Position numbers and translations under genes: made by a program
Assembly: GCA_036172245.1 (NCBI GenBank)
Contig: JAYWIR010000137.1
Coordinates: forward strand, 1-64,000
Length of the DNA stretch: 64,000 nt
Origin: Raillietiella orientalis
Taxonomy: Eukaryota
Reading direction: 5' to 3'
Notes under the pieces: model-generated
Told to the model about the DNA's origin: nothing
Database searches by the model: none
What the model saw: the letters and a program-made list of their open reading frames with translations, nothing else
In this document: positions 1 through 64,000 of the stretch, piece by piece
How positions within the stretch are numbered: position 1 is the stretch's first letter
Layout: each line of letters begins with the position of its first letter

Positions 1-103
1 CACCCCGCCGCCTGAGAGGGTGGACGTGCTTTTGTGGTGCTCCGCGTTTTTCTCGCGAGTGTTTTCGGGGTTTTCAGCTGTGAGCGGTTGTTCCTGGGCA
101 GAG

Positions 104-1722
104 ATGCCCGAGGACGCCGCAAGGACGGCGGAGGGGGGCGAGCGAGACTCGTCCCTCCAGCCCATGGATGTGGGGGCTATCTCCCCCACGGAATCGTCCC
201 CCGCCCCGGCGAGGGCTTGGAGCGCCGTTGAGTCGCAACCATCGCCTGCAGCCGCGGCGGAATTGTCGGCCTATGTAGAGGAGGGGTACAACCCCTCATT
301 GTTCTACAAGGTAGTCAATTTATATTCTTTAGAGAGCGCGCGCGCCTTCTCGAAGGGCATGCGCGTTCTCGATGTGAAAGAGGAGGAGCTCAGCTCTATG
401 ACCATCCGCAGCGGGGGTCAGTACGTTGAGGTCATCTTCAAACATGCAGAGCTGGCCCAACGACTGCTTAAAACCCCCGTTGTGATAGGGACGAGCAGGC
501 TCCTCCCCTCTACGGCGGACTGCAGCATGGTGGTCCGCCTCTTAGGCGAAACCGCGCGAATGCGCAAAGAACAGGTTCGCGCCGCTTTGGAACAGTTCGG
601 AACGGTCCACGCGCAGTGGACGAAAGTAAGTCCTTTCGAGGACTACACGGAGCTGCAACACGGCCTCACTGCTGCGCACGTGACCGTTCGGGAGGGCTGC
701 ACTCTTCCCTACAAACTGGTGGTCGAAGGCGAAACCGTCGACCTCTGGTATGTGGGGAAGCCGATATACTGTGGCTTGTGCAATACGTCGGGCCACCTCA
801 AAACGAGTTGTCCCAGTGTGCAGTACCAAGTATGCGGAACCATGGGACACACGAGGGAGGTGTGCCCTAAAGCAGCAGTGCGGGTGGTTTCCAAGAGAAA
901 CCTTAAAAAACGCGCCCGGCTTCTGCAGAAAAGGCTGGCGGCGAAAGCTGCCGCGAAGGCTGTGCCACCCTCGCGAAAGACCCAGGCCGCACCCGAGACA
1001 CAGGCTACCAACGCCGAAAAAGTTGAGGGAGCCGGCCAGGAGACTGGGTGGCAAGTGGCAACGGCCAAAAAATCAAAGAACAAGAATAGGATGGAAATCG
1101 CCTAAAAACAGAAGAAGAAGGAGCAGGGTAGCGCGATTATTAAAGAGTGAAGCGTCGTAGTCGAACGCGTTCTCGATGTTACCGAACGCTGCCGGAAAGA
1201 ACTCGCCGCTACCGACGACCTCCCTTCTGTTGACACAGTCAACAGCGAGGGGAGCGAGCCGGAGGCGGCGTCCGACATCGACACCACCATGGATGACATA
1301 GCCTTCGCAAGAGCGGCGGAGGAGCTGGCAGCTTCGTTGCAGCCAGAACCCTCAAAGGCTGGCAAAAAGGCCGTAAGGCGTCCGGCCTCCCCTCAGGGGT
1401 CCCCCACTTCCGACCCCGAGGTGGAGGCCGGAAGCGCAGCCCTTGTTTCCACGGCACCGCGCAAGAAATCTGGACGTAAGACCACAAAGACAAGGAAGCT
1501 CGTCTCCCCCGTCGAAGGGGAAGAGACGGCTTCCGCAAGCGAGGGTGCCATGAGCGTGAGAAACTATCGGGACCCGTCGCCCGAGAGACTCCCACGCACG
1601 GACACGGAGGGTTGGAGGGGGTGGAGGCGGAACAGGTGCTTGAGAAGGCCGAAACCCCCATGGACATCCCGCCTGCCTTGCAAGAGGAGGGCTCCCAAAC
1701 ACCTTAATCTTCCCAGCAGCAA
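104..1722 (+). pseudogene. A ORF1 (gag-like nucleic-acid-binding protein)
   Basis: CGLCNTSGHLKTSC and a decayed second knuckle; in-frame stops at 1103 and ~1148, plus a later frameshift. Confidence 0.85.
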
Positions 1723-4700
1723 TGCCGGGAATGTCCTCCCGCCCTCGTCTGCGCATCGCCGTTTGGAACGTGAACGGCATGACAGACGCCGGCAGGAGAC
1801 GAGACATGGCCGCCCTTCTGGAGTCCTACGACCTTGCGCTGCTGCAGGAGATCCACGTGATCTCTACAGAACAAGCGCAAAAGATCAAGCGGATATCCGG
1901 AGAGCGACTATGGTACAGGTGTGGGAGAGCGAAAAGTTGCGGTGTCGCCTACCTGCTTCGGCCAGCCGTCGAGGCCGCGGCTCGGGGCGTGCGGTTCGAC
2001 GATCACGGTCGTATCGGCCAGCTGACTCTCAGGTGGTCCGACTCGATCGTTCTGATCGTCACGAACGTGTACGCACCTAGCGGCAAGGACCTGATGAATA
2101 GGAGGGCAAGGAAAGAGATTTTCCTTGCCCTCCGGCGAGACTGGCTGACCGAAGCAGGCGTGCGGAATGCCCATCTGGCTGCAGGCGATTTCAACGTTCG
2201 CCTGAAACCAGATGGGCAGAATCCCGAGAGTGACCTGATCAACGAGGTGTGCATGGCGGTACACACCTGTAATTCGTTGTCCGGGGCACCGGGGATGGAA
2301 GACAGCATTGACTACGTGTTTCTTGACGAGCACCTGTAACCTCGCGTGGGCAGGCGCGGCAAGTTACCGTGCGAGCTGTCCGACCATCGCCCGCTAGTCC
2401 TCGAGATCCATCCGCGCGACAGGGGATCCCCTCTTCAGCGTGGCGTCTCCCAGGGGACTGGCTGAAGCTCCCGGACACGGCGGAACATCTCCGCACATTC
2501 ATACAGAGCTTCAGGCTGCGGACACTCCAGGATTGGGACCGCATCAAGCGGTCGGTCCAGGAGTTCTGCGACCAGTTTCCTCTGCAACGCCTACCTACGG
2601 GTTTTGGGACCGGGGTCCGTAACGAACGATCCTACCTACAGGCCCGTCGTTACGCCAGGACCCCCGACATCCGCAGGCTGGCGGAATACAAAGCGGGAGC
2701 CGAGAGGCAAGCCTGGCAGTCCGGATCGGCCAGCTTACTGGACGATCAGGGCCAGAAGCACTAGGCACCCGCCCAAATCCGCGGCCTGTCGCGGAGTTAC
2801 TACTTCTCCCTGTATGCCAGGGCACCTCCGCAGAGGAACGCCTCACGACTCCTGCTTCCGGAAGGAGCTCCAGCGATCGGGGAGGAGCAGAGAAAGACCA
2901 TCGACGAGCCTTTCACGATGGACGAGATCCTCTCGGCCATCGGAAAGCTCAAGAGGCGAAAGACTCCAGGGGAGGACGGCCTGCCCGCGGAGTTTTATTA
3001 AACTTTCGCTGCTGAGCTCACCCCCCTGGTACAGCAACTCACCTTGCTAATACGCGAAACAGGTGACGTTCCCGCCTCGTTTCGTTCGGCAAAGGTGCGG
3101 CTCCTCCCTAAGGGACTAGCTCTGAGGAGCATGAACAACTGGCGTCCCATCACAATAGTGAATGCGGACGCCAAGTTGCTGGCTAAGGTTTGGGCAGAGC
3201 GTCTGGGACGGGTTGCCAACATCTTCATCAGCCCGGAACAGACATATGCTGTTCCCGGGCGAAGCATGGAGGCGAACCTGTTCCACGCTTCCACCTGGCT
3301 AGAGCTCCAACATGAAAGGAGCTTGGTGCGCAGCCGGAATTCCGGTGCGTGCGCCGGCAGGGGGTTGGATGGCCGGGTGGGGGAGGGAGCCCTTGCGGTC
3401 GCAATCGACTTGCGGAAAGCATTCGATTGCGTCGATCAGAATCTCCTTCTGGTGCTTCTGTAACGCTTGGGCTTCCCGGCTTCATTAGTGGCCTATCTGC
3501 GCTCCTGCTGGCGCGACGCGCTCATCAATGTTACTTTCAGCGGGCAGACCTTACACGGTGTGCCGGTGCGGCGTAAGGTCCGGCAGGGAGACAGCCTGAT
3601 CCCCTTGCTCTTCAGTAGCTACTTTGAGTTGGTACTGAGAGCGTACAGGGGAACTCTGCCGCACCTGCCGCACGACTGTGCCGGTACGCCGGCCGTTTCA
3701 GCATACGCGGACGACCTTCTGCTGCTGCTCCCTATGTCCATCCCGGCTGCGGCGGTCGAGGAGTTCTTCGACCTGCTGCATCGGGGAACCGGACTTACGG
3801 TGAACAGGGCGAAGTCGTCCGTGATGCCAGTTGGTGCGGCGTGGGCAGGGAAGCAGGACTGGGTCCCTTCGGGGATCCCCACGGTGAGGAACTTCAAGTA
3901 CCTTGGTGTGCCGTTGGGGGACTACTCTTCTGCGAAAGCGTGGTCCGGCTGCTTCCAAAAAGTGGAGACGGCGATCGACCCGTTCCGAGGAGGCAGGTTT
4001 CTCCTGCCTGAACGGGCCGCGGTTTGGAACACGTTCGCGGCTCCTCTCCTCCGCCCCCTGCTTTTTGTTTGCCCCCCCACAGAGAGAATAAAAAAGCGGA
4101 CAAAGGACCTCCTCCGTATCGCCCTTTGAGGCAACGGGAGGGCCCGAGTCCGCTTAAAGGCCTTGTGCGCTCCTCGTCAAGATGATGGTCTGGGGCTTCT
4201 GACGCAGGAGACGCTGGAGCTTGAGCTCCAGTTCCGCTTGTCGGCACGCGTTCCAGAGTTGTGGTGCATCTGTTGGTGCGTCCCTGCAAGTCTTCTTCTC
4301 CAGCAAGCCACCGGCAAGACGGGACTGACGTCGTTTCTTGCACTCCGTCGTCGCGTCAACCGATGCGGACTCCAGCTACGGAGGGTGGCTGCGCTGTATC
4401 GGAAAAACCCAGGATTGCTCACCTGTCGCCCGTTGAACGGTAGTGCCTGGTTGCAGGAAACTGTTGGAACGTGGGGACAGTTCGGCATGCAACGCTCCCA
4501 ACAGGAACAAAGGTTCCTGTTTGGGGGTTACAGAAGTTGCACGCTCTGCGAGATCCTGGAGGATCAAAAGAAAATTGCGTGGGCAGGAAGAACCCCCTTC
4601 GCTGCTGCGCTGCCCTCCCTGATGGAAGATCTTGACAGCGATGTTGCGGCGAAGTGGGTGGTTACAGTAACAATCCGCGGAAAGGAGAAGAAAATAGGAG

Positions 4701-5301
4701 AGTGGAAGACGGGCCAGTTAACAGACGCTACGTCCCCGAGTACGCCTCCCAATGGACTTCTGCGCTGGGGCGCGCTGCTCGATGTTCCCATTGAACATCT
4801 GAAGTGGCTTCCGGTGCTCATGGACACTTCCGCCCTCCCCTTGAAATCGCAGGAGTGGGCTCTTCTGTTGCAGCACTGGGGACTCCTTTGCAACGCCCGC
4901 CGACACCACTGGATCTGGGGAGCGGTGGACCCCAATTGCGTCAGGTGTGGGGAACGGGAGTCCCTCCCCCACCTGCTAGTGGATTGTGTTGCCCTTCGGC
5001 CCCTTTGGTTTCGCTTTGCCGCGGCCATCGGAATCCCCTGGGGCAACCCCAGGGACGCACTGAAAGCCCTCTTCCTTGTTGACGCCCTTCGGCCAGCGGA
5101 CTCGTTAGCAGCTTTGTGCTGCCTACGCGGGATCGTCACCGCTTGGAGCAAGGCTACGGGAGGACAACGCGACCAGTCTGCCATCCAGCCAGCCTCCCAT
5201 TTCCTAGGAGAGCGTCCCGATGGCCGCACCTGGATCCAGGAATACAGAAGGAACTTGCCGGCATCCTGCAAAGGATGCAACGGCCCCACCAGCAACTGTG
5301 A
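1722..5301 (+). pseudogene. A ORF2 (APE-RT-zinc finger), interrupted
   Basis: Consecutive ORF pieces 1722-2339, 2369-2764, 3044-3463, 3467-4129, 4163-5300 carry the motifs in canonical order. Confidence 0.9.
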
Positions 5302-5517
5302 TCCCTTCCCTTACCCTCCCAACTTTTCTTTTCCTTTTTGTTTTGTTTTTTGTTTTTCCCCCTTCCCCCTGCTGCCGTTGTGGACCGTACCGGTCTGCGA
5401 ACCGGTGACCCGGCAGGCTCTGTGTTTCTTCGTGCGTGGCTGGAGCAATGGTCCAGACACCGCACGTCTTTGTAAAAGTTTATTTTCCAATAAACGCCCC
5501 GGCGTAATCCGGGTGAA

Positions 5518-7886
5518 AATCGAATGCTTTGTGCAAATGTTCTGCTAGTGCCAAGGCTCCCAGCCTTTCTCCCGTCCGTCCGCACTGGCGCACGCAGTCG
5601 GTAGAAGGTCTTGCCGCTGTTCGGCTATCCGCCGCAACGCGCTTTTGAAGCTGCCTCCAGGTGCGCGCGAAAAGAAGGTTCGCATCGATGGATCTACCCG
5701 GTACAAAGTAAGACTGCTCCGGGCTTACCAAGGACTCCGCGAATTTCCCTAAGCGCATGACCCAGAGCTACAAAAGCAACTTGACGTCCGTATTCACTAA
5801 TGTGATCAGACTCCAGTTGTTGAGTTGGCGCAGATCCCCTCCTTTCGGAAGGAGACGCACCCTTGCTGAGCGGAAGGAAGAAGGGACATCGCCCGTCACC
5901 CTCATCAGCGTCGAGATTCTAAGAATCAGTGGGGCGAGTTCTGCCGCGAAGGTCTGATAGAACTATGCGGGCAGTCCGTCCTCACCTGGCGTCTTCCGTC
6001 TGTTGAGTCCTGCGATGGCGGAAGAAACTTCCTCCAACGTCAAGGGCTCGTGGAGACGATCGCGTTCCTCCTCGTCGATGCCATGTGCAGCCCGCGGCAA
6101 AAGTAGTTCGGAGAGGACTCTTTCCGTCAGGGAATTAGCGTAGAGCAAGGAGAATTTACGCTTTAGTGCTCGCCGCACTTCGGCAGGAGCCGTGCATTCC
6201 CTGCCTTGGTCGTCGAGCAGAATAGCCGCTCCAGACTGCCAGACCTGGCGCTCGGCCCTCGCCTTGTACTCTGCGAGTTGCCGGACTTCCGCACGTCTCG
6301 AGAAGGTGCAGGCCTGCAGAAATGCTCTGCTATTGGCCACGCCTTCCCCGGAGCCGCGTGGTAGCAGGTGCAGGGGGAACCGGTCGCAAAACTCGCGAAC
6401 CGATCTTTTAAGATGGTTTCAATCTGCGAGTTCCGGGATGACAAAGCCGCGAAGGAACTGGCGAAAATGCTCCGCCGCTTCGGGGTGACTCAGCCAATCC
6501 GCCGGCATCCTCCAAACATTGTTTGGAGGTCCCTTGCTTGGCAGGAGTAGCTCGAACTTCAGCCTATCATGGTCCGATAACGTATACGGCACCCTGCCTC
6601 TCCTTCCCACTCGCAAGAGTAGGTGTTCATCGAGGTAGAGGTGATCCATGCACCTTTCCAGTCCAGGCTTGCCGGCTTCCAAGTTACGCGCGTGCACCCA
6701 CGCGCATTCCTCTTCCATTCGCGACCGTTCCGCCAGAGACCGCGTCTCGTTGGAAAGCATGTGGACGTTGAAGTCCCCTGCGACAAGATGCGCCACTCTG
6801 GCTCCGGAGTTTCTAAGCCATTGGCTCTTCAGCATGTCGAAGAACTCGATTCTTTCGACACGCCGATGAGAGCCGCTCGACGCGAAGACGTTCGTTACGA
6901 CGAGGTCGATTGAATCTGACCATTGGAGTACAAGTTGGTCCATTCGCCCTTCCTGGTCGAATCGAACGCTGCGCACCGCTCCCACCATCTCACTATTGAC
7001 GAGAAAACCGACTCCGCACGATTGTGCAGAATCTTCTTGCCAGTACAAGGTGCCACTTGCGCGCTGTTCGATTTCCGCAACCTCCGCATCGGAGATGTAA
7101 TGCATCTCCTGAAGGATCGCCAAATCGAAATGTCGCAGGGTGTCTGAGACTTCGCGCCTCTTTCCGTTTCAGCGCAGCCCATTTACGTTCCAACAGGCTA
7201 CGCTGAATCGACGAAAAGGGGCGACTTCCTGCATTAAGGCTGGGAAGGTGAGCAAAGATTTCTCGCCTTGTCCGGCTAGTGGTCACGAGACAGAGCGGTC
7301 GATCTCGGAGACTGGACATCTCCATTCGAAGCCGCACTGCTTGTTGCCGGTAGCTCAGAGGTGAGGCTCTTTTCCTTTTCTTTGCTTCCCAGCAACAGTT
7401 CCTCCTCGGCAACCACGCGCTTGCGGGTCTTCGGGAGGCGATTGCGCAATTTCGGGCGGTATTCGCGCTGTGTGCTCTTTCTGTCGGACTCTGGATCAGA
7501 AGCCGACAGTCGAGGGCTTGCCAGGCGCTGCTGCTGTTTCCTGGAATTACGGAAATCGTTCGCTGCCTGTTTCCTAGCGCTTTCTGCAACTGCGGCTGGG
7601 ACTTTCGTCCTTTTAGCCGCAGCAGCAGCTTCCCGCTCCAACCGCGAGAGAACGACTGCGCAGGAGGAAAGAATCGCAATCTTTTTCTGGGAAGGTTTCC
7701 CGGGTTTCTTTCGCCCACTCACCTTCACACAGAGCTGCGAAGACCTTGATGGTTTCTTCCTAATGATCTTTCTCACCTGCATCCAGCCGTCTTCCTTCGC
7801 GTCGCAGTTATCTTTGCCATCCTGAGATGGCGCTGCTTCCACGGATGTAACAGGCGTTGCCTTGGGTGCCTCTTGGAGTGCTGCCT
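5518..7886 (-). mobile_element. Element B, downstream part: ORF1 C-terminus, APE, RT up to HKAFD
   Basis: TAATG stop/start at 7236-7232; LQEMH, GDFN, SDH, PGEDGLP. Ends at ...HLHKAFD, exactly at the 3' end of A. Confidence 0.9.
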
Positions 7887-8189
7887 ACAGGCAGGCGTAA
7901 GCAACTCCTCTAGCCATAGCGAGAGCCTTGCGCATGGGTGGTATCGCCGCCGCTGAACGAAAGGGAGGCGTGATTATTGCTAGTTTAAAACTATACCCAA
8001 TACTCCGCCATGGCAGTGTTTAAAACCACTGCCAAGGGAATTTTTGAGTGCCCTGAGAGTGCAAGTGTTTGAGTGAACGCCAGTGTGGAAAGAGTGCAAC
8101 CGGGGACCATCATCATCATCAGCAGCAGCGCCGAGAAGTCCACGGTGGAAGTCCTGCAGTGGTCCCGAGCAGCCGGAACAGCTGCCAGG

Positions 8190-9980
8190 ATGCAGGCATC
8201 TGGAGTTGGAGGAGTGGTGAGGCCGTCGTCCCCCATGGAAGCCATGGAGGTAACGTGCGGCAACGGCGAGGTGGCATCAGGCATGCCGAGGATCGCGCCC
8301 GCGGCGGGCTTTGCTGCGCCAGCGGCGGCGATGCCAAGGGTCGTGCCCGCGGCGACGACGGCAGAAATCGTGCCCGCGGCGGCGACGCCGAGCATCGTGC
8401 CCGCACCGGGGAAAGTCGCGCCTGCGGCGGCGATGCCGAGGGTGCCGCCCGCGGCGGTAACGGCGGCAACGTCGAGGTTTGCGCCCGCGGCGGCGGCGTT
8501 CCAGGCGGGACCCGCGGGCGCCCACGCGGTGCAGGGAGCGACGCCATCTTGTTCGGCTGCGGCGTCGCAGCCCTTTTTTTATGCGTCGGTGGCGGCTGGA
8601 CAGGCGAGTGTCCACCCACCAAGAAAATTCGGGAAGCCGCTATGCGGTGAAGTCCAAAAGGTGGATCGACCGATCGTGGAGTTAGGGCCGAATGTGAAGC
8701 CCATCATTTTCAAGACTGGGCTGATCAAGTTCAATAATATCAGGGAGGTGTATCTGTCCCTCGATAAAACGGACATGGACTTTGAACGCATTCAGGCGAT
8801 CATTCCATCGAACAACGGGTTCACAGTCTTTACAGACTGTGAAAACATTAGAGAGGGATTGATCCAGAAGGGGATCAATATACAAGTACGGATATTTTGT
8901 GGTATTGGCGAGATGCCATACACAACCGTCTTTTTAAACGGCATCTCCATCCTCACACCGCAATTAGCGGTGTGGAATTACTTGGAGCAGTTTGGGGGAG
9001 TTCTGCACTTTGATTTCCAGAACTTCTCTGGAAACATATTTTCTGGCGACATGATCGCCAACATGAAGTTGAGGGAGGGAGCGGTGATCCCTGGATTGGC
9101 CGTTATTGACGAACAATCCCAGGTAGTGAATGTGCGTTACCATCAACAACCGGTATTCTGCACCGGGTGCAAGCAGTTCTGGCACAGGGCCGGCGCTTGC
9201 CCAACTTGCCGCTGCTTACGCTGCGGCAAAGTAGGACATCAAGTCCGAAACTGCCCGCAGCCGGAGGTGTGCTCCTTCTGCAAGAAACACGGACATGCGA
9301 AATGGAGCTGTCCGGAGTTTGAAAACTGCAGAAGGATTCGAGGTCTCTCTCCCGTGAGAGAGAGAAAGATCAAGGAGGCCGAACAGCCTCAGAAAACAGG
9401 AAGGCCGAAGAAGGTGAAAGAAGCCGTCCCGGTGTCGGCGGACGGCTTCCTAGAAGTGGGAAAGAAGGGAAAGAGGAGGATGCTCGTCAAGGAGCGAGGA
9501 ACTCCTCAAATCCTGGAATCAGCAGAGCAGGAAGGCGAGAAGAAGGAGGTAGCGCAGGAAGGCGCGAAGGAAGAGAAACAGGAAGCCACTAAAGTGTCGC
9601 AGGAAGCTCTGCAGACCAGGGAGGTGTAGGCAACACTGGCGGAGGAGGTCATGGAAGTGCAGAGGGGTCCTCAGCAAGAGAAAATCTTGCAGAAGATCTG
9701 CACTGCACAAGAGAACACCAACCAGGTTGTGGAGGTCGCTGAACGCGATAAGTTAAAGGAAAAGCTTGTCGACGTGAAGGCAAACTTCTGCGCCAAGGTC
9801 GAGATAGAGGCGCTATCTCGAAAATCGATCGCGCGGGCGGAACACTCTACGGAGGAGGCGGAAATTACCGACCTCACAGGTACGGATAGTGAGGCCGGCA
9901 GCGAGAAGCCCGCTGCTTCTTCGACGTCTGGAAGAGCACGCTCTCCCAGACAGAAGAACCTCAGGAAGGCCAAGAAATAG
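8190..9980 (+). pseudogene. X ORF1, three CCHC knuckles, one in-frame TAG (9627)
   Basis: CTGCKQFWHRAGAC, CLRCGKVGHQVRNC, CSFCKKHGHAKWSC; ORFs 8073-9629 and 9651-9980 share one frame. Start codon uncertain. Confidence 0.85.
8290..8500 (+). repeat. Imperfect coding tandem repeat (PAAA / MPRVVPAAT units) in X ORF1
   Basis: Recurrent (G/C)GCCCGCGGCGGCG units. Confidence 0.75.
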
Positions 9981-9993
9981 GTCTTCCCCTTTT

Positions 9994-12900
9994 ATGACCT
10001 CTTCCCTATCGACCGCCAGGAGGCTAAACATCGCCTCCTGGAACGTAAACGGTGTGGTCGACCAGGGAAAAAGACGAAGGATTGTGCGGACCATCGCACA
10101 ACAAGACATCGTGTGCCTGTAGGAGACCCACAGGATTGGTCTCGAGATCAGCCAGCGAATGGAACGGCAATTTAACGGGCAGATGTTCGTCAGCGAAGGA
10201 GAACGGAACACGAAGGGTGTGTTAGTGCTAATAAAAAACCACCTAGCCAGCACTATTCTGGAAGAGTTCTGTCCCCAACCCGGACGAATCATCGGCGTGC
10301 AACTGGCCTGGTCCGCAACTGTTCACCTCATCCTGGTGAACGTGTACGGGCCGCACAGGCTAAAACATCGTTGTGCGGAGGCGCTGCATTCAGCACTCCG
10401 GCAAAAGGACGCCCCTAAGGACGCCGTGATTGCTGCTGGCGATCTCAACATCTTGGATGAGATCATTCATTCAGAAGACGCCAGAGGAAGGACGGCGTAT
10501 CGAAGGCTATCCGACGAGTTCGGACTGGTCTGGCGAACAGCAAGCCACAAGCGGTTCGATCACGTCGTGCACAGCACCGAACTTGGGAACCGCATCCAGG
10601 GGTTTCGCGACACTATGACTACGTTATCCGATCACCCCCTGGTGCGGTTTTCCCTAAGAACGGAGAATCCTTGCCGGAGGCAAGGCACCAGGGCGACGGT
10701 CTTCAGGATGCCCGCCTGGTTCGAAACCCATCCCGGACATCAGGCTGTCCTGGAGGCGATTCTGAGGGCAACAACAATCCGAAGGGTCGCCGATTAGAAC
10801 AACCTAAAACACAGGATACACCTGTTTGCAAACATGCAGTTCGGGGATAGGCGCTTGAGACAAGAGGCGTACCCGGAGCTGAACATCCAAGAACGCTCCC
10901 TCACAAAGTATTTCGATCAGTACGAGAGTCGGTACGTCCTCAATAGCATAAAAGAAAAAATCGGAGTACTCGAGAAGAGAAATCGTGCAACAGATATCTT
11001 CTGCATCCAGTACGACGGCCAAAAGCGACAGTCCTCTGAGGACATCGTGGATGCCTTTCACAGGCATTACACGAAACACTTCAGGCGACAACATCTGTGT
11101 CGCTGTAGTCAGCAGGCCTTCTTGAGCTATCTCGAGAAGAGGTCGGACGACCTCCAGCGGTACAGACTGGAGGAGGAGTTCTCCGAAGAAGAGGTGAAGA
11201 CTGCGTTTGGGCAACTTCGCAAGGACGAGGCTGCGGGCCCTGAGAGTGTACCCATCACGCACTATAAGCGGTGCCTGCACGCCTGCCTGCGCTTGTTCCA
11301 CCAGTTTACTCTCTGCATTCGGGAAGAAGGCAGACTACCTCAGTCCTTCTACGAGAGTCGGATGAGATTGCTGCCGAAAGGAGGCGACTCTACCCAGATC
11401 GCCCAATGGAGGCCAATCTCGATCCTGAACTCCGATGCCAAGTGGTTGGCGAAGATCTGGTCCAACCGCTTAGGCAAGGTTATGTCGAGGCTGATCTATC
11501 CGGTCCAGACATGTGCAGTCCCAGGACGACACATGTCGGACAATGTCAAGTGTGCTCAGGCCACTGTTGGACTCAGTCGATACGTCGGCGAGAACCTGGT
11601 GCTGGTGTTCACTGACATGGAGAAGGCCTTCGACTCCATCGACCACGGGATGCTGCTGAAGGTTCTGGAGAAGCTAGGGCTCACGGAACACTTCAGCAAC
11701 TTCGTGAGGGCGGTACTCCAGAACCAGTACTGCCGGATCAAGATCAACGGCCAGGAGACGGCAGCAATCAGGATGGAACGAGGAGTCCGACAGGGCGACT
11801 CGCTAAGTCGGATGCTGTTCGTCATCTATATGGAGGCGTTGTCGTCCTTTATCGAGAAGAGCGGACGACTGAGCGAAATCAACATCGATGGCCAGCGTCT
11901 TACCCATCTGGCATACGCCGATGATCTACACTTCTTCATCAAAGGAGAGAAAAATCAACGTGAGTTTCTGGATGTGGTGGACCTGATGGAACAGGGCTTG
12001 GGCTTAAAAATCAATTCCCAGAAGAGCCAGCTTTTGCCCGTCGGAATCCTGAACCTCTCCACTCTAACGGGTAGTGGATTCCGTACGGAGGACACGGCCA
12101 AGTACCTGGGAGTCTACATCGGCGACGACTCTGCGTGGAAGCTGCTGTGGAAGGCAATCCTGGGGAAAACGGCCAAGGAAGCAGCCAAGTACACCCAAAC
12201 GGACCTTGGGATGAAGCGAAAGGCCAACATATAGAACGGAGTACTCCTTCCGGAAGTGCTCTTCGGGGCGGCCTTCGCGAGGATGAACAAGGACACTACT
12301 AGGGAGTTCGACAAGCTGCAAAGAAAAACACTGTGGGGCCACTATCGCCCAAGAGTAAGACTGAAACCCCTGTGTTGTCCCAGGGAAGAAGGCGGTTCCG
12401 GGATGAAGTCGCTTGCACATTCCATGGAAATCATGGATACGCGACACATCCTGGACATTGCCACTCACTGGGATGACTGGCCGTATGCGGCGCACAGGGC
12501 CTACGCGTTGTTGCTTAACAACTCGAAAGGCCTGATGACTGCGCTGCTAGGCAAAGTAGGGGAGTGGATAACAATCGACCCGACCTGGAGGAGGAAGCAA
12601 CGGCTGGTGCGGAAGCACCAAATCAAGATCGTGCCGCGAAGCAGGGAACTCTGGGAGGACGAGTCCATCCTGGTGATCCCATGGATGCTTCCTGTCCCGC
12701 CGGACTCGAGAAGTTGGATCTACCAGCGGTCCAGAGTTACCCTACTGCAAATCCAGGAGTGGAGGCGAGGAGGCTACCTACATCAAACTCGTATACTTCG
12801 GTATACAGAGATGATGTTAGGAAGGTTTACCCACAGGACCCGCGAAGTGTGGTTCAACCACAACGACTTCGCATGGTCGAGGGTAACCAGAACAAACCTC

Positions 12901-13512
12901 CGAAGGCTTATTCAAGAAAACGACCGTGACACCAGTGCCCGCCAGGAAGCCACCGAACGCTACGGGAGTGAACGGTTCAACCTGTTAGCGATCGGCACGA
13001 CGCTCTGGAGGAGTGACCTTCCGCCGGGCACCCAGGATGACCTCCTCATGTTTGATCACGGAGGAATCCAGAGTGGGTCCCGATTGCAGCACTTCAAAGG
13101 AAGACGGGAAGACCGAGACTGCGCAGCATGTGGAGACGACGACACGAGACTTCACGTCTTGACGTGTCCCACACTGCTGCATGACTGGCTGATCCTGAAA
13201 AGGATCATAGGACTTACCATCAAGTCCGTTATGGAGATCCTCGCCGGGATGTTTCAGGGGGATGGTTATGTTCCCTGTTACAATCCCATGGTGAAGACGA
13301 CCATCGCCCTCTTCATCACCGCCATCCTTGTGCGGTGGTGGAAAATGAGGAAAGCCAGGAGAGCCGCACCACCGATGGAGATTTTAGAAGGGCTCTTGAA
13401 GAGGGAAATCGGAATCAGGAACTGCGGGAAGATCCACGCCTGGACGTACCGATTCATCCTGAAGAGGATCCAGGACGACGCCCGAGACCATCCAGCTGGA
13501 ATTCCCCCCTGA
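9994..13512 (+). pseudogene. X ORF2 (APE-RT-zinc finger): single frame with three TAG stops
   Basis: SWNVNG, NVYGP, GDLN, SDH, WRPISILNSDAK, DMEKAFD, GVRQGDSLS, YADD, KYLG, CAAC..H..C. Stops at 10120, 10795, 12232. Confidence 0.92.
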
Positions 13513-13619
13513 AAAGCAGAACTCTAGTGCAGCCCAAGGACCCCCAAGTGCAAAATGTTTGTATTGAGTGAATGAAAGTGCGAATGTAAATATTGTATTT
13601 TTATAGAAAAATAAACTTA

Positions 13620-15137
13620 CTCCACCCCTTGTGGTTCTTGGGGAAACTTAGTGATCGCGAGAGGCGCGGCCTCTTCCAGATCGGAGGGTTCGCGCGATGC
13701 CTTTGCGTCCCTTGGGTGCACTGCTGTAGCGGTTGTGCTCGCCCTAGCAGTTTCTTCCTTGGCCACAGTAGGCGCTGCTTCCGCGCGCGAGGACTGCGGG
13801 TTTGCCGGCTGTTTCTTCGCGGCACTCGGAGCCTGGGGCACCTTGGCAGCGGTAGCTTCATACGGCGCGGTGTTCTTTGCCGGCGGGCGCGTTTTTCCCG
13901 TATCGGGCGAACGACCGCATTCCGCGCCGCTCGTGGAGGCCTTGGTACGAGGCTTCGCGGTCGTGATTGCGTCAGTAGGAGGCTTTTTGACCTTCGGCAC
14001 GATGCCTCCTGCATTCAACAATTGGCTGCGAGGTCGCGTAGAAAGGTCGCATTCTTCGCGAGCTTCCTTCGGGTCGATAGCCGGAGGCTTTGCCGCGACG
14101 AGTTTTTTTGTGTTTTTTACCCCTTCTTGGTGGGGGCGAGAAACAGTTTTCTGCACGTGCGTGGTCGCGGTTTTGGCAACGCTTTTCGAAGCTTTGATGT
14201 TTCTTTCTCTCGATTCGCTTCCATTAATTCGCGATGCGAAACGCGATTCGTTCCTGCGCTTTTTGTTTTGTAAAAGGAGCTCCGGGCACGTTACTTTAGT
14301 GTGCCCGTGCTCGTGGCAGTAACGACAAGCGGCCCAGGGACACTTCGTAATGCGGTGACCCTCCTGCCCACATTCCGCGCATACACGCGTTTGCCCGGCA
14401 AACCACAGGCGGACCGCCATTCCATCCACCTGCTGTCGCGTGGGCATTGCACGACGATCCGTCATCGTCACTCGCACTTGCGCGAGCCCGCTGTGGTGGT
14501 TTTCGAACCCTTCATCAGGGTTTGGCAGCCTCCAACGCGCGAGGACGGTAGCGAATTTTTCAAGGGCCTCCACGACCTGGCGGTCCGAAAGGCCCTTACA
14601 CACTCCACTGAGCCAGACAACGAACGACTGGTCCGTTGTGACAGGGAGTATTTTCTTCCCACGAATGAGTAGCGGCGTGTGCAGCAAACGCTGCGTAAGG
14701 TGAGCGTCCTTACTGGAGAACTCCCAGTAGCCGCACCCACTCATGGGCATGATGGACTCCAGTTCGCCTTTTGGAACTCCAATCCGTTGTAGTTGCTGGC
14801 CAAACTCGCGCCCAACCCGCTCAGGCATAAGCACACTTAGCTTATACATGAGTGCAGGCGTGTAGCCATTTGCTACATACGCCTGAAGCTCAGGGTTGTC
14901 GGGCGAAGGTCCCATCGTAGCCGCAAGGGCAGCGACCTGGGCGAATGTCCTCGCCGTCCGCGAGGACAGAGGCTCCTTGCTAGCAGCCGTAGCAACCATC
15001 TCAGGAGCAGGTGGCGTTCCCTTCTTGCGGCTGATGTTCTTCTTTGCTCCCATTGCAGCACAGAAGCACAGCAGAACAAAAACACACAAGAACCAATCTA
15101 CCGCGGAGCGACGCAAAAGCACGTCCGTATGCGACCG
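13620..15137 (-). mobile_element. Element B, 5' part: 5' UTR and ORF1 (ATG 15053)
   Basis: GGACGTGCTTTT at 15126-15115; knuckles CAECGQEGHRITKC and CRYCHEHGHTKVTC. Confidence 0.9.
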
Positions 15138-17290
15138 TCGATGATGCGTGAGACGGGAGAAGACCCGCTTCTTACCACTCAGCAAAGGTGCGGCTCGGGA
15201 GCCTTAGCAGTCGCCGTGGATCTCTGCAAAGCGTTCGACAGCGTGAACCAGAAACTCCTTCTGAAGCGTCTGGGACACCTAGGCCTCCCAACGCACCTCA
15301 TCGCCTACTTGCGCTCCTGCTTGCGCCACGCGTTATGCTGTATCTCTTTAAGCGGGCGCCACGTCTACGGCATTCCCATACGGCAGGGTATCAGGCAGGG
15401 AGACAGCTTAAGCCCCCTGCTCTTCAGCATCTTCTTTGAGTTGGTGCTGAGGGCGTACAGGCTGACCCTGGCCAACCTGCCGAGCTCCTGCCCGGGAACA
15501 CCGGGCGTGGCCGCCTATGCTGACGACTTTCTCCTGCTGCGGCCCATGTCCACCCTGGCGTCCACACTCGAGGACTTCGTCGAGCTTTTTCGTCATGGAG
15601 CAGGCCTGAGCGTCAACAGTACGAAATCAACCGTTGTACCGGTTGGCTCTACGTGGGAGGTGCAGTCCGACTGGATCCGCCAGGGGATCTCCACGGGCGG
15701 GTGCTTGAAGTACCTCGGCGTTCCCATGGGCGCCTTCTGTCCAGCCGAAGCGTGGTCGTTCTGCCTTCACAAGGCCGAGAGTGCTCTAGGTCCGTTCCCT
15801 GGCGGCAGGTTCATCCTGTCGGAACGGGCCTTGGTGTGGAACATTTTCGTTGCCCCCTTCCTCCGTCCCCTCTTTTTTGTTTGTCCCCCTCCCTACTCGG
15901 CTAAGCGCCGGACGCAACGCCTCTTTCGGAACGCCCGGTGGGAACCGGCTAGTTCCAGGATACGCCTGAAGGATTTGGCGGTTCTTAGGCGGGATGCAGG
16001 ATTGGGCACCCTGACGCTGGAGCGGATTGGACTGCTAGTGCTGCTCCGCATGCTGGTACTTCGAGCGCAGCTCTGGACTTCTCCCTGGTGTGCTCCAGCG
16101 CGGCTGCTCCTACGGCGCTGCACGGGTGGCGACGGACTACTTTCGTTGCATCTGCGCACGGAGCGCGCCCAGAGAGGATTCGGCTTCCCTTTGAAGCGGC
16201 TCGCAACGCTTCTGGAGAAGCATGAGTGGATCTCCTGCTGACCGACGAACTTCAACACCTGGAGGCAGGAAGCCTTATCGTCCTGGGCAGCGCAACAGGA
16301 TGTGTCCCGTTTGGAACTCCGTTGCGTGAATTTTTCCCCATACTGTCCAGTGGGGGAGGTGCTGGGAGTCCAGGACCGGTGGACACTAGCCGCTACGCCA
16401 CGTTCCGAAGCACTGTGTGCACTTATGGTGCGAGTTGACAGTGATCTGCCGGCGAGGTGGGAGATCACTTGCTAAATCGCAGGCGAAACCCGACTGCTGG
16501 GCAGCTGGCGGACTTGCGAAGTGGCAGACGCTGCCACACCTCGCCTTCGTGCCAAGGAACTTCTCCGGTGGAGTGAGCTCCTCGGGGTGCCCACCGATGA
16601 ACTTGTGGTCCCTTCTGCGTGTTTGGACGCGACTCTGATCCCTTTTCGGTGAAAACAGGACGCTTTTCTGCTGGTGCATTGGGGTTTGTACAGCAATCAG
16701 CGGGCGCACCTGATTTCCGGGGGAGTTGCGTCCCCAAACTGTGCCCAATGCAGAGCGGTGGAATCGCTTCCGCATTTGCTGTTTGAGTGCGGTGCCCTCC
16801 AAAATCTGTGGCAGCGGCTGTCTTCAGTGCTCCTTCACCCCGGACTCACCGCACTCCATTGGATGCGCCGCTCCTACACGCGTGGCGGTCTTACTCTTGG
16901 AGCGGACGTCGCAATCATTTGCTGCGTCCGTGCCATTGTTGGGGCCCGACACGTATTGCAGATGCAAGCAGTCCCAACATCGGTCGCCGACACCGCAGCC
17001 GGCAACCTGCAAATGGCTGCCGGGTGGCCACATCTTGGAGCAGAAGTGAGGACGGAGATTAGCGGCATTCACCGCCGGTTCTGAGAATAGGAACGGTTAG
17101 ACTGTATACCCCTGTCCCCGCCCTCCCAACCAATTTATTTATTTATTGCCCCACGCCCTTCCGTTCCTAAATCTCAGTGTACCCGGCCTGCGTTCCGGGA
17201 AATCTTCTGCCCATTTTCTGTTCCCCTTGCCTGGAAACACAGTTACCAGTTGATATTAAGAATAAACGTTTCGGCGCAACCAAGTAATAA
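15138..17290 (+). mobile_element. Element C: 3' half of a LINE with an internal RT deletion (same family as J)
   Basis: DLCKAFD, GIRQGDSLSP, YADD, KYLG, CAQC..HL..C; terminal motif 17261-17290. Confidence 0.9.
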
Positions 17291-18490
17291 ACAACGACGC
17301 TGCACTCTTTAGTTATCGCGCTACCCTGCTCTGTCTTTTTATGTTGGTAGGCGATTTTTTTTTCCATCCTCCTCTCCTTCTTTGAATTTTTGGCCGTTGC
17401 CACTTGCCATCCAGTCTGCTGGGCGGCTCCCTCAACCTTTTCAACGTTACTCGCCGGTATCTCGGGTGCCGCCTGCGTCTTGGGCGCGGGAGGCACAGCC
17501 TTCGCGGCAGCTTTCGCCGCCAGCCTTTTCTGCAGAAGCCGGGCGCGTTTTTCAAGGTTTCTCTTGGAAACAATTCGCACTGTTGCATTTGGTCACACCT
17601 TCCTCGTTTGACCCTTTGTGCCGCATACTTGGCACTGCACGTTGGGACACCTCTTTTTAAGGTGGCCCGACGTATTGCAGAAGCCACAGTATTTCGGCTT
17701 CCCCACATACCAGAGGTCGACGGTTTCGCCTTCGACCAACAGTTTGTGGGGAAGAGTGCAGCCCTCCCGAACGGTCACGCGCGCATGCGTGAGACCATGT
17801 TGCAGCCCCGTGTAGTTTTCGAAAAGACTTACTTTCGTCCACTGCGCGTGGACCGTTCCGAACTGTTCCAAAGCGGCGCGAACCTGTTCTTTGCGCATTA
17901 GCGCGGTTTCGCCTAACAGGTGGACCACCATGCTGCGGTCCGCAGTAGTGGGGAGGAGCCTGCGCGTCCCCATCACAACGGGGGTTTTAAGCAGTCGTTG
18001 GGCCAGCTCTGCATGTTTGCAGATGACCTCAAGGTACTGACCCTTGCTGCGGATGGTCATAGCGCTGAGCTCCTCCTCTTTGACATCGAGAGCGCTCATG
18101 CTCTTCGAAAAGGCGCGCACGCTCTCTAAAGAATGAAGGCTGCTCACCTTGTAGAACAATGAGGGGATATATCCCTCCTCTACATAGGCCGACAATTTCG
18201 CCGCGGCTGTAGACGATGGCGCCGACACAACGGCGCTTCACGCCCGCGCTGCAGCGATGACCGATTCTCTCGGGACGGATGCCCCCACCTCCATCGCCTC
18301 TGGGGGTGACGTTGCCGTCGGCCCCTGGCTGTCCTTCGCATCTGAAGGCGGCGATGCCCCTGCCCCCTGCCCATCCCTGGTGGTCGCGTCAGGCATGGCT
18401 GCCTGATCGACCACCGAACCACTCGACGCTAGCACTGGAAGAGACTTGCTTGCACAAGTAGCACCGAGAAAACACGTCCGCCCTAGAGCG
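17289..18490 (-). mobile_element. Element D: 5' UTR and ORF1 N-half, A family
   Basis: ORF1 closely matches A ORF1; GGACGTGTTTT at 18479-18469; ends at TKECSVVV at the 3' end of C. Confidence 0.9.
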
Positions 18491-20579
18491 CACAAGGCCT
18501 TCCATTGCGTAAATCAGGATCTGCTGCTGGAGCTCCTGGAACGTCTCGGTCTCCCAATGCACCTCGTGGAGTATTTGCGCGCTTGCTTGCGCCACGCGCT
18601 CATTTCCATCTCTTTTAGCGGCTGCCACGTGTACCGCGTGCCGGTGCGGCGTGGCATCAGGCAGGGCGACAGCTTATGCCGTTGCTCTCCAGCATCTTCT
18701 TTGAATTGGTGTTGAGGGCGTACATGCTGACGCTGGCCAACCTGCCGAGCTCTTGTCAAGGAACGCCGTCCGTGGCGGCCTATGCTGACGACCTGCTTCT
18801 CCTCTTACCCATGACCACCCCGAAGTCCAGTCTCGAGGATTTCTTCAAGCTGATTCGCCGTGGAGCGGCCATGAGCGTAAACCGGAGCAAGAGCGTGGTC
18901 GTACCAATTGGTGCGGCGTGGGAGGGGCAGTCAGGCAGGATCCTTCTGGGGATCCCGACCGCTTCCTCCATGCAATATCTGCGCGTTTCGCTGAGGAACA
19001 TCAGCCCAGTGGAAGTGTGGTCGGACTGCCTTAGGAAGTCTTCGAATTCCCTGAGCCCGTTCCACAACATCAGGTTCGTCCCGCCAGAGCGGGCCACGAT
19101 ATGGAACACCTTCTTTGCCCCCCTCTTGCTCTTATTGCTTTTTGTTTGCCCGCCCCCCTACTCGGCCAAGCTCCAGGCGCACAGCCTGTTGAGGAACGCT
19201 CTGTGGGGACCGGCGAGCTCCAGGATACGCCTCAATGACTTGGAGGCTCCGCGACGGGATGCTTGCTTAGGTTTCCTGACGCTGGAGAGAATCGAGCTGC
19301 AGGTGCAGCTTCGAATGTTGGCCCTGTGCGCCAACCTTTGAATCATTCCATGGTGCGCTCTTGCATGCCTGCTTCTGCGGCGCTGCACAGGCAGCGATGG
19401 ACTTCTGTCGCTGCGGCCGCACACGGACCGCGCCACGAGAAGCTTCGGTTTCACCTTGAAACCGCTGTACCGGCTCCGGGATGCCCAGGAATGGATCTCC
19501 TGCCGCCCATCGAACTTTCAAGCCTGGCGGCAGGAACCGCTGCATAGCTGTGTAAAGCACCAGGATGTTTCCCTCCTGGAACTTCGTTGCGCTCACCTGT
19601 CCCCGTATTGCACGGTGGACGACGTTTGCAACAGCCAGGAGAAGTGGATTCGCTTGGCCGTCACGCCGCTCGCCTACGCACTGTCAGCCCTCAGAGCAAG
19701 AGATGACAGCTGCGATCCGGCGAGATGGGAGGACGCCTGCACCATCGCAGGAACAACCCGACCTATTGGCGGCTGGTGGAATTGCGAGCTGGCAGATGCC
19801 GCCACGCCTCGCCACATACCGAAATGACTCCTTCGGTGGAGCGAACACTTGAGTGTGTCCCCCGAAGAACTTGTGGTCTCTCCTTCCTGTTTGAACACTT
19901 CTGTGTTCCCCCTTCCGTGGGAGCAGGACGTCATCATGCTGGTGCATTGGGGTTTTCACTCCAACCAGCAAACGAACCGTGTTTGCGGGGGAGTTGTCTC
20001 TTCAAACTGTAAGCGGTGCGGGGAAGTAAATACGCTCCCGCATCTGCTTCTGGAATGCGGTTCCCTTCTAGGACTGTGGCGGAGGCTGGCCTAAGCTCTC
20101 CTGCACCAGTTGGACACCGGGAGGGATTTGATGCGCCGCTTCTTCACGCCAGGCGGCCTGTATTTGGGTGCTGTCGTTGCAACCGTGTGTTGCACCCGCG
20201 CCATCGACAATGCCCACCGAGGGTTGGAGAAGCTGGCCATCCTTCGTCAGCCCACCGGATTAGCCTGCACAAACATGTCTTCGGCTACTGAGTGGACCCA
20301 TCTGCCACAGGGCGTAAGGAGAGAGATCGCCGGCATCCATCGCCGGTTTTGAAAGGAAGGAACGGACTCACCAAAGACCCCTGTCTTCTGCCCTCCATAT
20401 TTTTCTTCTATTTCTTCATAGTAGTGTATTTGTGGTCCCTTCCGTCCCGTTTCGGACTTTCGGCATACCGAGCTGCGTGTCGGGGATGTCACCACATTCG
20501 TCTCTTTTTTTCCTTTTTGTCCAGGAACCCTGTTCCCGGATAGATTACAATAAACGCTTCGGCGCTCCCGGGTTATAAA
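18491..20579 (+). mobile_element. Element E: RT from HKAF(D/H)C onward to the 3' end
   Basis: GIRQGDSL, YADD, CKRC..HL..C; terminal motif 20549-20579. Confidence 0.9.
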
Positions 20580-22370
20580 CAGCCGACCCTTCGCGATCGT
20601 GTTCATCTCCTGGACGTATGCCGCGGTGAAAACGTGGATCTCCTGCAACAGGGCCAGGTCGAACTCACGCAGGGTGTCGGCCGTTTCTCGTCTGTTGCCG
20701 TCGTCGCGCAGCCCGTTGACATTCCAACAGGCCACGCGTATCCGACGGCGACAGGCGAGCCCAGGTGTTAATCCTGGGAAAGTGGTTGTGCGGTGTACGC
20801 CACCTGTTGGGGCGGGACTCTTGAAGGTGGACGGGTCGGTGCGTCGAGCACCTGTTGCTCCTCCTCCATTGGTGTCGGCGCGTCAGTCGGATCGCTCGAG
20901 GTGTGGTCGCGCCTACCTGATTGCCCTCCTCCATAGGGGCGGGCTTTTTGGGTTCGGCGCATGCAGGTTTGGCTTCGTTACCCTGTTCACCTTCCTCCAT
21001 AGGCGTCGTCTGTGTCCCGGCTTCCGAGCGTGGGAGTTTCCCCTCCGGGTTTCCCACGCTGCCTTCGGCTTCCGGCTTCTTTCCCTCGTTCAAAACGGGA
21101 GGGCACTTCTTGGGCTTTTGGGACTTACGTCCTACCTTTCGAGGAGGTGCCTTCGTGGAGGATGATGAGTTTCCGGCTTCCCGGTCGGACTCATCTGCCG
21201 GAGGCATTCTCTTCGGAGTCGACCTGCGGACGCCCTTACGCGACGGGGTTTCGCGCTCGGCGAGCGTGACCGCGAGCTCCTCCGCGGCCTTCTCGAAGGC
21301 CGCGTCTTCGCTGCCGACGAACGTCGCCGCAGGCTTCTCCGCAGGCTTCTCGAAGGACGCGTCATCGCTGCCTGCCAACGTTGCCACTGGCTCCTCCGGG
21401 ACCTCATCGAAGGCCGCGTCATCGCTTTCGGCAAACGTTGCCGCGACCTCCTCCGCGACTTTATCGGACTCCTCCCTTTTGGAGCACGAGTCTCGCGTCT
21501 CACCCTGTAAACTTAGAGTGAGATCGTCCACGCTAGTTTCGATCGCGACCCCATCAGCTGTTTTCTGAACATTGCCGCGGGCCACCTCCGCAGGAACGGC
21601 TAAGCGTACCAATGCCACCGAGCACTCGCGGAGTTTTTTTGAAAACGGTGCGGCTTTTTTTTTTTGCCGGCAGTTTTCTTCTTCGACTTTTGCTCTCCCA
21701 GAATCTTCTTTTTTTCTCTTTTGACCTTAACCAGTTGCTATCCCTCCTCCACTTCCGCGTCTTCCGCGGTTTTATCCTCCGACGCCTGGGTGGGAGGAGA
21801 AGGAGATGGCGGCTGGGGCTGGCCAATGTCACGCGCTGGTATTTCCACCAGCTTTCCGCGCTTTCCCTGTACCTTTTTGGCAGCAGGTAGCACAGGGGTG
21901 GGACGCTTAGGGCATAAGCGTTTCACTTTCCCCTTCTCTCCGCATAAGTGGCACACCATGTTCGGGCACCTTTTTCTAAGATGCCCTACTGCATTGTAGT
22001 ACCCACAAAATTGGCGTTTCCACACGAACCAGAGGTATATGATTCTTGGCAGACCCCCAGTTTGTAAGGAAGCGCACCACCCTCTTTCACCGTGACACGC
22101 GCCGCGGTCTGGCCTCCGATAATGCTATTGAAGCCATCAAAAATCGTAGGCTTCGGCCACAACGCGTGCACCTCCCCGTGCTTTCGCAGCAGATCACCAA
22201 GTGCTAATCGCGTCATGCGTCTGGTGATTCTGGTAAGATGGACCACCACAGAGCGGTCCATCATCACCGGCAAGATCTTCCGACCATCAACGATCAGCGG
22301 GTCGGTGATCAGGCGTTGGGTCAAGGTGACATCTTTGCATACCTCCTCGACTTGCTGACCCCCGCTAAGA
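20578..22370 (-). mobile_element. Element F: 5'-truncated ORF1 and APE N-terminus (L/N-type)
   Basis: CHLCGEKG knuckle, TAACACCTGGG ORF1/ORF2 junction, WNVNG, LQEIH; ends at IAKGRL. Confidence 0.88.
21270..21470 (-). repeat. 57-bp (19-aa) coding tandem repeat, ~3.5 copies, in F ORF1
   Basis: DDAAFDEVPEEPVATLAGS / DDASFEKPAEKPAATFVGS / EDAAFEKAAEELAVTLAE. Confidence 0.85.
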
Positions 22371-23599
22371 CAGGGGAGAAGAAGGTGGGACTGTCATCCT
22401 TCCTTGCGCTCCGTAGTCGCCGCCAAGTCGGTCACTGCTGGTTGCAGCTGCGGAGAGTGGCTGACCTGATGAGGAAGAACGCAGGATGGCTCTGCTGTCG
22501 CCCCGTTAACGGACCTGAATGGCTGCAGGAAAAGGTTGCGACGAGAGCGAGGAGCAACCAGCAATGCACCCAAGGATGGCAGAGACAATTCTTCGTCCGT
22601 AATGACCGACTGACGCTCCGGGAGGTCCTCAAGAACCCCCAAAAACGACCGTAGGCAAGAAAAACTCCCCTCGCTGCAATGCTGTTTTCGCTCGCGGAAC
22701 ATTTAAACAGCAATACTGCTGCGAAATGGGATGTTTATGTCAAAATCTCCGGTACGGAGAAAAAGATCGGGGAATGGAAAACGGAAATTCTCTGCGATAC
22801 TGAAGCCCGGATTACCACCCCTATTGGACTTTTGCGCTAAGGCGAGCTGCTAAATGTTCCGTGGGAACAATTAAAGTGGCCATCGGTGCTTCTGAACACC
22901 TCCACTTTCTTCTTAAAATGGCAGGAGACGGAGCAATTGTTGCTGCATTGGGGACTCCCATGCAACGCACGCCTACACCATTAAACCTGGGATGCGGTGA
23001 ACCCGAACTGTTTGAGGTGTGGAGAACGAGAGTCCCTCACTCACCTCCTTTTGTATTGTGTGGCTCTTTGGCCCCTTTGGAAGCGTTTTGCCGCGGCAAT
23101 CGGTATCTCCTGTGGCAACCCCAGAGACGCAGTTAGATCCCTCTTCGTTTGCGACACCCTTCGGCCCTCGGCCTCGTTAGCAGCTCTGTGCTGCTTTCGC
23201 GGGATCGTCGCTGCATGGAGCAAAGCAAAGGAAGGACCTCGCAATAAGGTTGCCGTCCAGTGCGAAGCCGAATTTATGCGGGCGGCGCCAGGATGGACCC
23301 ATCTGGAATCATTAATACAAGAACAGCTTGCCGGCATCCTGCAAAGGATGTAACGGCCTAACAGAAAACTGTGATCGCTAGCCGTGCCCCCCAGATCTTG
23401 ATTTTATATATTTCTTCTTTTTGTTCTATTTTTTGTTTTGTTCTTGCCCCTTTGCTGTCGTGGTGGAGCGTACAGAAATACGAACCGGTGACCAGGAAGG
23501 CTTAATTTTGTATACTACTGCGTGGCCGGACCACCAGGTCAGCCACCAACGTTTGTTTTATTCGAAAGTATAGACGCTCCGGCGAAACCGAGTGAAAAA
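22368..23599 (+). mobile_element. Element G: ORF2 C-terminal part and 3' end (A-related)
   Basis: GLSSFLALR, CLRCGERESLTHL..C; decayed terminal motif 23569-23599. Confidence 0.85.
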
Positions 23600-24361
23600 C
23601 GAGCTCTCGAACGGCCAATGTCTGCAGATACTGGCGGAGGTGCTCAGCAGCCACCGAATTTCTCAACCAGTCGGCCGCTTCCTTCCAGACGGGCGTCGGA
23701 TGGACCTTGCCAGGCGGGAGTAGCTCAAAATCCAGCCTGTAGTGGTCGGAAAGCTCAGAGGGCACGGGACCTTTTCGACCCACCTCACAATGCAGGTGAG
23801 CGTCAAAGAACACATGGTCCGGCAAAGCACGCATCCCGGGATCGTCGTCCAGCAAATTCCAGGCGTGTGCGGACGCACACACCTCGTTCACCAGCCGTTT
23901 CTCCCGGAGGCGGTGAGACTCCTCCGATAGCGCGTGGACGTTGAAGTCCCCGGCTACGAGGTGAGCCACGTCGGGGCCGGAGTTGCTAAGCCAGCGGTCG
24001 CGCAGTCTCTCGAAAAACTCCAGCTACTCGGCGCGACGTGCGGAGCCGCACTGCGCGTACACGTTCGTGACGACAAGGTTGATCGATTCGGACCACTTGG
24101 AAACAAATGGCCTACACGACCTTCCTCGTCGAAACAAACAAACCGCACCACTCCCGCGACCCTGCCCCGGACAAGGAATGCGACTCCGCAGGAATTCTGG
24201 GAGCCTGACCTCCAATAGAGCGTCTTGCCTGAGCGAACTTGCAGATCGGCCGCTTGCTGCTTGGAGAGTGCGTGAATGTCATGCAGCAGGGCCATATCGA
24301 TGTCGCGCAAGACTTTGGCAACCAATCGCGTCTTCTGGTTGTCCTGCAGCCAGTTGACGTT
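23598..24361 (-). mobile_element. Element H: APE endonuclease fragment
   Basis: NVN, NVYA, GDFN, DHVF, SDH motifs. Confidence 0.85.
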
Positions 24362-24837
24362 AGGGAGGTCTGCAGCATTCCCCACAAACTGGTGGTCGAA
24401 GGCGAGACCTTCGACATCTGGTATGAGGGGAATCTGGAATACTGTGGCTTCTGCAATACGTCGGGTCACCTCAAAAAGAGGTGTCCCAATGTGCAGAGAC
24501 AACTATGCGGTACAATGGGGCACACGAGGGAGGTCTGCCCTCAAGCAGCAGTGCGGGTGGTTTCCAAGAGAATCCTTTAAAAACGCGCCCTGCTGCTGCA
24601 GAAAAACCTGGCGGCGAAAGCTACCGCAAAGGCTGTGCCACCCGCGCCCAAGGGCCAGGCCGCACCCGAGACCCCAGCAAACAACGCCGAACAAGACGAG
24701 GAAACTAGCCAGAAGCTTGAATGGCAGGTAACAACGGCCAAAAAGACGAAAAAAGAGAGAAGATTAGAGAAAAAGCTCGCGTATAGCCAGAAAAAACAGC
24801 AGGCAAGCCAGCAGATTAAAGACTGCAGCGTTATCGT
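24359..24837 (+). mobile_element. Element I, left part: ORF1 knuckle region, A family
   Basis: CGFCNTSGHLKKRC; ends at IKDCSVIV and resumes at 55262. Confidence 0.88.
24824..24837 (+). repeat. Left TSD of the J insertion, TGCAGCGTTATCGT
   Basis: Matches TGCAGCGTTGTCGT at 55262-55275 (13/14). Confidence 0.88.
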
Positions 24838-27259
24838 TTATTACCCGGATGCGCCGGGACGTTTATTAAAATATCAACTGAGAACTGTGTTCCCAGGCAA
24901 GGGAACAGAAAACAAGGAGTAGATTTCCCGGAACGCACTCCGGGCACACTGAGAGTTCGGAACGGGAGGGGGTGGGACAATAAATAAATAAACTGGGTGC
25001 GAGGGCGGGGACAGGGGTATACAGTCTAACCGTTCCTATTCTCAGAACAGGCGGTGAATGCCGCCGATCTCCGTCCTCACTTCTGCTCCAAGATGTGGCC
25101 ACCCGGAAGCCATTTGCAGGTTGCAGGCTGTGGTGTCGGGGACCGAAGTTGGGACTGCTCGCATCTGCAATACGTGGCGGGCCCTGACAATGGCGCGGAC
25201 GCAGCAGATGATTGCGACGACCGCTTCAAGAGAAAGTGCGCCACGCGTGTAGAAGCGACGTATCCAACCCAGTGCAGTGTGTACAGGGTGCAGGAGCGCT
25301 GAAGACAGCCGCTGCCACAGCTCCTGAAGGGCACCGCACTCAAAGAGCAAATGCGGATGCGATTCCACCGCTCCGCATTTGGCACAGTTCGGGGACGCAA
25401 ATCCCCCGGAAATCAGGTGCGCCCGCTTGTTGCAGTACAAACCCCAATGGACCAGCAGAAAAGCGTCCTGCTTCCACCGAAGGGGAAAGAGAGTCGCGTC
25501 CAAACACGCAGAAGGAACCACAAATTCATCGATGGGCACCCCGATGAGATCACTCTACCGGAGAAGCCCCTTTGCAAGAATGCAAGGTGTGGCAGCGTCT
25601 GACACTTCGCAAGTCCGCCAGCCGCCCAGCAGTCGGGTTTCGCCTGCGATTTCGCGACAGATCTCCCACCTCGCCGGCAGGTCACTGTCATCTCGCACCA
25701 TCAGTGCACACAGTGCTTCGGCGAGTGGCGTAGCGGCTAGGCGTGTCCACTGGTCCTGGTCTTCCAGCACCTCCCCCACTGGACAGTATGGGGAAAGTTT
25801 CACGCAACGGAGTTCCAAACGGGACACATCCTGTAGCGCTGCCCAGGACGATAAGGCTTCCCGCCTTTAGGCGTTGAAGTTCGTCGGCCGGCAGGAGATC
25901 CACTCATGCTTTCCCAGAAGCGTGACGAGCTGCTTCAAAGGGAAGCCGAATCCTCTCTGGGCGCGCTCCGTGCGCAGAGGCAACGAACGTAGTGCGTCGC
26001 CACCCGGGCTGCGCCGCGGCAGCAGTCGAACTGGATCACACCAGGGAGTAGTCCAGAGATGCGCACAAAGTGCCAGCATGCGGAACTGCACTAGCAGTCC
26101 GATCCGCTCCAGCGTCAGGATGCCCGATCCTGCATCCCGCCTAAGAACCGCCAAATCCTTCAGGCGTATCCTGGAACTAGCCGGTCTCCACAGTGCGTCC
26201 CGCAAGAGGCGTTGCGTCCGGCGCTTAGCCGAGTAGGGAGGGGGACAAACAAAAAAGAAAGGACGGAGGAAGGGGGCAACGAAAATGTTCCACACGAAGG
26301 CATGTTCCGACAGGAGAAACCTGCCGCCTTGGAACGGGCCCAGAGCAGTCTCGGCCTTGTGAAGGCAGTCCAACCACGCTTCTGCTGGACAGAGGGCGCC
26401 CAAGGGAACGCCGAGGTACTTCAAGCACCTGCCCGTGAGGATCCCCTGGCGGATCCAGTCGGACTGCACCTCCCACGTAGAGCCAACCGGTACAACGGTT
26501 GATTTCGTCCTGTTCACGCTCAGGAACGCTCCCCGACGAATGAGCTCGAAGAAGTCCTCGAGCCTGGACGCCGGGGTGGACATGGGCAGCAGCAGGAGAA
26601 GGTCGTCAGCATAGGCGGCCACGGCCAGTGTTCCCGGACAGGAGCTCGGCAGGTTGGCCAGCGTCAGCCTGTACGCCCTCAGCACCAACTCAAAGAAGAT
26701 GCTGAAGAGCAGGGGGCTTAAGCTGTCTCCCTGCCTGATACCCCGCCGTATGGGAACAATGTACACGTGGCGCCCGCTGAGAGAGATACAGCATAACGCG
26801 TGGCATCAGCAGGAGTGCAAGTAGGCGATGAGCTGCGTCGAGAGGCCTAGGCGTCCCAGAAGCTCCAGAAGGAGGTCCTGGTTTTCGCTGTCGAACGCTT
26901 TGCAGAGATTTACGGCGACTGCTAAGGCTATGGAGCCGCACCTTTGCTGAGGGGAGAGAAGCGGGAACATCTCCCGTCTCACGCATCAGCGAGAAAGGGC
27001 TTAGCACCAGGGGGACGAGCTCCGCTGCGAAGCACTGAAAGAACTCCGCGGGCAGGCCATCCTCCCCAGGCGTCTTCCGCGTCTTCAGGCCCACTATGGC
27101 AAAAGATACTTCTTCCGCCGTGAAGGGCCAATCCAATCTGGCGCTTTCCCTCTCGTCGATAGCAGGGTTCCGCGTCGGAAGAAGCAGCACGGAGAGACTG
27201 CGTTCCGTGGGCTCCTCCGCGTACAACGAGGAGTAGAAGCGCTCGACTGCGCGGTGCAC
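24838..27259 (-). mobile_element. Element J, 3' part: RT with internal deletion, zinc finger, 3' end
   Basis: PGEDGLP, GIRQGDSLSP, YADD; collinear with C including the 3' UTR; terminal motif 24868-24838. Confidence 0.9.
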
Positions 27260-27413
27260 ATCGGACGCAATTGTTGTGCGCTTCTTGGATAGGGAGTTTT
27301 TATTTTCTGGTGTTTCGTGTGTGTTTCGCGGCCGTTGACAGGCGGAAATGCCTGTGAACGCCGCAGTTTAAGGTGAGGGAGGCGGGAAGACCGCGTCTCC
27401 CAAGCCAAAGGAG

Positions 27414-28958
27414 GTGGGATCACGCCCCACCGCTTCTCAACCCGCCACTACGGCGAGGGCGTGGAGCGCGGTGGCAGCGGCGGAAACGCCCGATGTCGCC
27501 GCCGAAATCCAATCCTACATCCAGGAGGGCTACAATCCGGCCCTCCTGTACAAGGTAGGCAATTTATATTCCCCGTTAAGGGCGAGAAAGTTCGGCAATG
27601 CCATCAAAAAGATGGGCATTGCCGACCATGAAATTCTTTGCCTCTCTATACGGAGCGGAGGGCAGTTGGCGGAGCTCATCTGCAAGGATGCAGCTCTTAC
27701 CCACAAGATGCTCTGCACGCCCGTACAATTTGAGGGCAGGAATTTACTCCCACACACGGTGGACCACTCCATTGTGGTCCACCTAACAGGGACAACAGTG
27801 CGGATGGATGAGAACGCCATCCGCGCTGAACTGGAAAAATACGCAAGCGTTTTCGCGATGTGGAGAAAGCCCAACACCTTCGGAGTGAACGGTGCATTTA
27901 GTGGGCGAGTAGGCGCGCGCGTGACGCTTCGAGAAAGCGTACAGCTTCCCCACAAGCTCCAAATTGGCGACGAGTTCGTCGACATTTGGTTTGTGGGGAA
28001 ACCTAAATTTTGTGGAAACTGTAAGTCGTTCGGGCATTTGAAAAAGCGGTGCCCGGACGCGGTTTGCCCAACGTGCGGCGCGAAGGGCCACACCAAAGTG
28101 GTGTGCCCGATGAACGTCGCTCCAACGCCGGAACTTCCGCAAAAGAAGGAAGGGAAGGCAAAAATAGTGATAAACCCCACAAAAGGGGATCAGCCGTCGG
28201 CTCCGACAAAAGTCGCGCAGCAGGAAAGGGACACGGTACAGGAGCTCCCGGAAAAGACTGCCGACGTGGAAGGCTGGCAGCTGGTCACCCGTAAAGTAAA
28301 AATCGTTAAAAAAACCGCGCCCGCACCGGCGAAAGTGGTGAAGGGCAAGGGGAAGGTCGCGCCACGCCCAACAATCAAAGCGTGCAGCGTGGCCATCAAA
28401 CGCGTGCCGGCGATCGATACTCGCTCCGCTGACGGATCGATGCGACGTGACGTCACACCAGCTGTTCAAGCCGCCGCCGCGCGAACGCCGACGCCGCGAC
28501 AAAGTCGCGAGCCCAGCGTGAGCAGCGACGACCGGGACTTCAACAAGGCGGCGAAAGAGTTGGCAGCCATGCTCCAGCAGCCTCCCAAGGCCCAGAAGAA
28601 GGCCTTGAGGCGTCCGGCTCAGGCGAAAGAACCGGAGACTTCAAAGTCCGAAGCCGAAGCCGGCAACGCTCCGGCTGTCGCTCTCCCGAAGCGCAAAGCG
28701 GGCCGCAAGGTAGGCGACCCGCGGCGCTCCGCACCTCCACTGGCGGAGGAGGAAATGCGGTCGGACCACGACGACGAGGAGGCGATGTCCGCGAGGTCTC
28801 GCCACTCCTCGCCGGAGACGTCCCTGGCCAAGCAGGATCCTCCAACCACCACCATAACCACCGACGGACCGCCTCATTGCGAGCAACAGCCCGTCGCAAT
28901 GGATACACAACTCCCGCCTGCTGAACAGCAGGCGGAGGACGGTAAGCAAGCACAATAA
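27414..28958 (+). CDS. K ORF1, largely open
   Basis: CGNCKSFGHLKKRC and CPTCGAKGHTKVVC. The likely original ATG at 27348 is followed by an early TAA. Confidence 0.75.
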   Translation: MGSRPTASQPATTARAWSAVAAAETPDVAAEIQSYIQEGYNPALLYKVGNLYSPLRARKFGNAIKKMGIADHEILCLSIRSGGQLAELICKDAALTHKMLCTPVQFEGRNLLPHTVDHSIVVHLTGTTVRMDENAIRAELEKYASVFAMWRKPNTFGVNGAFSGRVGARVTLRESVQLPHKLQIGDEFVDIWFVGKPKFCGNCKSFGHLKKRCPDAVCPTCGAKGHTKVVCPMNVAPTPELPQKKEGKAKIVINPTKGDQPSAPTKVAQQERDTVQELPEKTADVEGWQLVTRKVKIVKKTAPAPAKVVKGKGKVAPRPTIKACSVAIKRVPAIDTRSADGSMRRDVTPAVQAAAARTPTPRQSREPSVSSDDRDFNKAAKELAAMLQQPPKAQKKALRRPAQAKEPETSKSEAEAGNAPAVALPKRKAGRKVGDPRRSAPPLAEEEMRSDHDDEEAMSARSRHSSPETSLAKQDPPTTTITTDGPPHCEQQPVAMDTQLPPAEQQAEDGKQAQ

Positions 28959-29839
28959 ACACACCAACGCGTGGACTCTCCTTTTGCCGGCGACTGCGCG
29001 TAATCTGTTGGAACGTCAACGGGTTGCGCGACGACGGCAAGAGGAGAGAAGTGGCCGCCAGCCTGCGGGACTTCGACCTGGCGCTTCTGCAGGAGACGCA
29101 CGTACTCTACGCAGGGGAGGCCCAGGAAATCGAACGGATCGCAGGAGGGCGGCTCGTATACCAAAACGGGAGAGACCACACCCGCGGTGTGGCTTTCATG
29201 CTGAAGCCAGCCGTCGTTAATGCGCTGCGCGACGTGCACTTCGACGGGGATGGTCAAATCGGGCATCATGTTGCCAAGTGGTCCGACGCGATCGACCACG
29301 TCGTGACCAACGTTTACGCGCCCGGCACGAGCCACAGGCGCGGGGAACGCACTGCGTTCTTCGAAGGCCTGCGGCGAGATTGGCTGGCCGAAGCAGACAT
29401 GCGAAAGGCGCACCTCATTGCCGCGGACTTTAACGTCCGCCTGCTGGCAGGTGCGCCCGACATTCGCGCACAGCTGGTCAACGAGATGTGCGCTGCCATG
29501 CACGCGCGCAACTTGTTGGCCGGTGACGCCGGGACGGAGACGAGGATCGACCACATGTTCCTCGACAACCACTTGTGTTCGCGGGAGGGAAATCGAGGGG
29601 CAGTGCCATCCGAACTCTCCGACCATCCCCGGCTCGTGCTAGAAATACACCCGCGCGGTAGAGGTCCACCCTCCACAGCGTGGCGTTTGCCAGGGGACTG
29701 GTTGCGCCTCGCAGGAGCAGCGCAACATCTTCGCTTGTTCCTACAAGGCTTCCATCTGCAGTCACTCGCGGACTGGGACGACTTGAAGAGCTCAGTCCGC
29801 GAGTTCTGCGACCAGTTTCCCCTGAACCGTCTCCCTTCA

Positions 29840-29849
29840 GGTTTCGGCG
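29840..29849 (+). repeat. Target/TSD copy 1, GGTTTCGGCG (L/N target)
   Basis: Related copies at 41543-41552 (GGATTCGGCG) and 47206-47215 (GGATCCGGCG). Confidence 0.8.
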
Positions 29850-32800
29850 TTATCACCCGGGTACGCCCGGGGCGTTTATTAATAAACTTTACATGCGTGG
29901 TACAAGGCCCCACCACGGCCGTAAACCCAGGACCTGTCGGGACACCGGGACGCAGCCCGGCGTGGCACTCCCCGACAGCGAAGGGGGATGGGGATAAGAC
30001 AAAAAGTAAAATAAAAAGAAACAAACAAAAAGAAGTTGGAGGGCAGGGAAGGGATCACTGTTCGCTGTGGAGAGGGCCCATCCGTCGAACGAAGCCCTCG
30101 AGGTCAGTCCTCATATTCCCAAGTTGAAGCCATACGGCAGCTCTTCGCAAGAAGCGTTGGGCATATGGGATGACATCCCTCGCGTGTTGACCCACTCCTT
30201 CCTTGTTGGTGTCGCTCCATGCCGCCACGATGCCTCGGACGCAGCACAAGGCTGCAAGGGCTGCGGCTGGCTGCAGGGCGTCCTTCACGAAGAGGGGCCG
30301 AAGAACGTCTCTAGGGGAACTGCCCGTTGGGAGACCGAGGATCGTCCCAAACCGTTCCCAAAGGGGACGAAGGGCAACACAGTCCACAATAAGGTGAGAG
30401 AGCGATTCCCGCTCTCCGCACCTGACACACGCAGGATCCACAGCTCCCCTCGTCCGGTGGAAGCGGCGCGCGTTGCAGGGTAGACCCCAGTGCAATAAAA
30501 GCAACGCCGACTCTTGCCACTTGAGGGGCAGGATCCTGGATTCCTTCATCACCGGGGGCCACTTCAGCTCATCCCTGGGGATGGCGAGCAGCTAGCCCCA
30601 TCATCTTAGTCCTCGCGGCTGGAGGGTCAAGGTCGTGGCGTCTGCCAGTTCTCCTGTTGTCCAGCCGCTGTTCAACTTTTTGCGTCCCTCGATGCAGCAG
30701 GAGACTTGCCACCTTGGCGTCCGGCTGCTGTGAAGTGCCCTCTTTAGGAAGGGCAGCGCCGTAGCTAGACAGGTCGTCTCTGCCCACGTGCATCTTGCTG
30801 GACTCTCCAGGGTAATTCCGCAGCGTGCAGCGGGCGTAGGGGCTGCATCGGAGACCATTCCACGTCTCGTGGCTTGTCTTGTAAACCACTGCCCACGTTC
30901 CAATATTTTCCTCCAGCCAGGCGGGGGAGTTGGCGGGGCAGCAAACCATCCAGCTGTTCTCCTTGGCCAATGTTGCCATGCGCCCGAGCAGTAGGCCGCA
31001 TCTTCGCATCTTCCGGCCACGGCTGAGAAGAAAAGACGCGAGTCCATCGCACCGGGACACACGGCTGGCCAGGAGGCGGGCTGGAGTGCACCAAGGGGTG
31101 CACCACATCTTCGCTGCGATGGCGAGGGTTTGCCACCGCAGCTGCTTCTCCACGCGCTCCAGCGTCAGGAGGCCAAGAGCGCCGTCCCGACGCAAAGCGC
31201 ACAAGTCCTTCAGTGGGAATCGGGGCCTCCCCTTGCCCCAAAGGGCGATACGGAGGAGGTCCTTCGTCCTTTTGTTGGAAATCACGGTGGGAGGGCAAAC
31301 AAAAAGCAAGGGGCGGAGGATGGGGGCCGCGAAGGAGTTCCAAACCGCGGCCCGTTCCGGCAAGTGAAACTTGCCTTCCAGGAACGGGCCGATCGCCGTC
31401 TCGACTTTTTGGAGGCAGCTGGACCACGCTTCCGCAGAAGAGTAGTCCCCCAACGGCACACCAAGGTACTTGAAGCACCTCGCCGTGGGGATCCCCAGAC
31501 GGACCCAGTCCTGCTGCCCTGCCCACGCCGCACCTCTTGGAACAACCGACGACTTCGCCCTGTTAACATGCAGTCCGGTCCCGCGGCTGAGCAGATCGAA
31601 GAAGTCTCCGACCGCCTTTGCCGGGGTGGACATTGGCAACAAATGCAGAAGATCGTCGGCGTACGCTGCAACGGCGGGCGTGCCGGGGCACGAGCTCTGC
31701 AATGGGGCCAAAGTCACCCTGTACGCTCTCAGCACCAACTCAAAGTAGGTGCTGAAGAGCAGGGGCTGAGGCTATCTCCCTGCCTTATGCCCCGCCGCAC
31801 CGGCACGCCATACACCTTTTGACCGCTGAAAGAGACTGTAATTATCGCATTCCGCCAGCAAGAGCGCAGGTAGGAAATCAGGGAGGGTGGAAAGCTCATG
31901 CGACCCAGGAGCTCCAAGAGAAGTTCCTGATCTACACAGTCGAACGCCTTGTGGAGATCGACTGCGAGCGCTAGGGCCCCCTTCCCCGCCCGGGGGTCCC
32001 TTCCCAGCCCGGCTTGCGGCCCCAATGTGGGGTTGCCGACTTTCCCTATCCTTTTCTTCTCTCTTCTCTGCAGGTGCCCCCATGTGCTTGCGAAGAACAG
32101 GTTGGCATCCATACTTCGCCCGGGAACAGCATAAGTCTGCTCCGGGCTAATTACGGATTCTGCCACCTGCCCCAGACGCGAAGCCCATAGCCCTGCTATC
32201 AACTTGGCGTCCGTATTCACGATTGTGATCGGACGCCAGTTCTTTAAATTCCTGAGGTCTCTCCCTTTCGGAAGGAGCCTCACTCTGGCTGAACGAAACC
32301 AGGCGGGAGCATCGCCTTCGTCTCGGATCAGCCTGATCAACTTAAGCAGCAGGGGTGCCAGCTCTTCCGCGAAGCTCTGAAACAACTCCGCGGGCAAGCC
32401 GTCTTCCCCTAGAGCTTTACGCCTCTTGAGCCTTTTGATACCGGCGAGAATTTCGCCGGTGGTAAAAGGCTCGTCGAGGCTTTCCATCTCCTCCTCCCCT
32501 ATTGCCGGGGCGCCATCCGGAAGCAAGCGCCGAGAGGCGTTTCGATCTGGGGGCTCCCTGGCGTAAAGGGAGGAATAGAAACTCCGCACGAGATGCCGTA
32601 CCGACACCGGGGACGAACATTCCCGGAACTGGTCGTCCAGCAAGCTGGCCGACCCGGATTGCCTGGCTTGGCGTTCGGCCCCGGCGCGGTCCTCGGCCAG
32701 GCGACGGACATTAGGGGTTCTTTCGTACCTACGAGCCTGTAAATAGGCCCGATGGTTGCGAGCACCCTTGATGAATCCGGATGGCAGGCGATCCAGGGGG

Positions 32801-33191
32801 AACTGCTCACAGAACTCGCGGACCGATTCCTTAAAAAGGTCCCAGTCCTGGATATTCCGGAGCGTGACGCCTCACAGGTATTCGCGAAGGTGTTCCTTCG
32901 CACCTGAGAGTCGCGTCCAGTCCCCCGGCAGACGCCAATCCCTGGATGGCGGTCCTTTGTCGCGAGGCCGCATCTGGAAAATTAGCCGGGAATGGTCCGA
33001 CAACGTCGACACAACCCTCCCCCGTTTGCCGACGCGTGAACACAGGTCAGCGTCCAGGAAGACGTGGTCGATGCTGCGGACCATTCCTTTCTCACCCGCG
33101 AACAAGTTGCGCGCACGCATGGCGACGCACAACTCGTTCATCGCGTTCACTTGTGTTTCCGGCTCACCTGTTAGCAGGCGGAGATTAAAAT
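29850..33191 (-). mobile_element. Element L, 3' part (ORF2 from FNLRLL to the 3' end)
   Basis: Nearly identical to N ORF2 and 3' UTR but frameshifted; terminal motif 29881-29850. Confidence 0.92.
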
Positions 33192-36100
33192 TTATCACCC
33201 GGTCACTTAGGGGCGTTTATTAATAATAATAAACTGGTCAGGGACAATGTCCCCAACCAACAGAACGACAGAGAACATAGAAAAGTTACCGACACGCAGG
33301 CCTGGTAAACAAACCGCTCGCAGCGTGGCGGGAATGAGGGGAAACAAACAAAAATCAAAAACTGGAGGGAAGGGAAAAGGGTTTTTGGTTAGGCTCCGTA
33401 CTCACGGGGATTTAAACGATGAGCACCTCAAATGTTCCGGAGCCTATGGGGACGCGGGTGTAAAAAGAAAATACAAATTTAGTTTATGGAGGGTAGGGCA
33501 ATGATCACCGGGTTGGCCGCTGATGAGGGTGTGTAAACCGGCGGTGTATTGCGGCGAGATTCCTCTTTGTCTCGTCTGTGAAATGAGGCCATCTAGCGGA
33601 TGCTTCCATGTAGAAGGATGCTTTGCTGATTACCTCTTTGTGCTGTCCGTTGATTACCAACGCCTGGCGGACGGAAACTATCGCGCGTATGAAACCGATG
33701 ATTGCAATCCTTGCGCTTACTGAAAGCCCGCTCAGCGTGAAGAATCGTCGCAGCAAGTCTCTTGCGGTGTCCTCGGGATGCAATAGTGCTGTTGCCAGCC
33801 TACGCCACAGTCCTTGTAGGACACCGCAGTCCAGAAGTAGGTGCGGAATCGACTCCGTCGATCCGCACCGAACGCAGTTCGCAGACGCAAGTCCCCCGGA
33901 GTCACGATGCCAACGCTCGTTGCACTGAAAACCCCAGTGAACGAAAAGCAGCACGGCTTGTTTCCAAGCAAGGGGGAGCAGCGAACTGTTTATACACTGT
34001 GGAGGGACTACAAGTTCTTCGGGGGTGACAGGAAGTTCTTCTGCCCACCGGAGGAGTCCCTTTGCAGTAACACGAGGAGTGGCGGCGTCCGCCAACTCAC
34101 TTGTCTTCCAGGTGCCAAGGAGTTTGATTCTTCCCGCTATCGTGCAGGAAACCTCCCACCTCGCCGGTTGGTTACTGTCGTTTCTTGCCCTGAGGGCAGA
34201 CAGCGCTGCGGCAAGAGGCGTGGCAGCCAGGGTAGAAAACTTCACCTCGTCCTGCAGTCCTTCTCCCAAGGATCGTGGAAAAAATTGGCGCAGGGGGCGA
34301 AGATCTTCAGGGCGTATTCCTTGGAACGCCGCCCAGGATTCAACAGACTCCTGCCGCCAAGCTTCAAAGTTCATTGGGCGGCAGGAGATCCAAGAGTGTG
34401 CTTCCAGAAGTGCGGTCAACTGCCGCAATGGAAACCCGAAACCCCGCTTCCTGTATTGAGTGCCCGGCAAAAGCGAGAGAAATCCTCCGCTGCCGGCGCA
34501 TCTCCGCAGGAGAATGCGAGCTGGCACGCACAGGGGGGATGTCCATAGCTGGGCACACAGTGCCAGCAGTCGGAACTGCACCTGCAGTCCGATTCGCTCC
34601 ATTGTCACGATACCCAAACCAGCATCCCGACGCGGAGCTGACAAATCTTTTTGCGGATCCTGGATCTCGCCGGACCCCAGAGAGCGTTTCTGAGCAGGCG
34701 CTTAGCCCGCTGTTTTGCCGCATAGGGGGGGTCCAAAACAAAAAACAGGGGACGGAGGAGGGGGGCCACAAAGGTGTTCCAAATAGTCGCCCGTTCCTGC
34801 AAGGTAAACTTGCCGTTAAAGAACGGGCTGATGGCCAACTCTGCTTTCTGAAGACAGTCCGCCCACGCTTCGGCTGCGCCGAAAGCGCCCAACGGAACGC
34901 CAAGGTACTTAAAGTACCCGCCCGTGGGGATCCCCAGGCGGATCCAGGCGGACTGCCCCTCCCACGACGTACCCACAGGAACGACCACGCTCTTCTCTCT
35001 GTTCACGCTCACGCCCGCTCCCCGACGAATCAGGTCGAAGAAATCCTCGACACTGGACGCCGGGGTGGACATGGGGAGCAGAAGAAGCAGGTCATCAGCG
35101 TAGGCGGTCACGGCAGGCGTTCCCGGGCAGGAGCTTGGCAAGTGAGACAGCGTCAGCCTGTATGCGCTTAGCACCAACTCAAAGAAGATGCTGAAGAGCA
35201 ACGGGTTTAGGCTGTCGCCCTGTCGGATGCCCCTACGAACGGGAATACCATACACGCGGCAGCCGCTAAAAGTGATGCAGGTTAGCGCGTGGCGCCAGCA
35301 CGCCCGCAAATACAGCAGGAGTTGCGCCGGGAACCCAAGGCGTTCTATAAGCTCCAAAAGAAGCTTCTGGTTTACGCAGTCGAACGCCTTGTGGAGATCG
35401 ACCGCGACCGCCAAGGCACCTGGCGTTCCCTCCTGCCGTCGGCGTCTGTTCTTTTTGCTTGCGGCAGTGACTTTCGCAGCAGCCTGGCTTTGCTGCGCCA
35501 CAACTTCCTGCAGCTGCATCCATGTACGCGCGAAAAGGATGTTCGCCTCCATGGATCGTCCCGGAACCGCGTAGGTTTGTTCCGGGCTCACCACAGATTT
35601 TGCGATTCTTCCTAACCGCGCGACTTACAGCTTGGAAGACAACTTGACGTCCGAGTTCACCAAGGTGATCGGACGCCAGTTGTTAAGTTGGCGCAAGTCT
35701 CCGCCTTTCGGCAGGAGACGCACCTTCGCTGAGCGGAAGGAATCAGGGACATTCCCGGATTCACTCATCAGCGTCGCGAGTTTCAGCATCAAAGGAATTA
35801 GCTTAACTGCAAAGCACTGATAAAACTCTGCAGGGAGCCCATCCTCGCCTGGCGCCTTTCGTCTCTTCAGCCCAGCGATGGCGGACGAAAATTCATCCGC
35901 CGTGAAGGGCTCGTCGAGACGTTCGCGTTCCTCCTCGCCGACAACACGAGCATCCTGAGACAGGAGTATCTCAGAAAGAATATCCTCCGTCGGGGATTCC
36001 GCGTAGAGCGAGGAGTAGTAGCGTCTCACAATGCGGCGTACTTCGACTGGGGCCGAACATTCCTGGCCTTTGTCGTCCAACAGGCATGCTGCTCCGGACT

Positions 36101-39099
36101 GCCAGACCTGGCGCTCGGCCCTCGCCTTGTACTCTGCGAGACTCCCGACATCCGCGCGTCTCGAAAACGTGCGGGCCTGCAGAAAGTCTCTACTGTTGGC
36201 CACGCCCTCTCCGAAACCGCGTGGAAGCCGGTGCAAGGGGAATTGGCAGCAGAACTCGCGGACAGATCTTTTGAGCTCGTCCCAGTCCGCAATTTCTTGA
36301 ATGGCAAAGCCTCGGAGGTATCCACGTAGATGCTCCGCAGCCTCCGGTTGGCTAAGCTAATCCGCCGGCATCCTCCAGTTTTGCAACGGAGGCCCCCTGC
36401 CTGGCGGAAGGATCTCAAACTCCAACCTGTGATGGTCAGAAAGCCTAGTCAACAATCTTCCTCTCCTGCCCACACGCGAATGCAGGTTTTCATCGAGGAA
36501 AACGTGATCGAGCGATCTTTCCATTCCAAGTTCGCTGACCATCAATTCGGCGGCGTGCACGGACGCGCACATCTCGATGGGCAGCGCGCGCTCCCTCGGG
36601 CGGCCCCAATCGTCGGAGAGCAGGCGGACGTTGAAGTCCCCAGCGACGAGGTGCGGCACTTGGACACCGGAGTTGTTGAGCCAGTGGCTCTGCACCTCAC
36701 CAAAGAAAGCTACTCTTTCTTCGAGGTAGCGAGAGCCACTCGGCGCGTAGACGTTCGTAACGACGAGATCGATGGACTCGGACCACTTGATGACAAGCTG
36801 GCCTATCCGTCCGTTGTCATCGAAACGAACACTACGCACCGCTTCCGCCATTTTTCCTCTTACGAGGAACGCGAGGCCGCACGTGTGTGCGCCGCCGCAC
36901 CGCCAATGTAGCGTTCCGCCTGCGCGCTCCTCGATTTCGGCTGCCTGCTCGTCGGAGATTACGGGAATCTCCTGCAGCAGCGCGAGGTCGAAGGGGCGCA
37001 GGGCGTTGGCTACTAATCGCCTCTTCTCGTCGTTCTGCAGTCCGTTCACGTTCCAACACGTTACGGACAGACGACGAGAAGACGGGATTCCCCGCATTAC
37101 TGCTGGGAAGGTGGCGGCTTTTTGCTCGCTTTATCCGGCGAGCAGACGGCGAGCAGCACGACTGGCTGGAGGGGACGGTCGCCACCGTCCTCTGTCGTGC
37201 TGCATGCATGTAATGCCTCCACGCCAGGCTGAACCCCGTCGGGTTTCGTGGAGACTTCGCGTTGCTTCGCGGCGAGCGTTGCCTGGCTGCCTACTTTTGA
37301 TCGGCGCGCACACGCTTTCGAACGAGTTGTCCTCGTCTCGGTGATCGGAACGGCATCCATTTCGGAGTCCGACCGGCGCATGTTCGATCGGATTTCGGCC
37401 TTCCGTGAAGCAGTGACAGGTTCTGCTGGATTGACAGCTGTCCTGTTTTCGTTTTCCGTCACCAGAGCATCGCTTTTGGTGACGGCTGCTTTCCCGACGC
37501 GCGCGTTTTCAGCGTGCACACACGCGCAGTTGCACGAGGGACCTTTGCTGAAGTCTTCTTTACTTCATTACGGTTCCTCACTTCGCGTGGCGCCGTAAAT
37601 GGAGATTGTGCTCCATGGCCATCTTTGAAGCCATCCGCGTCTTTGGCCGGGAGCTCTTTCGATGGCTCCGACACGCTCGTCATGGACGCTGCTTTCGGAA
37701 GGGCTTTTAATCCCTTCGTTGGCATGGCATCCGCGCCAGTCGAGAGCTTGCTCTCCGACTGCGACGGCGTGAGATTTTTCTCCGCTTTCGCGGTGTTGGA
37801 TCGCGACGCGGATTTTTTTTTGCCGACTTTCGAAGTAGACACGGCACAACCCTTCTTACCCGATTTGGGCTTCTCAGCCACTGCTGGAGGTGAAGGAATG
37901 GATCTGACGGTACTGGAAGTGTCCTTACCGCCGTTGTCCATTGACGTCCCCGCCGGTTGCTCGAACTCCGAGAGAGCCGGGCGTGCTTGGGAAGGACAGC
38001 TATTGCGCCTAGGGGGACTTACCCTTGCCCCGGATTCCCCGCACCCTTTCTTTTGCGGCTCCCCTGCCGCGAGAGGGGGTGCGCAGGGCTTCGCGTGCGA
38101 GGTTTCCTGCTGCTTTGGGGCGACATTCCGCCTCGCGTTTTTACCGAATTTCTGCCGTGGGGTCTCCAGGTTTTTCGCAGATTTTTTATTTTTATCCGCG
38201 CTTTGTTTTTTCCAATGGAGCTCCGCGGCTGCCTTTTTTCGCAAAAGATCGGGGCAATTTCTCAATTGGTGCCCGGATAGTTTGCAATAACGGCATTTTC
38301 CAGAGGGGCATTTATCCAAACAATGCCCCTCCTTCCCGCATTGCTCGCACGTTTTTACTTTGCCCACGAACCACAGGTGAACGACCGTGTCATTCACCTG
38401 TAGTTTGGTGGGCAGCAGACGGCGATCCGGCATTGTAAGCCGGACTCCAGCGACTCCACTGTGTATGGACGGGAAGTCCTTGAGGTTGCTACGCACCCTC
38501 CACAGCGCATGGACCGTGGCGAATTTCGCTAACGCGTTCCGAATATCAGTATCGGAAATTTCCGACTCAATGTCGAAAATCTCCACCAGAAATGAGTCGT
38601 CCATGGCGGCCGGGAAGACCTTCTGGCCACGGATCGACAACGGGGTGCGCAGCAAGCGTTGCACAAGTGCAGCGTCTTTGCAACGCACCTTGAAATAGCC
38701 CATGTCTTTTACGGGCATAATGGCGAGAAGGTGCTCCTCCCGCACGCCAACACGGGTCAGTTCATCGTTGAACTGATTCCCGTCGCGCGCAGAAAGAAAA
38801 CCACTCACCTTATATCGGAGAGCAGGTCTATAGCCTTGGGCTACCTATGCCCGCAACTCCGACTCGTCGAGTGGTTTCCCTTTGACGGCTGCTGTGGCAG
38901 CAACGTCAGCAAAACTCCTCTCCATTGGCTAAAAAGACGAAGTGGAGGCGGCCGTCGGTTCCGCGATTGCAGATCCGGATGCTGTTCCTCCAACTTCAGT
39001 AGCCTCAAGTTGGGTCGACATCGTCGTCAAAATGTACGACGCCAAGATGAAGCGGATGAAAGCACGGAGACGAGAGCGAAGAAAAACACGTCCGCACTC
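33192..39099 (-). mobile_element. Element M: full-length degenerate LINE inserted in the L APE, same orientation
   Basis: TSD GATTAAAAT (33183-33191) / GATTGAAAT (39100-39108); 5' motif 39093-39082; ORF1 ~39021-37097; TAATG; ORF2 37097-33505 with all motifs; terminal motif 33221-33192. Confidence 0.93.
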
Positions 39100-41542
39100 G
39101 ATTGAAATCTCCCGCTATCAGGTGAGCCTTCCGCACGTTCGTGTCCGCCAGCCAGTCGCGCTTCAGGGAATCCAGCAGCCTGGTACGGTCGCTGTATCCC
39201 TGTTTACCGCTGGGGGCGTACACATTCGTGACGATCAATTCGATCGAGTCGGACCAGCTGAGAGTCAGCTGACCGATCCGACCGTCGTCATCAAATCGCA
39301 CGCCCTTTACGGCAGCGTCGATGGCCGGCTTCACGAAGAACGCGACCCCGCAGGTGTTGCGGAGGCCGCATCGCCAATACAGCCGACCCCCCGCGATCGT
39401 CTCGATTTCCTGGGCGTCTGCCGCAATGATCACGTGGATCTCCTGCAGCAGCGCCAGGTCGAGCTCACGCAGGGTGTCGGCTGTATCTCGCCTGTTGCCG
39501 TCGTCGCGCAGCCCGTTGACGTTCCAACAGGCCGCGCGAATCCGACCGCGACTGGCGAGGCCAGGTGTTAGTCCAGGGAAAACGGCGATGCGGCGGCCGC
39601 CACCTTCTGGGACGGGACGCTAGGTGGAGGGGGAGGAGGGACAGGTACTGAAGGCACCTTTTCTTCCTCCTCCATCGGTGCCGGCGCGTCGGCCGGATCA
39701 CCCGCACGTGGAGTCGCGCCTACCTGTTCGCCTACCTCCATGGGTTCGGGCTGCTCAGGTTTCGCGACTGCAGCGAGGAATTCACCCCCCTGCTCTCCCT
39801 CCTCCATGGGGGTGGCCGACTCGACGGCTTCCGGGCGTGGGTATTCCCCCTCCGGGATTCCCACGCTGCCGCTTGCTTCCGGTTTCTCCTCCTCGCTGGT
39901 GGAGGGGAGGCGCCTCCTGGGTTTCTGGGACTTGCGTCCCGACTTCCTGGGGGTGCCTCCGAGGAGGAGGATCCGCTTCCGGCCCCCAGGTCGCACTCAC
40001 CTGCGGGGGCCTTCTTCGTCGGAGCCGACCTGCGTACGCCCTTGCGCGACGGGGTTTCGCGCTCGGCGAGCGTTGCTGCGAGCTCCTCCGCCGCTTTCTC
40101 GAAGGCCGCGTCTTCTCCAGCGGCGAGCGTTGCCGCATGCTGCTCCGCGACTTTATCGAGCGCGGCGTCATCGCTGACGGCGAACGTTGCCGCGGGCTCC
40201 TCCGCGACTTTATCGAGCGCGGCGTCCTGGCTGTCGGCGCGCGAGTCTCGCGTCTCACCCTCTACACGTAGATGGGGCTCGTCCACGCGAGTATTCATCG
40301 CGTCCGCATTAGCTGTTCCACGAACATTGCCGCGGGCGGACTCGGCAGGAACGGCTAAGCGTTACAGTGCCACCGAGCATTCGCGGAGTTTTTTTTTTGA
40401 AAGCGGCGCAGCTTTTTTCTTGTTGCCGGCAGTTTTCTTCTCCGAATTTTCTTCTATCATCACTTTCTTTTTTTTCTCTTCTCTGGCCTGAACCAGCTGC
40501 CAACCCTCCTCCATTCCCGCGTCCACGGGAGCTATTTCCTCCTACGTCTGTGCGGGAGGAAGGGAGGCTGGCAGTTGGGAACGGCCATTTTCGCGAGCTG
40601 GTCTTTCTACCAGCTTTCCACGTTTTCCCTGCGTTTTTTTGGCGGCAGGGGGCACCGGGGTAAGGCGCTTGGGAAACACGCGCCGAACGTGACCTTTTTC
40701 GCCGCATAGGTGGCACACAATGTTCATGCACCTTTTTCTTAGATGCCCTACTGCATTGCAGTAGCCAGAAAATTGGCGTTTTCCCACGTACCAGAGGTGT
40801 ACCGCTTCTTGGCAGACCTCCAGCTTATGGGGAAGCGCACCACCCTCTTTTACCGTGATACGCGCCGCAGCTTGACCTCCGAAAAGGCTATTGTAGCCTT
40901 GGAAAATCGTGGACTTCGGCCACAACGCGTGCAGTTCTCCGTGCTTTGTAAGCTGTTATCGAACCGCTGACCTCGTCACGCGACTTGAGATCCCAGTGAG
41001 ATGGACCACCACCGAGCGGTCCATCGTTATCGCCAAGATCTTCCGACCATCAACGATCAGCGGGTCGGTGATCAGGTGTCGGGCCAAGGTGATATCCTTG
41101 CATACCACCTCGACCCGCTGCCCGCCGCTGAGGACGCAGACGCCGTCGAGATCTTTTTCAAAAATATTGGCGTCCTGCAGCGCCTTCGTAAAGGCGCGTG
41201 CAGTTCGCCCATCGAAAAGGTTGCCTACCTTGTAGACTAGCGAGGGTTTATACCCCGCTATCTTGTAGGCTTCCATCTCGGCCATGGCTTCCACGCTAGG
41301 CGCGGCCACCATGGCGCTCCATGACCTCGGCGTCGCCGGGGACGATTCCGGGTTGGATGCCCCTGATCCAGTAGGCTGTGAAGACGAACAAGCCTCCATC
41401 ACGCCTACTTCCAACACGGTGTCCTCTGGCAACGCTGCCATCGGACACCGACGATGTGCACGCACAAATCACTTAAGAAGAAAAAACACTCGCTTTGCCA
41501 CGCAGGCGAGCGCAGGAAAAGCACGTCCGCTCTCCACAGCGG
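39100..41542 (-). mobile_element. Element L, 5' part: 5' UTR, ORF1 (41441-39568), APE N-half
   Basis: GGACGTGCTTTT 41528-41517; HLIAGDFN joins FNLRLL at 33191; three 57-bp repeats at ~40070-40230. Confidence 0.92.
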
Positions 41543-41757
41543 GGATTCGGCGTTGCCACCCGGGTACGCCCGGGGCGTTTATTAATAAACTTTACATGCG
41601 TCGTACAAGGTCCCACCACGGCCGTAAACACAGGACCTTTCGGGACACTGGGACGCAGCCCGGCGTGGCACTCCCCGAGAGCGAAGGGGGATGGGGATGA
41701 GACAAAAAGTAAAATAAAAAGAAACAAACAAAAAGAAGTTGGAGGGCAGGGAAGGGA

Positions 41758-44700
41758 TCACTGTTGGCTGTGGGGAGGGCCCATCCGTCGAACAAAGCCC
41801 TCGAGGTCAGCCTGCATATTCCCCAGTTGGGGCCATCCGGCAGCTCTTCGCAAGAAGCGTTTGGCATACGGGATGACATCCCTCGCCTGTGGACCCACTC
41901 CTTCGTTGTTGGCGTCGCTCCATGCCCCCACGATGACACGGACGCAGCACAAGGCTGCGATGGCTGCGGCTGGCTGCAGTGCGTCCTTCACGAAGAGGGG
42001 CCGAAGAACGTCTCTGGGGGTGCTGCCCGTAGGGAGCCCGAGGGTCGTCCCGAACCGTTCCCAAAGGGATCGGAGGGCAGCACAATCCACAATAAGGTGG
42101 GGAAGCGACTCCCGCTCCCCGCACCTGGCACACGCAGGATCCACAGCTCCCCTCGTGCAGTGGAAGCGGCGCGCGTTGCAGGGTAGACCCCAGTGCAACA
42201 AAAGCAACGCCGACTCTTGCCACTTGAGGGGCAGGATCCTGGATTCCTTTATCACCGGGGGCCACTTCAGCTCATCCCTGGGGATGGCGAGCAGCTCGCC
42301 CCATCTTAATAATCCTCGCGGCTGGAGGCTCGGGGTCGAGGCGTCGGTCAGTTCTCCTGTTGTCCAGCCGCTGATCAACTTCTCCCGTCCCTCGATGCAG
42401 CAGGAGACTTGCCACCTTGGCGTCCGGGTGCTGTGAAGTGCCCTCCTTAGGAAGGGTAGCGCCGTAGCTAGGCAGGTCGTCTCTGCCCACGTGCATCTTG
42501 CTGAACTCTCCAGGAGATTCCGCAGCGTGCAGCGGGCGTAGGGGCTGCATCGGAGACGATTCCACGTTTCGTGGTTTCTCTGGTTGACTACTGCCCACGT
42601 TCCAATATTCTCCTCCAGCCAGGCGGGGGAGTTGGCGGGGCAGCAAACCATCCAGCTGTTCTCCTTGGCCAATGTTGCCATGCGCCCGAGCAGTAGGCCG
42701 CATCTTCGCATCTTCCGGCCACGGCTCAGAAGAAAAGACGCGAGTCCATCGCACCGGGACACACGGCTGGCCAGGAGGCGGGCCGGAGTGCACCAAGGGG
42801 TGCACCACATCTTCGCTGCGATGGCGAGGGTTCGCCACCGCAGCTGCTTCTCCACGCGCTCCAGCGTCAGGAGGCCAAGAACGCCGTCCCGACGCGGAGC
42901 GCACAAGTCCTTCAGTGGGACTCGGGGCCTCCCCTTGCCCCAAAGGGAGATACGGAGGAGGTCCTTCGTCCTCTTCTTGGATTCCACGGTGGGAGGGCAA
43001 ACAAAAAGCAAGGGGCGGAGGATGGGGGCCGCGAAGGCGTTCCAAACCGCGGCCCGTTCCGGCAAGTGAAACTTACCTTCCAGGAACGGGCCGATCGCCA
43101 TCTCCACTTTTTGGAGGCAGCTGGACCACGCTTCCGCAGGGGAGTAGTCCCCCAACGGCACACCAAGGTACTTGAAGCACCTCGCCGTGGGGATCCCCAG
43201 ACGGACCCAGTCCTGCTGCCCTGCCCACGCCGCACCTATTGGCACAACCGACGACTTCGCCCTGTTAACCTGCAGTCCGGTCCCGCGGCTGAGCAGATCG
43301 AAGAAGTCTTCGACCGCCTTTGCCGTGGTGGACATTGGCAACAAAAGGAGAAGATCGTCGGCGTACGCTGCAACGGCGGGCGTGCCGGGGCACGAGCTCG
43401 GCAATGGGGCCAAAGTCACCCTGTACGCTGTCAGCACCAACTCAAAGTAGGTGCTGAAGAGCAGGGGGCTATGGCTATCTCCCTGCCCTATGCCCCGCCG
43501 CACCGGCACGCCATACGCCTTTTGACCGCTGAAAGAGACGGTAATTATCGCATTCCGCCAGCAAGAGCGCAGGTAGGAAATCAGGGAGGGTGGAAAGCCC
43601 ATGCGACCCAGGAGCTCCAAGAGAAGTTCCTGATCTACACAGTCGAACGACTTTTGGAGATCGACTACTAGCGCTAGGGCCCCCTTCCCCGCCCGGGGGT
43701 CCCCTCCCAGCCCGGCTGGCGGCCCCAATGTGGGGTTGCCGACTTTCCCTATCCCTTTCTTCTCTCTTCTCTGCAGGTGCACCCATGTGCTTGCGAAGAA
43801 GAGGTTGGCATCCATACTTCGCCCAAGAACAGCATAAGTCTGCTCCGGGCTAATTACGGATTCTGCCACCTGCCCCAGACGCGAAGCCCATAGCCCTGCG
43901 ATCAACTTGGCGTCCGTATTCACGATCGTGATCGGACGCCAGTTCTTTAAATCCCTGAGGTCTCCCCCTTTCGGCAGGAGCCTCACTCTGGCTGACCGAA
44001 ACGAGGCGGGAACATCCCCTTCGTCTCGGATCAGCCTGATCAACTTAAGCAGCAGGGGTGCCAGCTCTTCCGCGAAGCTCTGAAAGAACTCCGCGGGCAA
44101 GCCGTCTTCCCCTGGAGCTTTACGCCTCTTGAGCTCTTTGTTACCGGCGAGAATTTCGCCGGTGGTAAAAGGCTCGTCGAGGCTTTCCATCTCCTCCTCC
44201 CCTATTGCCGGGGCGCCATCCGGAAGCAAGCGCCGAGAGGCGTTTCGATCCGGGGGCTGCCTGGCGTAAAGGGAGGAATAGAAACTCCGCACGAGATGCC
44301 GTACCGACGCCGGGGACGAACATTCCCGGCCCTGGTCGTCCAGCAAGCTGGCCGACCCGGATTGCCAGGCTTGGCGTTCGGCCCCGGCGCGGTACTCGGC
44401 CAGGCGACGGACATTAGGGGTTCTCTCGTACCTACGAGCCTGTAAATTGGCCCGATGGTTGCGAGCACCCTCGCCGAATCCGGGGGACAGGCGATCCAGG
44501 GGGAACTGCTCACAGAACTCGCGGACCGATTCTTTAAAAAGGTCCCAGTCCTTGAGATTCCGGAGCGTGACACCTCTCAGGTATTCGCGAAGGTATTCCT
44601 TCGCACCTGAGAGTCGCGTCCAGTCCCCCGGCAGACGCCAATCCCTGGATGGCGGTCCCTTGTCACGAGGCCGCATCTCGAAAATTAACCGGGAATGGTC

Positions 44701-45354
44701 CGACAACGTCGACGCAAGCCTCCCCCGTTTGCCGACCCGTGAACACAGGTCAGCGTCGAGGAAGACGTGGTCGATGCTGCGGACCATTCCCCTCTCACCC
44801 GCGAACAAGTTGCGCGCACGCATGGCGGCGCACAACTCGTTCATCGCGTTCTCTTGTGTTTCTGGCTCACCTGTTAGCAGACGGAGATTGAAATCTCCCG
44901 CTATCAGGTGAGCCTTCCGCACGTTCGTGTCCGCCAGCCAGTCGCGCTCCAGGGAATCCAGCAGCCTGGTACGGTCGCTGTATCCCTGTTTACCGCTGGG
45001 GGCGTACACATTCGTGACGATCAATTCGATCGAGTCGGACCAGCTGAGAATCAGCTGACCGACCCGACCGTCGTCATCGAAGCGCACGCCCTTCACGGCA
45101 GCGTCGATGGCCGGCTTCACGAAGAACGCGACCCCGCAGGTGTTGCGGAGGCCGCACCGCCAATACAGCCGACCCCCCGCGATCGTCTCGATCTCCTGGG
45201 CGTCTGCCGCGGTGATCACGTGGATCTCCTGCAGCAGGGCCAGGTCGAGCTCACGCAGGTTGTCGGCCGTATCTCGCCTGTTACCGTCGTCGCGCAGCCC
45301 GTTGACGTTCCAACAGGCGGCGCGAATCCGACGGCGACTGGCGAGCCCAGGTGT
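41758..45354 (-). CDS. N ORF2: APE endonuclease, reverse transcriptase, zinc finger (~1,198 aa, no AUG before the APE)
   Basis: Open frame from the ACA codon overlapping the ORF1 TAA through WNVNG, LQEIH, GDFN, SDH, WRPITIVNTDAK, YADD, KYLG and CARC..HL..C. Confidence 0.92.
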   Translation of the reverse strand, partial: TPGLASRRRIRAACWNVNGLRDDGNRRDTADNLRELDLALLQEIHVITAADAQEIETIAGGRLYWRCGLRNTCGVAFFVKPAIDAAVKGVRFDDDGRVGQLILSWSDSIELIVTNVYAPSGKQGYSDRTRLLDSLERDWLADTNVRKAHLIAGDFNLRLLTGEPETQENAMNELCAAMRARNLFAGERGMVRSIDHVFLDADLCSRVGKRGRLASTLSDHSRLIFEMRPRDKGPPSRDWRLPGDWTRLSGAKEYLREYLRGVTLRNLKDWDLFKESVREFCEQFPLDRLSPGFGEGARNHRANLQARRYERTPNVRRLAEYRAGAERQAWQSGSASLLDDQGRECSSPASVRHLVRSFYSSLYARQPPDRNASRRLLPDGAPAIGEEEMESLDEPFTTGEILAGNKELKRRKAPGEDGLPAEFFQSFAEELAPLLLKLIRLIRDEGDVPASFRSARVRLLPKGGDLRDLKNWRPITIVNTDAKLIAGLWASRLGQVAESVISPEQTYAVLGRSMDANLFFASTWVHLQRREKKGIGKVGNPTLGPPAGLGGDPRAGKGALALVVDLQKSFDCVDQELLLELLGRMGFPPSLISYLRSCWRNAIITVSFSGQKAYGVPVRRGIGQGDSHSPLLFSTYFELVLTAYRVTLAPLPSSCPGTPAVAAYADDLLLLLPMSTTAKAVEDFFDLLSRGTGLQVNRAKSSVVPIGAAWAGQQDWVRLGIPTARCFKYLGVPLGDYSPAEAWSSCLQKVEMAIGPFLEGKFHLPERAAVWNAFAAPILRPLLFVCPPTVESKKRTKDLLRISLWGKGRPRVPLKDLCAPRRDGVLGLLTLERVEKQLRWRTLAIAAKMWCTPWCTPARLLASRVSRCDGLASFLLSRGRKMRRCGLLLGRMATLAKENSWMVCCPANSPAWLEENIGTWAVVNQRNHETWNRLRCSPYARCTLRNLLESSARCTWAETTCLATALPFLRRALHSTRTPRWQVSCCIEGREKLISGWTTGELTDASTPSLQPRGLLRWGELLAIPRDELKWPPVIKESRILPLKWQESALLLLHWGLPCNARRFHCTRGAVDPACARCGERESLPHLIVDCAALRSLWERFGTTLGLPTGSTPRDVLRPLFVKDALQPAAAIAALCCVRVIVGAWSDANNEGVGPQARDVIPYAKRFLRRAAGWPQLGNMQADLEGFVRRMGPPHSQQ

Positions 45355-47109
45355 TATTCCTGGGAAGATGGCGATGCGGCGTCCGCCACCTGTTGGGGCG
45401 GAACGCTAGGTGGAGGAGGAGGGTCAGGCGCTGCGTGCACCTGGTCCCCCTCCTCCATGGGTAACGGCGCGTCGAGGGGGTCACCCTTAAGTGGGGTGGC
45501 GCCTACCTGTTGGCCCTCTTCCATGGGGGGGGGGCTGTTCAGGCTCGGCGACTGCAGGGAGGACTTCGCCCCCCTGCTCACCCTCCTCCATTGGGGTGGC
45601 CGGCTCGACGGCTTCCGCGCGTGGGAGTTCCCCCTCCGGGATTCCCACGCTACCGCTACCTTCCTGCTTCTCCTCCTCGCTGGTGGAGGGGAGGCGCCTC
45701 CTGGGTTTCTGAGACTTGCGTCCCGACTTCCTGGGGGGTGCCTCCGAGGAGGAGGATGCACTTCCGGCCCCCAGGTCCGACTCACCAGTGGGGGCCTTTT
45801 TCGCGGGAGCCGGCCTTCGCACGGCCTTGCGTGAGGGGTTCTCACGCTCCGCCAGCGTGGCCGCGAGCTCCTCCGCCGCCTTTGCGAACGCGGCGTCCGC
45901 AGTGTCGACCGGAGCGTCGCGCGGCTCACCCTCTGTGTAAACAGAGGGTTCGTCGTCGCGAACCTCGGGCGCGGCGGAAACGGCGAGGGAAGGCTCGTCG
46001 CCCCGGGTGGCAATCTCGGGAACGGCTATGCGCTCCAGTGCTACCGTACATTCCCGCATGGTCTTAGAGCGCGGCCCAGGTTTTTTCGCCTTGCCGGCTG
46101 TCTTTTTTACCGCTTTCGCGGGTTCCGCGGGGTGCACCTTTTTCTCCTTTCTGGCCTTGACCAGCTGCCAGCCGTCTTGGGCTCCCGCGTCTTCGGAGGG
46201 TTTTTCTTCCGACGCCTGTGTGGGAGGAACAGGGGCTAGCGGCTGCTGCCGGCCAGTATCTCTTTTTGGTCTTTCGACCAGTTTACCGCGTTTTGCCTGT
46301 GCTTTTTTTGCAGCAGGCGGCACCGGAGTGGGGCGTTTAGGGCATACGCGGCGTACGTGGCCCTTCTCCCCGCATAAGTGGCACACAATGTTCGGGCACC
46401 GCTTGCGCACGTGTCCTACTGCATTGCAGTAGCCACAAAAGCGGGGTTTCCCCACGTACCAGAGGTCTACGACTTCGCCATTGACCTCTAGTTTGTGGGG
46501 AAGCCCACTCTCGTTCACCGTCACGCGCGCGGCGGCCTGCCCTCCGAAAAGGCTATCGTAGCCATCGAAGATTGTGGCCTTTGACCAAAGCGCGTGAACA
46601 TCTCCGTGCTTTCTTAACTGATCACCAACCGCAGACCGCGTCATGCGGCTGGTGATCCCTGTCAGATGGACCACTACGGAGCGGTCCATCGTGACTGGTA
46701 GGATCTTGCGTCCGTCCACGTTCAGCGAAGTGGTTATCAAGCTTTGCGCTAAGGTGATGTCCTTGCAGACAACCTCAACGCGCTGACCCCCGCTTAGCAC
46801 GGATAGACCGTTAAGGTCCTTTTCTAACACGTTGGCGTTCTGCATCGCTTTCGAAAAAGCGCGTGCAGTTCGCCCGTCAAAGAGATTGCCTACCTGGTAA
46901 ACCAAGCTGGGCTTGTACCCAGCTGCCCGGTAGGCCGCCATCTCGGCCATGGTTTCCGCGCTCGGCGCGGCCACCATGGCGCTCCAGCTCCTCGCCTTGA
47001 GCGGCGAGGGCGATTCCGGGGCGGACGCCCCTGATTCTGTAGGCTGTGGGGGTGGGCAAGCCTCCCCCACACCTACCTCCATCGTGGTGTCCTCAGGCAT
47101 CGCTGCCAT
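45354..47109 (-). CDS. N ORF1 (two CCHC knuckles), one frameshift in a homopolymer
   Basis: CGYCNAVGHVRKRC, CHLCGEKGHVRRVC; the frame changes at the G10 run 45525-45534; ends SQE*. Confidence 0.82.
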
Positions 47110-47205
47110 CGGACACCAACGATGTTCCACACCAAACAGCACAAGAAAAAACCGCTTCCTTTCGACTCACTCGGGAGCGAAGGAAAAACACGTCCACTCG
47201 CCAAG

Positions 47206-50188
47206 GGATCCGGCGGAGGGCTGAAGAACGACCGGGCATACCACCACGCTCGTCTTCACTCTAGGTCTCCCGACGTTCGGCGCCTGGCGGAGTATAAAGC
47301 TGGGCCTGAGGGACAGACCTGGCAAGCCGGGTCGCCCAGCCTGCTGGACGCCCAAGGCCAAGAATGCTCAGCTCCGGCGAGAATAAACCGCATCCTGCGG
47401 GACTATTACTCCTCTTTGTACGCGCGCAGAACAACGGAGCGCGCCGTGGCGCAGCGCTTGCTGCCGCAAGGCGCCCCCGCGCTGCAGGAGGAGCAGGCAC
47501 ATGAAATCGCGGAGCCTTTCTCGATGGCGGAGATCGTCTCCGCCATCGGAAAGCTCCGAAAGAGGAAAGCACCAGGGGAAGACGGTTTGCCCGCGGAGTT
47601 CTACCAAGGCTTCGTGGCGGATCTGGCCCCCCTGGTGCATCGGCTATGCATGCTGATCCGAGAACAAGGGGACGTCATCAAATCGTTCCGGTCAGCTAGA
47701 GTACGTCTCCTGACGAAAGGAGGAGACAATCGCAACGTAGGCAACTGGCGTCCCATCACAGTATTGAATGCGGATGCGAAGTTGCTTGCCAAGCTTTGGG
47801 CTGAGCGACTGGGACGGGTGGCGGAATCCGTGGTGAGTCCGGAGCAGACATACGCTGTTCCCGGACGAAGCATGGAGGCCAACCTGTTCCTCGCCAGTAC
47901 ATGGTGGCAGTTGCAACAAAGCGAAGACCAGGGAGGTCAAGAGAATCCTGGATTCTCCTCTAACCGGGAAGGGGAGGCATTTCTTGGAAGAGCCGCGCCC
48001 GGTGCCCTTGCGGTCGCAGTCGATCTGCGTAAAGCGTTCGATTGCGTCGACCAGGAACTGCTTCTGGAGCTCCTGGAACGCTTGGGATTCCCGGCCGTCT
48101 TCCGGGCTTACCTGCGCTCCTGCTGGCGCTTCGCTCTAATCAACATTTGTTTTAGCGGCCGGCACGTGTACGGCGTGCCGGTTCGGCGTGGCATAAGGCA
48201 GGGTGACAGTCTGAGCCCCATGTTCTTCAGTATCTACTTCGAGCTGGTGCTGAGGGCATACAGGGAGACTCTGGCAACCCTGCCAAGCTCGTGTCTTGGC
48301 ACGCCTGCCGTGTCGGCCTACGCCGACGACCTTCTGCTTCTGCTCCCCGGGTCCACCCCGGCGTCGGCGCTCGAAGATTTCTTTGAGTTGCTGCAACGCG
48401 GGACGGGCCTCGAGGTGAACAGAGAGAAATCTTCCATCGTTCCAAAATCACCACAACTTTTCAACAATACGGCGTGGGCCGGACGGCCAACCTGGATCCT
48501 TTTGGGGATCCCCACGGGCAGGTGCTTCAAGTACCTTGGCGTTCCGTTGGGGGACTTCTGCGTTGCAGAAGCCTGGTCCGACCGTCTCCAAAAGGTGGAG
48601 TTGGCGATCGGCCCGTTCCGGAACAGCGAGTTTTACTTGCAGGAGCGGGCCGCAATGTTGAACGAGTTAGCGGCCCCCTTCCTTCGCCCCTTACTTTTTG
48701 TTTGCCTCGCCCCTCCCATCATACAGAGACGGACCGAAGCCATCTTGAGGACTGCCCTTTGGGGCACAGCGAGGTCGGGAGTCCGATTGAAACACTTGTG
48801 CGCTCCACGCAGGGATGGTGGCTTGGGCCTCCTTACGTTGGAGCGCATCCAACTTCAAACAACAATTCGAAAGTTAGCCCTTGCGGCTAGCTAATGGATG
48901 ACGCCATGGTGCGATCCGGCACGGCTCCTCGCCAGAAGAGCGACTTGCTGCGAAGAATTGTCCTCGATCCTCGTGGCCTACCAGCGCAGCCTCTCCAACT
49001 GTGGTCCCGATTTGCGGCAGATGGTCGCCCTGATGAGGGAGAATGCCTGTATCTTCTGCATCCCCGCGAACTGCACTGCCTGGCTTCAGGAGTCAGCTTC
49101 CGCGTGGGCTAAGATCAAGGGCGCGAGCGAGGCGGAATACAACTGCCTACGTCTAGGACCGTACGCTCGACAGCCGCTGCAGGACATTATGAACACGCCC
49201 CGGAAGTTTCTGTGGGCTTCTTTCAGCCGCCTTGCCCCCGTTCTATCCTCCCTGAAAAACAGTAGGAGTAGCAACGAGCTGGAATCGTGGGAAGTGTCCT
49301 GCCTCATCCGAGGCACGAAAAAACCTTTAAAGGCGTGGACCACTCGGGAGATCACGGACGCTGCCACCCTGAGCGTCCCGCCTCACGCACTTGCGCGCTG
49401 GGGAGAGCTGCTCGCAATACCTCCGGAGGAGGTGAAGTGGCCCCCAGCGTGTTAAGATTGCGGCACACTCCCGTTGAAGTGGCAGGAGACGGCGTTGCTA
49501 TTTCTGCACTGGGGACTGTTAAGCAGAGCACGCCTGTCTCACTGGACACTGGGAAATGTGGATGCCCGCTGTGTCGAGTGCGGAGAAAGAGAAACCTTCC
49601 CGCATCTCACCTTCGAGTATGTCGCCCTGGATGGACTCTGGAGTCGAATCTCCCCAATCCTCCATCTTCCAGTAGGCGACCCTAAGGAAATTTACCGTCG
49701 CCTCTTTCTGCGTGACGGCCTGCGCCCCGCTGCGTCTCTAGCAGTCCTCTGCTGCGTGCGTGGCATTGTGCAAAGGTGGCACGCCAGAAGAAGAGGCCCA
49801 AGATGCAGGGACGCCATCCATTGGACGACGATCTCTTTAGAGACGGCGACAAGGTGGCGTCTACCTTTCAGAGTTAAAACAGAACTTGACTGCATCTTGA
49901 ACAGGATGCTGAGGACCGACCCAGGCGCCCAGTGATCCCTTCCTTGCCCCCCCCCTCCCCATACAACTGTTTCCCTCCCCGTTGTCTCTCTTTTTGTTTG
50001 TTTTTGTTCTAGTTTGATCTTCCCATGCGCCTCGGGAATGGACCTAACCGGTTTATGCACCGGCAACAGACACGTCAACCAAAGTGGGCAAACCAAGTGT
50101 TTCCCACAATTAACTTTTGAAAGTCTTTATTATCTAATTTTTGTAAAAAATTAGAATGATAAATGCCCCGGCATATCCGGGTGGCAAA
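47206..50188 (+). mobile_element. Element K, 3' part: RT, zinc finger, 3' end
   Basis: Resumes K at G|GGLKNDRAY; PGEDGLP, DLRKAFD, YADD; terminal motif 50158-50188. Confidence 0.9.
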
Positions 50189-50861
50189 CTTCGGCTGCAG
50201 CCGTGCATACGTGGCCAAGGTCATCGAGCAGATAAGCTGCTTCGGACTGACAAACCTGGCGCTCGGCCCTGGCCTTTTAAACCGCCAGACGCCGGACTTC
50301 CGGGCATCGGGAGAAGGTACGCTCCTGTAGAAAGGATATGCTCTACGCGACACTTTTCCCAAAGCCGCGTGGAAGGAGGTGCAAGGGAAACCGGAAGCAG
50401 AACTCGAGGACCGATCTTTTCAGATCGTTCCAGTCCTCGAATTCACGGATGACGAAGCCTTGGAGGTGCTGGCGAAGATGCTCCCCCGCCTTCGAATTGC
50501 TAAGCCAGTCGGCCGACAACCTCCAGACATTCATCGGAGGCCCTTTTCCAGGCGAGAGGAGCTCGAAATCCAGTCTCAGATGATCCGAAATCTCCGACAG
50601 CAGGCGCCCTCTCCGACCTACTCGTGAGAGCAGGCGTTCTTCGAGGAACGCATGGTCCGGCGATCTCTCCATCTGGGGCTCACCAGCAAGCGAGTTTTGC
50701 ACGCGCACGGACGCGCATACCTCGCTCACCAGTTGCTTCTCCCTCAAGCGGCATCTCTCCTCTGTTAGCAGGTGGACGTTGAAGTCTCCTGCAAGGAGGT
50801 GCGCCACGTTGTGGCCGGAGTCGGCGAGCCAGCGGCTGCGCAGGCCACCCAGGAATGCGAG
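50187..50861 (-). mobile_element. J middle segment, copy 1 (APE C-half and linker)
   Basis: GDFN, SDH; ends at ...AAAEV, which continues as HRAVERFY at 27259. Confidence 0.82.
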
Positions 50862-50867
50862 CTTAGC

Positions 50868-52855
50868 AGTTAGCCCTTGCGGCTAGCTTATGGATGACGC
50901 CATGGTGCGATCCGGCACGGCTCCTCGCCAGAAGAGCGACCGGCTGCGAAGGATTGTCCTCGATCATCGTGGCCTACCAGCGCAGCCTCTCCAACTGTGG
51001 TCCCGATTTGCGCCAGATGGTCGCCCTGATGAGGGAGAATACCTGTATCTCCTGCATCCCCGCGAACTGCACTGCCTGGCTTCAGGAGTCAGCTTCCGCG
51101 TGGGCTAAGATCAACGGCACGAGCGAGGCGGAATACAACTGCCTACGACGAGGACCGTACGCTTGACAGCCGCTGCAGGATATTATCAACACGCCCCGGA
51201 AGTTTCTGCGGGCTTCTTTCAGCCCCCTTGCCCCCGTTCTGTATCCCTGAAAAACAGTAGAAGCAGTAACGAGCTGGCATCGTGGTAAGTGTCCTGCATC
51301 ATCCGAGGCAGGAAAAAACCTTTAAAGGCGTGGAGGACTCGGGAGCTCACGGACGCTGGTACCCCGAGCGTCCCGCCTCACGGACTTGCGCGCTGGGGAG
51401 AGCTGCTCGCAATACCTCCGGTGGAGGTGAAGTGGCATCCAGCGTGTTGGGATTGCGGCACACTTCCGTTGAAGTGGCAGGAGACGGCATTGCTATTTCT
51501 GCACTGGGGACTGTTAAGCAGAGCACGCCTGTCTCACTGGACACTGGGAAATGTGGATGCCCGCTGTGTCGAGTGCGGAGAAAGAGAAACCTTCCCGCAT
51601 CTCACCCTCGAGTGTGTCACCCTGGATGGACTCTGGAATCGAATCGCCCCAATCCTCCATCTTCCAGTAAGCGACCCTAAGGAAATTTACCGTCGCCTCT
51701 TTCTGCGTGACGGCCTGCGCCCTGCTGCGTCTCTAGCAGACCTCTGCTGCGTGCGCGGCATTGTGCAAAGGTGGCACGCCAGAAGAAGAGGCCCAAGATA
51801 CAAGGACGCCATCCACTGGACGACGATCTCTTTAGAGACGGCGACAAGGTGGCGTCTACCTTTCACAATAAAAACTGAACTTGACTGCATCCTCAACAGG
51901 ATGCGGAGGACCGACCCAGGCGCCCAGTGATCCCTTCCCTGCCCCTCCCCTCTCACCATACAACTGTTTCCCTCCCCGTTATCTCTCTTTTTGTTAGTTT
52001 TTGTTTTAGTTTTCCCTTCCCATGCGCTTCGGGAATGGACCTAACCGGTCTATGCACCGGCAACCGACACGTCAACCAAGGTGGGAAAACCAAGTGTTTC
52101 CCACAATTAACTTTGAAAGACTTTATTATCTAATTTTTGTAGAAAATTAGAATAATAAATGCCTTGGCATATCCAGGTGGCAAACTTCGGCTGCAGCCGA
52201 GCATTCCTGGCCAACGACATCGAGCAGACATGCCGCTCCAGACTGCCAAACCAGGCGCTCGGCCCTGTCCTTATACTCCGCCGAACGCCGGACGTCCGGG
52301 CATCGTGAGAAGGTACGCGCCTGCAGATAGGATCTGCTGTTCGCGACACCCTTCCCGGAGTTCCGGGGAAGCAGGTGCAAGGGGAACCGGCAGCAGAACT
52401 CGCGGACTGATCTTTTCAGATCGTCCCAGTCCTCGAGTTCACAGATGACGAAGCACCGGAGGTGTAGGCGGAGATTCTCCGCCGCCTCCGAATTGCTAAG
52501 CCAGTCGGTCGGCAACCTCCAGACATTTATCGGAGGCCCATCAATGCGGGAGAAGCTCGAACTCCAGTCTAGAATGATCCGAAATCGCGGACAGCAGGCG
52601 CCCTCTCCTACCAACTCGTGAGAGCATGTGTTCATCGAGGAACGCATAGTCCGGCGATCTCTTCATCCCGGGCTCACTAGCAAGCAAGTTTTGCACGCGC
52701 ACGGACGCGCATAGCTCGCTCACCATTTGCTTCTCCCTCAAGAGGCATCTCTCCTCTGTTAGCAGGTGGACGTTGAAGTCTACCGCAAGGAGGTGCGCCA
52801 CGTTAAGGCCGGAGTCAGCGAGCCATTGACTGCGCAGGCCACCCAAGAATGCAAG
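50868..52855. repeat. ~2-kb direct duplicate of 48871-50861 (K 3' end plus adjacent J segment)
   Basis: Collinear over the whole length, including the K/J junction. Confidence 0.88.
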
Positions 52856-55261
52856 TCGCTGGGCGTAATGCCGGCCTCCGCTCGGCGCGTAGATGTTCGT
52901 AACGACCAGGTCGATCGATTCGGACCACATGAGGAAAAGTTGGCCCACACGACCTTTCTCGTCGAAACAAACGTTCCGCACCTCCTCCGCCACCCTGCTT
53001 CGGACGAGGAACGCGACTCCGCACGTGTGCGCGGAGCCTCGCCGCCTGTGTAGCGTCCCGCCCGCCCGCTCATCCAGATCCGATGCCTGCCGTACGGAGA
53101 TGCTATGTATCTCCTGCAGCAGCAGCTGATCTAACGCGCGCAAAGCGTTGGCTACCGTCCGCCTTTTGTCAGCATCACGTAGCCCGTTGACACTCCAACC
53201 GGCCACGGTGACGCGACGAGCGGACGCGAATCCACGCATCACTGCTGCGGACATGACGGAGTGCTCCTCGCCCCGTCCGGCGAGAAGTCAGCTGGTAGGA
53301 GAGCGGATTGGGAAGCGGAATCGCTCCCGTTCCATGCCACATCGCGCCCAGCTGAGTCCTGGGAGCCGAGGATCATCGCCTCGGTCTCCGTGCAAGAGCC
53401 GAAACCGCCTCCGGCAACAGGCTCGTGCATTCGCACTTTAGCCCGGCTCGCTGCCGGCTTACCCCGGGATGCGCGCTCCATTTGTTTGCACTTGGACTCC
53501 ACCTCGGAGTCCGAGTGCCGGGCGCTTGATTAACGTTTTGCCATTCTCTTTTTGTTCCGGCAGGTGGAGGCTTGCCCTGCCCGCGCGGAGGTCGTCGCAG
53601 TCGCCAACGCAGCTTCCGGAGCTTTGGCTTCCGCAGCCGCCCTCTCGCGCGAAGCGACGGAGACAGAGCACGCAGCCGTAGTGCGTACCTGGGTACGCAC
53701 GTTCTTCGGCGTGCTTCTCTTTTGCCTCCCACCCACCTTAAGGATGGGGAATATTGAAGGGTCAACCTTCTTCTTCCCCTTTGTGGGCGTCCTGGAGACT
53801 CGAGTCCAGCCCGCGTCGGGGACGCCCTCCTGGGAGGCCGACGCCTCCCTCAATTGTTTGGCCGGAGATGCCGGCTCAGGTTTCGCGCTCGCGGCGAGAG
53901 ACGGCTCCGTCCCCGTTATGCACTGCACCTGCTCCTTAGTTGATGCGGGCGAAACGGCGGTCATTGCCGTCGTCCCACGAGGCGCTATTGCAGCCTTCGC
54001 TGCTGGTGCCTTCGGCGTGGAAGACGTGATCTCCACCGCCGTAGGAGTAGACTGCCGTTCAGAGGCAGCTCCGAGGGTACCCGCGCACGGTTTCCCGTGT
54101 ACTCCGCTGGACGCGCAAGCGGACACGGACGGTTCAGCAGCCTTGATTGAGTGTGTGCCCGCACTCTTAGGCTGCTTCGAAGGTGGCGATTTTCCCCCAG
54201 GGCGACGTGGCATCTTTGCCGTCTGCGCGGTTGTCTGGGATAGTGGCTTTCCTGATGCAACCGCGCCCTTATTCGCGGGACCGCCACTCGAAGATGCCCC
54301 GCCCTTCGCGTCCGATTTCTCCCGTGGCACAACGGGGGATCTTTTCGGCGCGGACGGGGTCGATTGTTGGCGGCTTTTCGCCTGTCGCTTTCTCTTCAGC
54401 TCGGCGCACTCTTTGATGGAGTGGCCGAGCTGTTTACAATAGCGGCAGTTGCGTGGAGGGCACGTCCACGGACGGTGGCCCTCTGCACCGCAAATGCCGC
54501 AAGCCGGTCGCTGACCTGCAAATTTAAGGTGGACGATCGCATCGCCCACCTGCAAGTGCGGAGGCATTTGCCTATTATCCGCCATGGTGACACGCGCCAT
54601 GGCAAGTCCGCTGTGGAGAGATGCAATCCTTTTGATCGGATTGTCTGCTCTCCACAGCGCGTGCACCGTGGCGAATACACTTAGTGCAGCGACGAGCACG
54701 CAATCGGGCGTGTCCACCTGGACGGCGGATAATCGGACCACGAACGACTGGTCCATGGCCGACGGGACGACCTCCTTCCTGCGGATATTTAGCAAGGTGC
54801 GGAGAAGGAGATGGACTAGGGATGCCTCTTTGCAGTGCTCCTCCCAGCTTTCGAGCGCGTTAACCGGCATGACGGCCAGGAGGTCGCCCTCTCGGACCCG
54901 ACGCGCAAAAGCTCGTCCCACAAATTTTCTCCGACCCCGTCGAAGATAGAAGCACTCACCGGATAGCAGAGCGCAGGCTTGTAGCCATGGGCTGCATATG
55001 CCTGCAGCTCTGCTTCGTCGGGCGGTGCTCCGTTGGCTGCCGCCACCTTGACGACGGCGGCGAAGCTTCTCGCCGGTGGCGAGACACAAGAATCAGAGGT
55101 GGACCGGACATCTGGAGTAGAGTCTCTACTGCCAGTAGCAGCCTCCACATCCATCTCTTGCTGCAGGGGCTCCGTGGACATCCCAGTGGACGCACTCGGG
55201 CGCACCACACACAAGAAGACGGAAAGGATTCACGTTCGAGGAGCAACACAGAACACGTCCT
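52182..55261 (-). mobile_element. Element J, 5' part: 5' UTR, ORF1, TGATG junction, APE
   Basis: GGACGTGTTC 55260-55251; CGICGAEGHRPWTC, CRYCKQLGHSIKEC; TGATG 53241-53237; WSVNG, LQEIH. Confidence 0.88.
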
Positions 55262-55817
55262 TGCAGCGTTGTCGTCGAGCGTATTACCGACAGCTGCGAA
55301 AAAGAACTAAACGCTACCGATGACAATCCCTCTGATGACTCTGTCAACAGCGAGGAGAGCGAATCGGCGGCGGCGTCTTTCATCGACACCACCATCGATG
55401 TAGCCTTCGCGCGAGCCTCTGAGGAGCTCGCTGCCTCGTTGCAGCCAGAAACCTCCACGGCAAGCAAAAAGGCCGTTAGGCGTCGGACCTCCCCTCAGGA
55501 GTCCCCCACTTCCGACCCCGAGGTGGAGGCCGGAAGCGAAGCCTCCGTTTGCACGGCACCACGCAAGAAGGCTGGACGTCAGTCCACAAAGCCGAGAAAG
55601 CTCGTCTCTCCCGTCGAAGCGGAAGAGATGGCTTCCGCAAGCGAGGGTGCCATGAGCGTGAGAAACTCGCGGGACCCGTTGCCCGAGAGACTCCCACGCG
55701 CGGACAAGTAGGGGATGTAGGGGAAACAGGCCGGAAAGGTGCTTCAGGTGCCTTAAAAGGCGTAAACCCCCATGGACATGCCGCAGGCGTGATCTCTGCA
55801 GAATAAGTGCAAGAGGT
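55262..55817 (+). mobile_element. Element I, right part: ORF1 C-half plus a short APE remnant
   Basis: Starts with the TSD and aligns with A 1148-1670; then jumps to VISAE (A ~1857-1885). Confidence 0.85.
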
Positions 55818-56435
55818 TTCTCACCCGGTCACGCCGGGGTGTTTATTTCATATAAATACAACATAAAGAAATATATAAAATAAACCGGTTTGGGACCATG
55901 CACCCAACCGACGAAGCACAAGTATCAAGAGTACATTGCTGGCACGCAGGTCAGAATTACACAGAACGGTTTGTGGAAACTGGGAAAACGAACAAACAAA
56001 AACAAAAGAAAAAGAAATCAGCGGGGGACGCGGGGACAAGGATCTTTGAAATCCCTCTGGTTCTCTCCGGGGTAATAGTGATGGCACCGGTATTCTAGCA
56101 GAGCGAGCGGGAAAGGGGTATGGGTGGTCTTCAGGACGTAGTGGTCACCGGATGAAGCCCTTCCTAAAAGTCTGTAAACCGGCGGTGGATGCCGGCGATG
56201 TCCTCTTTCACCTTGTCACGAAGATGAGACCACTTAGTAGAGTTTTTCATGAATTCTGCTGCAAACCGGTGAGCCTCGCTTCGCTGCGCTGACAACTCCA
56301 GGGCGTAGCGGGCCTTCACGATGGCGCGAATGCAACACATGGTTGCGACAATCGCGCCTACCGAAAATCCATTCCTCCTGAAGAAGCGCCGCAGCACATC
56401 AATAGCAGTGCCTCTCTGCGGCAGGATGGCTGAAA
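55818..56435 (-). mobile_element. Element O: LINE 3' end fragment
   Basis: CCIRAIV...AGIHRRF; terminal motif 55846-55818. Confidence 0.8.
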
Positions 56436-56450
56436 TCAGCCTGTTTTTTA

Positions 56451-57440
56451 GCCTGGCTTCGGCGGTCGAGGAGTTCTTCGACCTGCTGCATCGGGGAACC
56501 AGACTTACGGTGAACAGGGCGAAGTCGCCCGTGATGCCAGTTGATGCGACGTGGGCAGAACAGCAGGTCTGGGTCCGTTTAGGGATCACTGCGGTGAAGT
56601 ACTTCTTGCTTCGGTCACGCAGTGGCGCCAAATGGCAAGATAAAACTCTTTACTCCCCCTCCTGTTCGTGAGGTCCAAGCCGCTCGGTGCGTACACCTTG
56701 GTGACGATCACATAAATCGAATCGAGCCACCTGACAGTCAGCTAACCGAGACGACCGTGATCGTCGAACCACACGCCCCGAGCCACGGCCTCGACAACTT
56801 TCCGCAGTAGGGAGAAAACAACGCAACTCTTCCGCTAGCCACAACTATACGATAGCCGCCCTCAGAAGATCCGTTAAATCTCCTGCGCTCCTACAGTGGA
56901 CACGTGTTTTCGTGTCTTCGTCGAGAAAGACGTGGTCCAAGCTGCTGAACATCCCGCTTATTTCTGTCAACAGGTTGCGCGTGCGCATGGCAGCGCCCAA
57001 CTCGTTGATCGAGTTCCCCTGTGCTCCGGGCTGATCTGAGAGCAGGCGGACGTTGAAATCGCCTGCTATCATATGCGCCTTTCGCACGTCCACGTCCACC
57101 AGCCATTCGCGCTTCAAGGTTTCCAGTAACACGTCGCGCTGCTGGTATCCCTGTTTACCGCTAGGAGCGTACACATTGGTGACGATGAGGTCGATCGAAT
57201 CGGACCATCTGAGAATCAGTAGGTCGATCCGTCCGTCGTCCCTAAAGCGCACGCCCTTCACGGGTGCGTTAATGGCTGACTTTAGGAAGAACGCGACCCC
57301 ACAAGTGTTGCGGGCGCCGCATCGCCAGTACAACCGCCCTCCCGCGATCGTTTCTATCTCCTGGGAGTCTTTTGCGGTGATCACGTGGATCACCTGCGAA
57401 AGCACCAGGTCAAAATCTCGCAAGGTGGCGGCTGTATCTC
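56451..57440. mobile_element. Short fragments: RT (+, 56451-56605), APE (-, ~56668-56810), APE (-, ~56905-57440)
   Basis: AVEEFFDLLHRGT (A-like); NVYAP, GDFN, DHVF. Confidence 0.75.
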
Positions 57441-57498
57441 GAAATTTTGTAATTTCAAAATTTTAGTACTCAAAGCCCCGGCTTACCCAGGTGAAAAA
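57441..57498 (+). mobile_element. Element S: isolated 3' tail (V family)
   Basis: CCCCGGCTTACCCAGGTGAAAAA, same tail and flank as 59916-60004. Confidence 0.7.
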
Positions 57499-57814
57499 CC
57501 TTGTATACAAGCGATGGCTTGTATTCAGAGGCCCGATAGGCGGCTTCCTCGCCAATGGCCTTAGCACTGGGGCGGCGACCATTTCACTCCAAGTCTTCGC
57601 CGGCTGCAAAGACGTTCCAGGGACTATTGCCCCATAGCTCTAGGTCTTGTGGTAGGACTTGCCTCTCCCACAACTACATCCATCGCATTGTCCTCTGGCA
57701 CGGCCGCCATCGGACACCGACGACCCACACTTTACACCTGACTACACTAAAAACTCCGGTTGCTTCTCAGACAAGCGCTGGCGGAGCGACCAAAAAAACA
57801 CGTCCACCCACACC
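57497..57814 (-). mobile_element. Element T: 5' UTR and ORF1 start, L/N-type
   Basis: GGACGTGTTTTT 57805-57794; MAAVPED...YKPSLVYKV. Confidence 0.78.
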
Positions 57815-57825
57815 GGCTTTCGGCG

Positions 57826-59070
57826 ATGCCACCCGGATACGCCGGGACGTTTATTAAAAACATTTCGACGGTCAATACAGAACGTGGTACAAGGCCTCAC
57901 TGACGGCCACGCAATACTGGAACTGCCGGGACACCGGAACGCAGCCCGGTGTGGCTCTTCTCGGCAGTGGAGGGGGATGGAAGAGAAAAATGGAATAAAA
58001 TAAAAGAGAAAAACAAACCACAAAAAAAAAGTTTGGAGGGCCGGGAAGGGATCACAGAAAACTGCTGGGAGCGCCCATCCTTTGCAGGATGCCTTCTAGT
58101 TCCATTTTCAATTTTCCTAGATGGGGTAATCGGTTAGCTCTCTGCAGGAAGCGAGAAGCATACTCGGTGACGTCCCTTACGATGCAGTCTTCATCTTTGG
58201 CATCACTCCAGGCCGCCACGATCCCACGAATGCAGCAAAGTGCTGCCAGGCCTGCGGCTGGACTGAGGGCGTCCCGCACGAAGACAAGACTGAAGACACA
58301 TCCAACATTGCCATCATCCGGTATCCGGAGGGCCGTTTTAAAACGATCCCAAAGAATCTCGACGGCAGGGCATTCAACTAACAGGTGAGGGAGCGAATCC
58401 CGCTCCCCACACCTGACACACGCAGGATTTACTCTTACTCGCGTCCAGTGGAAGCGGCGCGCGTTGCAGGGTAGACCCCAATGCAGCCACAGTAGCGCCG
58501 ATTCTTGCCACTTCAGGTGAAGAATCCTGGATCCAAGTAGAACCGGGGGCCACTTCAGGTCATCCAATCGAATGCCGAGCAGCTCGCCCCATCTTCTTAA
58601 TCCACGCGGCTGGAGACTAGGGGTCGTTGCATCTGTCAACTCTCCCATGGTCCAGCCGCACATCATCTCTCTGCCTGCGATACGGCAGCAGACTTGCCAC
58701 CTTGGCTTCCGGCTTTCGTGAAGCGCCCTTTGGAGGAAGGGCATCGCCGTAACAAGGGGTGTGCCTTCCGCCCACTTGCAACTCGTTGGAAATTCAAGAA
58801 TTTCACGGAGAATTCGGCGGGCGTAAAAGCCGACTCGCAGGCAGTTCATCCGGTCTTCGCAGCTCTGGTTCTGCTTGGCCCAGGTGCCAGCAGTCTCCTC
58901 TAGCAAAGCGGAGCAGTTGGCGGGGCCACAAACCATCCAGTTCTCCTTTGCCAGGGTTGCCATGCGGCCGAGCAGTAGACCGCATCTTCGAATCTTCCGG
59001 CCAGGGCACAGAAGAAACGATGCGAGTCCTTCGCAGAGGGACACACGCCTGTCCAGGAGGCGGGCCGGAA
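57826..59070 (-). mobile_element. Element U: ORF2 C-terminus and 3' end, L/N-related
   Basis: RRCGLLLGRMATLAKEN, CVRC..HL..C; terminal motif 57855-57826. Confidence 0.88.
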
Positions 59071-59079
59071 GGCGTGGAC

Positions 59080-59946
59080 GTCCCGGAAACTAGCTGACGC
59101 TAGTACCCCGAGTGTGCCGCCGAACGGAATTGTACGCTGGGGCGCGCTGCTCGGCATACCTCCGAAGGAGGTGAAGTGGCCCCCAGCGTCTTGGGACAAC
59201 GGCACCCTTCACCTGCAGTGGCAGGAGACGGCGTTTCTTCTGCTCTTCTGGGACTTTTAAGCAGAGCACGCCTGTCTCACTGGACATCGGGGAGTATTGA
59301 TGCTAGTTGTGCAGAGTGCGGGGAAAGAGAAACCTTCTCCCACTTAATCATAGAATGCGTTGCCCTCCTCGAGATGTGTAACCGACTCTTGTCGATCCTG
59401 AACATTCCGGTGGGCGACCCAAAACATCTATTGAGACGCCTCCTACGCGAGATGGCTTGTTAGCCTCCGGATGCGTAGCAGTGCTCTGCTGCATACGCGG
59501 TATCCTGCATAAGTGGACCGCGTCAAGGAGAGGAAGAACCAGTCGGAGAGCCATCCACTGGGCAGCGATCTCTTTGGAGAAAGCCTGTTGTTGGCGCCGA
59601 CTTAATATACATTTGCCGGCATTTGTTTGCATCCGAAACCGGATGCAAAGGCCTCCTCACGGCGCACCGTGATTCCCTATCTCCCTTTCCATTCCCCAAA
59701 AACATTACCCTCTACACGTTATTCTTTGTTTCTTTGTTTTATTTTTTGTTTTGCCCGCCCCGGCGCTAGTGAGAAGGAACATATCGGCGTCCGGGTCGGT
59801 AAGGACAAGTGCAACGACACTACGATAAACTTCTGAATGTCCTAAAGAGGAAAATTAACCTTGTTTAAAAATTCAGACCTTATTATGAAATTTTTGTATT
59901 CTCAAAAATTTTAATAATAAAAGTCCCGGCTTACCCTGGTGAAAAA
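59080..59946 (+). mobile_element. Element V: ORF2 C-terminus and 3' end, K-related
   Basis: LLSRARLSHWT, CAECGERETFSHL..C; terminal motif 59916-59946. Confidence 0.82.
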
Positions 59947-60027
59947 CCTTGTATACAAGCGATGGCTTGTATTCACAGGCCCGATAGGCGGCTTCCTCTG
60001 CCAAGGCATCCGCAATAGTTTTTTAGG

Positions 60028-60349
60028 TTAGCCAGCGCAAACATGTCGTCGGCTGCCCAGTGGGCCCATCTGCCACAGGGCGTAAGGAGAGAGATCGCCG
60101 GCATCCATCGCCGGTTTTGAAAGGAAGGAACGGATTTACCAAAGACCCCTGTCCCCTGCCCTCCATATTTTTCTTTTATTTTTTTTATATAGTAGTGTGT
60201 TTGTGGTCCCTTCCCTCCCGTTCCGGACTTTCGGCATACCGACCTGCGTGTCGGGGATCCCACCCCCTTCGTCTCTTGTTTTCCCCTTTGTCCGGGAACC
60301 CTGTTCACGGATAGTTTATAATAAACGCACCGGCGCACCCAAGTGACAA
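60028..60349 (+). mobile_element. Element E2: 3' end, E family
   Basis: Collinear with 20260-20579. Confidence 0.88.
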
Positions 60350-62365
60350 CCAGCCACCCCCCTGCGATCCTCTCGATCTCCTGGGCGTTCTCCCCGGTAA
60401 TCACGTGGATCTCCTGCAGGAGTGCCAGGTCGAAGTCACGCAGGGTGCCGGCCGTGTCCCGTCCGTTGCCGTCGTCGCGCAGCCCGTTGACGTCCCAGCA
60501 GGCTACGCGTAATCGACGGCGACAGGCGAGCCCAGGTGTTACTCCTGGGAAAGTGGCAATGAGACTCCCGCCACCTGGTCGGGCATGACGGATGGAGGCA
60601 TGGGGGCACCGCCCAGCGGTTCTCCCACCTCCATGGGGGCCGATTCTTCGGCTGCGTTGGACGGTAAGGGGGAGCGGTTCTCAGCACTCTGCTCCCCCTC
60701 TTCCATGACCATCTCCTCCGCAGGCTCCACCGGTGGAAGGGGGAGGCAATGCCCTAGCTGCTCCCCCTCCTCCATGGGGGTGGCCGGCTCCTCGGTGGCG
60801 GAGGGTGGGAAAATTCCTCCCTCCGTTCCCACGCTGCCGGCTTCCCACTCGGCTGCCGGTGCGTCCCCCTCGCTCTTCGTCGGGATGCGCCTCTTGGGAT
60901 TCTTGGACTTCCGTCCAGTCTTCTTCGGAGGCGCCTCCGTGAAGGAGGACGCACTTCCGGCATCCGGGTCGTGGTCACCTGTCGGAGATGCCCTGGTCGC
61001 GGCCGGCCTTTGCAAGGCCTTTTGCGCTCCGTTCTCACGGTCCGCGAGTTCGGCCGCGAGCTCTTCCGCCGCCTGCTGGAAGGCGGCCTCGTCGATCGCG
61101 GCGAGCGCGTCGCGCGAACCCTCTGTTTGCACAGAGGGTTCGCCTTCCGTGATCGCGTTATCGTCGGCATCGACGCGGGGGATATCTCCCCCGGTGGCGG
61201 TCTCGGGTACCTCCACACGCTCCAAAGCGACCGAACATTCGCGGATCAACGCGCGGCGTTGTCTCCTATTTAAAGGAGACGTCGCGGTTTCCGCTGTTTA
61301 CCCTTCGGTTTTCTTTGATTTCTTAGCTTTAGGCTTCGCCTTCTGCCAGCCTTCGCTCTTTTCAGCGTCGTCGGTAGATTCCATGACCGGCGTTTGCTGT
61401 ACGGGCTCGGGCTCCGGCTGTGGGTTCCGCCTCACGGGTGCCTTCGCAGGGTTTTCCGTAGCCTCCGCGCGTTTCCCTTTGGCCTTTTTCAAGGCAGCGG
61501 GAGCCGGGGGTTCGCGCTTCGGGCACACTTTGCGGAGGTGGCCCTTCTCTCCACAGTGGAAACACTGGATGTGAGGGCACCGCTTTTTCAGGTGCCCTGT
61601 GGCATCACAGTGTCCACAGTACTTGGGCTTGCCCACGTACCAGACGTCGACGGTCTCGTTGCCGACGTCTAGTTTGTGGGGTAGCCCACCGTTTTCGTGA
61701 ACAGTTACACGGGCACCAGCCATGCCACTAAACAGTCTTCCGTAACTCTGGAAGACGTTGGGCTTGGGCCATAGCGCGTGAACCGTTCAGTATTTTACGA
61801 GTTCCTCCTGCACGTCGGCTTTCAACATGCGGAGGGTGACTCCCGTGAGGTGCGTCACCACGGAGCGATCCTCCGTTACCGGGAAAACCTTCCGGCCTTC
61901 CAGTGTGATTGGCGTATTCAAGGAGGGCTGCAGGAGATGGGGCTGCAGCCACTGAACTCCAGGTCTTCGGCGATGCCGAAGACGCATTCGAGGGTGCAGC
62001 TGCCCCCTTTTTCAAGGAGGCGGTCGCGCCCTTTTCCAGGGTTGCGGTTGTCCCCTTTTTCAAGGGGGAGGTTGCACCCTGTTCCAGCGGGGCTTTTGCC
62101 CTTTTTTTCAAGGGGGCATTTGCCCTCGCTCCCGAGGCGGCGGTCGCCCCCTTTTTCAGGGGTGCGGCTGTCGTCGCCTCCGTGGGGGCGGTTGCGTCCA
62201 CCTCCGTGGGTTGGGGAGAGGAGCAAGGCTCTCCCCCTCCTATATCCATCGCGGTGTCCTCAGGCATTTCCGACATTGGACACCGCAGATGATTCAGACA
62301 CAAACACAATCGAAATCAACCGCTTTACACCAGGCGCGGAGGAGCGCTACAAAATCACGTCCGCA
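60348..62365 (-). mobile_element. Element Y: 5' UTR, ORF1 (62276-60539), APE start; L/N-related
   Basis: GGACGTGATTTT 62362-62351; CGHCDATGHLKKRC, CFHCGEKGHLRKVC; TAACACCTGGG; ends at IAGGWL. Confidence 0.88.
61995..62180 (-). repeat. ~30-bp coding tandem repeat (PLKKGATAAS-like) in the Y ORF1 N-terminus
   Basis: About six units of (P/T/S)L(K/E)(K/Q)(G/R)A(T/K). Confidence 0.8.
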
Positions 62366-62862
62366 CGCCAAGCTGCTAGCAGGGCTATGGGCTTCGCTTT
62401 TGGGGCAGGTGGCCGAGTCCATAATTAGCCCGGAGAAGACCTATGCTGTTCCCGGGCAAAGTATGGACGCCAACCTCTTCTTCAAAAGAACGTAGATGCA
62501 CCTGCAAATGAGAGAAAAGAAAGGGAAAGGGAAAATCGGCAACCCCACATTGGGGCCGCCAGCGGGTCTGGGAAGGGACCCTTGGGCGGGGAAGGGAGCC
62601 CTAGCGCTCGCAGTGGATCTCCACAAGTCGTTCGACTGTGTAGAGCAGGAACTCCTCTTGGAGCTCCTGGGTCGCATGGGCTTCCCACCCTCCCTGATTT
62701 CCTACCTGGGCTCTTGCTGGCGGAATGCGAGGATTACCGTCTTTTTCAGTGGACAGAAGGTGTATGGCGTGCCGGTGTGGCGGGGCATAAGGCAGGGCGA
62801 TATCCTTAGCCCCCTGCTCTTCAGCACCTACTTTGAGTTGATGCTGAGAGCGTACAGGGAGC
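62365..62862 (+). mobile_element. Element Z: RT fragment, L/N family
   Basis: AKLLAGLWAS...DLHKSFD...GIRQGDILSP. Confidence 0.88.
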
Positions 62863-64000
62863 AACTCTTTTTGATTTGAGGAAGGGAGCTCGTGAGGGCG
62901 CCAGAAGTCGGCCCCGACGCAGCCGACCGATGGCGGCAACCTCGCCGGTGTGCTCAGCACGCCGAAAGCTCGCCGCCAAGGCTCCACTGGATTTGATCGA
63001 TGTTGGTGGCCAGGGTCGTGAGGAACTTGTCGAAACCGCTTCTGCAACGAAGACACATGATGCGCCATGCACGAAACGCATAGCTGCCGAAGGTGAGTGC
63101 GCTGCTCACTCGTATGTCGTGTGTTCATCCTCACTGCCTAGCAGCGAACCAGCCACGCAGGAGAACTGGAACGAAGAACAGGGAACATGGGTATCCGAAG
63201 GAGGAAACGCAGCGTTTTCGAAAGGCACCACCACGGAGAGGGCGCACAGGCGAGGCGCACCTGCATCTCGCTCAGCGCACCACCGTCCGCCAGCAGCGCG
63301 CGGTAATCGAGCGGCAGCGCCTCCGCGCCGCCGTCTGGCTCTTGCGTACGGAACCTGAGGAAGCACCGCGCCACGAATTGGTGTTGTGCGGTACTCTTGG
63401 ATGCCGCCAGAGGGAACCTCGTTCTTTCCCCTCACTCTGAGGGTCACCGGTTGTTCTCTCACCTGCCGGGTGCATCTTGCTCGTTCTCGCTCTGTTCGAC
63501 GTCACCAAGCACCTGCGCGATGTTTTGAAGCCTGAAACAAGGTGCAGGAGGAGAGCGCAACATGGAAGGAGAGCACGCTAGCAGCGCCCGGCGACTGGAC
63601 TCACCGGAGCGGGCAGACGTCGAAGAGGCGGGCCTGCGTCAGTTCGCTAGCGATCTGAAAGGAAGGGAGAGGGACCGTGGGGCGGAGTAACAAACACAAG
63701 AGAGGATGCGCGGATGGCGGGCGAATGGAGGCTCACGCAGGGCACCGAGGAAAGAGGGCGAGCGCGAGTGGGAAGGCGCCCGAGCTGACTGCGAGAGCTA
63801 AGTAGGCGCTTTGCCTGCTACGCGTAAAGCGAACCGCCACCGCGGCATTACGTCTTTGGAAGGGGCTCGTTGGGCGGCCGGGCGCACAGCAGACTCGACG
63901 GACGGATGGATGGTCCGCCGGGCTTCGGAGGGATTTTGCCGCCACTCCTCTTTCTTGCAGTCGTTTACCTGCATGCTGCGATGCGTGTTCATCGATCGGC
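62863..64000 (-). other. Non-LINE flank, possibly part of an intron-rich gene on the minus strand
   Basis: Minus-strand GTGAGC (63736)...CTGACGCAG (63634); GTGAGT (63604)...CAG (63532 or 63513); GTGAGA (63462). No recognisable product. Confidence 0.3.

Follow-up and report, generated by a model that had tools for sequence, protein, structure and literature searches.

Introduction

Several LINEs insert at defined sites, such as Tx1L in the DNA transposon Tx1D, Keno in U2, and R1, TRAS and SART in rDNA or telomeric repeats. Sequence-specific APE LINEs have precise targets in multicopy sequences, including transposons, and can form tandem insertions; their targeting of repeats is viewed as a low-harm strategy (PMC4640811, PMC1919474). 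Occasional tandem insertion is described for Utopia-1_NVit (PMC4640811). A different precedent is provided by the L1-type LINEs Zepp of Coccomyxa ('Chlorella' C-169) and ZeppL of Chlamydomonas and its relatives, which form clusters by nesting into pre-existing copies; the passages cited here offer no explanation for the origin and the gene-free state of these islands (PMC8226300, PMC3446292). Nested LTR retrotransposons also prefer particular regions of other elements (PMC6911290).

The 64-kb stretch of Raillietiella orientalis DNA analysed here (the window) is a variation on known site-specific LINEs and Zepp-like nests. It shares with Zepp and ZeppL clusters a LINE-only nested island, arrays of 5′-truncated elements and a GC-rich composition (PMC8226300, PMC3446292), and nesting through insertion into existing copies was found in it as well. 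Whereas Zepp is described in the cited passages as one family targeting its own copies, the window contains at least ten families with sites mostly in other families, and no family targeting its own copies was found there. The same passages give neither a nucleotide-level site nor multi-family cross-targeting nor an antisense rule for Zepp, whereas the window has family-specific antisense sites (PMC8226300, PMC3446292). Like Tx1- and R1-clade elements, the window LINEs encode an APE and have nucleotide-precise multicopy targets (PMC4640811), with six recurrent sites, at least four of them with independent hits. Unlike in those clades, the targets lie in the coding motifs of sister LINEs belonging to one radiation, and families with different targets coexist and insert reciprocally. 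Re-insertion at a regenerated target produces head-to-tail elements both here and for Utopia and Keno in U2 genes (PMC4640811), although what is regenerated in the window is not a host RNA gene but a 10-bp TSD originating in the ORF2 of a different LINE. Nested LTR elements share the preference of one transposon for another, but the cited work on them concerns integrase elements and regional preference, and it does not deal with LINEs recurring at sites precise to the nucleotide (PMC6911290). Our main reading, to which we assign a probability of about 0.7 from sequence comparison, is that these are sequence-specific APE LINEs targeting conserved coding motifs of sister families.

Composition of the window

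LINE sequence makes up nearly the entire window, with APE (PF03372), RT (PF00078), zf-RVT and CCHC ORF1 matches on both strands, and the tblastn map against the intact element N covers 89–62867. The ORF2 of N (1215 aa) matches PF03372 (E 3e-12) and PF00078 (E 2e-19), both of which were also found in many fragments; zf-CCHC was matched in two ORF1s (23.4 and 26.1 bits; cut-off 20.8), and zf-RVT fell just under its cut-off (26.8 and 21.2 bits; cut-off 27.5). N is the sole intact element in the window, having 0 stops in ORF1 and ORF2. The top database matches of its ORF2 were unnamed proteins only 24–30% identical, and among the named matches a Rhizopus hypothetical protein ranked first, with 23% identity. 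The elements form two clades of related APE+RT LINEs with 45–90% ORF2 amino acid identity within clades. Common to them are a conserved motif at the 5′ start, a 3′ end with a conserved GC stem-loop and, apparently, an ORF1 with two CCHC knuckles, and H, U, V, W, E2 and S appear to be 5′-truncated. At its deepest the nest holds eight elements (I > H > G > E1 > A2 > C1 > FB > A1/D), and every hosted insertion seen in the window is into a different family. The window is probably a LINE-only island into which members of one LINE radiation inserted again and again by target-primed reverse transcription.

The 3′ terminus consists of a CCCGG..CCGGG stem-loop followed by TG and a 3–5 nt A-rich tail. 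The motif AATAAAMG..GGC..RGT has 9 matches in the window against 0.01 expected, and degenerate versions of it terminate K, K2, H, S, W and X. No poly(A) tail was found at the element ends in the window, unlike in Zepp, the 3′ end of which is a poly(A) tail. Since stem-loop ends with a short tail and without poly(A) are typical of 'stringent' LINEs, its absence does not exclude LINE membership. TSDs of 8 bp (X), 10 bp (L/N), 13 bp (D) and 14 bp (C2) show ordinary target-primed insertion.

Arrangement of the elements

All coordinates are positions in the window, with the strand given as + or −. A1 (1–5518, +) is a near full-length A-family LINE with ORF1 followed by an ORF2 with APE and RT, five stops, the 5′ motif GGACGTGCTTTT at 22–33 and a 3′ end, ...CCGGGTGAAA, terminating at 5518, which cuts FB past HLHKAFD. 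The 3′-ward part of FB (5519–7923, −; ORF2 aa 7–588) is separated from its 5′ part (13649–15135, −; ORF1 frame 13620–15203, 5′ motif 15115–15126) by D (7924–13648, +), a distant LINE with 25–30% aa identity to N that lies antisense within FB. A complete U4 snRNA (7924–8061) is fused to the D 5′ end, and the joint unit has a 13-bp TSD (7911–7923 and 13649–13661, 10/13 alike). The 5′ end of FB adjoins C1 (15136–17289, +; ORF2 aa ~560 to the 3′ end), which is antisense in the ORF1 of A2 past KECSVVV. A2 (17290–18490, −; ORF1 aa 21–384 and 5′ UTR) adjoins E1 (18491–20578, +; ORF2 aa 584 to the 3′ end) with its 5′ end at HKAF, and E1 is antisense in G (20579–22378, −; ORF2 aa 3–81 and ORF1 aa 121–551; right boundary approximate) past IAKGRL. 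The A-like H (22358–23597, +; ORF2 aa 873 to the 3′ end; left boundary approximate) is antisense in I (23598–24340, −; ORF2 aa 33–284; right boundary approximate).

The left part of A3 (24341–24837, +; ORF1 aa ~207–384) ends in the TSD copy TGCAGCGTTATCGT (24824–24837), while its right part (55262–55817, +) begins with the TSD copy TGCAGCGTTGTCGT (55262–55275) and is interrupted by W's 3′ end. Between them lies the full-length C-family element C2 (24838–55261, −), antisense in A3 with a 14-bp TSD, and 27266–52183 is nested within C2. The 5′ part of K (27266–29849, +; ORF1 and ORF2 aa 6–311; 5′ boundary approximate) ends in GGTTTCGGCG (29840–29849) and is followed by the 3′ part of L (29850–33191, −; ORF2 aa 171 to the 3′ end; 94.6% identical to N; stops), the 3′ end of which is antisense in K. 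X (33192–39100, −), a full-length clade-II element with an 8-bp TSD (39101–39108 and 33184–33191), interrupts L between GDFN and LRL. The 5′ part of L (39101–41552, −; ORF2 aa 1–173, ORF1 and 5′ UTR) carries the middle TSD copy GGATTCGGCG (41543–41552), and N (41553–47205, −; ORF1 45490–47166, ORF2 41761–45405) occupies the regenerated target upstream of L, in head-to-tail arrangement. The 3′ part of K (47206–50187, +; ORF2 aa 309 to the 3′ end) starts with the third TSD copy GGATCCGGCG (47206–47215) and is antisense in C2 (M1) past ...CTAAAE. M1 (50188–50867, −) is a C-family ORF2 fragment, aa 140–370; K2 (50868–52183, +; ORF2 aa 867 to the 3′ end) has its 3′ end at K's C-family site; and M2 (52184–55261, −) is the C2 5′ part with ORF2 aa 15–371, ORF1 (53533–55092) and 5′ UTR.

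Further to the right, the clade-II element W (55818–56440, −; 5′ boundary approximate) has its 3′ end antisense in A3. S (57442–57497, +), a 56-nt 3′ end, is antisense past YKPSLVYK in T (57498–57825, −; 5′ UTR and ORF1 aa 16–95), which is preceded by the TSD-like GCTTTCGGCG (57816–57825), and U (57826–59068, −; ORF2 aa 874 to the 3′ end; 63–65% aa identity to N and L) is head-to-tail, upstream of T. The K-like V (59069–59945, +; ORF2 aa ~1017 to the 3′ end) is antisense past the same motif in T2 (59946–60020, −; short ORF1 fragment aa ~70–95; right boundary approximate). E2 (60028–60348, +; 3′ UTR only) is antisense past IAGGWL in G2 (60349–62330, −; ORF2 aa 1–80 and ORF1), and Z (62340–62868, +) is an N/L-family RT fragment (aa 490–665) 89% identical to L.

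Recurrent junctions and orientation

All 11 coordinates at which a sequence-only reading of this DNA had placed recurrent insertions turned out to be real insert/host junctions, within 1 nt. The C site was found at 17289/17290 (C1, KECSVVV) and 24837/24838 (C2, KDCSVIV), both in A-family ORF1, the E site at 20578/20579 (E1, IAKGRL) and 60348/60349 (E2, IAGGWL), and the S/V site at 57497/57498 (S) and 59945/59946 (V), each at YKPSLVYK. A sixth recurrent site, absent from that reading, was found at 50187/50188 (K) and 52183/52184 (K2), antisense past ...ECSAAAE in C-family ORF2. The A family had been placed twice at HKAFD, and both positions are real, but the two inserts do not meet the site with the same end: at 5518/5519 A1 abuts antisense ...HLHKAFD with its 3′ end, and at 18490/18491 A2 abuts HKAFHCV with its 5′ end, not its 3′ end. 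This pair is compatible only if a TSD of 16 bp is assumed, and the expected 16-bp TSD was not seen in the A1 5′ flank (window 1–12). L, N and U have their 3′ ends at 29849/29850, 41552/41553 and 57825/57826, followed by CGCCGAA(A/T)(C/G)C. These three junctions are real as well, but two are head-to-tail re-hits adjoining another element's 5′ end; only one position is a hit on a coding sequence, and the idea of three separate coding sequences did not survive. The proposed specialisation of sister families was partly borne out, in that several related families each recur, in the window, at one precise site in another family's coding sequence.

Among 15 hosted 3′ junctions, we observed 5 coincident pairs against 0.028 expected under uniform random insertion (Poisson p ~1e-10), the sample being a single 64-kb window in which any one site is represented by two or three instances. 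No recurrent site serves more than a single family or clade, and unrelated families share none. One might suppose regional homing to the island, guided for instance by centromeric or heterochromatic chromatin as has been suggested for Zepp/ZeppL, combined with a weak A/AC nick preference, so that the coincidences would be hotspots of host DNA. The window is indeed LINE-only, nested Zepp/ZeppL clusters are known (PMC8226300, PMC3446292), and AC directly follows the A-rich tail in 6/10 site classes. However, the family restriction of the sites and the nucleotide-exact, like-oriented coincidences speak against it. Moreover, the L/N/U target recurs in different contexts, namely a K coding site and regenerated TSD copies beside the L and T 5′ ends, as would be expected if the sequence, and not the region, were recognised. 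We regard regional homing as unlikely.

The claim of antisense insertion held for 14 of the 15 hosted 3′ junctions (p=0.001), X being in sense orientation in L. Including relations visible at 5′ junctions only, 21/22 are antisense, and by site class 9/10. This rule would be accounted for if targeting were coupled to transcription of the host element or to nucleic-acid pairing, for instance if the sense strand displaced in R-loops were nicked, with the protein contributing a local nick preference only. The bias is relative to the host element and not to the chromosome, as orientations alternate through the eight-deep nest, and a site read by sequence alone gives no a priori reason for the antisense position of nearly all site classes. 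On the other hand, insert 3′ ends showed no extended complementarity to their targets on inspection by eye, and R-loop exposure alone does not predict exact positional recurrence. Such coupling is, in our judgement, improbable as the source of the specificity.

Independent insertions or copied junctions

Each repeated junction could also descend from one ancestral insertion copied later by segmental or tandem duplication or by composite retrotransposition, with no family being site-specific. Alignments are contiguous across four junction pairs, C1/A2–C2/A3 (87.5%, 2640 bp), E1/G–E2/G2 (85%), K/M1–K2/M2 (91%, neighbouring 1996-bp units) and N/L–U/T (72%), and the host part of the short S/V composite is 53/56 identical. 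The K/M pair sits in an apparent 1996-bp tandem repeat (48872–52863), and its origin by independent insertions would require an added recombination-deletion step.

A copied composite must diverge equally on both sides, and the hosts being about twice as diverged as the inserts in three of four testable pairs therefore speaks against copying. The C pair differs at 211/2088 positions in the inserts (10.1%) and 101/480 in the hosts (21.0%; p=5e-10), the K pair at 79/1306 (6.0%) and 89/672 (13.2%; p=1.5e-7), with a sharp step right at the junction, and the E pair at 36/318 (11.3%) and 44/235 (18.7%; p=0.02). With CpG sites left out, the contrasts of these three pairs persist. In the S/V pair the direction is reversed (host 3/56, insert 9/57; p=0.12), over a shared composite of only 113 bp. 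Furthermore, the E-pair hosts G and G2 are different families by ORF1, which is only ~66–68% identical at the nucleotide level (two blastn HSPs). The A2–A3 host differences by codon position (29/22/50) are biased to the third position (p=0.002), so these hosts diverged as live lineages, while the C1–C2 insert differences (55/59/71) look neutral. A1 is uninterrupted at the C site, and A1–A2 identity is 87.8% versus 79.0% for A2–A3.

In a single K copy, the decayed L and the intact N both hit the 10-bp ORF2 target GGTTTCGGCG; L and N are adjacent between the three target copies and differ by 25% in ORF1. U, GCTTTCGGCG and T are arranged similarly. Since N is intact whereas U, its supposed homologue, is 72% identical, the N/L–U/T junction cannot be an old neutral duplicate. 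The U 5′ junction carries no target copy, and K has no clear TSD of its own.

The sequence-only reading had named ancestral duplication as the alternative to be set against its repeated junctions. For the C, E, K and L/N recurrences the evidence supports separate insertions over descent from a single ancestral junction, because the hosts carry about twice the divergence of the inserts, G and G2 are different ORF1 families, and one K copy was hit twice; the A and S/V pairs are candidates for independent insertion. Copying as a general explanation has, in our view, a low probability.

All hosted insertions seen in the window are into other families, but targeting need not be strictly of sister families: N ORF2 itself contains the 10-bp target of the family to which N belongs, without a mismatch (44472–44481), so Zepp-type self-targeting may also occur for N. 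Sites one mismatch away from GGWTTCGGCG are common and carry no insertion (24, in addition to 3 exact ones; 13.9 in total expected by chance).

Discussion

Under the main reading of sequence-specific APE LINEs, the C, E, K and L/N/U groups (at least four families), and probably A and S/V too, would each nick one defined sequence of ~10–16 bp within a conserved coding motif of another family. The predicted targets are ORF1 CSV(V/I)V of A for C, APE IAxGxL of N-like elements for E, ...ECSAAAE of C for K, GFG of K for L/N/U, the RT motif HKAFD of clade II elements for A, and ORF1 YKPSLVYK of N-like elements for S/V. The nicked strand would be the sense strand of the host element, which would make the new copy antisense. 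A staggered second cut would then create a TSD containing the recognised sequence, by which the site would be regenerated and open to re-hits, as the head-to-tail pairs N–L and U–T suggest. By analogy with R1- and Tx1-clade elements, the specificity may reside in the element-encoded APE. Targeting conserved motifs of multicopy sister elements may serve as a safe-haven strategy, and site specificity may be general across the genome.

A more far-reaching and tentative proposal, which we hold at somewhat less than even odds, is a closed guild of LINEs, in which each family's endonuclease, with 10–16 bp specificity, would read a hard-to-mutate coding motif of another member in a clade-level loop from A to E, N-like, K, C and back to A. 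The antisense rule would be mechanistic, the sense strand of the host element being the one nicked first, and the guild would build and renew LINE-only, possibly centromere-like havens, forming a natural library of related APE domains with different long targets.

If true genome-wide, these findings would yield a series of APE endonucleases that are close relatives of one another but recognise different long sites. Such a series would be very well suited to work on the encoding and evolution of LINE target specificity, and perhaps useful for programmable retrotransposon integration. They would also be a clear case of transposons having other transposons as their niche. Reciprocal targeting of coding motifs would raise arms-race questions, such as escape mutations at target codons. 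The HKAFD-equivalent site of A1 itself differs from the A target at 2/16 positions. Finally, they would offer a sequence-level mechanism for the origin and gene-free persistence of LINE-only islands like those of Zepp and ZeppL.

Organization of the LINE nest

The window has a GC content of 54-64%, and LINE sequence, lying on both strands, fills it from its first position to about 62868. Its stop-to-stop ORFs contain apurinic-like endonuclease (APE), reverse transcriptase (RT), zf-RVT and CCHC-knuckle ORF1 domains. Only one element, termed N, is intact (41553-47205, minus strand; ORF1 45490-47166, ORF2 41761-45405, 1215 aa). Using its two proteins as rulers in tblastn, we positioned about 60 fragments in N coordinates and joined them into elements by self-blastn of the window. 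In the left-side nest, read from the inside out, elements A1 and D lie in FB, FB in C1, C1 in A2, A2 in E1, E1 in G, G in H, H in I, and I in A3. The full-length C2 (24838-55261) also splits A3; K lies inside C2, L and N inside K, and L is in turn split by X. A second, more fragmented nest occupies the right-hand 9 kb (G2 > E2 > T2 > V, and U-T > S, host first).

By ORF2 identity, the elements fall into two clades, N/L/Z/U together with A/H and K/V versus X, C, E, FB, I and W, with D as a distant outlier (25-30% identity). A search of a public protein collection with the N ORF2 gave 23 matches, the best of which were 24-30% identical and mostly unnamed, and an ESM Atlas search returned generic RVT/APE clusters with uninformative taxa. 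One DNA sequencing run contains 46% of the sampled words of N and may derive from the source sample. The families in the window look like a lineage-specific radiation.

When translated by eye, the N ORF2 (minus strand) has its first in-frame Met at about residue 188, well within the endonuclease domain, and the gap between ORF1 and ORF2 is about 85 nt. This arrangement suggests a non-AUG or reinitiation-type translation of ORF2. Tandem repeats with a 57-bp period and about three copies were found in the ORF1 C-terminal regions of G (21276-21461) and L (40063-40243), and a 24/48-bp repeat in the 5' part of G2 (62001-62167). The last 1.1 kb (62869-64000) has neither tblastx similarity to any LINE of the window nor a Pfam match in either of the two ORFs (at least 150 aa) that reach into it, and may be the island edge or an unrecognised repeat.

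Recurrent antisense junctions

The sequence-only reading had proposed that the families insert antisense at the same nucleotide of other LINEs' coding sequences. Each of the 11 coordinates on which it rested is indeed a junction to 1 nt or better, and the peptides of the hosts agree. Some details had to be revised: A2 has its 5' end, not a 3' end, at 18490, and the 3' ends at 41553 and 57826 are followed by a 10-bp target copy in the same orientation and then by the 5' UTR of another element. A sixth recurrent site was found, where K and K2 have their 3' ends (50187, 52183), both antisense after ...ECSAAAE of the C-family ORF2. The recurrent targets all lie in conserved motifs, namely RT motif A (HKAFD), APE IAxGxL, the GFG linker and two ORF1 motifs; the single X site lies in the APE motif GDFN.

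The antisense rule mostly holds, X being in sense orientation in L: antisense insertion accounts for 14 of 15 hosted 3' junctions (p=0.001), for 9/10 site classes (p=0.02) and for 21/22 relations once those seen only at 5' junctions are added. Since orientation switches from level to level of the nest, the bias follows the host element and not the chromosome. In terms of TPRT, it means that the first nick falls on the sense strand of the host. With uniform random insertion of the 15 hosted 3' junctions, 0.028 coincident pairs would be expected, whereas five were seen. The real issue is therefore whether each hit was independent or whether single events were copied.

Independent insertions versus copied composites

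If the repeated junctions were copied composites, host and insert should have diverged equally. We compared them for the C, K, E and S/V pairs, each with two junctions at one recurrent host site. The inserts differ at 211/2088 positions (10.1%) and the hosts at 101/480 (21.0%) in the C pair (p=5e-10), at 79/1306 (6.0%) and 89/672 (13.2%) in the K pair (p=1.5e-7), and at 36/318 (11.3%) and 44/235 (18.7%) in the E pair (p=0.02). The hosts are thus more diverged than the inserts in all three, also with CpG sites excluded. This inequality argues against copying.

Further observations on the hosts speak against copying. G and G2, the hosts in the E pair, share only 66-68% identity in ORF1 past the first 235 bp and belong to different families. 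The differences between A2 and A3, which host the C pair in ORF1, favour third codon positions (29/22/50, p=0.002), so that both must still have been coding as they diverged, as neither could once C sat in ORF1; the C1-C2 insert differences look neutral. Moreover, the C site is empty in A1, although A1 and A2 are 87.8% identical as compared with 79.0% for A2 and A3.

The S/V pair is the exception, with a reversed and non-significant contrast (9/57 insert versus 3/56 host differences, p=0.12) and only 113 bp of composite in common; a small duplication may account for it. The K pair lies within two adjacent 1996-bp units (48872-50867 and 50868-52863), 91% identical overall, and their adjacency alone suggests a tandem duplication. 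However, exactly between 50187 and 50188 the divergence rises in one step, from about 6% up to 13-15% or so, which argues for two K insertions in two C-family copies and a later recombination-deletion. Independence of the K pair is accordingly likely, though not certain. Six nucleotides without clear origin lie at the boundary of the two units. In the A pair, the 3' junction (5519) and the 5' junction (18490) match only with a 16-bp A-family target-site duplication (TSD), in which 12/16 positions are alike; this TSD is not seen ahead of A1, in nt 1-12 of the window.

A regenerated target hit twice

The K ORF2 originally read LPSGFGGGLKN at the GFG site, the 10-bp target of L, N and U. Its first copy, GGTTTCGGCG, ends the left half of K (29840-29849) and is followed by L on the minus strand, which is decayed and split by X. 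A second copy, GGATTCGGCG, stands after L (41543-41552) and precedes the intact N, and a third, GGATCCGGCG, follows N (47206-47215), where K resumes. L (29850-33191 and 39101-41542) matches N at 94.6% identity in ORF2 and at 94.6-95.7% over ORF2/3' UTR, with neutral-looking differences, but identity falls to 74.8% in the 5' two-thirds of ORF1, with a strong third-position bias (96/63/166). This ORF1 divergence identifies L and N as different elements. Two insertions struck a single nucleotide, the later one within the TSD copy that the earlier one had left. Given these unequal divergences, L and N are also mosaics, which implies that active lineages recombined or underwent template switching.

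A parallel layout occurs at 57816-57825, where the 3' end of U (63-65% aa identity to N and L) is followed by GCTTTCGGCG and the T 5' UTR. The ORF2 of N itself carries a perfect, empty GGATTCGGCG at the homologous codons (44472-44481). In one contig of DNA run X1, 44477 and 47209 are joined on opposite strands (side 99, both 4). The joint could represent the 5' end of an N-like element, linked antisense to a GFG target that belongs to an N-like host at another genomic locus; as a trivial alignment switch would also account for it, it does not count here as evidence. The opposite-strand joints in the 300-600 bp contigs on 41301-61300 are mostly such switches between the homologous N (minus) and K (plus), and no usable hotspot profile emerged from these contigs among the rows listed.

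Further TSDs flank C2 in A3 (14 bp, 24824-37 and 55262-75), X in L (8 bp, 39101-08 and 33184-91) and D in FB (13 bp, 7911-7923 and 13649-13661), while none could be defined for K in C2. A complete U4 snRNA (7924-8061, plus strand; Rfam RF00015, 83.9 bits, model positions 1-138 of 138) is joined directly to the 5' end of D. As it lies within the TSD of D, both were inserted as one unit. U6-L1 chimeras are known template-switch products, and U4-D may, by analogy, be a similar chimera; another possibility is a LINE resident beside U4 genes and transcribed from them.

Element ends

Among 16 readable 3' ends, 15 share the order AATAAA, a short palindrome, CCCGG, 4-6 nt, CCGGG, TG and an A-rich tail of 3-5 nt; none of the readable ends has poly(A). 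The strict motif has 9 matches versus 0.01 expected. Single-sequence folds gave the CCCGG/CCGGG hairpin in all four families tried, with significant z-scores in only two. In the stem-loop alignment, 87% of cells were paired at a register slid by -1 and 61% at the unslid register, covariation did not exceed that of shuffles, and RNAalifold instead picked a palindrome of 4 bp in which one pair covaries. Covariation speaks neither for nor against the predicted 3' hairpin, which is plausible. A metagenome scan with the 3' motif yielded 120 loci, none of them similar to the LINEs of the window by tblastn or blastn, and all were therefore dismissed as chance matches to a motif too degenerate as written.

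At the other end, GGACGTGYTTTT occurs nine times with one mismatch allowed (0.65 expected). Seven occurrences (22-33, 15115-15126, 18468-18479, 39082-39093, 41517-41528, 47184-47195 and 57794-57805) lie near inferred 5' ends of FB, A2, X, L, N and T or the likely one of A1, whose end is undefined; the remaining two are at 54907-54918 and 62351-62362. The motif may serve as an initiator or internal promoter. An Rfam scan for 5' ribozymes found none, including at GGACGTGYTTTT, the U4 snRNA being its sole match.

Discussion

We consider it probable, at roughly 70%, that these LINEs are site-specific. The element-encoded APE would nick specific sequences, as in R1- and Tx1-clade elements, the latter being named examples of sequence-specific APE LINEs. 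A staggered second cut would then leave the recognised sequence in the TSD, thereby restoring the site.

Nested LINE islands are on record for Zepp and ZeppL (PMC8226300, PMC3446292), as are sequence-specific APE LINEs (PMC4640811), one of them aimed at a transposon. The open-access literature gave no account of several sister LINE families each occupying nucleotide-precise, antisense, reciprocal sites in one another's coding sequence. We therefore regard the system as a variant of these known ones, in which multiple sister families would cross-target one another's coding sequence. The conserved motifs would offer durable multicopy targets, in parallel with the reasoning put forward for repeat-targeting LINEs (PMC4640811).

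What the first reader, a model, noticed from the sequence alone, without database searches (positions are those of the whole stretch)
5489..18510. The A family targets the conserved RT motif D-x-H-K-A-F-D of other families
Seen: the 3' end of A abuts host B directly after CACAAAGCATTCGAT (host sense). The 5' end of D abuts host E directly before CACAAGGCCTTCCAT. The two junctions are consistent with one site and a ~14-15-bp TSD in two different hosts. Known: this motif contains a catalytic RT aspartate, so the host cannot easily change it. Inference: this is like homing endonucleases choosing conserved sites.
Basis: partly seen in the sequence, partly recalled or inferred. Interest (0 to 1): 0.7.

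Follow-up and report, generated by a model that had tools for sequence, protein, structure and literature searches.

The report
LINE targeting sister LINEs' RT codons
A jumping gene (a LINE retrotransposon) in this eukaryote nearly always inserts, backwards and at one exact nucleotide, into the conserved reverse-transcriptase codons of related jumping genes, and its full-length copies appear to carry a copy of that landing site with them.

Summary
Confirmed and extended. A (window 164-5519, +) and D (18490-17291, -) are one family of APE-RT LINEs. 90 of 109 distinct 3' junctions read and 78 of 78 5' junctions lie at one nucleotide of RT motif A, antisense, in about ten sister families; the duplication is 14 bp (H-K-A-F-D codons). 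The nick falls in the last Asp codon (TTC GA|C TGC). 18 truncated off-target copies show a short core, GSMS|TCGAR, so the F-D-C codons are recognised and the catalytic first Asp lies outside the duplication. The 5' 'TSD' of full-length copies travels with the element: an A-to-C variant sits at 19 of 83 5' junctions against 4 intact hosts per 649. This fits a transcript that starts in the host, 27 nt before a DPE-like motif. The homing-endonuclease analogy holds only in part: the site is in the top 1% of conservation, but synonymous GAT hosts, A itself included, are under-hit, and most sister families target sites of ordinary conservation. No paper on such a target was found. The scan noted this family before on other pieces of the same genome.

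The parts
164..5519 (+). Family A LINE: ORF1 with CCHC knuckles, ORF2 with APE, RT and C-terminal CCHC (stops and frameshifts in this copy)
   Evidence: 93% to full-length copy L050; motif landmarks; intact ORF2 of 1215 aa in L045
1..163 (+). 5' end of a different sister family joined to A (chimeric 5' end); the contig starts here
   Evidence: no match to the A reference before 164; the same 5' end is in L129
5489..5519 (+). A 3' end: AATAAA, stem-loop CCCGG/CCGGG (5498-5513), fixed TGAAAA, no poly(A)
   Evidence: sequence; 137 exact copies of the 20-nt end in the genome
5520..5533 (-). 3' TSD copy = H-K-A-F-D(2 nt) codons of host B; nick inferred between 5519 and 5520
   Evidence: same register in 90 of 109 junctions (plus reading by eye)
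5520..7280 (-). Host B, upstream part (APE to RT motif A)
   Evidence: motif landmarks; 72% to G
3407..3432 (+). A's own RT motif A; it has the GAT TGC variant that is under-hit
17291..18490 (-). D: 5' 1.2 kb of an A-family copy, cut by a family C insertion in ORF1
   Evidence: 89% to A reference 1-1198; C 3' junction
18473..18479 (-). GGACGTG, a DPE-like motif shared by the 5' ends of the sister families
   Evidence: function inferred, not measured
18491..18504 (+). 5' TSD copy of D = H-K-A-F-(H) codons; base 13 is of element type (host E copies have R-K-A-F-D)
18506..18507 (-). CA dinucleotide in the host antisense strand, 27 nt before the DPE-like motif: candidate transcription start
   Evidence: CA at this place in 65 of 69 non-tandem A 5' junctions; inference
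18491..20579 (+). Host E, downstream part (RT motif A to 3' end)
33192..39100 (-). Sister family G, full length, inserted in sense orientation at the APE G-D-F-N codons with an 8-9 bp TSD
   Evidence: both junctions in the window; 8 of 8 3' junctions at this site, one of them tandem
41543..47210 (-). Sister family F, full length with open ORF2 (41758-45405); a frequent host of A, itself inserting at the linker G-F-G codons
   Evidence: Pfam RVT_1 and Exo_endo_phos

Best explanation
A is a sequence-specific APE-type (L1/Tx1-like) non-LTR retrotransposon that moves by target-primed reverse transcription. Shown by the junctions: it inserts antisense at TTC GA|C TGC (F-D-C of RT motif A) in about ten sister families and makes a 14-bp duplication; it re-inserts into the site left at the 5' end of older A copies, giving tandems; truncated copies also use a shorter core, GSMS|TCGAR, elsewhere. 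Inferred, about 0.9: the APE domain makes the first nick and the second nick lies 14 nt away. Inferred, about 0.75: the full-length RNA includes the 14-nt target copy from the donor site, and the cDNA end anneals to the 14-nt overhang, so full-length integration completes at homologous KAFD sites and the 5' TSD copy is often of donor type. Inferred, about 0.45: the RNA starts at a CA in the host's antisense strand 2 nt before the nick, positioned by the element's DPE-like GGACGTG at +28, so the target is part of the promoter. Conservation of the site mainly gives A many hosts; it does not make hosts unable to escape.
For: 90 of 109 distinct 3' junctions on target (68 KAFD and 12 tandem by script, plus 10 of the 29 'other' read as KAFD-type by eye); none in sense orientation. 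78 of 78 5' junctions on target (69 direct, 9 tandem). 63 of 137 genome-wide 3' ends match the strict 14-mer. 18 off-target truncated copies have 12-16 bp TSDs and a TCGA core. Element-borne 5' copy: the two TSD copies differ in 18 of 19 full-length insertions, with 8 mismatches to element type at 5' against 26 at 3'; TSD base 13 is linked to element base +1 across hosts (15:2 against 5:47, p=3e-9); A-to-C at base 5 in 19 of 83 5' junctions against 4 intact hosts per 649 and 0 of 68 direct 3' junctions. Flanks come from one host family in 13 of 18 copies. APE catalytic residues are intact and the model matches L1 EN (Z 24.8, rmsd 2.4, 212 aligned). YA at +28 spacing: weight 5.3 of 11 5'-end clusters, against at most 2.6 at 22 other offsets (p=0.003, or 0.015 without A).
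Against: No biochemistry or RNA data. 19 of 109 3' junctions are off target. Some junctions are copies of one event (the A-B junction recurs about nine times), so counts overstate independent insertions. For 4 of 18 full-length copies no intact host reference was held, and L158 looks recombinant, so ectopic recombination does occur. L050 and L082 keep a host-type 5' copy. The 'element type' was defined from the same 5' junctions, which biases the 8-versus-26 count; the linkage and base-5 tests do not depend on it. The +28 spacing fails in at least four sister clusters, G and C among them, and only 8 of 18 off-target nicks have CA. Some truncated on-target copies have poorly matching TSDs (L138, L151, L171). 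The 3' samples were picked by likeness to the window copy or an exact end motif, so older subfamilies are under-sampled.
Confidence: 0.85

Rival explanations
1. Short-motif endonuclease plus selection: A nicks any GSMS|TCGAR core, and purifying selection or chromatin access leaves long copies only inside TE nests.
For: 18 truncated copies sit at core-only sites, and 16 of them have no similarity to any fetched repeat sequence. RCAGTCGAA occurs 4401 times in the genome.
Against: Inside the nests almost only one of many TCGA sites is used (2 of 18 off-target sites lie in repeats). Exact RCAG|TCGAA cores outside KAFD sites are the majority (4401 against 649 intact KAFD sites), yet only 2 of 18 off-target copies use one. 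It does not explain the element-linked 5' TSD alleles.
Confidence: 0.25
2. The element-type 5' TSD comes from gene conversion or ectopic recombination between A copies, not from the RNA.
For: L158 has discordant flanks; window A has a chimeric 5' end; many copies lie close together.
Against: The effect is one-sided: base-5 variant in 8 of 69 5' against 0 of 68 3' junctions. Host-type sequence resumes right beyond the 14-mer in concordant copies. Truncated on-target copies such as L153, L162, L173 and L179 keep host-type TSDs at both ends.
Confidence: 0.2
3. One or a few ancient A-in-host insertions were amplified as composites (segmental duplication), with no recurrent targeting.
For: Repeated composites exist: L043/L047, L055/L066/L067, and the window blocks 15138-17773 and 24358-26992.
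Against: The same nucleotide is hit in about ten host families that fall into separate clusters at 84% identity. Truncated copies with different 5' breakpoints have their own TSDs at the site, and 12 tandem re-insertions exist.
Confidence: 0.03
4. Homing-endonuclease logic in the strict sense: A persists because hosts cannot mutate the site.
For: Site at the 99th percentile of conservation, G's site at the 94th; the argument is made for inteins and group I introns (PMC2814812 abstract).
Against: Synonymous GAT sites are under-hit (8 of 69 against 213 of 649, p=2e-4; no A at -1 in 18 off-target sites). The distant family Z keeps KAFD but was a host in 0 of 109 3' junctions. The mapped sites of the other sister families rank at 23-62. 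Insertion kills the host copy.
Confidence: 0.3

Closest known systems
Tx1-clade LINEs that target other transposons (Tx1L into Tx1D; Tx1-Mar into Mariner-N4_AMi; Tx1-8_Crp and Tx1-4_AMi into LTR retrotransposons; Tx1-9_AMi into Harbinger). PMC4494074: passages and section 15 read
   Same: APE-RT LINE, fixed site inside another mobile element, tandem copies around a TSD
   Different: The listed targets are DNA transposons, LTR elements, RNA genes or microsatellites. Here it is the RT coding motif of the element's own sister LINEs across about ten families. Best protein relatives are at most 31% identical.
R1 of arthropods (28S rDNA). PMC2718515: passages read
   Same: APE-type, 14-bp TSD, tandem arrays by insertion into the 5' TSD of older copies, off-target copies, and in the melanogaster group upstream target sequence on the RNA that anneals to give precise 5' junctions
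   Different: R1 targets rDNA. Its RNA-borne target sequence pairs upstream of the site and gives a 9-bp deletion; here the carried sequence is the TSD itself.
Zepp LINE clusters of Coccomyxa. PMC3446292: passages read; ZeppL of Chlamydomonas seen in the search listing only
   Same: GC-rich clusters of nested LINEs in a eukaryote
   Different: The passages read describe one family nesting in clusters and give no nucleotide-exact target. Here many families each have a defined site in one another. Relatedness to Zepp was not tested.
Nested group II introns of Methanosarcina acetivorans. PMC4424553: passages read
   Same: Retroelements homing site-specifically into relatives, which gives a perpetual landing site
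   Different: Prokaryotic ribozyme elements with RNA-guided targeting that can splice out; A is a protein-targeted LINE that inactivates its host.
Inr+DPE promoters of insect LINEs and L1Tc Pr77. PMC4748587: passages read
   Same: CGTG core near the 5' end at DPE spacing (about +28 to +32) from a candidate start
   Different: In those elements the start lies at the element's own 5' end; here it would lie 16 nt outside, in the target. Not measured.

Membership tests
APE-type non-LTR retrotransposon | ORF2 with N-terminal APE domain followed by RT | tested here: met
   Pfam Exo_endo_phos and RVT_1 on sister F; A's APE has N16, E43, Y117, D156, N158, D197, D221, H222; fold matches L1 EN, Z 24.8, rmsd 2.4, 212 aligned
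APE-type non-LTR retrotransposon | TPRT signature: precise 3' end, 5' truncation, TSD | tested here: met
   fixed 3' end, many 5'-truncated copies, 12-16 bp TSDs
Target-specific LINE (criterion of PMC4494074: more than 20% of flanks of one type) | Flanks dominated by one target | tested here: met
   90 of 109 3' and 78 of 78 5' junctions
L1 group (L1/Tx1) | Closest RT similarity to L1-type ORF2, no RNase H, C-terminal CCHC | tested here: met
   best PDB match is L1 ORF2p, E 5e-46, against 2e-14 for R2 (sister F); no RNase H hit; C-terminal motif present
Tx1 clade proper | RT phylogeny grouping with Tx1L, Keno, Kibi, Koshi | not tested
   no labelled Tx1 reference sequences were held; homologs are 20-31% identical and mostly unnamed
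Zepp/ZeppL | RT phylogeny with Zepp; one cluster per chromosome at the centromere | not tested
   no Zepp sequence was held; the assembly has 491 unnamed contigs
Homing endonuclease gene in an intron or intein | Element splices out and leaves the host gene functional | tested here: not met
   5.5-kb antisense insertion with a 14-bp duplication that interrupts the host ORF; no Rfam match of note in four 5' loci
Homing endonuclease gene in an intron or intein | Target in a conserved part of the host gene | tested here: met
   99th percentile among 1160 windows
R2-like elements with a 5' HDV-like ribozyme | HDV-like fold at the 5' junction | tested here: inconclusive
   0 of 57 A 5' regions matched a simple descriptor of my own; Rfam gave nothing relevant; a divergent ribozyme is not excluded
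Inr+DPE core promoter | Transcription start 27 nt before the DPE | not testable with these tools
   spacing present in A (65 of 69) and enriched across sister 5' ends; start site not measured

The most novel reading that the evidence does not exclude
This genome holds a closed guild of at least eight sister LINE families, each with its own nucleotide-exact site inside the others' coding sequence (A in C and C in A, for example), all sharing an APE domain that lacks about 20 residues at the specificity hairpin. For A the target is also part of the element's life cycle: the host's antisense strand supplies the transcription start, the RNA carries the 14-nt site, and that copy guides completion of full-length insertion. 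The TSD is then a heritable part of the element, and only on-target copies are fertile.
Probability: 0.4. Interest if true: 0.82.

Novelty: new variant of a known kind. Interest (0 to 1): 0.66.

Why it matters
It adds a new class of target for site-specific LINEs, the conserved RT codons of their own relatives, and explains how dense LINE nests build themselves. A set of close APE paralogs (47-59% identical to A's) with different read-out targets is a natural series for asking how LINE endonucleases gain and change specificity, which bears on engineering site-specific insertion. The junction alleles give a genetic handle on the poorly understood 5' joining step. Synonymous GAC/GAT differences among hosts make target escape and self-avoidance directly testable.

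Tried and rejected
HDV-like ribozyme at the 5' junction: 0 of 57 matches to my descriptor; Rfam on four loci gave only three weak, unrelated hits. RNA evidence: no RNA holder was listed, which says nothing on expression. Relatives elsewhere: protein search gave at most 31% identity; the metagenome scan gave only distant LINEs (65 loci, best long segments 22-31%), so generality beyond this genome was not tested. A generic regex for sister 3' ends failed and was replaced by BLAST. The re-classification script wrongly called five off-target sites tandem, so I use plus reading by eye. The first junction table double-counted loci and was replaced. A universal +28 rule was rejected: it fails for G, C and others. 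A universal conserved-site rule was rejected. Literature searches for a LINE that targets RT codons of other LINEs gave no such paper; Repbase Reports and subscription papers are not in the library, and no supplements were read. 44 listed 5' ends (and 4 unlisted) and 37 unlisted 3' ends were not fetched by place; some may be among loci taken otherwise.
Full report
Setting. The window is contig C137:1-64000 of a 210-Mb eukaryotic assembly in 491 contigs. It is a nest of related non-LTR retrotransposons (self-comparison; motif map). The one open ORF2 (41758-45405, family F) has Exo_endo_phos and RVT_1 domains, is closest to human L1 ORF2p in the PDB (E 5e-46) and has no relative above 31% identity.

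Observation. A ends at 5519 with AATAAA, a CCCGG/CCGGG stem-loop and a fixed TGAAAA. Bases 5520-5533 are host B's H-K-A-F-D codons on the opposite strand. D begins at 18490 (-), and 18491-18504 are the same codons of host E. A (164-5519) and D are 93% and 89% identical to the full-length copy L050. The window's first 163 nt are another family's 5' end.

Genome-wide test. The 20-nt A end occurs 137 times, and 63 of these are followed by TCGAAYGCYTTDYG. I read 109 distinct 3' junctions (picked from the 40 best matches and the first 100 places, merged when identical over 300 bp). The script called 68 KAFD and 12 tandem; 10 of its 29 'other' are KAFD-type by eye (window, L063, L112, L122, L146, L153, L157, L177, L182, L183). 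That gives 90 on target and 19 off. None was in sense orientation. All 78 distinct 5' junctions read were on target, 69 direct and 9 tandem. Hosts fall into about ten families. Some junctions are duplicated composites, so independent events are fewer than the counts, but at least as many as the host families.

What is recognised. The nick maps to TTC GA|C TGC. By alignment to L1 this is the codon after the gatekeeper F605; the catalytic D600 (PMC10830420, passages) lies outside the duplication. 18 off-target copies, all 5'-truncated, have TSDs of 12-16 bp and share G(14/18) S M S | T(17) C(18) G(16) A(16) R. 16 of the 18 flank pairs match nothing in the fetched repeat sequence; the 19th off-target junction (L037) had no TSD found. 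So a short core is enough for a nick, but KAFD sites are favoured well beyond it: RCAGTCGAA occurs 4401 times against 649 intact KAFD sites. A's APE domain has all catalytic residues and folds like L1 EN (pLDDT 91; Z 24.8, rmsd 2.4, 212 aligned). In the 5 sister APE domains measured, the stretch from GDFN to the next catalytic Asp is 41-43 residues, against 59-64 in 18 of 19 outside homologs measured (one value of 35 is a mis-match of the regex; 18 rows were not measured). The loss covers the strand and hairpin that affect target choice in L1 EN (PMC1950540, passages). That this matters for specificity is inference.

The 5' TSD is partly inherited. The two TSD copies differ in 18 of 19 full-length insertions; the 5' copies have 8 mismatches in total to the common element types and the 3' copies 26 (the types were defined from 5' junctions, so this count is biased). 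Two tests avoid that bias. Base 13 of the 14-mer is linked to base +1 of the element across hosts (15:2 against 5:47, p=3e-9; p=9e-6 in a subset of host families). An A-to-C change at base 5, which would encode KAVD, is at 19 of 83 5' junctions, in 4 intact hosts against 649, and in 0 of 68 direct 3' junctions. Flanks belong to one host family in 13 of 18 copies; four lacked a reference and L158 looks recombinant. L050 and L082 keep host-type copies and L194 is a mosaic, as expected from heteroduplex repair. The simplest reading is that the RNA includes the donor's 14-mer and the cDNA end anneals to the target overhang, close to what is proposed for melanogaster-type R1 (PMC2718515, passages). 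Gene conversion is the rival but would act at both ends.

Why the RNA would start in the host. The sister 5' ends share GGACGTG a few to a dozen nt inside the element. In A a CA lies 27 nt before it, 2 nt before the nick, in 65 of 69 direct junctions, which is DPE spacing (+28 to +32; PMC4748587, passages). Across 11 clusters of 5' ends with different targets, YA at this offset has weight 5.3 against at most 2.6 at 22 other offsets (p=0.003, 0.015 without A), but it fails in G, C and others. No HDV-like ribozyme was found. This step is a hypothesis.

Conserved-site inference. Over 1160 seven-codon windows of ORF2, compared between host clusters, A's site ranks at the 99th percentile and G's site (APE G-D-F-N) at the 94th; the mapped sites of the other families rank at 23-62. 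Hosts can partly escape. GAT sites are 213 of 649 intact but 8 of 69 occupied (p=2e-4; position -1 may be donor-derived), and 13 truncated on-target copies tallied by eye all have G at -1 (p=0.007). A's own site is of GAT type and makes up 35 of the first 100 GAT sites listed, about 11% of intact sites, yet only 2 of about 77 direct 3' junctions and 1 of 69 5' junctions (p about 0.004 for n=78 and 0.002). The distant family Z keeps KAFD and was a host in 0 of 109. Conservation therefore most plausibly gives A a wide host range; the homing analogy (PMC2814812, abstract) holds for where A lands, not for how it persists.

A guild. Sister families have their own sites: C in A's ORF1 region (12 of 12, one tandem and one in another family), G at GDFN in sense (8 of 8), E/E2 at the APE G-G-R-L codons (6 mapped of 9), K-type in the APE (3 mapped of 4), H in the linker (3 of 4), F at G-F-G (3 mapped, plus tandems), and one or more families at D-A-K-L. 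These samples are small, come from loci chosen for A, and may include duplicated composites.

Comparison and verdict. Targeting of other transposons by Tx1-clade LINEs is known (PMC4494074), as are 14-bp TSDs with tandems (R1), nested LINE clusters (Zepp, PMC3446292, passages) and group II introns homing into relatives (PMC4424553, passages). I found no paper on a LINE that targets sister LINEs' RT codons (Repbase not searchable, no supplements read). Tx1 or Zepp membership was not tested. Earlier notes of this scan report the same family on other pieces of this genome; they are not independent support. Verdict: real, a new variant of site-specific APE LINEs, interest 0.66.

Noticed in passing
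window 33192-39100 (-): Full-length family G inserted in sense orientation at the APE G-D-F-N catalytic codons, TSD 8-9 bp; 8 of 8 3' junctions at this site.
   Followed up: partly
window 17291, 24850, 55260: Family C inserts at one site in A's ORF1 while A inserts into C-type hosts (L048, L094): reciprocal targeting.
   Followed up: partly
window 62362 (-); L036, L049, L151, L186: 5' and 3' ends of further families sit antisense at the RT D-A-K-L codons of A and F.
   Followed up: partly
window 20579, 60349, 29849, 41543, 50188, 52184, 55818: 3' ends of families E, E2, F, H and K at recurrent sites of ordinary conservation in the APE and linker; all end in AATAAA-like signal, stem-loop and no poly(A).
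   Followed up: partly
window 1-163: Window A carries the 5' end of another family (also in L129): a recombinant within the 5' region.
   Followed up: partly
L045:3872-4600 (-) and sister APE domains: About 20 residues are missing between GDFN and the next catalytic Asp in 5 of 5 sister domains measured.
   Followed up: partly
A 5' junctions, e.g. window 18478-18500 (-): Alignment folding pairs the target-derived 14-mer with the element's first 12 nt in a 7-bp stem; the two most variable element positions are C/T opposite G. Possibly chance.
   Followed up: no
window about 8035-13646 (+): A distant LINE family (Z) with KAFD that A did not hit; 9 of 11 Z-type 3' ends share one flank, either its own target or a duplicated composite.
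   Followed up: no
window 48872-50861 / 50868-52855 and 57442-57555 / 59889-60004: Local duplications of element ends together with their flanks (91% identity).
   Followed up: no
G000 C1:8.01-8.07 Mb, C5:2.32-2.58 Mb, C13:4.35-4.47 Mb, many contig ends and small contigs: Target sites and A ends cluster in local blocks, reminiscent of Zepp clusters; centromeric location not tested.
   Followed up: no

Follow-up and report, generated by a model that had tools for sequence, protein, structure and literature searches.

Nearly all LINEs nested within other LINEs lie antisense to their hosts in a 64,000-nt window of the Raillietiella orientalis genome

Background

One of the questions raised by the stretch of DNA analysed here, a window of 64,000 nt, is why LINEs that lie within other LINEs should so regularly be found on the strand opposite to that of the copy they interrupt. 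A preliminary description of the window claimed a near-absolute antisense polarity of nesting, and offered strand-polar target recognition or selection as its cause. As discussed below, the near-uniform antisense nesting of LINEs in LINEs within the window is real and is confirmed, while the interpretation as a whole is partly supported.

LINE content of the window

L1/Tx1-like LINE fragments make up about 98% of the window (1-62868), and a search of the flank at 62869-64000 found no LINE similarity. The component parts are an ORF1 with CCHC motifs and an ORF2 with APE endonuclease, reverse transcriptase (RT) and zf-RVT regions. Pfam finds Exo_endo_phos and RVT_1 in a 1215-aa ORF2, the combination that marks an APE-type LINE of the L1/Tx1 group, along with zf-CCHC in a 559-aa ORF1 and zf-RVT in the fragment termed K'. 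The best PDB match by sequence is human L1 ORF2p (E ~5e-46), with R2 at 1e-12 to 1e-14. The best named database match of ORF2, an RT of Xenopus tropicalis at 24% identity, is the one pointer to a place in the Tx1 clade, and all database homologues are at most 29% identical. On the domains and the PDB match, the APE-type LINE families of the window are assigned to the L1/Tx1 group.

The fragment map was built by tblastn with ORF1 and ORF2 of the one intact copy, with the right end refined, and family limits were drawn by eye from an identity matrix of the 3' regions, in which the families are 38-72% alike. Many elements are full length. Elements have a short 5' UTR of their own that begins with a conserved GGACGTGyTTT motif, and the conserved tail reads AATAAA-CG-CCCGG-loop-CCGGG-TG-nnAAAC, without poly(A). 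For five elements (B, D, F, H and Y), the window contains no 3' end. From left to right the map reads as follows.

1-5518, + strand: A, near full-length LINE with 5' motif at 22-32 and 3' terminal hairpin at 5518; inserted antisense in B, H-L-H-K-A-F-D codons
5519-15142, - strand: B, LINE split by X into 5519-7923 and 13648-15142; cut by A at ORF2 residue 588 (5519), full 5' end at 15142 adjoining C
7924-13647, + strand: X, divergent LINE (ORF2 ~25% aa identity) whose 5' end is a complete U4 snRNA (7924-8061); antisense in B ORF1, TSD of ~15 nt with 3 mismatches
15143-17292, + strand: C, 3' part, C/J family; antisense in D, with the 3' end at the C-S-V site of ORF1 (reference residue 375)
17293-18490, - strand: D, 5' part of an A-family copy (ORF1); full 5' terminus at 18490, adjoining E at the H-K-A-F codons
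18491-20580, + strand: E, 3' part starting at ORF2 residue 585; 3' end antisense in F at ORF2 residue 79-81
20581-22378, - strand: F, ORF2 residues 1-79 and ORF1 from residue 121; right end interior (5'-truncated), adjoining G
22379-23600, + strand: G, 3' part starting at ORF2 residue 887, A-related (69% nt); 3' end antisense in H at ORF2 residue 284
23601-24350, - strand: H, ORF2 residue 284 down to ~39, boundary approximate; right end interior, adjoining I
24358-24835, + strand: I, left piece, A-family ORF1, residues ~222-375
24836-27268, - strand: J, 3' piece, ORF2 residue 366 through to the 3' end; J inserted antisense in I, 12-nt TSD TGCAGCGTT[A/G]TC
27269-29848, + strand: K, 5' piece up to ORF2 residue 311; K inserted antisense in J, ORF2 residue 366
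29849-33192, - strand: L, 3' piece, ORF2 residue 171 through to the 3' end; L inserted antisense in K, G-F-G codons (residue 311)
33193-39099, - strand: M, full-length LINE on the same strand as its host L, in the L endonuclease at the G-D-F-N codons; the sole sense nesting, 10-nt TSD GATTTCAATC / AATTTTAATC
39100-41551, - strand: L, 5' piece
41552-47214, - strand: O, the sole intact copy (ORF2 at 41761-45405, 1215 aa; ORF1 at 45490-47166, 559 aa); head-to-tail upstream of L, antisense in K at L's site
47215-50189, + strand: K, 3' piece, starting at ORF2 residue 312; 3' end antisense on J' at residue 366
50190-50867, - strand: J', with K' forming a second junction of a K 3' end with J
50868-52185, + strand: K'
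52186-55261, - strand: J, 5' piece, from the complete 5' end as far as ORF2 residue 366
55262-55814, + strand: I, right piece, A-family ORF1 from residue 371, beginning with the second TSD copy
55815-56455, - strand: P, 3' fragment of a divergent LINE; 3' end antisense in I close to the ORF1 end
56456-56605, + strand: Q, short interior fragment, junctions uninterpretable
56607-56906, - strand: R1, A-family short interior fragment, junctions uninterpretable
56869-57824, - strand: S, L-related, interrupted by W2 at ORF1 residue ~91-94
57443-57497, + strand: W2, 55-nt W-family 3' end, antisense in S
57825-59068, - strand: T, L-related (71-72% nt) 3' part; 3' end head-to-tail on the S 5' leader (GCCGAA...)
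59069-59948, + strand: W, K-related (66% nt), 5'-truncated; 3' end antisense on V
59949-60020, - strand: V, ORF1 fragment
60026-60351, + strand: E2, E-family 3' end of ~326 nt (3' UTR and the end of ORF2); antisense in Y at ORF2 residue 78-80, the site common to E in F
60352-62367, - strand: Y, ORF2 residues 1-78, ORF1 and full 5' end, the latter adjoining Z
62368-62868, + strand: Z, L-family ORF2 residues 500-665, cut on its left side by Y; right end adjoining sequence without LINE similarity

Orientation of the nested elements

The tblastn map contains 33 boundaries between neighbouring LINE fragments, 28 of them opposite-strand and five same-strand (L/M, M/L, L/O, R1/S and S/T). A census of 3' ends that was blind to orientation yielded 12 by regular expression and a further four by eye (X, M, W and W2); an nhmmer profile made from these 16 tails recovered all 16 (E <= 0.026), and in the window it returned nothing further below E = 4.5. 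Thirteen of the 16 ends (A, X, C, E, G, J, L, K, K', P, W2, W and E2) are antisense to the ORF of another LINE, one (M in L) is on the sense strand of its host, and two (O and T) adjoin the 5' leader of a member of their own family on the same strand. Eleven 5' ends are present, and nine of them carry the motif GGACGTGNTTT, K and X being the other two; the motif has 11 matches where 4.6 are expected, nine of these at element starts. The neighbour of the 5' end is on the opposite strand in seven cases and on the same strand in one (M), with two tandem arrangements and one window edge.

By two-sided binomial tests, the bias holds whether events in the window are counted (16/17 antisense, p = 2.7e-4), or 3' ends in host interiors (13/14, p = 0.0018), or classes of family and site (11/12, p = 0.0063). 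Orientation is a property of the family, so the effective sample is the last of these, about 12 classes and fewer than 17, and each target site rests on 1-3 cases since a single window was analysed. Inserts that are 5'-truncated and dead follow the same rule, all five (W, W2, E2, K' and P) being antisense.

These counts bear out the near-absolute antisense nesting of the preliminary description, including its observation that even the divergent X obeys the rule, TSD-flanked and antisense in the ORF1 of B. The independence of its roughly 17 junctions was overstated, given the smaller number of classes. Most of the listed pairs have a defined terminus (A/B, X/B, B/C, C/D, D/E, E/F, G/H, J/I and K/J; L and O, the latter listed as N, in K; P, listed as O, in I; E2/Y and Y/Z). 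The pairs F/G and H/I are indeed on opposite strands, but they are interior-to-interior joins, as are T/W, V/E2, P/Q and Q/R1, so that which partner is insert and which is host can only be inferred. Two pairs drop out as antisense nesting: S and T are co-oriented head-to-tail, and the flank paired with V (62869-64000) is the part of the window devoid of LINE similarity. The exception had been given as M in L alone; M, a clean insertion flanked by TSDs, is the only sense nesting, but the head-to-tail pairs O/L and T/S are co-oriented as well.

Insertion units and recurrent target sites

Both flanks are present in the window for five insertion units (X/B, J/I, K/J, L plus O in K, and M/L), and across all five the reading frame of the host continues at the identical residue. 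The host frame resumes at the same residue, so these junctions are element ends rather than inversions or assembly breaks, either of which the preliminary description had named as refuting its reading. The duplications flanking elements measure 4-17 nt and were checked where both host halves are present; for A to I on the left, the window includes just the right half of each host.

Six families reuse one nucleotide and one strand in different hosts, with 2-3 termini each. The A-family site, at the HKAFD codons of the RT, is reached from the 3' side by A in B and from the 5' side by D in E. Other shared sites are ORF1 residue 375 (C-S-V) for C and J, ORF2 residue 79-81 for E and E2, residue 366 for K and K', and ORF1 residue ~91-94 for W and W2, and GCCGAA directly follows L, O and T. 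A recurrent nucleotide combined with TSDs is the pattern of sequence-specific insertion in the Tx1 clade. When the nick sites were compared with one another, no common motif or microhomology was seen.

In three of four pairs of repeated junctions, similarity between the insert sides significantly exceeds that between the host sides: 89.8% for C/J vs 78.9% for their hosts D/I (p = 6e-10), 94.0% for K/K' vs 86.7% for J'/J (p = 9e-8), and 88.2% for E/E2 vs 81.5% for F/Y, dropping to 67.4% further out. That the inserts are closer than their hosts fits independent hits rather than copied junctions. The fourth pair, W/W2, is indistinguishable from a copied junction (p = 0.55). The J'/K' repeat has a period of ~1995 nt, and the layout of K and K' is also that of a 1995-nt tandem repeat.

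Origin of the strand bias

The reading that we favour, with a probability of roughly 0.75, is that these are related APE-type LINE families, each of which integrates at its own fixed ORF1 or ORF2 site in other LINEs by target-primed reverse transcription, with orientation set at integration. Judging from the geometry of the junctions, the first nick would fall in the coding (sense) strand of the host, and the freed 3'-OH would prime cDNA synthesis from the tail of the element; with first nick and priming on the sense strand, the new copy comes to lie antisense. Orientation would then be a fixed property of family and target, decided at integration, which would also account for dead, truncated inserts that follow the rule. 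The M family, at GDFN, would be one that targets the sense orientation. Second hits at a reconstituted target would give the co-oriented head-to-tail pairs (O-L and T-S), and serial hits on fresh inserts would build a strand-alternating Russian doll. Of the two causes first proposed, strand-polar target recognition is thus upheld by the recurrent nucleotide and strand, the TSDs and the three of four junction pairs that look independent. Selection on individual copies is not needed, the truncated inserts being antisense even though dead, but selection might still act on the choice of target by families.

The fact that 11 of 12 classes use the sense strand exceeds independent coin flips (p = 0.006). 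The likeliest source of this skew across families is a constraint on target choice, either selection against sense targets or shared integration machinery. In the first case, sites would arise on both strands and sense-inserting lineages would fare worse, leaving antisense families to dominate, possibly through read-through from the host promoter, upstream host ORFs that block translation, or mobilisation of chimeras of host and insert. We regard this account as tentative. It is in keeping with the skew itself, with the single occurrence of a sense family in the window (M), and with the individual 5' UTRs and their GGACGTGyTTT motif, which suggest reliance on an element's own promoter; but convergent transcription in antisense nests could interfere equally, and one window gives no measure of family success by orientation. 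A somewhat more doubtful account is a generic strand rule, by which integration into a LINE target starts on the coding (non-template) strand whatever the local site, possibly where the coding strand of a transcribed target is displaced in an R-loop or where LINE RNA pairs with the homologous template strand. The antisense classes are scattered over ORF1 and ORF2 in families as little as 38-72% alike, sense strands have A > T and G slightly > C, and M, sense to L, runs antisense to K, the host that encloses L, all of which such a rule would accommodate; yet the strand is already fixed by exact nucleotides, with TSDs, that are particular to each family, and M is a clean sense insertion. Were the generic rule true, retrotransposons that parasitise their siblings would be intrinsically antisense, their strand-alternating nests would yield double-stranded RNA, and the GDFN family would be an escape.

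Loss after insertion is a much poorer candidate than either. Here both orientations would insert and sense nests would be lost, for example by direct-repeat recombination, as might be expected when host and insert are homologous LINEs and when the one surviving sense nest, M/L, joins two of the least-similar lineages (48% nt, 3' region). Against such loss, the very short W2 (55 nt) and E2 (~326 nt) are antisense at the usual site of their family, truncated inserts show the bias without exception, and an inter-family identity of 40-70% is low for homologous recombination. It is least credible of all that the strand switches are inversions, inverted segmental duplications, twin-priming 5' inversions or assembly errors. 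The window does contain large inverted repeats (e.g. 15138-17773 vs 24358-26992, 87.5%), the 1995-nt tandem-like repeat and several interior-to-interior junctions, but 16 junctions fall exactly at the conserved 3' tail and nine at the 5' motif, host frames resume at the same residue with TSDs, and the arms of repeated junctions are 6-21% diverged, unequally on the two sides, as assembly duplicates would not be. Twin priming is ruled out because neighbouring opposite-strand segments belong to different families (43-69% nt) and to distant element coordinates.

Relation to other nested and site-specific elements

The literature searched gave no description of such a LINE-in-LINE orientation rule. 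The closest likeness is to members of the Tx1 group that target transposons (Tx1 in the piggyBac Tx1D, Tx1-Mar in Mariner-N4_AMi), which are likewise APE-type and occupy fixed places in a multicopy mobile element. Passages in Kojima 2015 (PMC4494074) describe Tx1-Mar as inserted in both directions, opposite at one Mariner site and the same at a second, and some Tx1 families as carrying snRNA-derived 5' heads; X, with its complete U4 snRNA head, resembles the latter. In the window, the place of DNA transposons, snRNA genes or microsatellites as targets is taken by the protein-coding regions of sibling LINEs, and about a dozen families or sites take part, reciprocally and nearly all on the same strand. 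The pattern shows every family to have its own target sequence and strand in the genes of other LINEs, almost always opposite to the copy that is struck.

The rDNA- and telomere-specific APE/RLE LINEs R1, R2 and TRAS/SART keep one site and one orientation per family, with precise junctions and head-to-tail tandems at reused targets, all of which recur here. R1 and R2 are inserted in the sense orientation of the rRNA gene, whose transcription they rely on, whereas in the window the preferred orientation is antisense, the target is protein-coding, and elements seem to carry 5' UTRs of their own.

Like the window, the L1-type Zepp and ZeppL LINEs of green algae form GC-rich islands of almost nothing but nested LINE copies that target existing copies, according to portions of Blanc 2012 (PMC3446292) and Craig 2021 (PMC8226300). 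Sections of Craig 2021 (PMC8226300) describe Zepp clusters as tandem arrays, mostly of 3' ends due to 5' truncation, and attribute those of Chlamydomonas to a single ZeppL family. In place of a co-oriented, 5'-truncated array of one family, the window has about 12 families or sites, many full-length copies without poly(A), nine motif-bearing 5' ends, fixed sites, and alternating strands at 28 of 33 boundaries.

The dense, fragmented nest also recalls a piRNA cluster, in that read-through could give antisense RNA, as the preliminary description supposed for a trap resembling a siRNA/piRNA cluster. Arthropod piRNA clusters are dense nests of fragmented transposons, and those of the one-strand type share one absolute orientation. 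The elements of the window do not share an absolute orientation but are balanced between the strands, 13 on + and 15 on -, and to that extent the window is unlike a one-strand trap of the flamenco type.

One theme recurs across this LINE island: sibling LINE families land on each other's most conserved codons, such as the K-A-F-D codons of the reverse transcriptase (RT) and the G-D-F-N codons of the endonuclease, and nearly all of them insert backwards relative to their target. In what follows, letters denote individual LINE copies or fragments, and residue numbers follow ORF1 and ORF2 of the intact copy, O.

Element ends

The elements lack poly(A) and finish instead in a conserved 3' tail made up of AATAAA (present in every tail, about 25 nt upstream of the end), a short CCCGG-loop-CCGGG hairpin, and then TG..AAAC. 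Sixteen such ends were counted, 12 by regular expression and four (X, M, W and W2) added on inspection. A profile built from the 16 tails recovers those 16 at E <= 0.026, as it must by construction; the informative part of the search is that it returned no additional 3' end better than E = 4.5 on either strand of the window.

At full-length 5' ends the motif GGACGTGyTTT lies 1-24 nt from the junction. It matches 11 times in the window where 4.6 matches would be expected, nine of them at element starts and two internal ones with one mismatch, and one element, K, begins without it.

GGACGTGyTTT at element 5' ends
22-32
15116-15126
18469-18479
39083-39093
41518-41528
47185-47195
55250-55260
57795-57805
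62352-62362

The GGACGTG portion matches the fly downstream promoter element consensus, RGWCGTG. A role as such an element, with an initiator 28 nt upstream, was not supported, since only O fits convincingly among the eight ends with enough upstream sequence.

The divergent LINE X has a different head, a U4 RNA that forms its 5' end and stops 12 nt before the ORF1 frame opens.

7924-8061, plus strand, complete U4 spliceosomal snRNA (Rfam RF00015, 83.9 bits, E = 3e-17, model positions 1-138)

Either X is a template-switch chimera or it represents a family transcribed from a U4 gene. No ribozyme was found at the 5' ends in Rfam at E <= 1, the matches being this U4 snRNA and two weak miRNA-family hits.

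Structure of the nest

Every fragment was placed on the coordinates of the intact copy, and boundaries were set by protein coordinates together with end motifs, because a definition based on the pile-up of BLAST HSP ends proved too noisy between families. The right-hand nest lies entirely within the window: I (plus strand) is host to J (minus), J to K (plus), and K to both L and O (minus), with M (minus) inside L. Beyond each insert the host frame continues at the matching residue, at ORF1 371-375 in I, ORF2 366 in J, ORF2 311 in K and ORF2 171-173 in L. J is flanked by a target-site duplication of 12 nt with one mismatch, M by one of 10 nt with two mismatches, and K by one of about 4-5 nt; for X in its host B the duplication is about 15 nt long and has three mismatches.

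On the left side, the window contains only the right half of a deeper nest. There the 3' end of A meets B, the 5' end of B meets C, the 3' end of C meets D, the 5' end of D meets E, the 3' end of E meets F, F adjoins G, the 3' end of G meets H, and H adjoins I. Each of these junctions with a defined terminus abuts the interior of an opposite-strand element; at F|G and H|I two element interiors meet. Fragmentation is greater at the right end (55815-62868), with P in I, W2 (a 55-nt tail) in S, T head-to-tail on S, W adjoining V, E2 in Y, and Y in Z.

Twin priming was rejected as a source of the mosaic, the neighbouring segments coming from different families, and so was the idea that breaks cluster around ORF2 residue 870, the three breaks there (of G, K' and T) falling at different nucleotides. 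Contigs from one DNA run (Logan, 13001-33000, share 0.15) are short and 95-99% alike, and no listed piece spans a junction; the only joint among them, from 18751 to 26657 on opposite strands, connects two homologous copies.

At 48872-52855 a unit of about 1995 nt is repeated in a tandem-like layout, and the junction of the K tail with J is present twice. The K parts have diverged by 6% and the J parts by 13%, and the arrangement may reflect two hits with a later deletion or a single duplication with later conversion.

Orientation of inserts relative to hosts

The preliminary description held that inserts are opposite to their hosts at about 17 junctions, the exception being M in L. The antisense nesting is borne out: the strand switches at 28 of the 33 boundaries between adjacent fragments, and 13 of the 16 3' ends adjoin antisense coding sequence, one (M) adjoins sense sequence, and two (O and T) adjoin a same-family 5' leader in the same orientation. 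Antisense events with a defined terminus are those of A, X, B, C, D, E, G, J, K, L, O, P, W, E2 and Y, so that the divergent X obeys the rule, as had been claimed. K' and W2 are also antisense, each possibly a copy of one event; with K' dropped, 16 of 17 events are antisense (p = 2.7e-4), and with W2 dropped too, 15 of 16 (p about 5e-4). The event count covers inserts whose host could be named, which leaves T out. Absolute strands are balanced (13 elements on plus, 15 on minus), so the rule concerns orientation to the host element and not to the chromosome.

Since orientation is a property of the family, classes of family and site make the fair sample. There are 12 of these: HKAFD (RT), ORF1-375, ORF2-79/81, ORF2-284, ORF2-366, ORF2-311, GDFN (endonuclease), ORF1-545, ORF1-91/94, X's site in the ORF1 linker of B, B's site in C, and Y's site in Z. 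Antisense classes make up 11 of these 12 (p = 0.0063), a soft count in that families were delimited by an identity matrix and tree of the 3' region and five hosts are without a 3' end in the window.

M is indeed the only sense insertion event, a clean one at the G-D-F-N codons of L, but it is not the only co-oriented junction, as O|L and T|S are head-to-tail. At both, the tail of the upstream element is followed by a leader of 19-23 nt (GCCGAA...) and then by the GGACGTG of the downstream element.

L-family 5' leaders, 19-23 nt, beginning GCCGAA or GCCGGA
41529-41551, minus strand
47196-47214, minus strand
57806-57824, minus strand

The leader resembles the L-family target but differs from the local host, and in L its last 9 nt are those of O's own G-F-G site (the ORF2 site at which L and O lie in K), not those of K's. 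It is too unlike K's sequence to be a fresh duplication. These features suggest that the leader was carried in the RNA, and that the tandem was made by a second hit at a reconstituted target, in which case O would be a further antisense hit on K. The leader may guide precise 5' joining and allow tandem re-insertion.

Fixed target sites

Several families in the window recur at one nucleotide. The tail of A adjoins the antisense of B's H-L-H-K-A-F-D codons, and the 5' end of D adjoins E starting at H-K-A-F, the two hosts at this site, B and E, belonging to different families. C and J both lie 4 nt beyond TGCAGCGT in ORF1 (C-S-V) of two A-family hosts, E and E2 both lie at ORF2 residue 78-81, K and K' both follow GCTGCAGCCGAA at residue 366, and W and W2 both precede CTTGTATACAAG in ORF1. 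GCCGAA follows L, O and T alike.

Such recurrence could also come from segmental duplication of a single junction. In three of four pairs, however, similarity is significantly higher between the inserts than between the hosts, which is expected when younger inserts strike older, separately diverged hosts: 89.8% for the C/J inserts against 78.9% for the D/I hosts (p = 6e-10), 94.0% for K/K' against 86.7% for J'/J (p = 9e-8), and 88.2% for E/E2 against 81.5% for F/Y, dropping to 67.4% further on. These repeated junctions are not simply copied, and duplication was rejected for C|D versus J|I, E|F versus E2|Y, and K|J' versus K'|J; the pair W|V and W2|S is indistinguishable from a copied junction. 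Because K and K' are also arranged as the 1995-nt tandem repeat, they were not counted as a firm second event.

No common motif or microhomology is evident at the nick sites. CTGCAG occurs 6-20 nt beyond the junction in three of the 12 target classes (the 3' ends of K/K', C/J and P; p = 4e-4), but it was chosen after looking, is given no weight, and may be due to chance.

Origin of the polarity

Every one of the five 5'-truncated inserts is antisense at the site used by its family: W (880 nt), W2 (55 nt), E2 (about 326 nt), K' (1318 nt) and P (up to 640 nt), the shortest being mostly 3' UTR. This argues against recombinational loss of sense copies and against selection on the copies' own expression, and the polarity is therefore decided at integration. 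Strand-polar target recognition or selection had been proposed as the cause. Fixed family sites accord with the former, whereas selection, where it acts on the expression of copies, is disfavoured by the truncated inserts. At the junctions, the strand that runs on into cDNA is the host's sense strand, a geometry in which the first nick would fall on that strand. The skew among family and site classes may stem from selection on the choice of target, from a generic strand rule (exerted by transcription, an R-loop, or RNA-DNA pairing), or from inheritance plus chance.

It had also been suggested that read-through from 3' ends yields antisense RNA in the manner of a small-RNA cluster. In structural terms, transcription that continued beyond a 3' end would indeed run into another family's antisense sequence, but every tail contains an AATAAA, and the even split of absolute orientations is at odds with a one-strand cluster.

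Relation to known elements

Known targets of site-specific LINEs are rDNA, telomeres, snRNA genes, microsatellites and a small number of DNA transposons, and the orientation of such LINEs is usually attributed to a need for co-transcription with the target. If the pattern described here is true genome-wide, it offers a natural system for what sets strand choice in target-primed reverse transcription. Repeat islands could then grow without harm to host genes, and nests with both strands of every family, and potential double-stranded RNA, would be a by-product of integration chemistry needing no selection for a trap. With O intact and its target in K defined, strand choice is open to bench test.

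Tx1-group LINEs use DNA transposons as targets, and Tx1-Mar inserts into Mariner-N4_AMi pointing the opposite way at one site and the same way at another (Kojima 2015, PMC4494074). Some Tx1 families have snRNA heads, which the U4 head of X recalls (Kojima 2015, PMC4494074). The nested clusters of Zepp and ZeppL have been described as 3' ends arrayed in tandem (Craig 2021, PMC8226300; Blanc 2012, PMC3446292; Craig 2022 preprint), and the available portions of these three sources make no mention of orientation. Nor was an antisense rule for LINE-in-LINE nesting found in the available portions of the literature.

Make-up of the island and the intact copy

Positions 1 to 62868 consist of fragments of non-LTR retrotransposons, and G+C in the window is 54-64%. 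Pfam recognizes APE-type endonuclease and RT domains on both strands throughout the island, together with a CCHC knuckle in ORF1 and a zf-RVT domain close to one ORF2 end. The island stops abruptly within the RT of Z, at residue 665; positions 62869-64000 showed no LINE likeness when compared by tblastx with the remainder of the window, and none of six ORFs there has a Pfam domain that passes the threshold.

O (41552-47214, minus strand) is the sole copy in the window with both reading frames open.

41761-45405, minus strand, ORF2 of O (1215 aa)
45490-47166, minus strand, ORF1 of O (559 aa)

Its identity with L, the neighbouring copy in the tandem, is 94.6% across 3.35 kb, so O may belong to a recently active family. 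The best solved-protein match in a sequence search is human L1 ORF2p (E = 4.7e-46), with R2 proteins much weaker, and public protein collections yielded no protein relative above 29% identity.

Tandem repeats within coding sequence are found in ORF1 of F (21276-21461) and L (40063-40243), with 57-nt units, and near the start of ORF1 of Y (62001-62167), with a 24- or 48-nt unit. Window-wide (for example, at 1-2000 and 20001-22000), the sense strands of the elements have more A than T and slightly more G than C, the AT skew being +0.16 where A lies on the plus strand and -0.26 where F lies on the minus strand. Finally, a stretch of about 76-90 residues separating K-A-F-D from the W-E-T-G region, which holds the first RT motifs in other families, is missing from both C (15143-15240, plus strand) and J (26890-27100, minus strand). 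The C/J lineage may be non-autonomous, yet it has been mobilised at least twice.

Follow-up and report, generated by a model that had tools for sequence, protein, structure and literature searches.

Organisation of the locus

The window, that is, the whole stretch of 64,000 nucleotides analysed here, is a Russian-doll nest of non-LTR retrotransposons with an AP-endonuclease (APE) and a reverse transcriptase (RT) and with a CCHC ORF1. LINE-derived sequence accounted for 92% of the window, with matches to LINE ORFs or to further copies over 58,885 of its 64,000 bases. The elements fall into at least nine diverged lineages, all belonging to one LINE group, with ORF2 identities between lineages of 33-72%. 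No host gene was found within the 64 kb, and the view of the initial annotation that the array avoids host genes thus holds for this window. Nesting, by insertion into existing copies as in Zepp-like clusters, reached a depth of up to five. The features are collected in Table 1.

Table 1. Elements, element parts and target-site copies in the window (positions of the 64 kb stretch; aa, amino acids; TSD, target-site duplication)
Feature	Position	Strand	Description
A	9-5519	+	Near-complete A-lineage element; tail abuts antisense B exactly at KAFD codons
J2	15138-17290	+	Second J-lineage copy, same internal deletion as J; inserted in A-lineage ORF1 (D)
D	17291-18490	-	A-lineage 5' part: 5' UTR and ORF1 aa 21-384; 3' side cut by J2
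E	18491-20578	+	ORF2 aa 584-1161, 3' UTR and tail; M/J superclade; hosts D at KAFD, itself in F
F	20579-~22372	-	L/N lineage; ORF1 aa ~121-551, ORF2 aa 3-81; interrupted by E at ORF2 aa 81
G	~22373-23598	+	Starts near ORF2 aa 880; A-like (58% identity)
H	23599-24354	-	Adjoins I at 24355; G uses site H aa 284
I, left half	24355-24837	+	A-lineage ORF1; ends with TSD copy AGCGTTATCGT at 24827-24837
J, 3' half	24838-27264	-	ORF2 aa ~366-1206, ~290-nt internal deletion; tail GGGTAATAA
K, 5' half	27265-29839	+	5' UTR, ORF1 (528-aa frame), ORF2 aa 6-~308
L/N target site, copy 1	29840-29849		GGTTTCGGCG
L, 3' part	29850-33191	-	ORF2 aa 172-1215 and tail; 94.6% to N
M	33192-39099	-	Full-length; in L, sense orientation; 9-bp TSD GATTAAAAT / GATTGAAAT
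L, 5' part	39100-41542	-	ORF2 aa 1-173, ORF1, full 5' end
L/N target site, copy 2	41543-41552		GGATTCGGCG
N	41553-47205	-	Sole element with both frames open: ORF1 559 aa, ORF2 1215 aa
L/N target site, copy 3	47206-47215		GGATCCGGCG
K, 3' half	47206-50187	+	ORF2 aa ~308-1208; tail GGGTGGCAA
K part, repeated	48872-50187 and 50868-52183		Later tandem duplication
J, duplicated piece of 5' half	50188-50858
J, 5' half	52184-55264	-	5' end, ORF1 (520-aa frame), ORF2 aa 15-371
I, right half	55265-55817	+	Starts with TSD copy AGCGTTGTCGT at 55265-55275; cut by P tail at 55818
T	~56869-57814	-	5' end adjoins second L/N-type site
Second L/N-type site	57815-57825		GGCTTTCGGCG; between S tail and T 5' end
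S	57826-59068	-	Tail adjoins second L/N-type site
U	59069-~59660	+	K-like fragment beside S/T locus
E2	60028-60349	+	3' end of second E-lineage copy; in Q at ORF2 aa 80/81
Q	60350-~62340	-	L/N-like host of E2

The letters, which were left undefined in the initial annotation, were deduced from their order of first appearance together with two coordinates, 18491 as the D-E junction and 55275 as the end of the duplication at the J-I junction. The mapping adopted was the only one compatible with both coordinates, and under it every junction that had been named is real. In a second mapping D was equated with 18491-20578, which put D in the M/J clade and left the chain open; this conflicted with the end coordinate and with consecutive lettering. 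The conclusion reached under that mapping, that D, F and I had been misassigned, was dropped, the ORF1 tree agreeing with the mapping used here.

Two nests could be followed. In the first, I contains J, J contains K, and K contains both N and L, with M inside L; in the second the order from outer to inner is F, E, D, J2 and B, with A and C inside B. N and L share one site in K, where N is placed upstream of L in a head-to-tail arrangement. The junctions between G and F and between H and I are internal-to-internal.

Element class and lineages

Pfam searches placed Exo_endo_phos (3.1e-12) and RVT_1 (2.1e-19) in ORF2 of N, other copies being likewise positive, and zf-CCHC in ORF1 of N (23.4 bits; cut-off 20.8), while zf-RVT scored below its cut-off. 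The succession of an N-terminal AP-endonuclease domain and a reverse transcriptase in ORF2 is that of APE-type LINEs, and an ORF1 with a CCHC zinc knuckle is L1/Tx1-like. As expected of LINEs, the elements lack terminal repeats, have a fixed 3' terminus, are shortened to varying extents at the 5' side (G, E2 and S being among the truncated copies) and show target-site duplications, those found measuring 7-11 bp.

The lineages have in common the 5' end motif GGACGTGYTTT and a 3' tail composed of AATAAACG, a hairpin and GTGRYAA, without poly(A). All eight matches to the 5' motif, and 11 of the 13 matches to the tail motif, lay at annotated element ends, and in 11 of 11 tails the element ended in GTGRYAA with the target following directly, in contrast to Zepp, whose 3' end is poly(A). 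In an alignment of the 3' hairpin, in which row P was mis-cut, 88.3% of cells were paired, no better than in shuffles (124/500).

Protein searches returned no close named relative, the best named matches being 24-33% identical; the 33% match, from a sea turtle, is labelled 'unnamed protein product' and is uninformative on family. The best match was a single unnamed metagenome protein of 619 aa (67%), and the next reached at most 34%. A metagenome scan with the tail pattern gave 41 loci, none of which was related by blastn or tblastn. Among public sequencing runs, one DNA dataset contained 46% of the sampled words, and no RNA datasets were listed.

The family assignments on which the earlier proposal depended, I and D with A, and F with L and N, were borne out by the ORF1 tree, in which A, D and I formed a clade (100/100) and F joined L (96/94) next to N. 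The N-terminus of F ORF2 shared 75-77% identity with L and N, against at most 60% with other lineages, and D matched A at 88.4% of nucleotides, with 81% identity in ORF1. E fell in the M/J superclade (clade support 99/99 and 100/100). L and N were 94.6% identical in their 3' two-thirds and 76% identical in their 5' thirds, and thus are not duplicates of each other.

J and J2 share an internal ORF2 deletion of ~290 nt, by which the N-terminal RT motifs were lost. J would thus not be an autonomous player, and from its sequence it appears to be a deletion derivative, non-autonomous and mobilised in trans.

Junctions of the five-step chain

The initial annotation had described a chain of five insertions, D into E, E into F, L and N into K, K into J, and J into I, and each of these was recovered as a real junction. 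At 18491, inside HKAF codons, E meets the complete 5' end of D, which has its GGACGTG motif at 18479; the tail of E (...GGGTTATAA) ends at 20578, where antisense F ORF2 follows at aa 81. L and N are flanked by the three target-site copies, and when both are removed the halves of K join in frame, RLPS to GSGGG. K in J is bounded by a 7-bp duplication, ACATCGG (27258) and ACTTCGG (50188), and J in I by the 11-bp duplication given in Table 1. Both junctions are visible for M in L, J in I, K in J, and L and N in K; for M in L, a matching empty site is present in N. Together with the ORF1 tree, these junctions return the chain to its starting family, giving the directed cycle, A into E, E into L/N, L/N into K, K into J and J into A, that is expected of a rock-paper-scissors ring.

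Repeated use of target sites and orientation

Four of the five edges of this loop were found a second time in the window, in each case as an independent event that hit another host copy at exactly that nucleotide; the repeat events were A into B, E2 into Q, the L and N pair, and J2 into D. J2 and J occupy the same nucleotide of A-lineage ORF1, with identical flank position, in the hosts D and I. A into B (seen at its 3' junction) and D into E (seen at its 5' junction) both fall within the CAC-AAR-GCN-TTC codons of the KAFD motif. For each of the lineages J, E, A and L/N there are thus two events in independent target copies that agree in nucleotide position and in orientation, as in sequence-specific LINEs. 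Insertions were antisense to their host in 14 of 15 resolved cases (p ~0.001), or in 10 of 11 when counted by site type (p ~0.012). The recurrence at identical nucleotides and the antisense bias indicate an insertion process that is lineage-specific, sequence-specific and target-primed. The near-universal antisense orientation may reflect a strand-specific step in target choice.

Could the same picture arise from non-specific piling-up of elements in a tolerated gene-free or heterochromatic region, with the repeated junctions produced by later segmental duplication of composites? A tandem duplication that carries a junction does exist (48872-50858 and 50868-52852, 91.4% identical), and segmental duplication therefore also operates in the window. 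The sample is small, about 15 events in one 64 kb window providing the evidence on target sites, and breakpoints could coincide at the target sites KAFD and GFG, both of them conserved motifs. However, duplicated composites should carry hosts as similar as their inserts, and the hosts proved far more diverged: J2 and J were 89.8% identical (2151 nt) in hosts, D and I, that were 79.1% identical (483 nt), and E and E2 were 88.7% identical in hosts, F and Q, that were 55.6% identical outside the first 206 nt. Moreover, D is nearer to A than to I, A into B and D into E are represented by opposite junctions, each in its own host, the 5' thirds of L and N differ, and so strong an antisense bias is unexpected under random insertion. 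Piling-up is thus an unlikely account of the locus.

The KAFD RT motif, the A-lineage target, is conserved in all lineages and was occupied in two of ten copies, and thus the A-lineage target is not specific to E. ORF2 of N itself contains GGATTCGGCG, so that targeting by the L/N lineage may extend beyond K. The truncated 5' boundary of I (24355) abuts H at ORF2 aa 33, away from the KAFD site; this leaves two readings, entry of H into I or an A lineage that is not tied strictly to its site. The A-like element G sits at a different site, H aa 284. The expected duplication was absent from the 8 bases to the left of the 5' end of A, and a target-site duplication was looked for, and not found, for C. 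A breakpoint common to G and S at ORF2 aa 873/874 was considered and rejected, since F reaches ~22372 and G therefore starts near aa 880.

A probable web of targets

The proposed targeting cycle held in its five edges, its closure and its site targeting, and gave way as a closed and exclusive ring. Besides the at least nine lineages, seven edges lie outside the ring (M into L, B into J2, A into B, G into H, P into I, Q into R and C into B), a second five-step cycle was found, and within one nest a three-step cycle runs from A into a B-type element, from there into the J lineage and back into A. Among shuffled graphs, 99.7% contained a cycle and 42% a cycle of length five or more, and closure of the loop is thus without statistical weight. 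Rock-paper-scissors in the sense of cyclic dominance would be a matter of fitness, with every member profiting at the cost of the next. A strict ring, in which each family enters only the next and cyclic inactivation keeps exactly five, would account for the five real edges, for their closure and for the replication of four of them, but it is very unlikely, given that the edges were neither limited to the ring nor more cyclic than chance, that M in L and B in J2 already speak against it, that the A-lineage target is common to all lineages, and that a deletion has left J without RT motifs. If the target of every lineage lies inside another lineage, a cycle is forced. The five-step loop would be a by-product of a web of transposon-on-transposon targeting and not a special ring.

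It is highly improbable that chimeric joins between repeat copies in the assembly fake the nesting: the region is highly repetitive, the public contig pieces are short and none of those listed spans a junction by 31 bases on each side, but junctions that lie exactly at canonical tails and 5' ends, with target-site duplications and with host frames restored on removal of the insert, are not what misassembly would give. A set of 'opposite strand' contig joints (31380/43064-48619, 35374-48064, 35639-47821 and 44477-47209) was rejected as evidence of insertions, as these link homologous amino acid positions of different lineages and are thus cross-lineage mapping artefacts.

We therefore favour, with a probability of about 0.8, a cluster of sister LINEs that insert at lineage-specific, nucleotide-precise sites in each other's coding sequence. 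Each element would enter by target-primed reverse transcription at a precise site within the coding sequence of another LINE copy, nearly always antisense, and each insertion would split its host, create a duplication of 7-14 bp and deliver new copies of the site of every other lineage. With new sites arriving with each insert, the array would grow inward, Russian-doll fashion. The suggestion of the initial annotation that new copies bring fresh targets agrees with the empty sites present on N and A. Specificity would lie in the ORF2 endonuclease, in the 3' tail, or in both. We lean, with distinctly less assurance, towards a broader version, in which a guild of sister LINEs has diversified its short antisense ORF targets, with J as a non-autonomous member, and the web feeds itself, leading to gene-free and possibly centromere-like arrays in which cyclic relations appear.

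LINEs with site-specific insertion are already known to target host repeats or DNA transposons, and Zepp is a known case of self-nesting; related LINE lineages that hit exact positions within one another's genes would differ from these. If the favoured interpretation is true, the locus would be a compact natural example of a radiation of target specificity in an AP-type endonuclease system, and of a transposon ecosystem whose members inactivate one another and leave host genes untouched, and it would suggest a possible route to transposon-built centromere-like arrays. N, judged intact from its open frames, would provide an endonuclease that can be tested on a defined 10-bp site.

Comparison with known systems

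R1 and R2 target 28S rDNA, R2 with a restriction-like endonuclease, and SART and TRAS target telomeric repeats. As these systems are generally described, they resemble the window in that insertion keeps to one site and one orientation, the 3' end of the element has bases in common with its target, and two elements may sit head-to-tail at a single site. In contrast, their targets are host repeats, and those in the window are ORFs of sister LINE lineages.

Among target-specific LINEs of the Tx1 clade, Tx1 is described in Tx1D, Tx1-Mar in Mariner-N4_AMi and Tx1-9_AMi in Harbinger (PMC4494074). These are likewise APE-type LINEs that occupy a set position within a different transposon family; their targets, however, are DNA transposons and not LINEs, and targeting of a reciprocal or cyclic kind is not described for them (PMC4494074). 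Double insertion of a transposable element at one site, giving tandem dimers, has been described in connection with the origin of satellites in Drosophila populations (bioRxiv 10.1101/158386). The L/N and S/T pairs, head-to-tail with one shared target copy, are of the same form, whereas the Drosophila satellite work, as its outline presents it, is without cross-lineage targeting (bioRxiv 10.1101/158386).

A further resemblance is to Zepp and ZeppL, clusters of L1-type LINEs in green algae (Chlorella, Coccomyxa and Chlamydomonas), where Zepp is described as self-nesting to give tandem arrays of 3' ends (PMC8226300, PMC3446292). On these descriptions, both are gene-free nested LINE clusters that arise by insertion targeting existing copies (PMC8226300, PMC3446292), and both are high in GC. 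Zepp and ZeppL clusters characteristically number one per chromosome, at the centromere. In contrast to Zepp as so described, however, the window holds several lineages, 33-72% identical in ORF2, that enter each other at nucleotide-precise sites, and its elements are mostly antisense, many of them full length, with tails devoid of poly(A).

Composition of the window

The GC content was 54-64% across the whole window, and a six-frame reading gave many long frames in which Pfam models identified domains of an AP-endonuclease (Exo_endo_phos) and a reverse transcriptase (RVT_1) as well as a CCHC knuckle. The sole intact frame pair was that of element N, both on the minus strand: a 1215-aa ORF2 (41761-45405) and a 559-aa ORF1 (45490-47166). 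When this pair was used in tblastn, ORF1 and ORF2 fragments tiled the whole window on both strands; LINE ORFs or another copy matched 58,885 of the 64,000 bases, the unmatched gaps being UTRs, inter-ORF spacers and the final 1.1 kb. The latter (62869-64000) was devoid of LINE similarity, of a long frame and of a second copy within the window, and may be the cluster edge or another repeat. No host gene was seen in the 64-kb window.

The letters of the initial annotation were matched to the LINE copies by order of first appearance, with the two ends of the interval in the initial annotation (18491 and 55275) taken as junction coordinates, which gave an exact fit. With D begun at 18491, D, F and I seemed to be in the wrong families, and this reading was dropped as the junction coordinates fitted the other mapping.

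Coordinates of the LINE copies (~, approximate boundary)
Copy	Coordinates	Strand	Remark
C	~7900-13644	+	
J2	15138-17290		
D	17291-18490	-	
E	18491-20578	+	
F	20579-~22372	-	
G	~22373-23598	+	
H	23599-24354	-	
I	24355-24837 + 55265-55817	+	
J	24838-27264 + 52184-55264	-	
K	27265-29839 + 47206-50187	+	two halves of one single element
L	29850-33191 + 39100-41542	-	
M	33192-39099	-	
N	41553-47205	-	
P	55818-~56445		
T, S and U	56869-59660		
E2	60028-60349		
Q	60350-~62340		
R	~62341-62868		

All lineages share the 5' motif GGACGTGYTTT, all eight matches of which lay 4-20 nt from an element start, and a 3' end in which AATAAACG is followed by a short GC hairpin and then GTGRYAA, without poly(A); 11 of the 13 regex matches of this tail pattern fell at annotated 3' ends. 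TGTAA and AATAAA words were found just upstream of the terminal hairpin, for example at 41582-41640(-), 5470-5490(+) and 50130-50160(+). TGTAA serves as a polyadenylation signal in green algae.

Junctions and nests

Two nests are resolved in the window by the M/L, J/I, K/J, L+N/K, E/F and D/E junctions. Written from host to insert, these are F > E > D > J2 > B > {A, C}, the left halves of which lie outside the window, and I > J > K > {L > M, N}. The two parts of L overlap by 9 bp on the sequence of N (copies GATTAAAAT at 33183 and GATTGAAAT at 39100), and N carries the target of M as a single empty site at 44886. The insertion of J in I is a 30.4-kb block flanked by copies AGCGTTATCGT (24827-24837) and AGCGTTGTCGT (55265-55275), with the J tail at its start and the J 5' end at its finish, beyond which I ORF1 resumes. 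K is flanked in J by ACATCGG (27258) and ACTTCGG (50188), and J ORF2 picks up at the same codons (aa 366-371) across it. Three copies of the 10-bp L/N site in K lie after the L tail (29840), between the N tail and the L 5' end (41543) and before the N 5' end (47206); on removal of L and N, K reads CGT CTC CCT TCA GGA TCC GGC GGA in frame, equivalent to RLP.GSG.G of its relatives, and the restored frame identifies its two parts as halves of one element. The E tail runs to 20578, and from the next base the sequence is F in antisense, at ORF2 aa 81. The complete 5' end of D adjoins E at 18491, within the H-K-A-F codons of RT motif A, and we infer the D into E edge from this one side, the other half of E lying outside the window. 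The truncated 5' boundary of I adjoins H at aa 33.

Inserts were antisense to their hosts in 14 of 15 resolved insertions (p ~0.001), with M in L as the exception, and in 10 of 11 when counted by site type (p ~0.012). With the insert in antisense, the primed nick falls on the sense strand of the host, a possible hint of a step linked to transcription.

A tandem duplication of ~2 kb (48872-50858 and 50868-52852, 91.4% identity) spans the K-tail/J junction, and the second K 3' end/J junction (52183/52184) is thus a copy, not an independent insertion. P, an M/J-clade 3' fragment with the tail GGGTGAGAA, is an antisense insertion in I, near A-coordinate 1690. The two A-like pieces after it (56452-56605 and 56607-56889) do not keep their original order, and one of them is inverted; 55818-56889 is an older rearranged zone.

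Lineage membership

The initial annotation had placed D and I with A, and F with L and N, by eye, and both groupings were borne out. In the ORF1 tree A, D and I formed one clade (support 100/100), with 66-81% mutual identity over ORF1 aa 121-384 and at most 45% to every other lineage, while F joined L (96/94) next to N at 67-72% identity, its ORF2 start being 75-77% identical to L and N. E, J/J2 and M fell into a superclade of their own, with support of 99/99 for the RT region and 100/100 for the C-terminal region, G joined A (98/99), and ORF1 of K was ~40% identical to A and also to N. Taken with the junctions, this grouping closes the chain in which the A-lineage inserts into E, E into the L/N-lineage, L/N into K, K into J and J into the A-lineage.

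Across ORF2 and the 3' end, L and N (39100-41542 against 44886-47205) were 94.6% identical; in ORF1 plus the 5' UTR the figure fell to ~76% at the nucleotide level (66-72% aa). This difference suggests module exchange between lineages, with which family assignment would vary according to the part compared. C is a far more distant LINE, whose ORF2 is 25% identical to that of N; its 5' UTR is richer in AT and its tail differs (…GGGGAAA). It sits between B ORF1 and B ORF2, and a search for its TSD revealed none. ORF2 of A and N shared 67% identity with a 619-aa protein (P0024) of an environmental contig, and relatives of this LINE group thus exist outside this genome.

Site-specific targeting

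For four of the five edges of the cycle the window holds another insertion at the identical nucleotide, so that the proposed targeting is more strongly supported than the initial annotation could see. J2 lies in D at exactly the position that J holds in I, with the flanks ACAACGACGCT and ACGATAACGCT. Identity is 89.8% between the inserts (2151 nt) but only 79.1% between their hosts (483 nt), and D is nearer to A (88.4%) than to I, so that the two are not a duplicated block. E2 lies in Q at the position homologous to that of E in F; E2 and E share 88.7% identity, and F and Q share 84% over the conserved 206 nt at the start and 55.6% past that. The A tail adjoins antisense B after ...CAC AAA GCA TTC GA, and the D 5' end adjoins E ahead of CAC AAG GCC TTC CA. 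These junctions fit one site with a 14-bp duplication, seen from opposite sides in two different hosts; the duplication expected at the left flank of A was absent from the 8 bases there. L and N occupy the same K site, yet are distinct elements (94.6% identity in the 3' part, 76% in the 5' third), and S and T form another such pair, head-to-tail, with a CGCCGAAAGCC copy in common and the K-like fragment U alongside. By rough estimate, coincidence of position and orientation has a chance of ~5 in 11,200 per pair.

Among copies still carrying the position, sites were occupied in two of three for the J-lineage, two of six for the E-lineage and two of ten for the KAFD site, the conserved RT-motif codons of ORF2 targeted by the A-lineage. 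Intact N and A hold empty sites, and new insertions thus supply fresh targets, as had been proposed.

The targeting cycle

The observation of a five-member cycle was confirmed within the window, as both its junctions and its closure were found. The framing of this cycle as a closed rock-paper-scissors system, however, was not supported in this window. Seven edges fall outside the ring (insert > host: M>L, B>J2, A>B, G>H, P>I, Q>R and C>B), and the insert-host graph of the window also contains a 3-cycle and a second 5-cycle. When hosts were shuffled among inserts in 20,000 trials, some cycle arose in 99.7% and one of length at least 5 in 42%; where the target of each lineage lies inside another lineage, a cycle is unavoidable. 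Target exclusivity is likewise unsupported, since every lineage conserves the KAFD target and the ORF2 of N itself carries GGATTCGGCG. The I/H boundary at aa 33, the left flank of A and the lack of a visible TSD at C also limit the ring reading.

An internal deletion of ~290 nt is common to J and J2. It is located at 15138-15215 and 26915-27030 by comparison with M at 35700-35812, and removes ORF2 aa ~477-572. From the loss of these N-terminal RT motifs, J/J2 looks like a non-autonomous derivative that nevertheless transposed at least twice.

Comparison with known systems

Neither sister LINE lineages targeting precise sites in one another nor cyclic targeting among LINEs was reported in the literature searched. 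The Zepp/ZeppL reports (PMC8226300, PMC3446292) describe nested LINE clusters aimed at existing copies, and in its organisation the present cluster resembles them by nesting into existing copies. In target choice it resembles the Tx1 clade, for which the published account (PMC4494074) describes LINEs entering a fixed position of another transposon.

Follow-up and report, generated by a model that had tools for sequence, protein, structure and literature searches.

A four-level nest of L1-like LINEs in a LINE-only region, with evidence for insertion at recurrent sites inside other LINEs

LINE homology covers 87% of the window (the whole 64,000-nt stretch of Raillietiella orientalis DNA that was analysed), and the larger gaps in this coverage, except that at 62869-64000, fall inside mapped elements, in ORF1 tails, UTRs and the divergent family C. 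All examined junctions in the 64-kb window are situated within another LINE. The central 30-kb block is confirmed to consist of stacked retrotransposons, each nested within the next, and its parts, together with the other junctions discussed here, are given in Table 1.

Table 1. Positions of elements, TSD copies and junctions in the window.
Feature	Position	Strand	Description
A	1..5518	+	Uninterrupted relative of I, empty-site reference; 3' end adjoins B at 'KAFD' site
E (J lineage)	15138..17290	+	3' junction with F at the nucleotide of the J/I junction
F	17291..18488	-	A-family ORF1 part hosting E; 5' end adjoins G at RT 'KAFD' site
G/H junction	20260..20813		3' end of G (plus strand, last base 20579) meets start of ORF2 of H (minus strand)
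I, left part	24340..24837	+	ORF1 fragment of A family; 24355-24744 = A 681-1071 (84%); tblastn ORF1 aa 207-343
J TSD, left copy	24824..24837		TGCAGCGTTATCGT
J, 3' part	24838..27269	-	ORF2 aa 366-1206; conserved 3' terminal palindrome and A-run at 24838-24877
K TSD, left copy	27259..27269		CATCGGACGCA; degenerate, right copies read CTTCGGCTGCA
K, 5' part	27270..29849	+	ORF1 open, 528 aa (27372-28958), then ORF2 to ~aa 311
10-bp target, copy 3	29840..29849		GGTTTCGGCG; in K ORF2, adjoining L 3' end
L, 3' part	29850..33191	-	ORF2 aa 171-1215; 94.6% identical to N
M TSD, left copy	33183..33191		GATTAAAAT
M	33192..39099	-	Full-length, 5,908 bp; ORF2 with 2 stops and 1 frameshift; ORF1 open, 461 aa
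M TSD, right copy	39100..39108		GATTGAAAT
L, 5' part	39100..41542	-	ORF2 aa 1-173, ORF1; canonical 5' motif at 41528
10-bp target, copy 2	41543..41552		GGATTCGGCG; between N 3' end and L 5' end
N	41553..47205	-	Full-length, 5,653 bp, both ORFs open; ORF2 1215 aa (41761-45405), ORF1 559 aa (45490-47166)
10-bp target, copy 1	47206..47215		GGATCCGGCG; adjoining N 5' end
K, 3' part	47216..50188	+	ORF2 aa 306-1208; 3' end at 50188
Tandem duplication	48872..52852		Unit 48872-50858, 9-nt filler, unit 50868-52852
J, 5' part	52185..55261	-	ORF2 aa 15-371; ORF1 open, 520 aa (53530-55092); canonical 5' motif GGACGTG at 55260
J TSD, right copy	55262..55275		TGCAGCGTTGTCGT
I, right part	55262..55816	+	ORF1 aa 371-518, up to ORF1/ORF2 boundary; ended by 3' end of O
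O	55817..56450 (right limit approximate)	-	3' fragment of another LINE within I
Repeat of G/H junction	60028-60584		X60 in a different host

N alone retains two open ORFs, and its ORF2 matches the Pfam families PF03372 (Exo_endo_phos, E 3.1e-12, aa 32-237) and PF00078 (RVT_1, E 2.1e-19). The same pair was found in ORF2 of other copies and zf-CCHC in the ORF1s, and zf-RVT is matched only weakly, with E 0.013 for N and 8.7e-06 for a K copy, both falling below the Pfam cut-off. In a search of solved structures the best matches of N ORF2 were to human LINE-1 ORF2p (PDB 8uw3, 8sxt and 8c8j; E 4.7e-46 over aa 353-720), the human LINE-1 EN domain matched with E 2.9e-06, and the R2 match of ORF2 lay at approximately 1e-12 to 1e-14. 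The TSDs vary in length (14, ~11, 10 and 9 bp) and the elements lack terminal repeats. From their predicted domains and their TSDs, the elements are best read as APE-type, L1-like non-LTR retrotransposons (LINEs). The closest named proteins in a protein search were at most 33% identical, and the metagenome protein P0024 was 67% identical; relatives of ORF2 elsewhere amounted to one locus at 25% identity in genome contigs and none in viral contigs.

The 5' motif GGACGTGYTTT, at which J, L, M and N begin, has eight matches in the window, and the canonical 5' motif is present in A, D, F, J, L, M and N. A common 3' motif is shared by the 15 3' ends in the window (14 elements and the duplicated K end), which read CCGG-loop-CCGGGTG followed by 2-5 nt such as ATAAA, and none of these 15 ends has a poly(A) tail. 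As the 3' palindrome is invariant it offers no covariation support for an RNA structure, and fold z-scores range from +0.19 to -2.71. A metagenome scan with the 3'-end motif returned one unrelated hairpin-plus-T-run at seven of seven loci, which is read as terminator-like, with no matches to the element ORFs.

J is a full-length L1-like LINE on the minus strand, extending from 24838 to 55261. The earlier note placed a 14-bp TSD around a 30.4-kb block, and the two 14-mers, which agree at 13 of 14 positions, indeed lie at the exact 3' end and the canonical 5' end of J. In element A the site occurs once (TGAAGCGTCGTAGT, ~1161-1174), with flanks that are collinear on both sides. The same note held that excision of J restores an ORF1 collinear with A, and this is borne out: removal of 24838-55275 gives single HSPs and a 230-aa ORF across the joint. 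The restored host (I') aligns with A in one blastn HSP (I' 4-992 to A 685-1672, 80.4%) and in one tblastn HSP crossing the joint (ORF1 aa 221-518). I itself is a fragment of only ~1 kb. Its left end adjoins Y (minus strand, ORF2 ~aa 33) at ~24340 and O is inserted at 55817, so the nest does not have I as its base. The loss of homology between J and E at 26992 was considered as a possible break in J and rejected because an ORF runs through that point; E ends there because D is inserted.

Within J, element K spans approximately 27270-50188. Its TSD of ~11 bp is weak, with copies matching at 8 of 11 positions, and the references B and M are collinear across the insertion site. An alternative 17-bp TSD from local alignment was discarded, as the reference alignment puts that stretch upstream of the site. 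L (29850-41542 overall) and N both adjoin a 10-bp target in ORF2 of K (CGCCGAATCC); each outer copy of the target differs from the middle one by one change. The identity of L and N falls from 94.6% over the 3' 3.35 kb to 89.7% in the adjacent 1 kb and to 76% in the 1 kb at the 5' end, so they do not represent one element copied in tandem. L and N are shown to be two successive, separate insertions into one 10-bp target that is now present three times. M interrupts L and is flanked by a 9-bp TSD with 8 of 9 positions matching, of which N has a single copy (GATTGAAAT at 44886-44894).

A 1,996-bp block at the right K/J junction (50189-52184) is tandemly duplicated. The two units of the duplication are 91.4% identical, each being composed of the 3' 1,317 bp of K and 670 bp of J, and the 2.0-kb piece across the K 3' end and adjoining J was duplicated in tandem after the arrival of K. 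This block bears on the in-silico excision that had been proposed as a check on the nest. A single HSP across the joint was recovered at every level, for I', J', K' and L', although J is collinear only if the duplicated block is removed along with K. The elements are collinear after excision and measure 5.5-5.9 kb (5,509 bp for J', 5,553 bp for K' and 5,776 bp for L'), and K' regains an 860-aa ORF across its joint. Junctions and excisions agree with the nesting described earlier, in which J contains K, K contains L and N, and L contains M (I > J > K > {L > M, N}), and the relative chronology of I, J, K, L/N, and M after L follows from them. A nested stack with recoverable duplications is ordinary in itself and is useful mainly as a clean relative clock for these insertions. 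Decay and nesting are not cleanly matched, as K' has two lesions, the younger L' about six and M three; by our own Poisson estimate the difference between K and L has p ~0.06.

Junctions recur at the same positions in different hosts. The E|F and J|I junctions lie at the identical base, the putative target of the J/E lineage being TGCAGCGTYRTYGT, and the G|H junction coincides with that of X60 and its host to within one base. In three cases (E/J, L/N and G/X60), a small sample from one window, members of a lineage had independently entered the same nucleotide with matching orientation. The 3' end of A and the 5' end of F both adjoin the RT 'KAFD' motif of their hosts, in a tentative case with one junction per copy; I, which is also of the A family, is a counter-example as it adjoins Y at ORF2 aa 33 rather than the 'KAFD' site. 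Antisense orientation was observed for 17 of 18 host/insert or neighbour relations.

Whether these coincidences reflect targeting depends on how the repeated junctions arose. If the nest is real and insertion was untargeted, the region being LINE-only and the repeated junctions being copies made by segmental duplication, a frequent event in regions of this kind, the two sides of a repeated junction should be equally diverged. Instead, hosts F and I are 79.1% identical (382/483) and inserts E and J 89.8% (1931/2151; Fisher p = 1e-9), and the G and X60 inserts are 87-88% identical, against 78% for ~300 bp and then 42-67% for their hosts. Hosts are therefore more diverged than inserts in both pairs, which argues against segmental duplication. 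The excess F-I divergence does speak for that explanation in one respect, being concentrated in 240 bp by the junction and peaking in a lysine-rich, low-complexity part of ORF1, the local hypervariability of which could inflate the F-I value. A, however, lacks the insertion and is yet closer to F (88.4%) than I is, with site patterns of 62 for AF|I, 25 for AI|F and 18 for FI|A. Duplication of a junction certainly occurs inside the interval, the 2.0-kb tandem unit being clear, and the pair 57442-57555/59889-60004 (90.5%) is too short on both sides to discriminate. At least eight different host sites are in use in the window, which excludes a single common target and is compatible with untargeted insertion. 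By our own arithmetic, approximately 0.008 coincident pairs are expected from 14 random 3' junctions, against at least three well-supported ones, and L and N occupy a common target, of which three TSD copies exist, while differing as strongly as they do in their 5' kb. Untargeted insertion followed by duplication is thus considered unlikely.

Two further explanations concern the nest itself and are far less probable. A chimeric path, in which reads from many similar LINE copies were joined during assembly, is suggested by the very repeat-dense sequence, the close similarity of L and N and the lack of read-level support for the junctions. Chimeric joins arise inside shared sequence and do not yield TSDs at canonical ends, reading frames are restored on excision at four levels, and most families here are only 70-75% alike and too diverged to collapse, so this explanation is highly improbable. 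Among public sequencing runs, 0.29 of sampled words matched in X1, with X2 and X3 belonging to the same study, and no RNA run containing the sequence was among those listed. The X1-X3 contigs on 24300-44299 numbered 92, 1 and 1, all short and at 95-99% identity, and are evidently not from the same strain. None of the contigs listed for this interval bridged a junction by 31 nt or more; at 33191 one had 19 nt on the side of L, and another extended 30 nt past 39099. In one contig 33182 is joined to 39100, as it would also be in an N-like paralogue without M. These contigs give no verdict on the assembly in either direction. Less credible still is that the 14-mers match by chance and the left and right parts of I are unrelated fragments, for which only the GC-rich background can be cited. 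A search of the whole window on both strands at up to three mismatches gave eight matches to the 14-mer pattern, compared with 3.84 expected from shuffles. Only two of the eight have at most one mismatch, at 24824 (none) and 55262 (one), where by our own arithmetic ~0.02 chance matches are expected in 128,000 positions; these two also sit at the exact ends of J, and one HSP shows their flanks to be collinear with A.

The preferred explanation, with a probability of roughly 0.8, is that the stack grew by sequential target-primed reverse transcription of LINEs; in its favoured form, the lineages each aim at a fixed site in other LINEs and would so produce a Zepp-like self-nesting island. J, a full-length element, inserted antisense into ORF1 of the A-family copy I, duplicating 14 bp. 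K next entered ORF2 of J in antisense, L and N followed in succession at a common 10-bp site in ORF2 of K, and M inserted into ORF2 of L. That the stacking is non-random, each lineage recognising its own short sequence in the coding region of other LINEs and almost always on the antisense strand, is somewhat favoured, and we infer such lineage-specific cross-targeting from this one 64-kb window. Recognition of this kind would place independent copies at the same nucleotide and pile them up into a LINE-only island. Candidates for reading the target are the endonuclease or another DNA-binding part of ORF1 or ORF2. It is unlikely that the site is determined by the 3' end of the RNA annealing to the nick, as the elements end in a palindrome and a short A-run without poly(A), and insert and target overlap by at most 1 nt.

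More tentatively, the region may be a LINE-only island, possibly of centromere type, formed by a guild of diverged L1-like lineages, at least four in number, with nucleotide-precise antisense targeting of different short ORF sites in the other lineages. In this arrangement J/E would target A-family ORF1; L/N, and probably X58, the sequence CGCCGAAWCC at ORF2 aa 308-311; G/X60 the start of ORF2; and A/F the RT 'KAFD' site. Under such a guild each new insertion would disable a competitor copy and host genes would be spared. If true, this would provide a testable mechanism by which LINE-only islands (Zepp/ZeppL, proposed algal centromeres) grow without gene damage, and the known range of target-specific LINEs, now RNA genes and simple repeats, would come to include the coding sequence of rival elements. 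With N intact and targets of 10-16 bp defined, the specificity of the endonuclease would be open to direct assay.

Layered insertion, in-silico excision guided by TSDs and relative dating are familiar from the intergenic LTR nests of maize, which are built of LTR elements with little site precision, whereas here LINEs occupy recurrent sites. A poly(A) tail, a loose TTTT/AA target preference and a coiled-coil/RRM ORF1 characterise human L1; it is a distant relative by sequence search only, and the elements here differ in having an ORF1 with CCHC knuckles and palindromic ends. Target-specific APE-type LINEs include the Tx1 group, R1 and TRAS/SART. These resemble the present elements in having independent copies at the same nucleotide, a fixed orientation, a short TSD and an APE endonuclease with an RT, and differ in that their known targets are multicopy RNA genes or telomeric or microsatellite repeats, whereas the sites used here lie in coding sequence that belongs to other lineages within one LINE superfamily. 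The target of Tx1L is a DNA transposon.

Among the papers listed in full-text literature searches there was no description of LINE lineages with fixed targets inside the ORFs of other LINEs, bar statements of the Zepp type. Zepp of Chlorella and Coccomyxa, and ZeppL of Chlamydomonas and relatives, are described as GC-rich LINEs of the L1 type; their insertion into copies already present builds clusters of tens of kb that contain only LINEs, as is seen here. The full-length ZeppL-1_cRei exceeds 8 kb (bioRxiv 10.1101/2025.03.28.645958), compared with 5.5-5.9 kb for the present elements. Zepp arrays are described as consisting mostly of 3' ends with frequent 5' truncation (PMC8226300, which cites Higashiyama 1997). 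In contrast to Zepp, most elements here are full length, poly(A) is absent, and several diverged lineages are present, each with its own nucleotide-precise site.

In I, an A-family host fragment, an earlier note had proposed a 14-bp target-site duplication (TSD) bracketing a 30.4-kb insertion, here called J, and this is borne out at both of J's ends. Immediately inside the left 14-mer is a LINE 3' end and immediately inside the right one the 5' start motif of full-length copies, both as reverse complements. The 14-mers are the true TSD of J because its 3' and 5' ends lie directly inside them and because A, an uninterrupted relative of I which is collinear with both flanks, has a single copy of the site (TGAAGCGTCGTAGT). 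The window holds eight matches to the 14-mer at up to 3 mismatches against 3.84 expected, and only these two at up to 1 mismatch.

Coordinates of the LINE insertions, their target sites and associated features
Feature	Position	Strand	Host site	Details
5' motif GGACGTGYTTT	22, 15126, 18479, 39093, 41528, 47195, 55260, 57805			
Left 14-mer	24824-24837			TGCAGCGTTATCGT
Right 14-mer	55262-55275			TGCAGCGTTGTCGT
J	24838-55261	-		full-length element, 30,424 bp including inserts
K	about 27270-50188	+	J ORF2, about aa 366-371	TSD about 11 bp, degenerate, 8/11
L	29850-41542	-	K ORF2, aa 308-311	10-bp target common with N
N	41553-47205	-	K ORF2, aa 308-311	10-bp target common with L
L/N 10-bp target	29840-49, 41543-52, 47206-15			three copies
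M	33192-39099	-	L ORF2, aa 171-173	TSD GATTAAAAT / GATTGAAAT
Duplication unit 1	48872-50858			last 1,317 bp of K + 670 bp of J
Duplication filler				9 nt, between units
Duplication unit 2	50868-52852			

The nest inside I was mapped by tblastn with the two proteins of N, a full-length copy, and by aligning junctions against uninterrupted references. As the earlier note had it, J holds K, K holds L and N, and L holds M. The L/N target lies beside the 5' end of N, between N and L, and beside the 3' end of L, each outer copy differing from the middle one by one change, and the target site of M is present once in N. Stepwise in-silico excision and alignment yielded collinear single elements, I' of 992 bp, J' of 5,509 bp, K' of 5,553 bp and L' of 5,776 bp (beside 5,908 bp for M and 5,653 bp for N), each with one blastn or tblastn HSP across the joint, and the segments together make up the full 30,424-bp interval. 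Removal of J restores collinearity as claimed, with a 230-aa ORF regained over the joint in I'; K', once excised, has an open ORF1 and an ORF2 open over 860 aa across its joint. From the junctions and collinear excisions the insertion order follows as I, then J, K and L/N, with M later than L and with L and N unranked, in agreement with the chronology first put forward. In run X1, from a related strain, one contig joins 33182 to 39100, the form without M; its source may be an N-like paralogue instead of an empty L site.

The first interpretation thus stands for nest, TSD and order, and is amended: the right K/J junction is tandemly duplicated (units 91.4% identical), and I is just a fragment, whose left end at about 24340 adjoins the minus-strand copy Y at ORF2 aa 33 and which holds the 3' end of the copy O at 55817. 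Excision of K by its TSD alone leaves 1,996 surplus bases in J, and that TSD is weak, which counts against the reading. The order of decay, which does not agree neatly with that of nesting, also counts against it: lesions number 2 in K', about 6 in L' and 3 in M. Both ORFs of N are open. The only two stops of K lie in its tandemly duplicated last 1.3 kb. L is younger than K yet more damaged (about 6 lesions vs 2), which could be due to chance, or L may have been damaged already at insertion.

A second, deeper stack occupies positions 1-22378, H(-) > G(+) > F(-) > E(+) > D/B(-) > {C(+), A(+)}, in which every insert is inverted relative to its own host and the hosts' other halves lie past the window's left end. 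C (8073-13512), inside D/B, is a much more divergent LINE; it has an ORF1 of its own (518 aa), and its ORF2 is just 25% identical to that of N; the 3'-end profile scan gave no match in C, and its exact ends and TSD were looked for and not found. Positions 55785-62868 are a patchwork of short LINE pieces of several families in both orientations, and include X58 then X57 as a second head-to-tail pair, with a CGCCGAAAGCC resembling the L/N target between the two. For 62869-64000, tblastx against the rest of the window gave no similarity and no Pfam family exceeded the cut-off; these last 1.1 kb may be the island edge or another repeat.

The window (GC 54-64%) is almost entirely LINE sequence, with 87% covered by self-BLAST and tblastn with one intact element; the larger uncovered stretches, 62869-64000 excepted, belong to mapped elements, where they correspond to ORF1 tails, UTRs and the divergent family C. 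Exo_endo_phos and RVT_1 domains occur in the ORF2s and CCHC knuckles in the ORF1s. Human LINE-1 ORF2p (E 4.7e-46) is the top solved-structure match to the 1215-aa ORF2 of the intact element, with R2 proteins far behind. The protein collections searched contained no close relative, all named matches being at most 33% identical, and one unnamed metagenome protein 67% identical. GGACGTGYTTT is common to full-length copies from families merely 70-75% alike and is separated from the TSD by 1-21 variable nt, suggesting a conserved start or promoter element and ragged joining at the 5' end. The 3' terminus, profiled at 15 ends in the window, is conserved as AATAAACG-CCCGG-loop-CCGGG-TG(A/G)NAA(A) and lacks poly(A); its 5-bp stem is present, at least partly, in the predicted fold of all five ends folded (z-scores +0.19 to -2.71), but is invariant among ends.

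Several junctions recur. E, of the same lineage as J, meets F, its A-family host, at 17290/17291 (E(+)|F(-)), the same base as the J|I junction. These are probably not one copied junction, because duplication predicts equal divergence on both sides, and the inserts are 89.8% identical (1931/2151) and the hosts 79.1% (382/483; Fisher p = 1e-9), with the caveat that the extra F-I divergence peaks in the 240 bp adjoining the junction, where ORF1 is of low complexity. F is more similar to A (88.4%), which has no insert, than to I, and site patterns are AF|I 62, AI|F 25 and FI|A 18. L and N are two insertions into one target and not a copied element, because their target is common but identity along their length is 94.6%, 89.7% and 76%. 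X58 is a third, more distant relative of L and N, about 70% identical to N at the 3' end, and is followed by CGCCGAAAGCC, resembling the L/N target, and then the 5' end of another copy. The 3' ends of G in H (20579) and of X60 in a different host (60349) coincide in position to within one base; identity is 87-88% between the inserts, and between the hosts 78% over about 300 bp and 42-67% further out. The 3' end of A and the 5' end of F both adjoin CACAARGC.TTC.ATT at the RT 'KAFD' motif of their respective hosts; I is not at this A-family site, which counts against the reading. If 14 3' junctions fell at random in hosts of 5.6 kb, about 0.008 coincident pairs would be expected by our arithmetic. 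All of the evidence, for nest and recurrence alike, comes from one assembled 64-kb window, which counts against the reading. A repeated junction at 57442-57555 and 59889-60004 (90.5% identical) comprises a K-like 3' end, then, in antisense, the codons for 'YKPSLVY' from the ORF1 of an N-like element, and could be either duplication or re-insertion, the stretch being too short to discriminate.

Of the 18 relations scored between host and insert or between neighbours, 17 are inverted and the sole direct case is M in L; strands therefore alternate level by level. Our binomial probability for this under random orientation is about 7e-5, less extreme if fixed-site lineages are counted once each. 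As speculation, the antisense bias might reflect nicking of the displaced sense strand in transcribed copies.

Repeated target-primed insertions leaving short TSDs are demonstrated here. Beyond this, lineages may each recognise short sites inside the ORFs of other LINEs, to which we give a probability of roughly 0.6. Selection of the site by 3' annealing seems unlikely, because the RNA 3' end and the TSD start have at most one A in common; the endonuclease or another DNA-binding part would be a likelier reader of the target.

The nest by itself is ordinary. The cross-targeting between LINE lineages is plausibly a new form, and a literature search of limited coverage turned up no description of LINE lineages that have fixed targets in the ORFs of other LINEs. 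Zepp clusters are described as nested LINEs which target existing copies (PMC3446292, PMC8226300), and ZeppL clusters are described at Chlamydomonas centromeres (PMC9940879, bioRxiv 10.1101/2025.03.28.645958). The LINEs of the window likewise nest in pre-existing LINE copies, but the elements described here differ from Zepp and ZeppL in being mostly full length, in lacking poly(A), and in belonging to several lineages, each with its own precise site.
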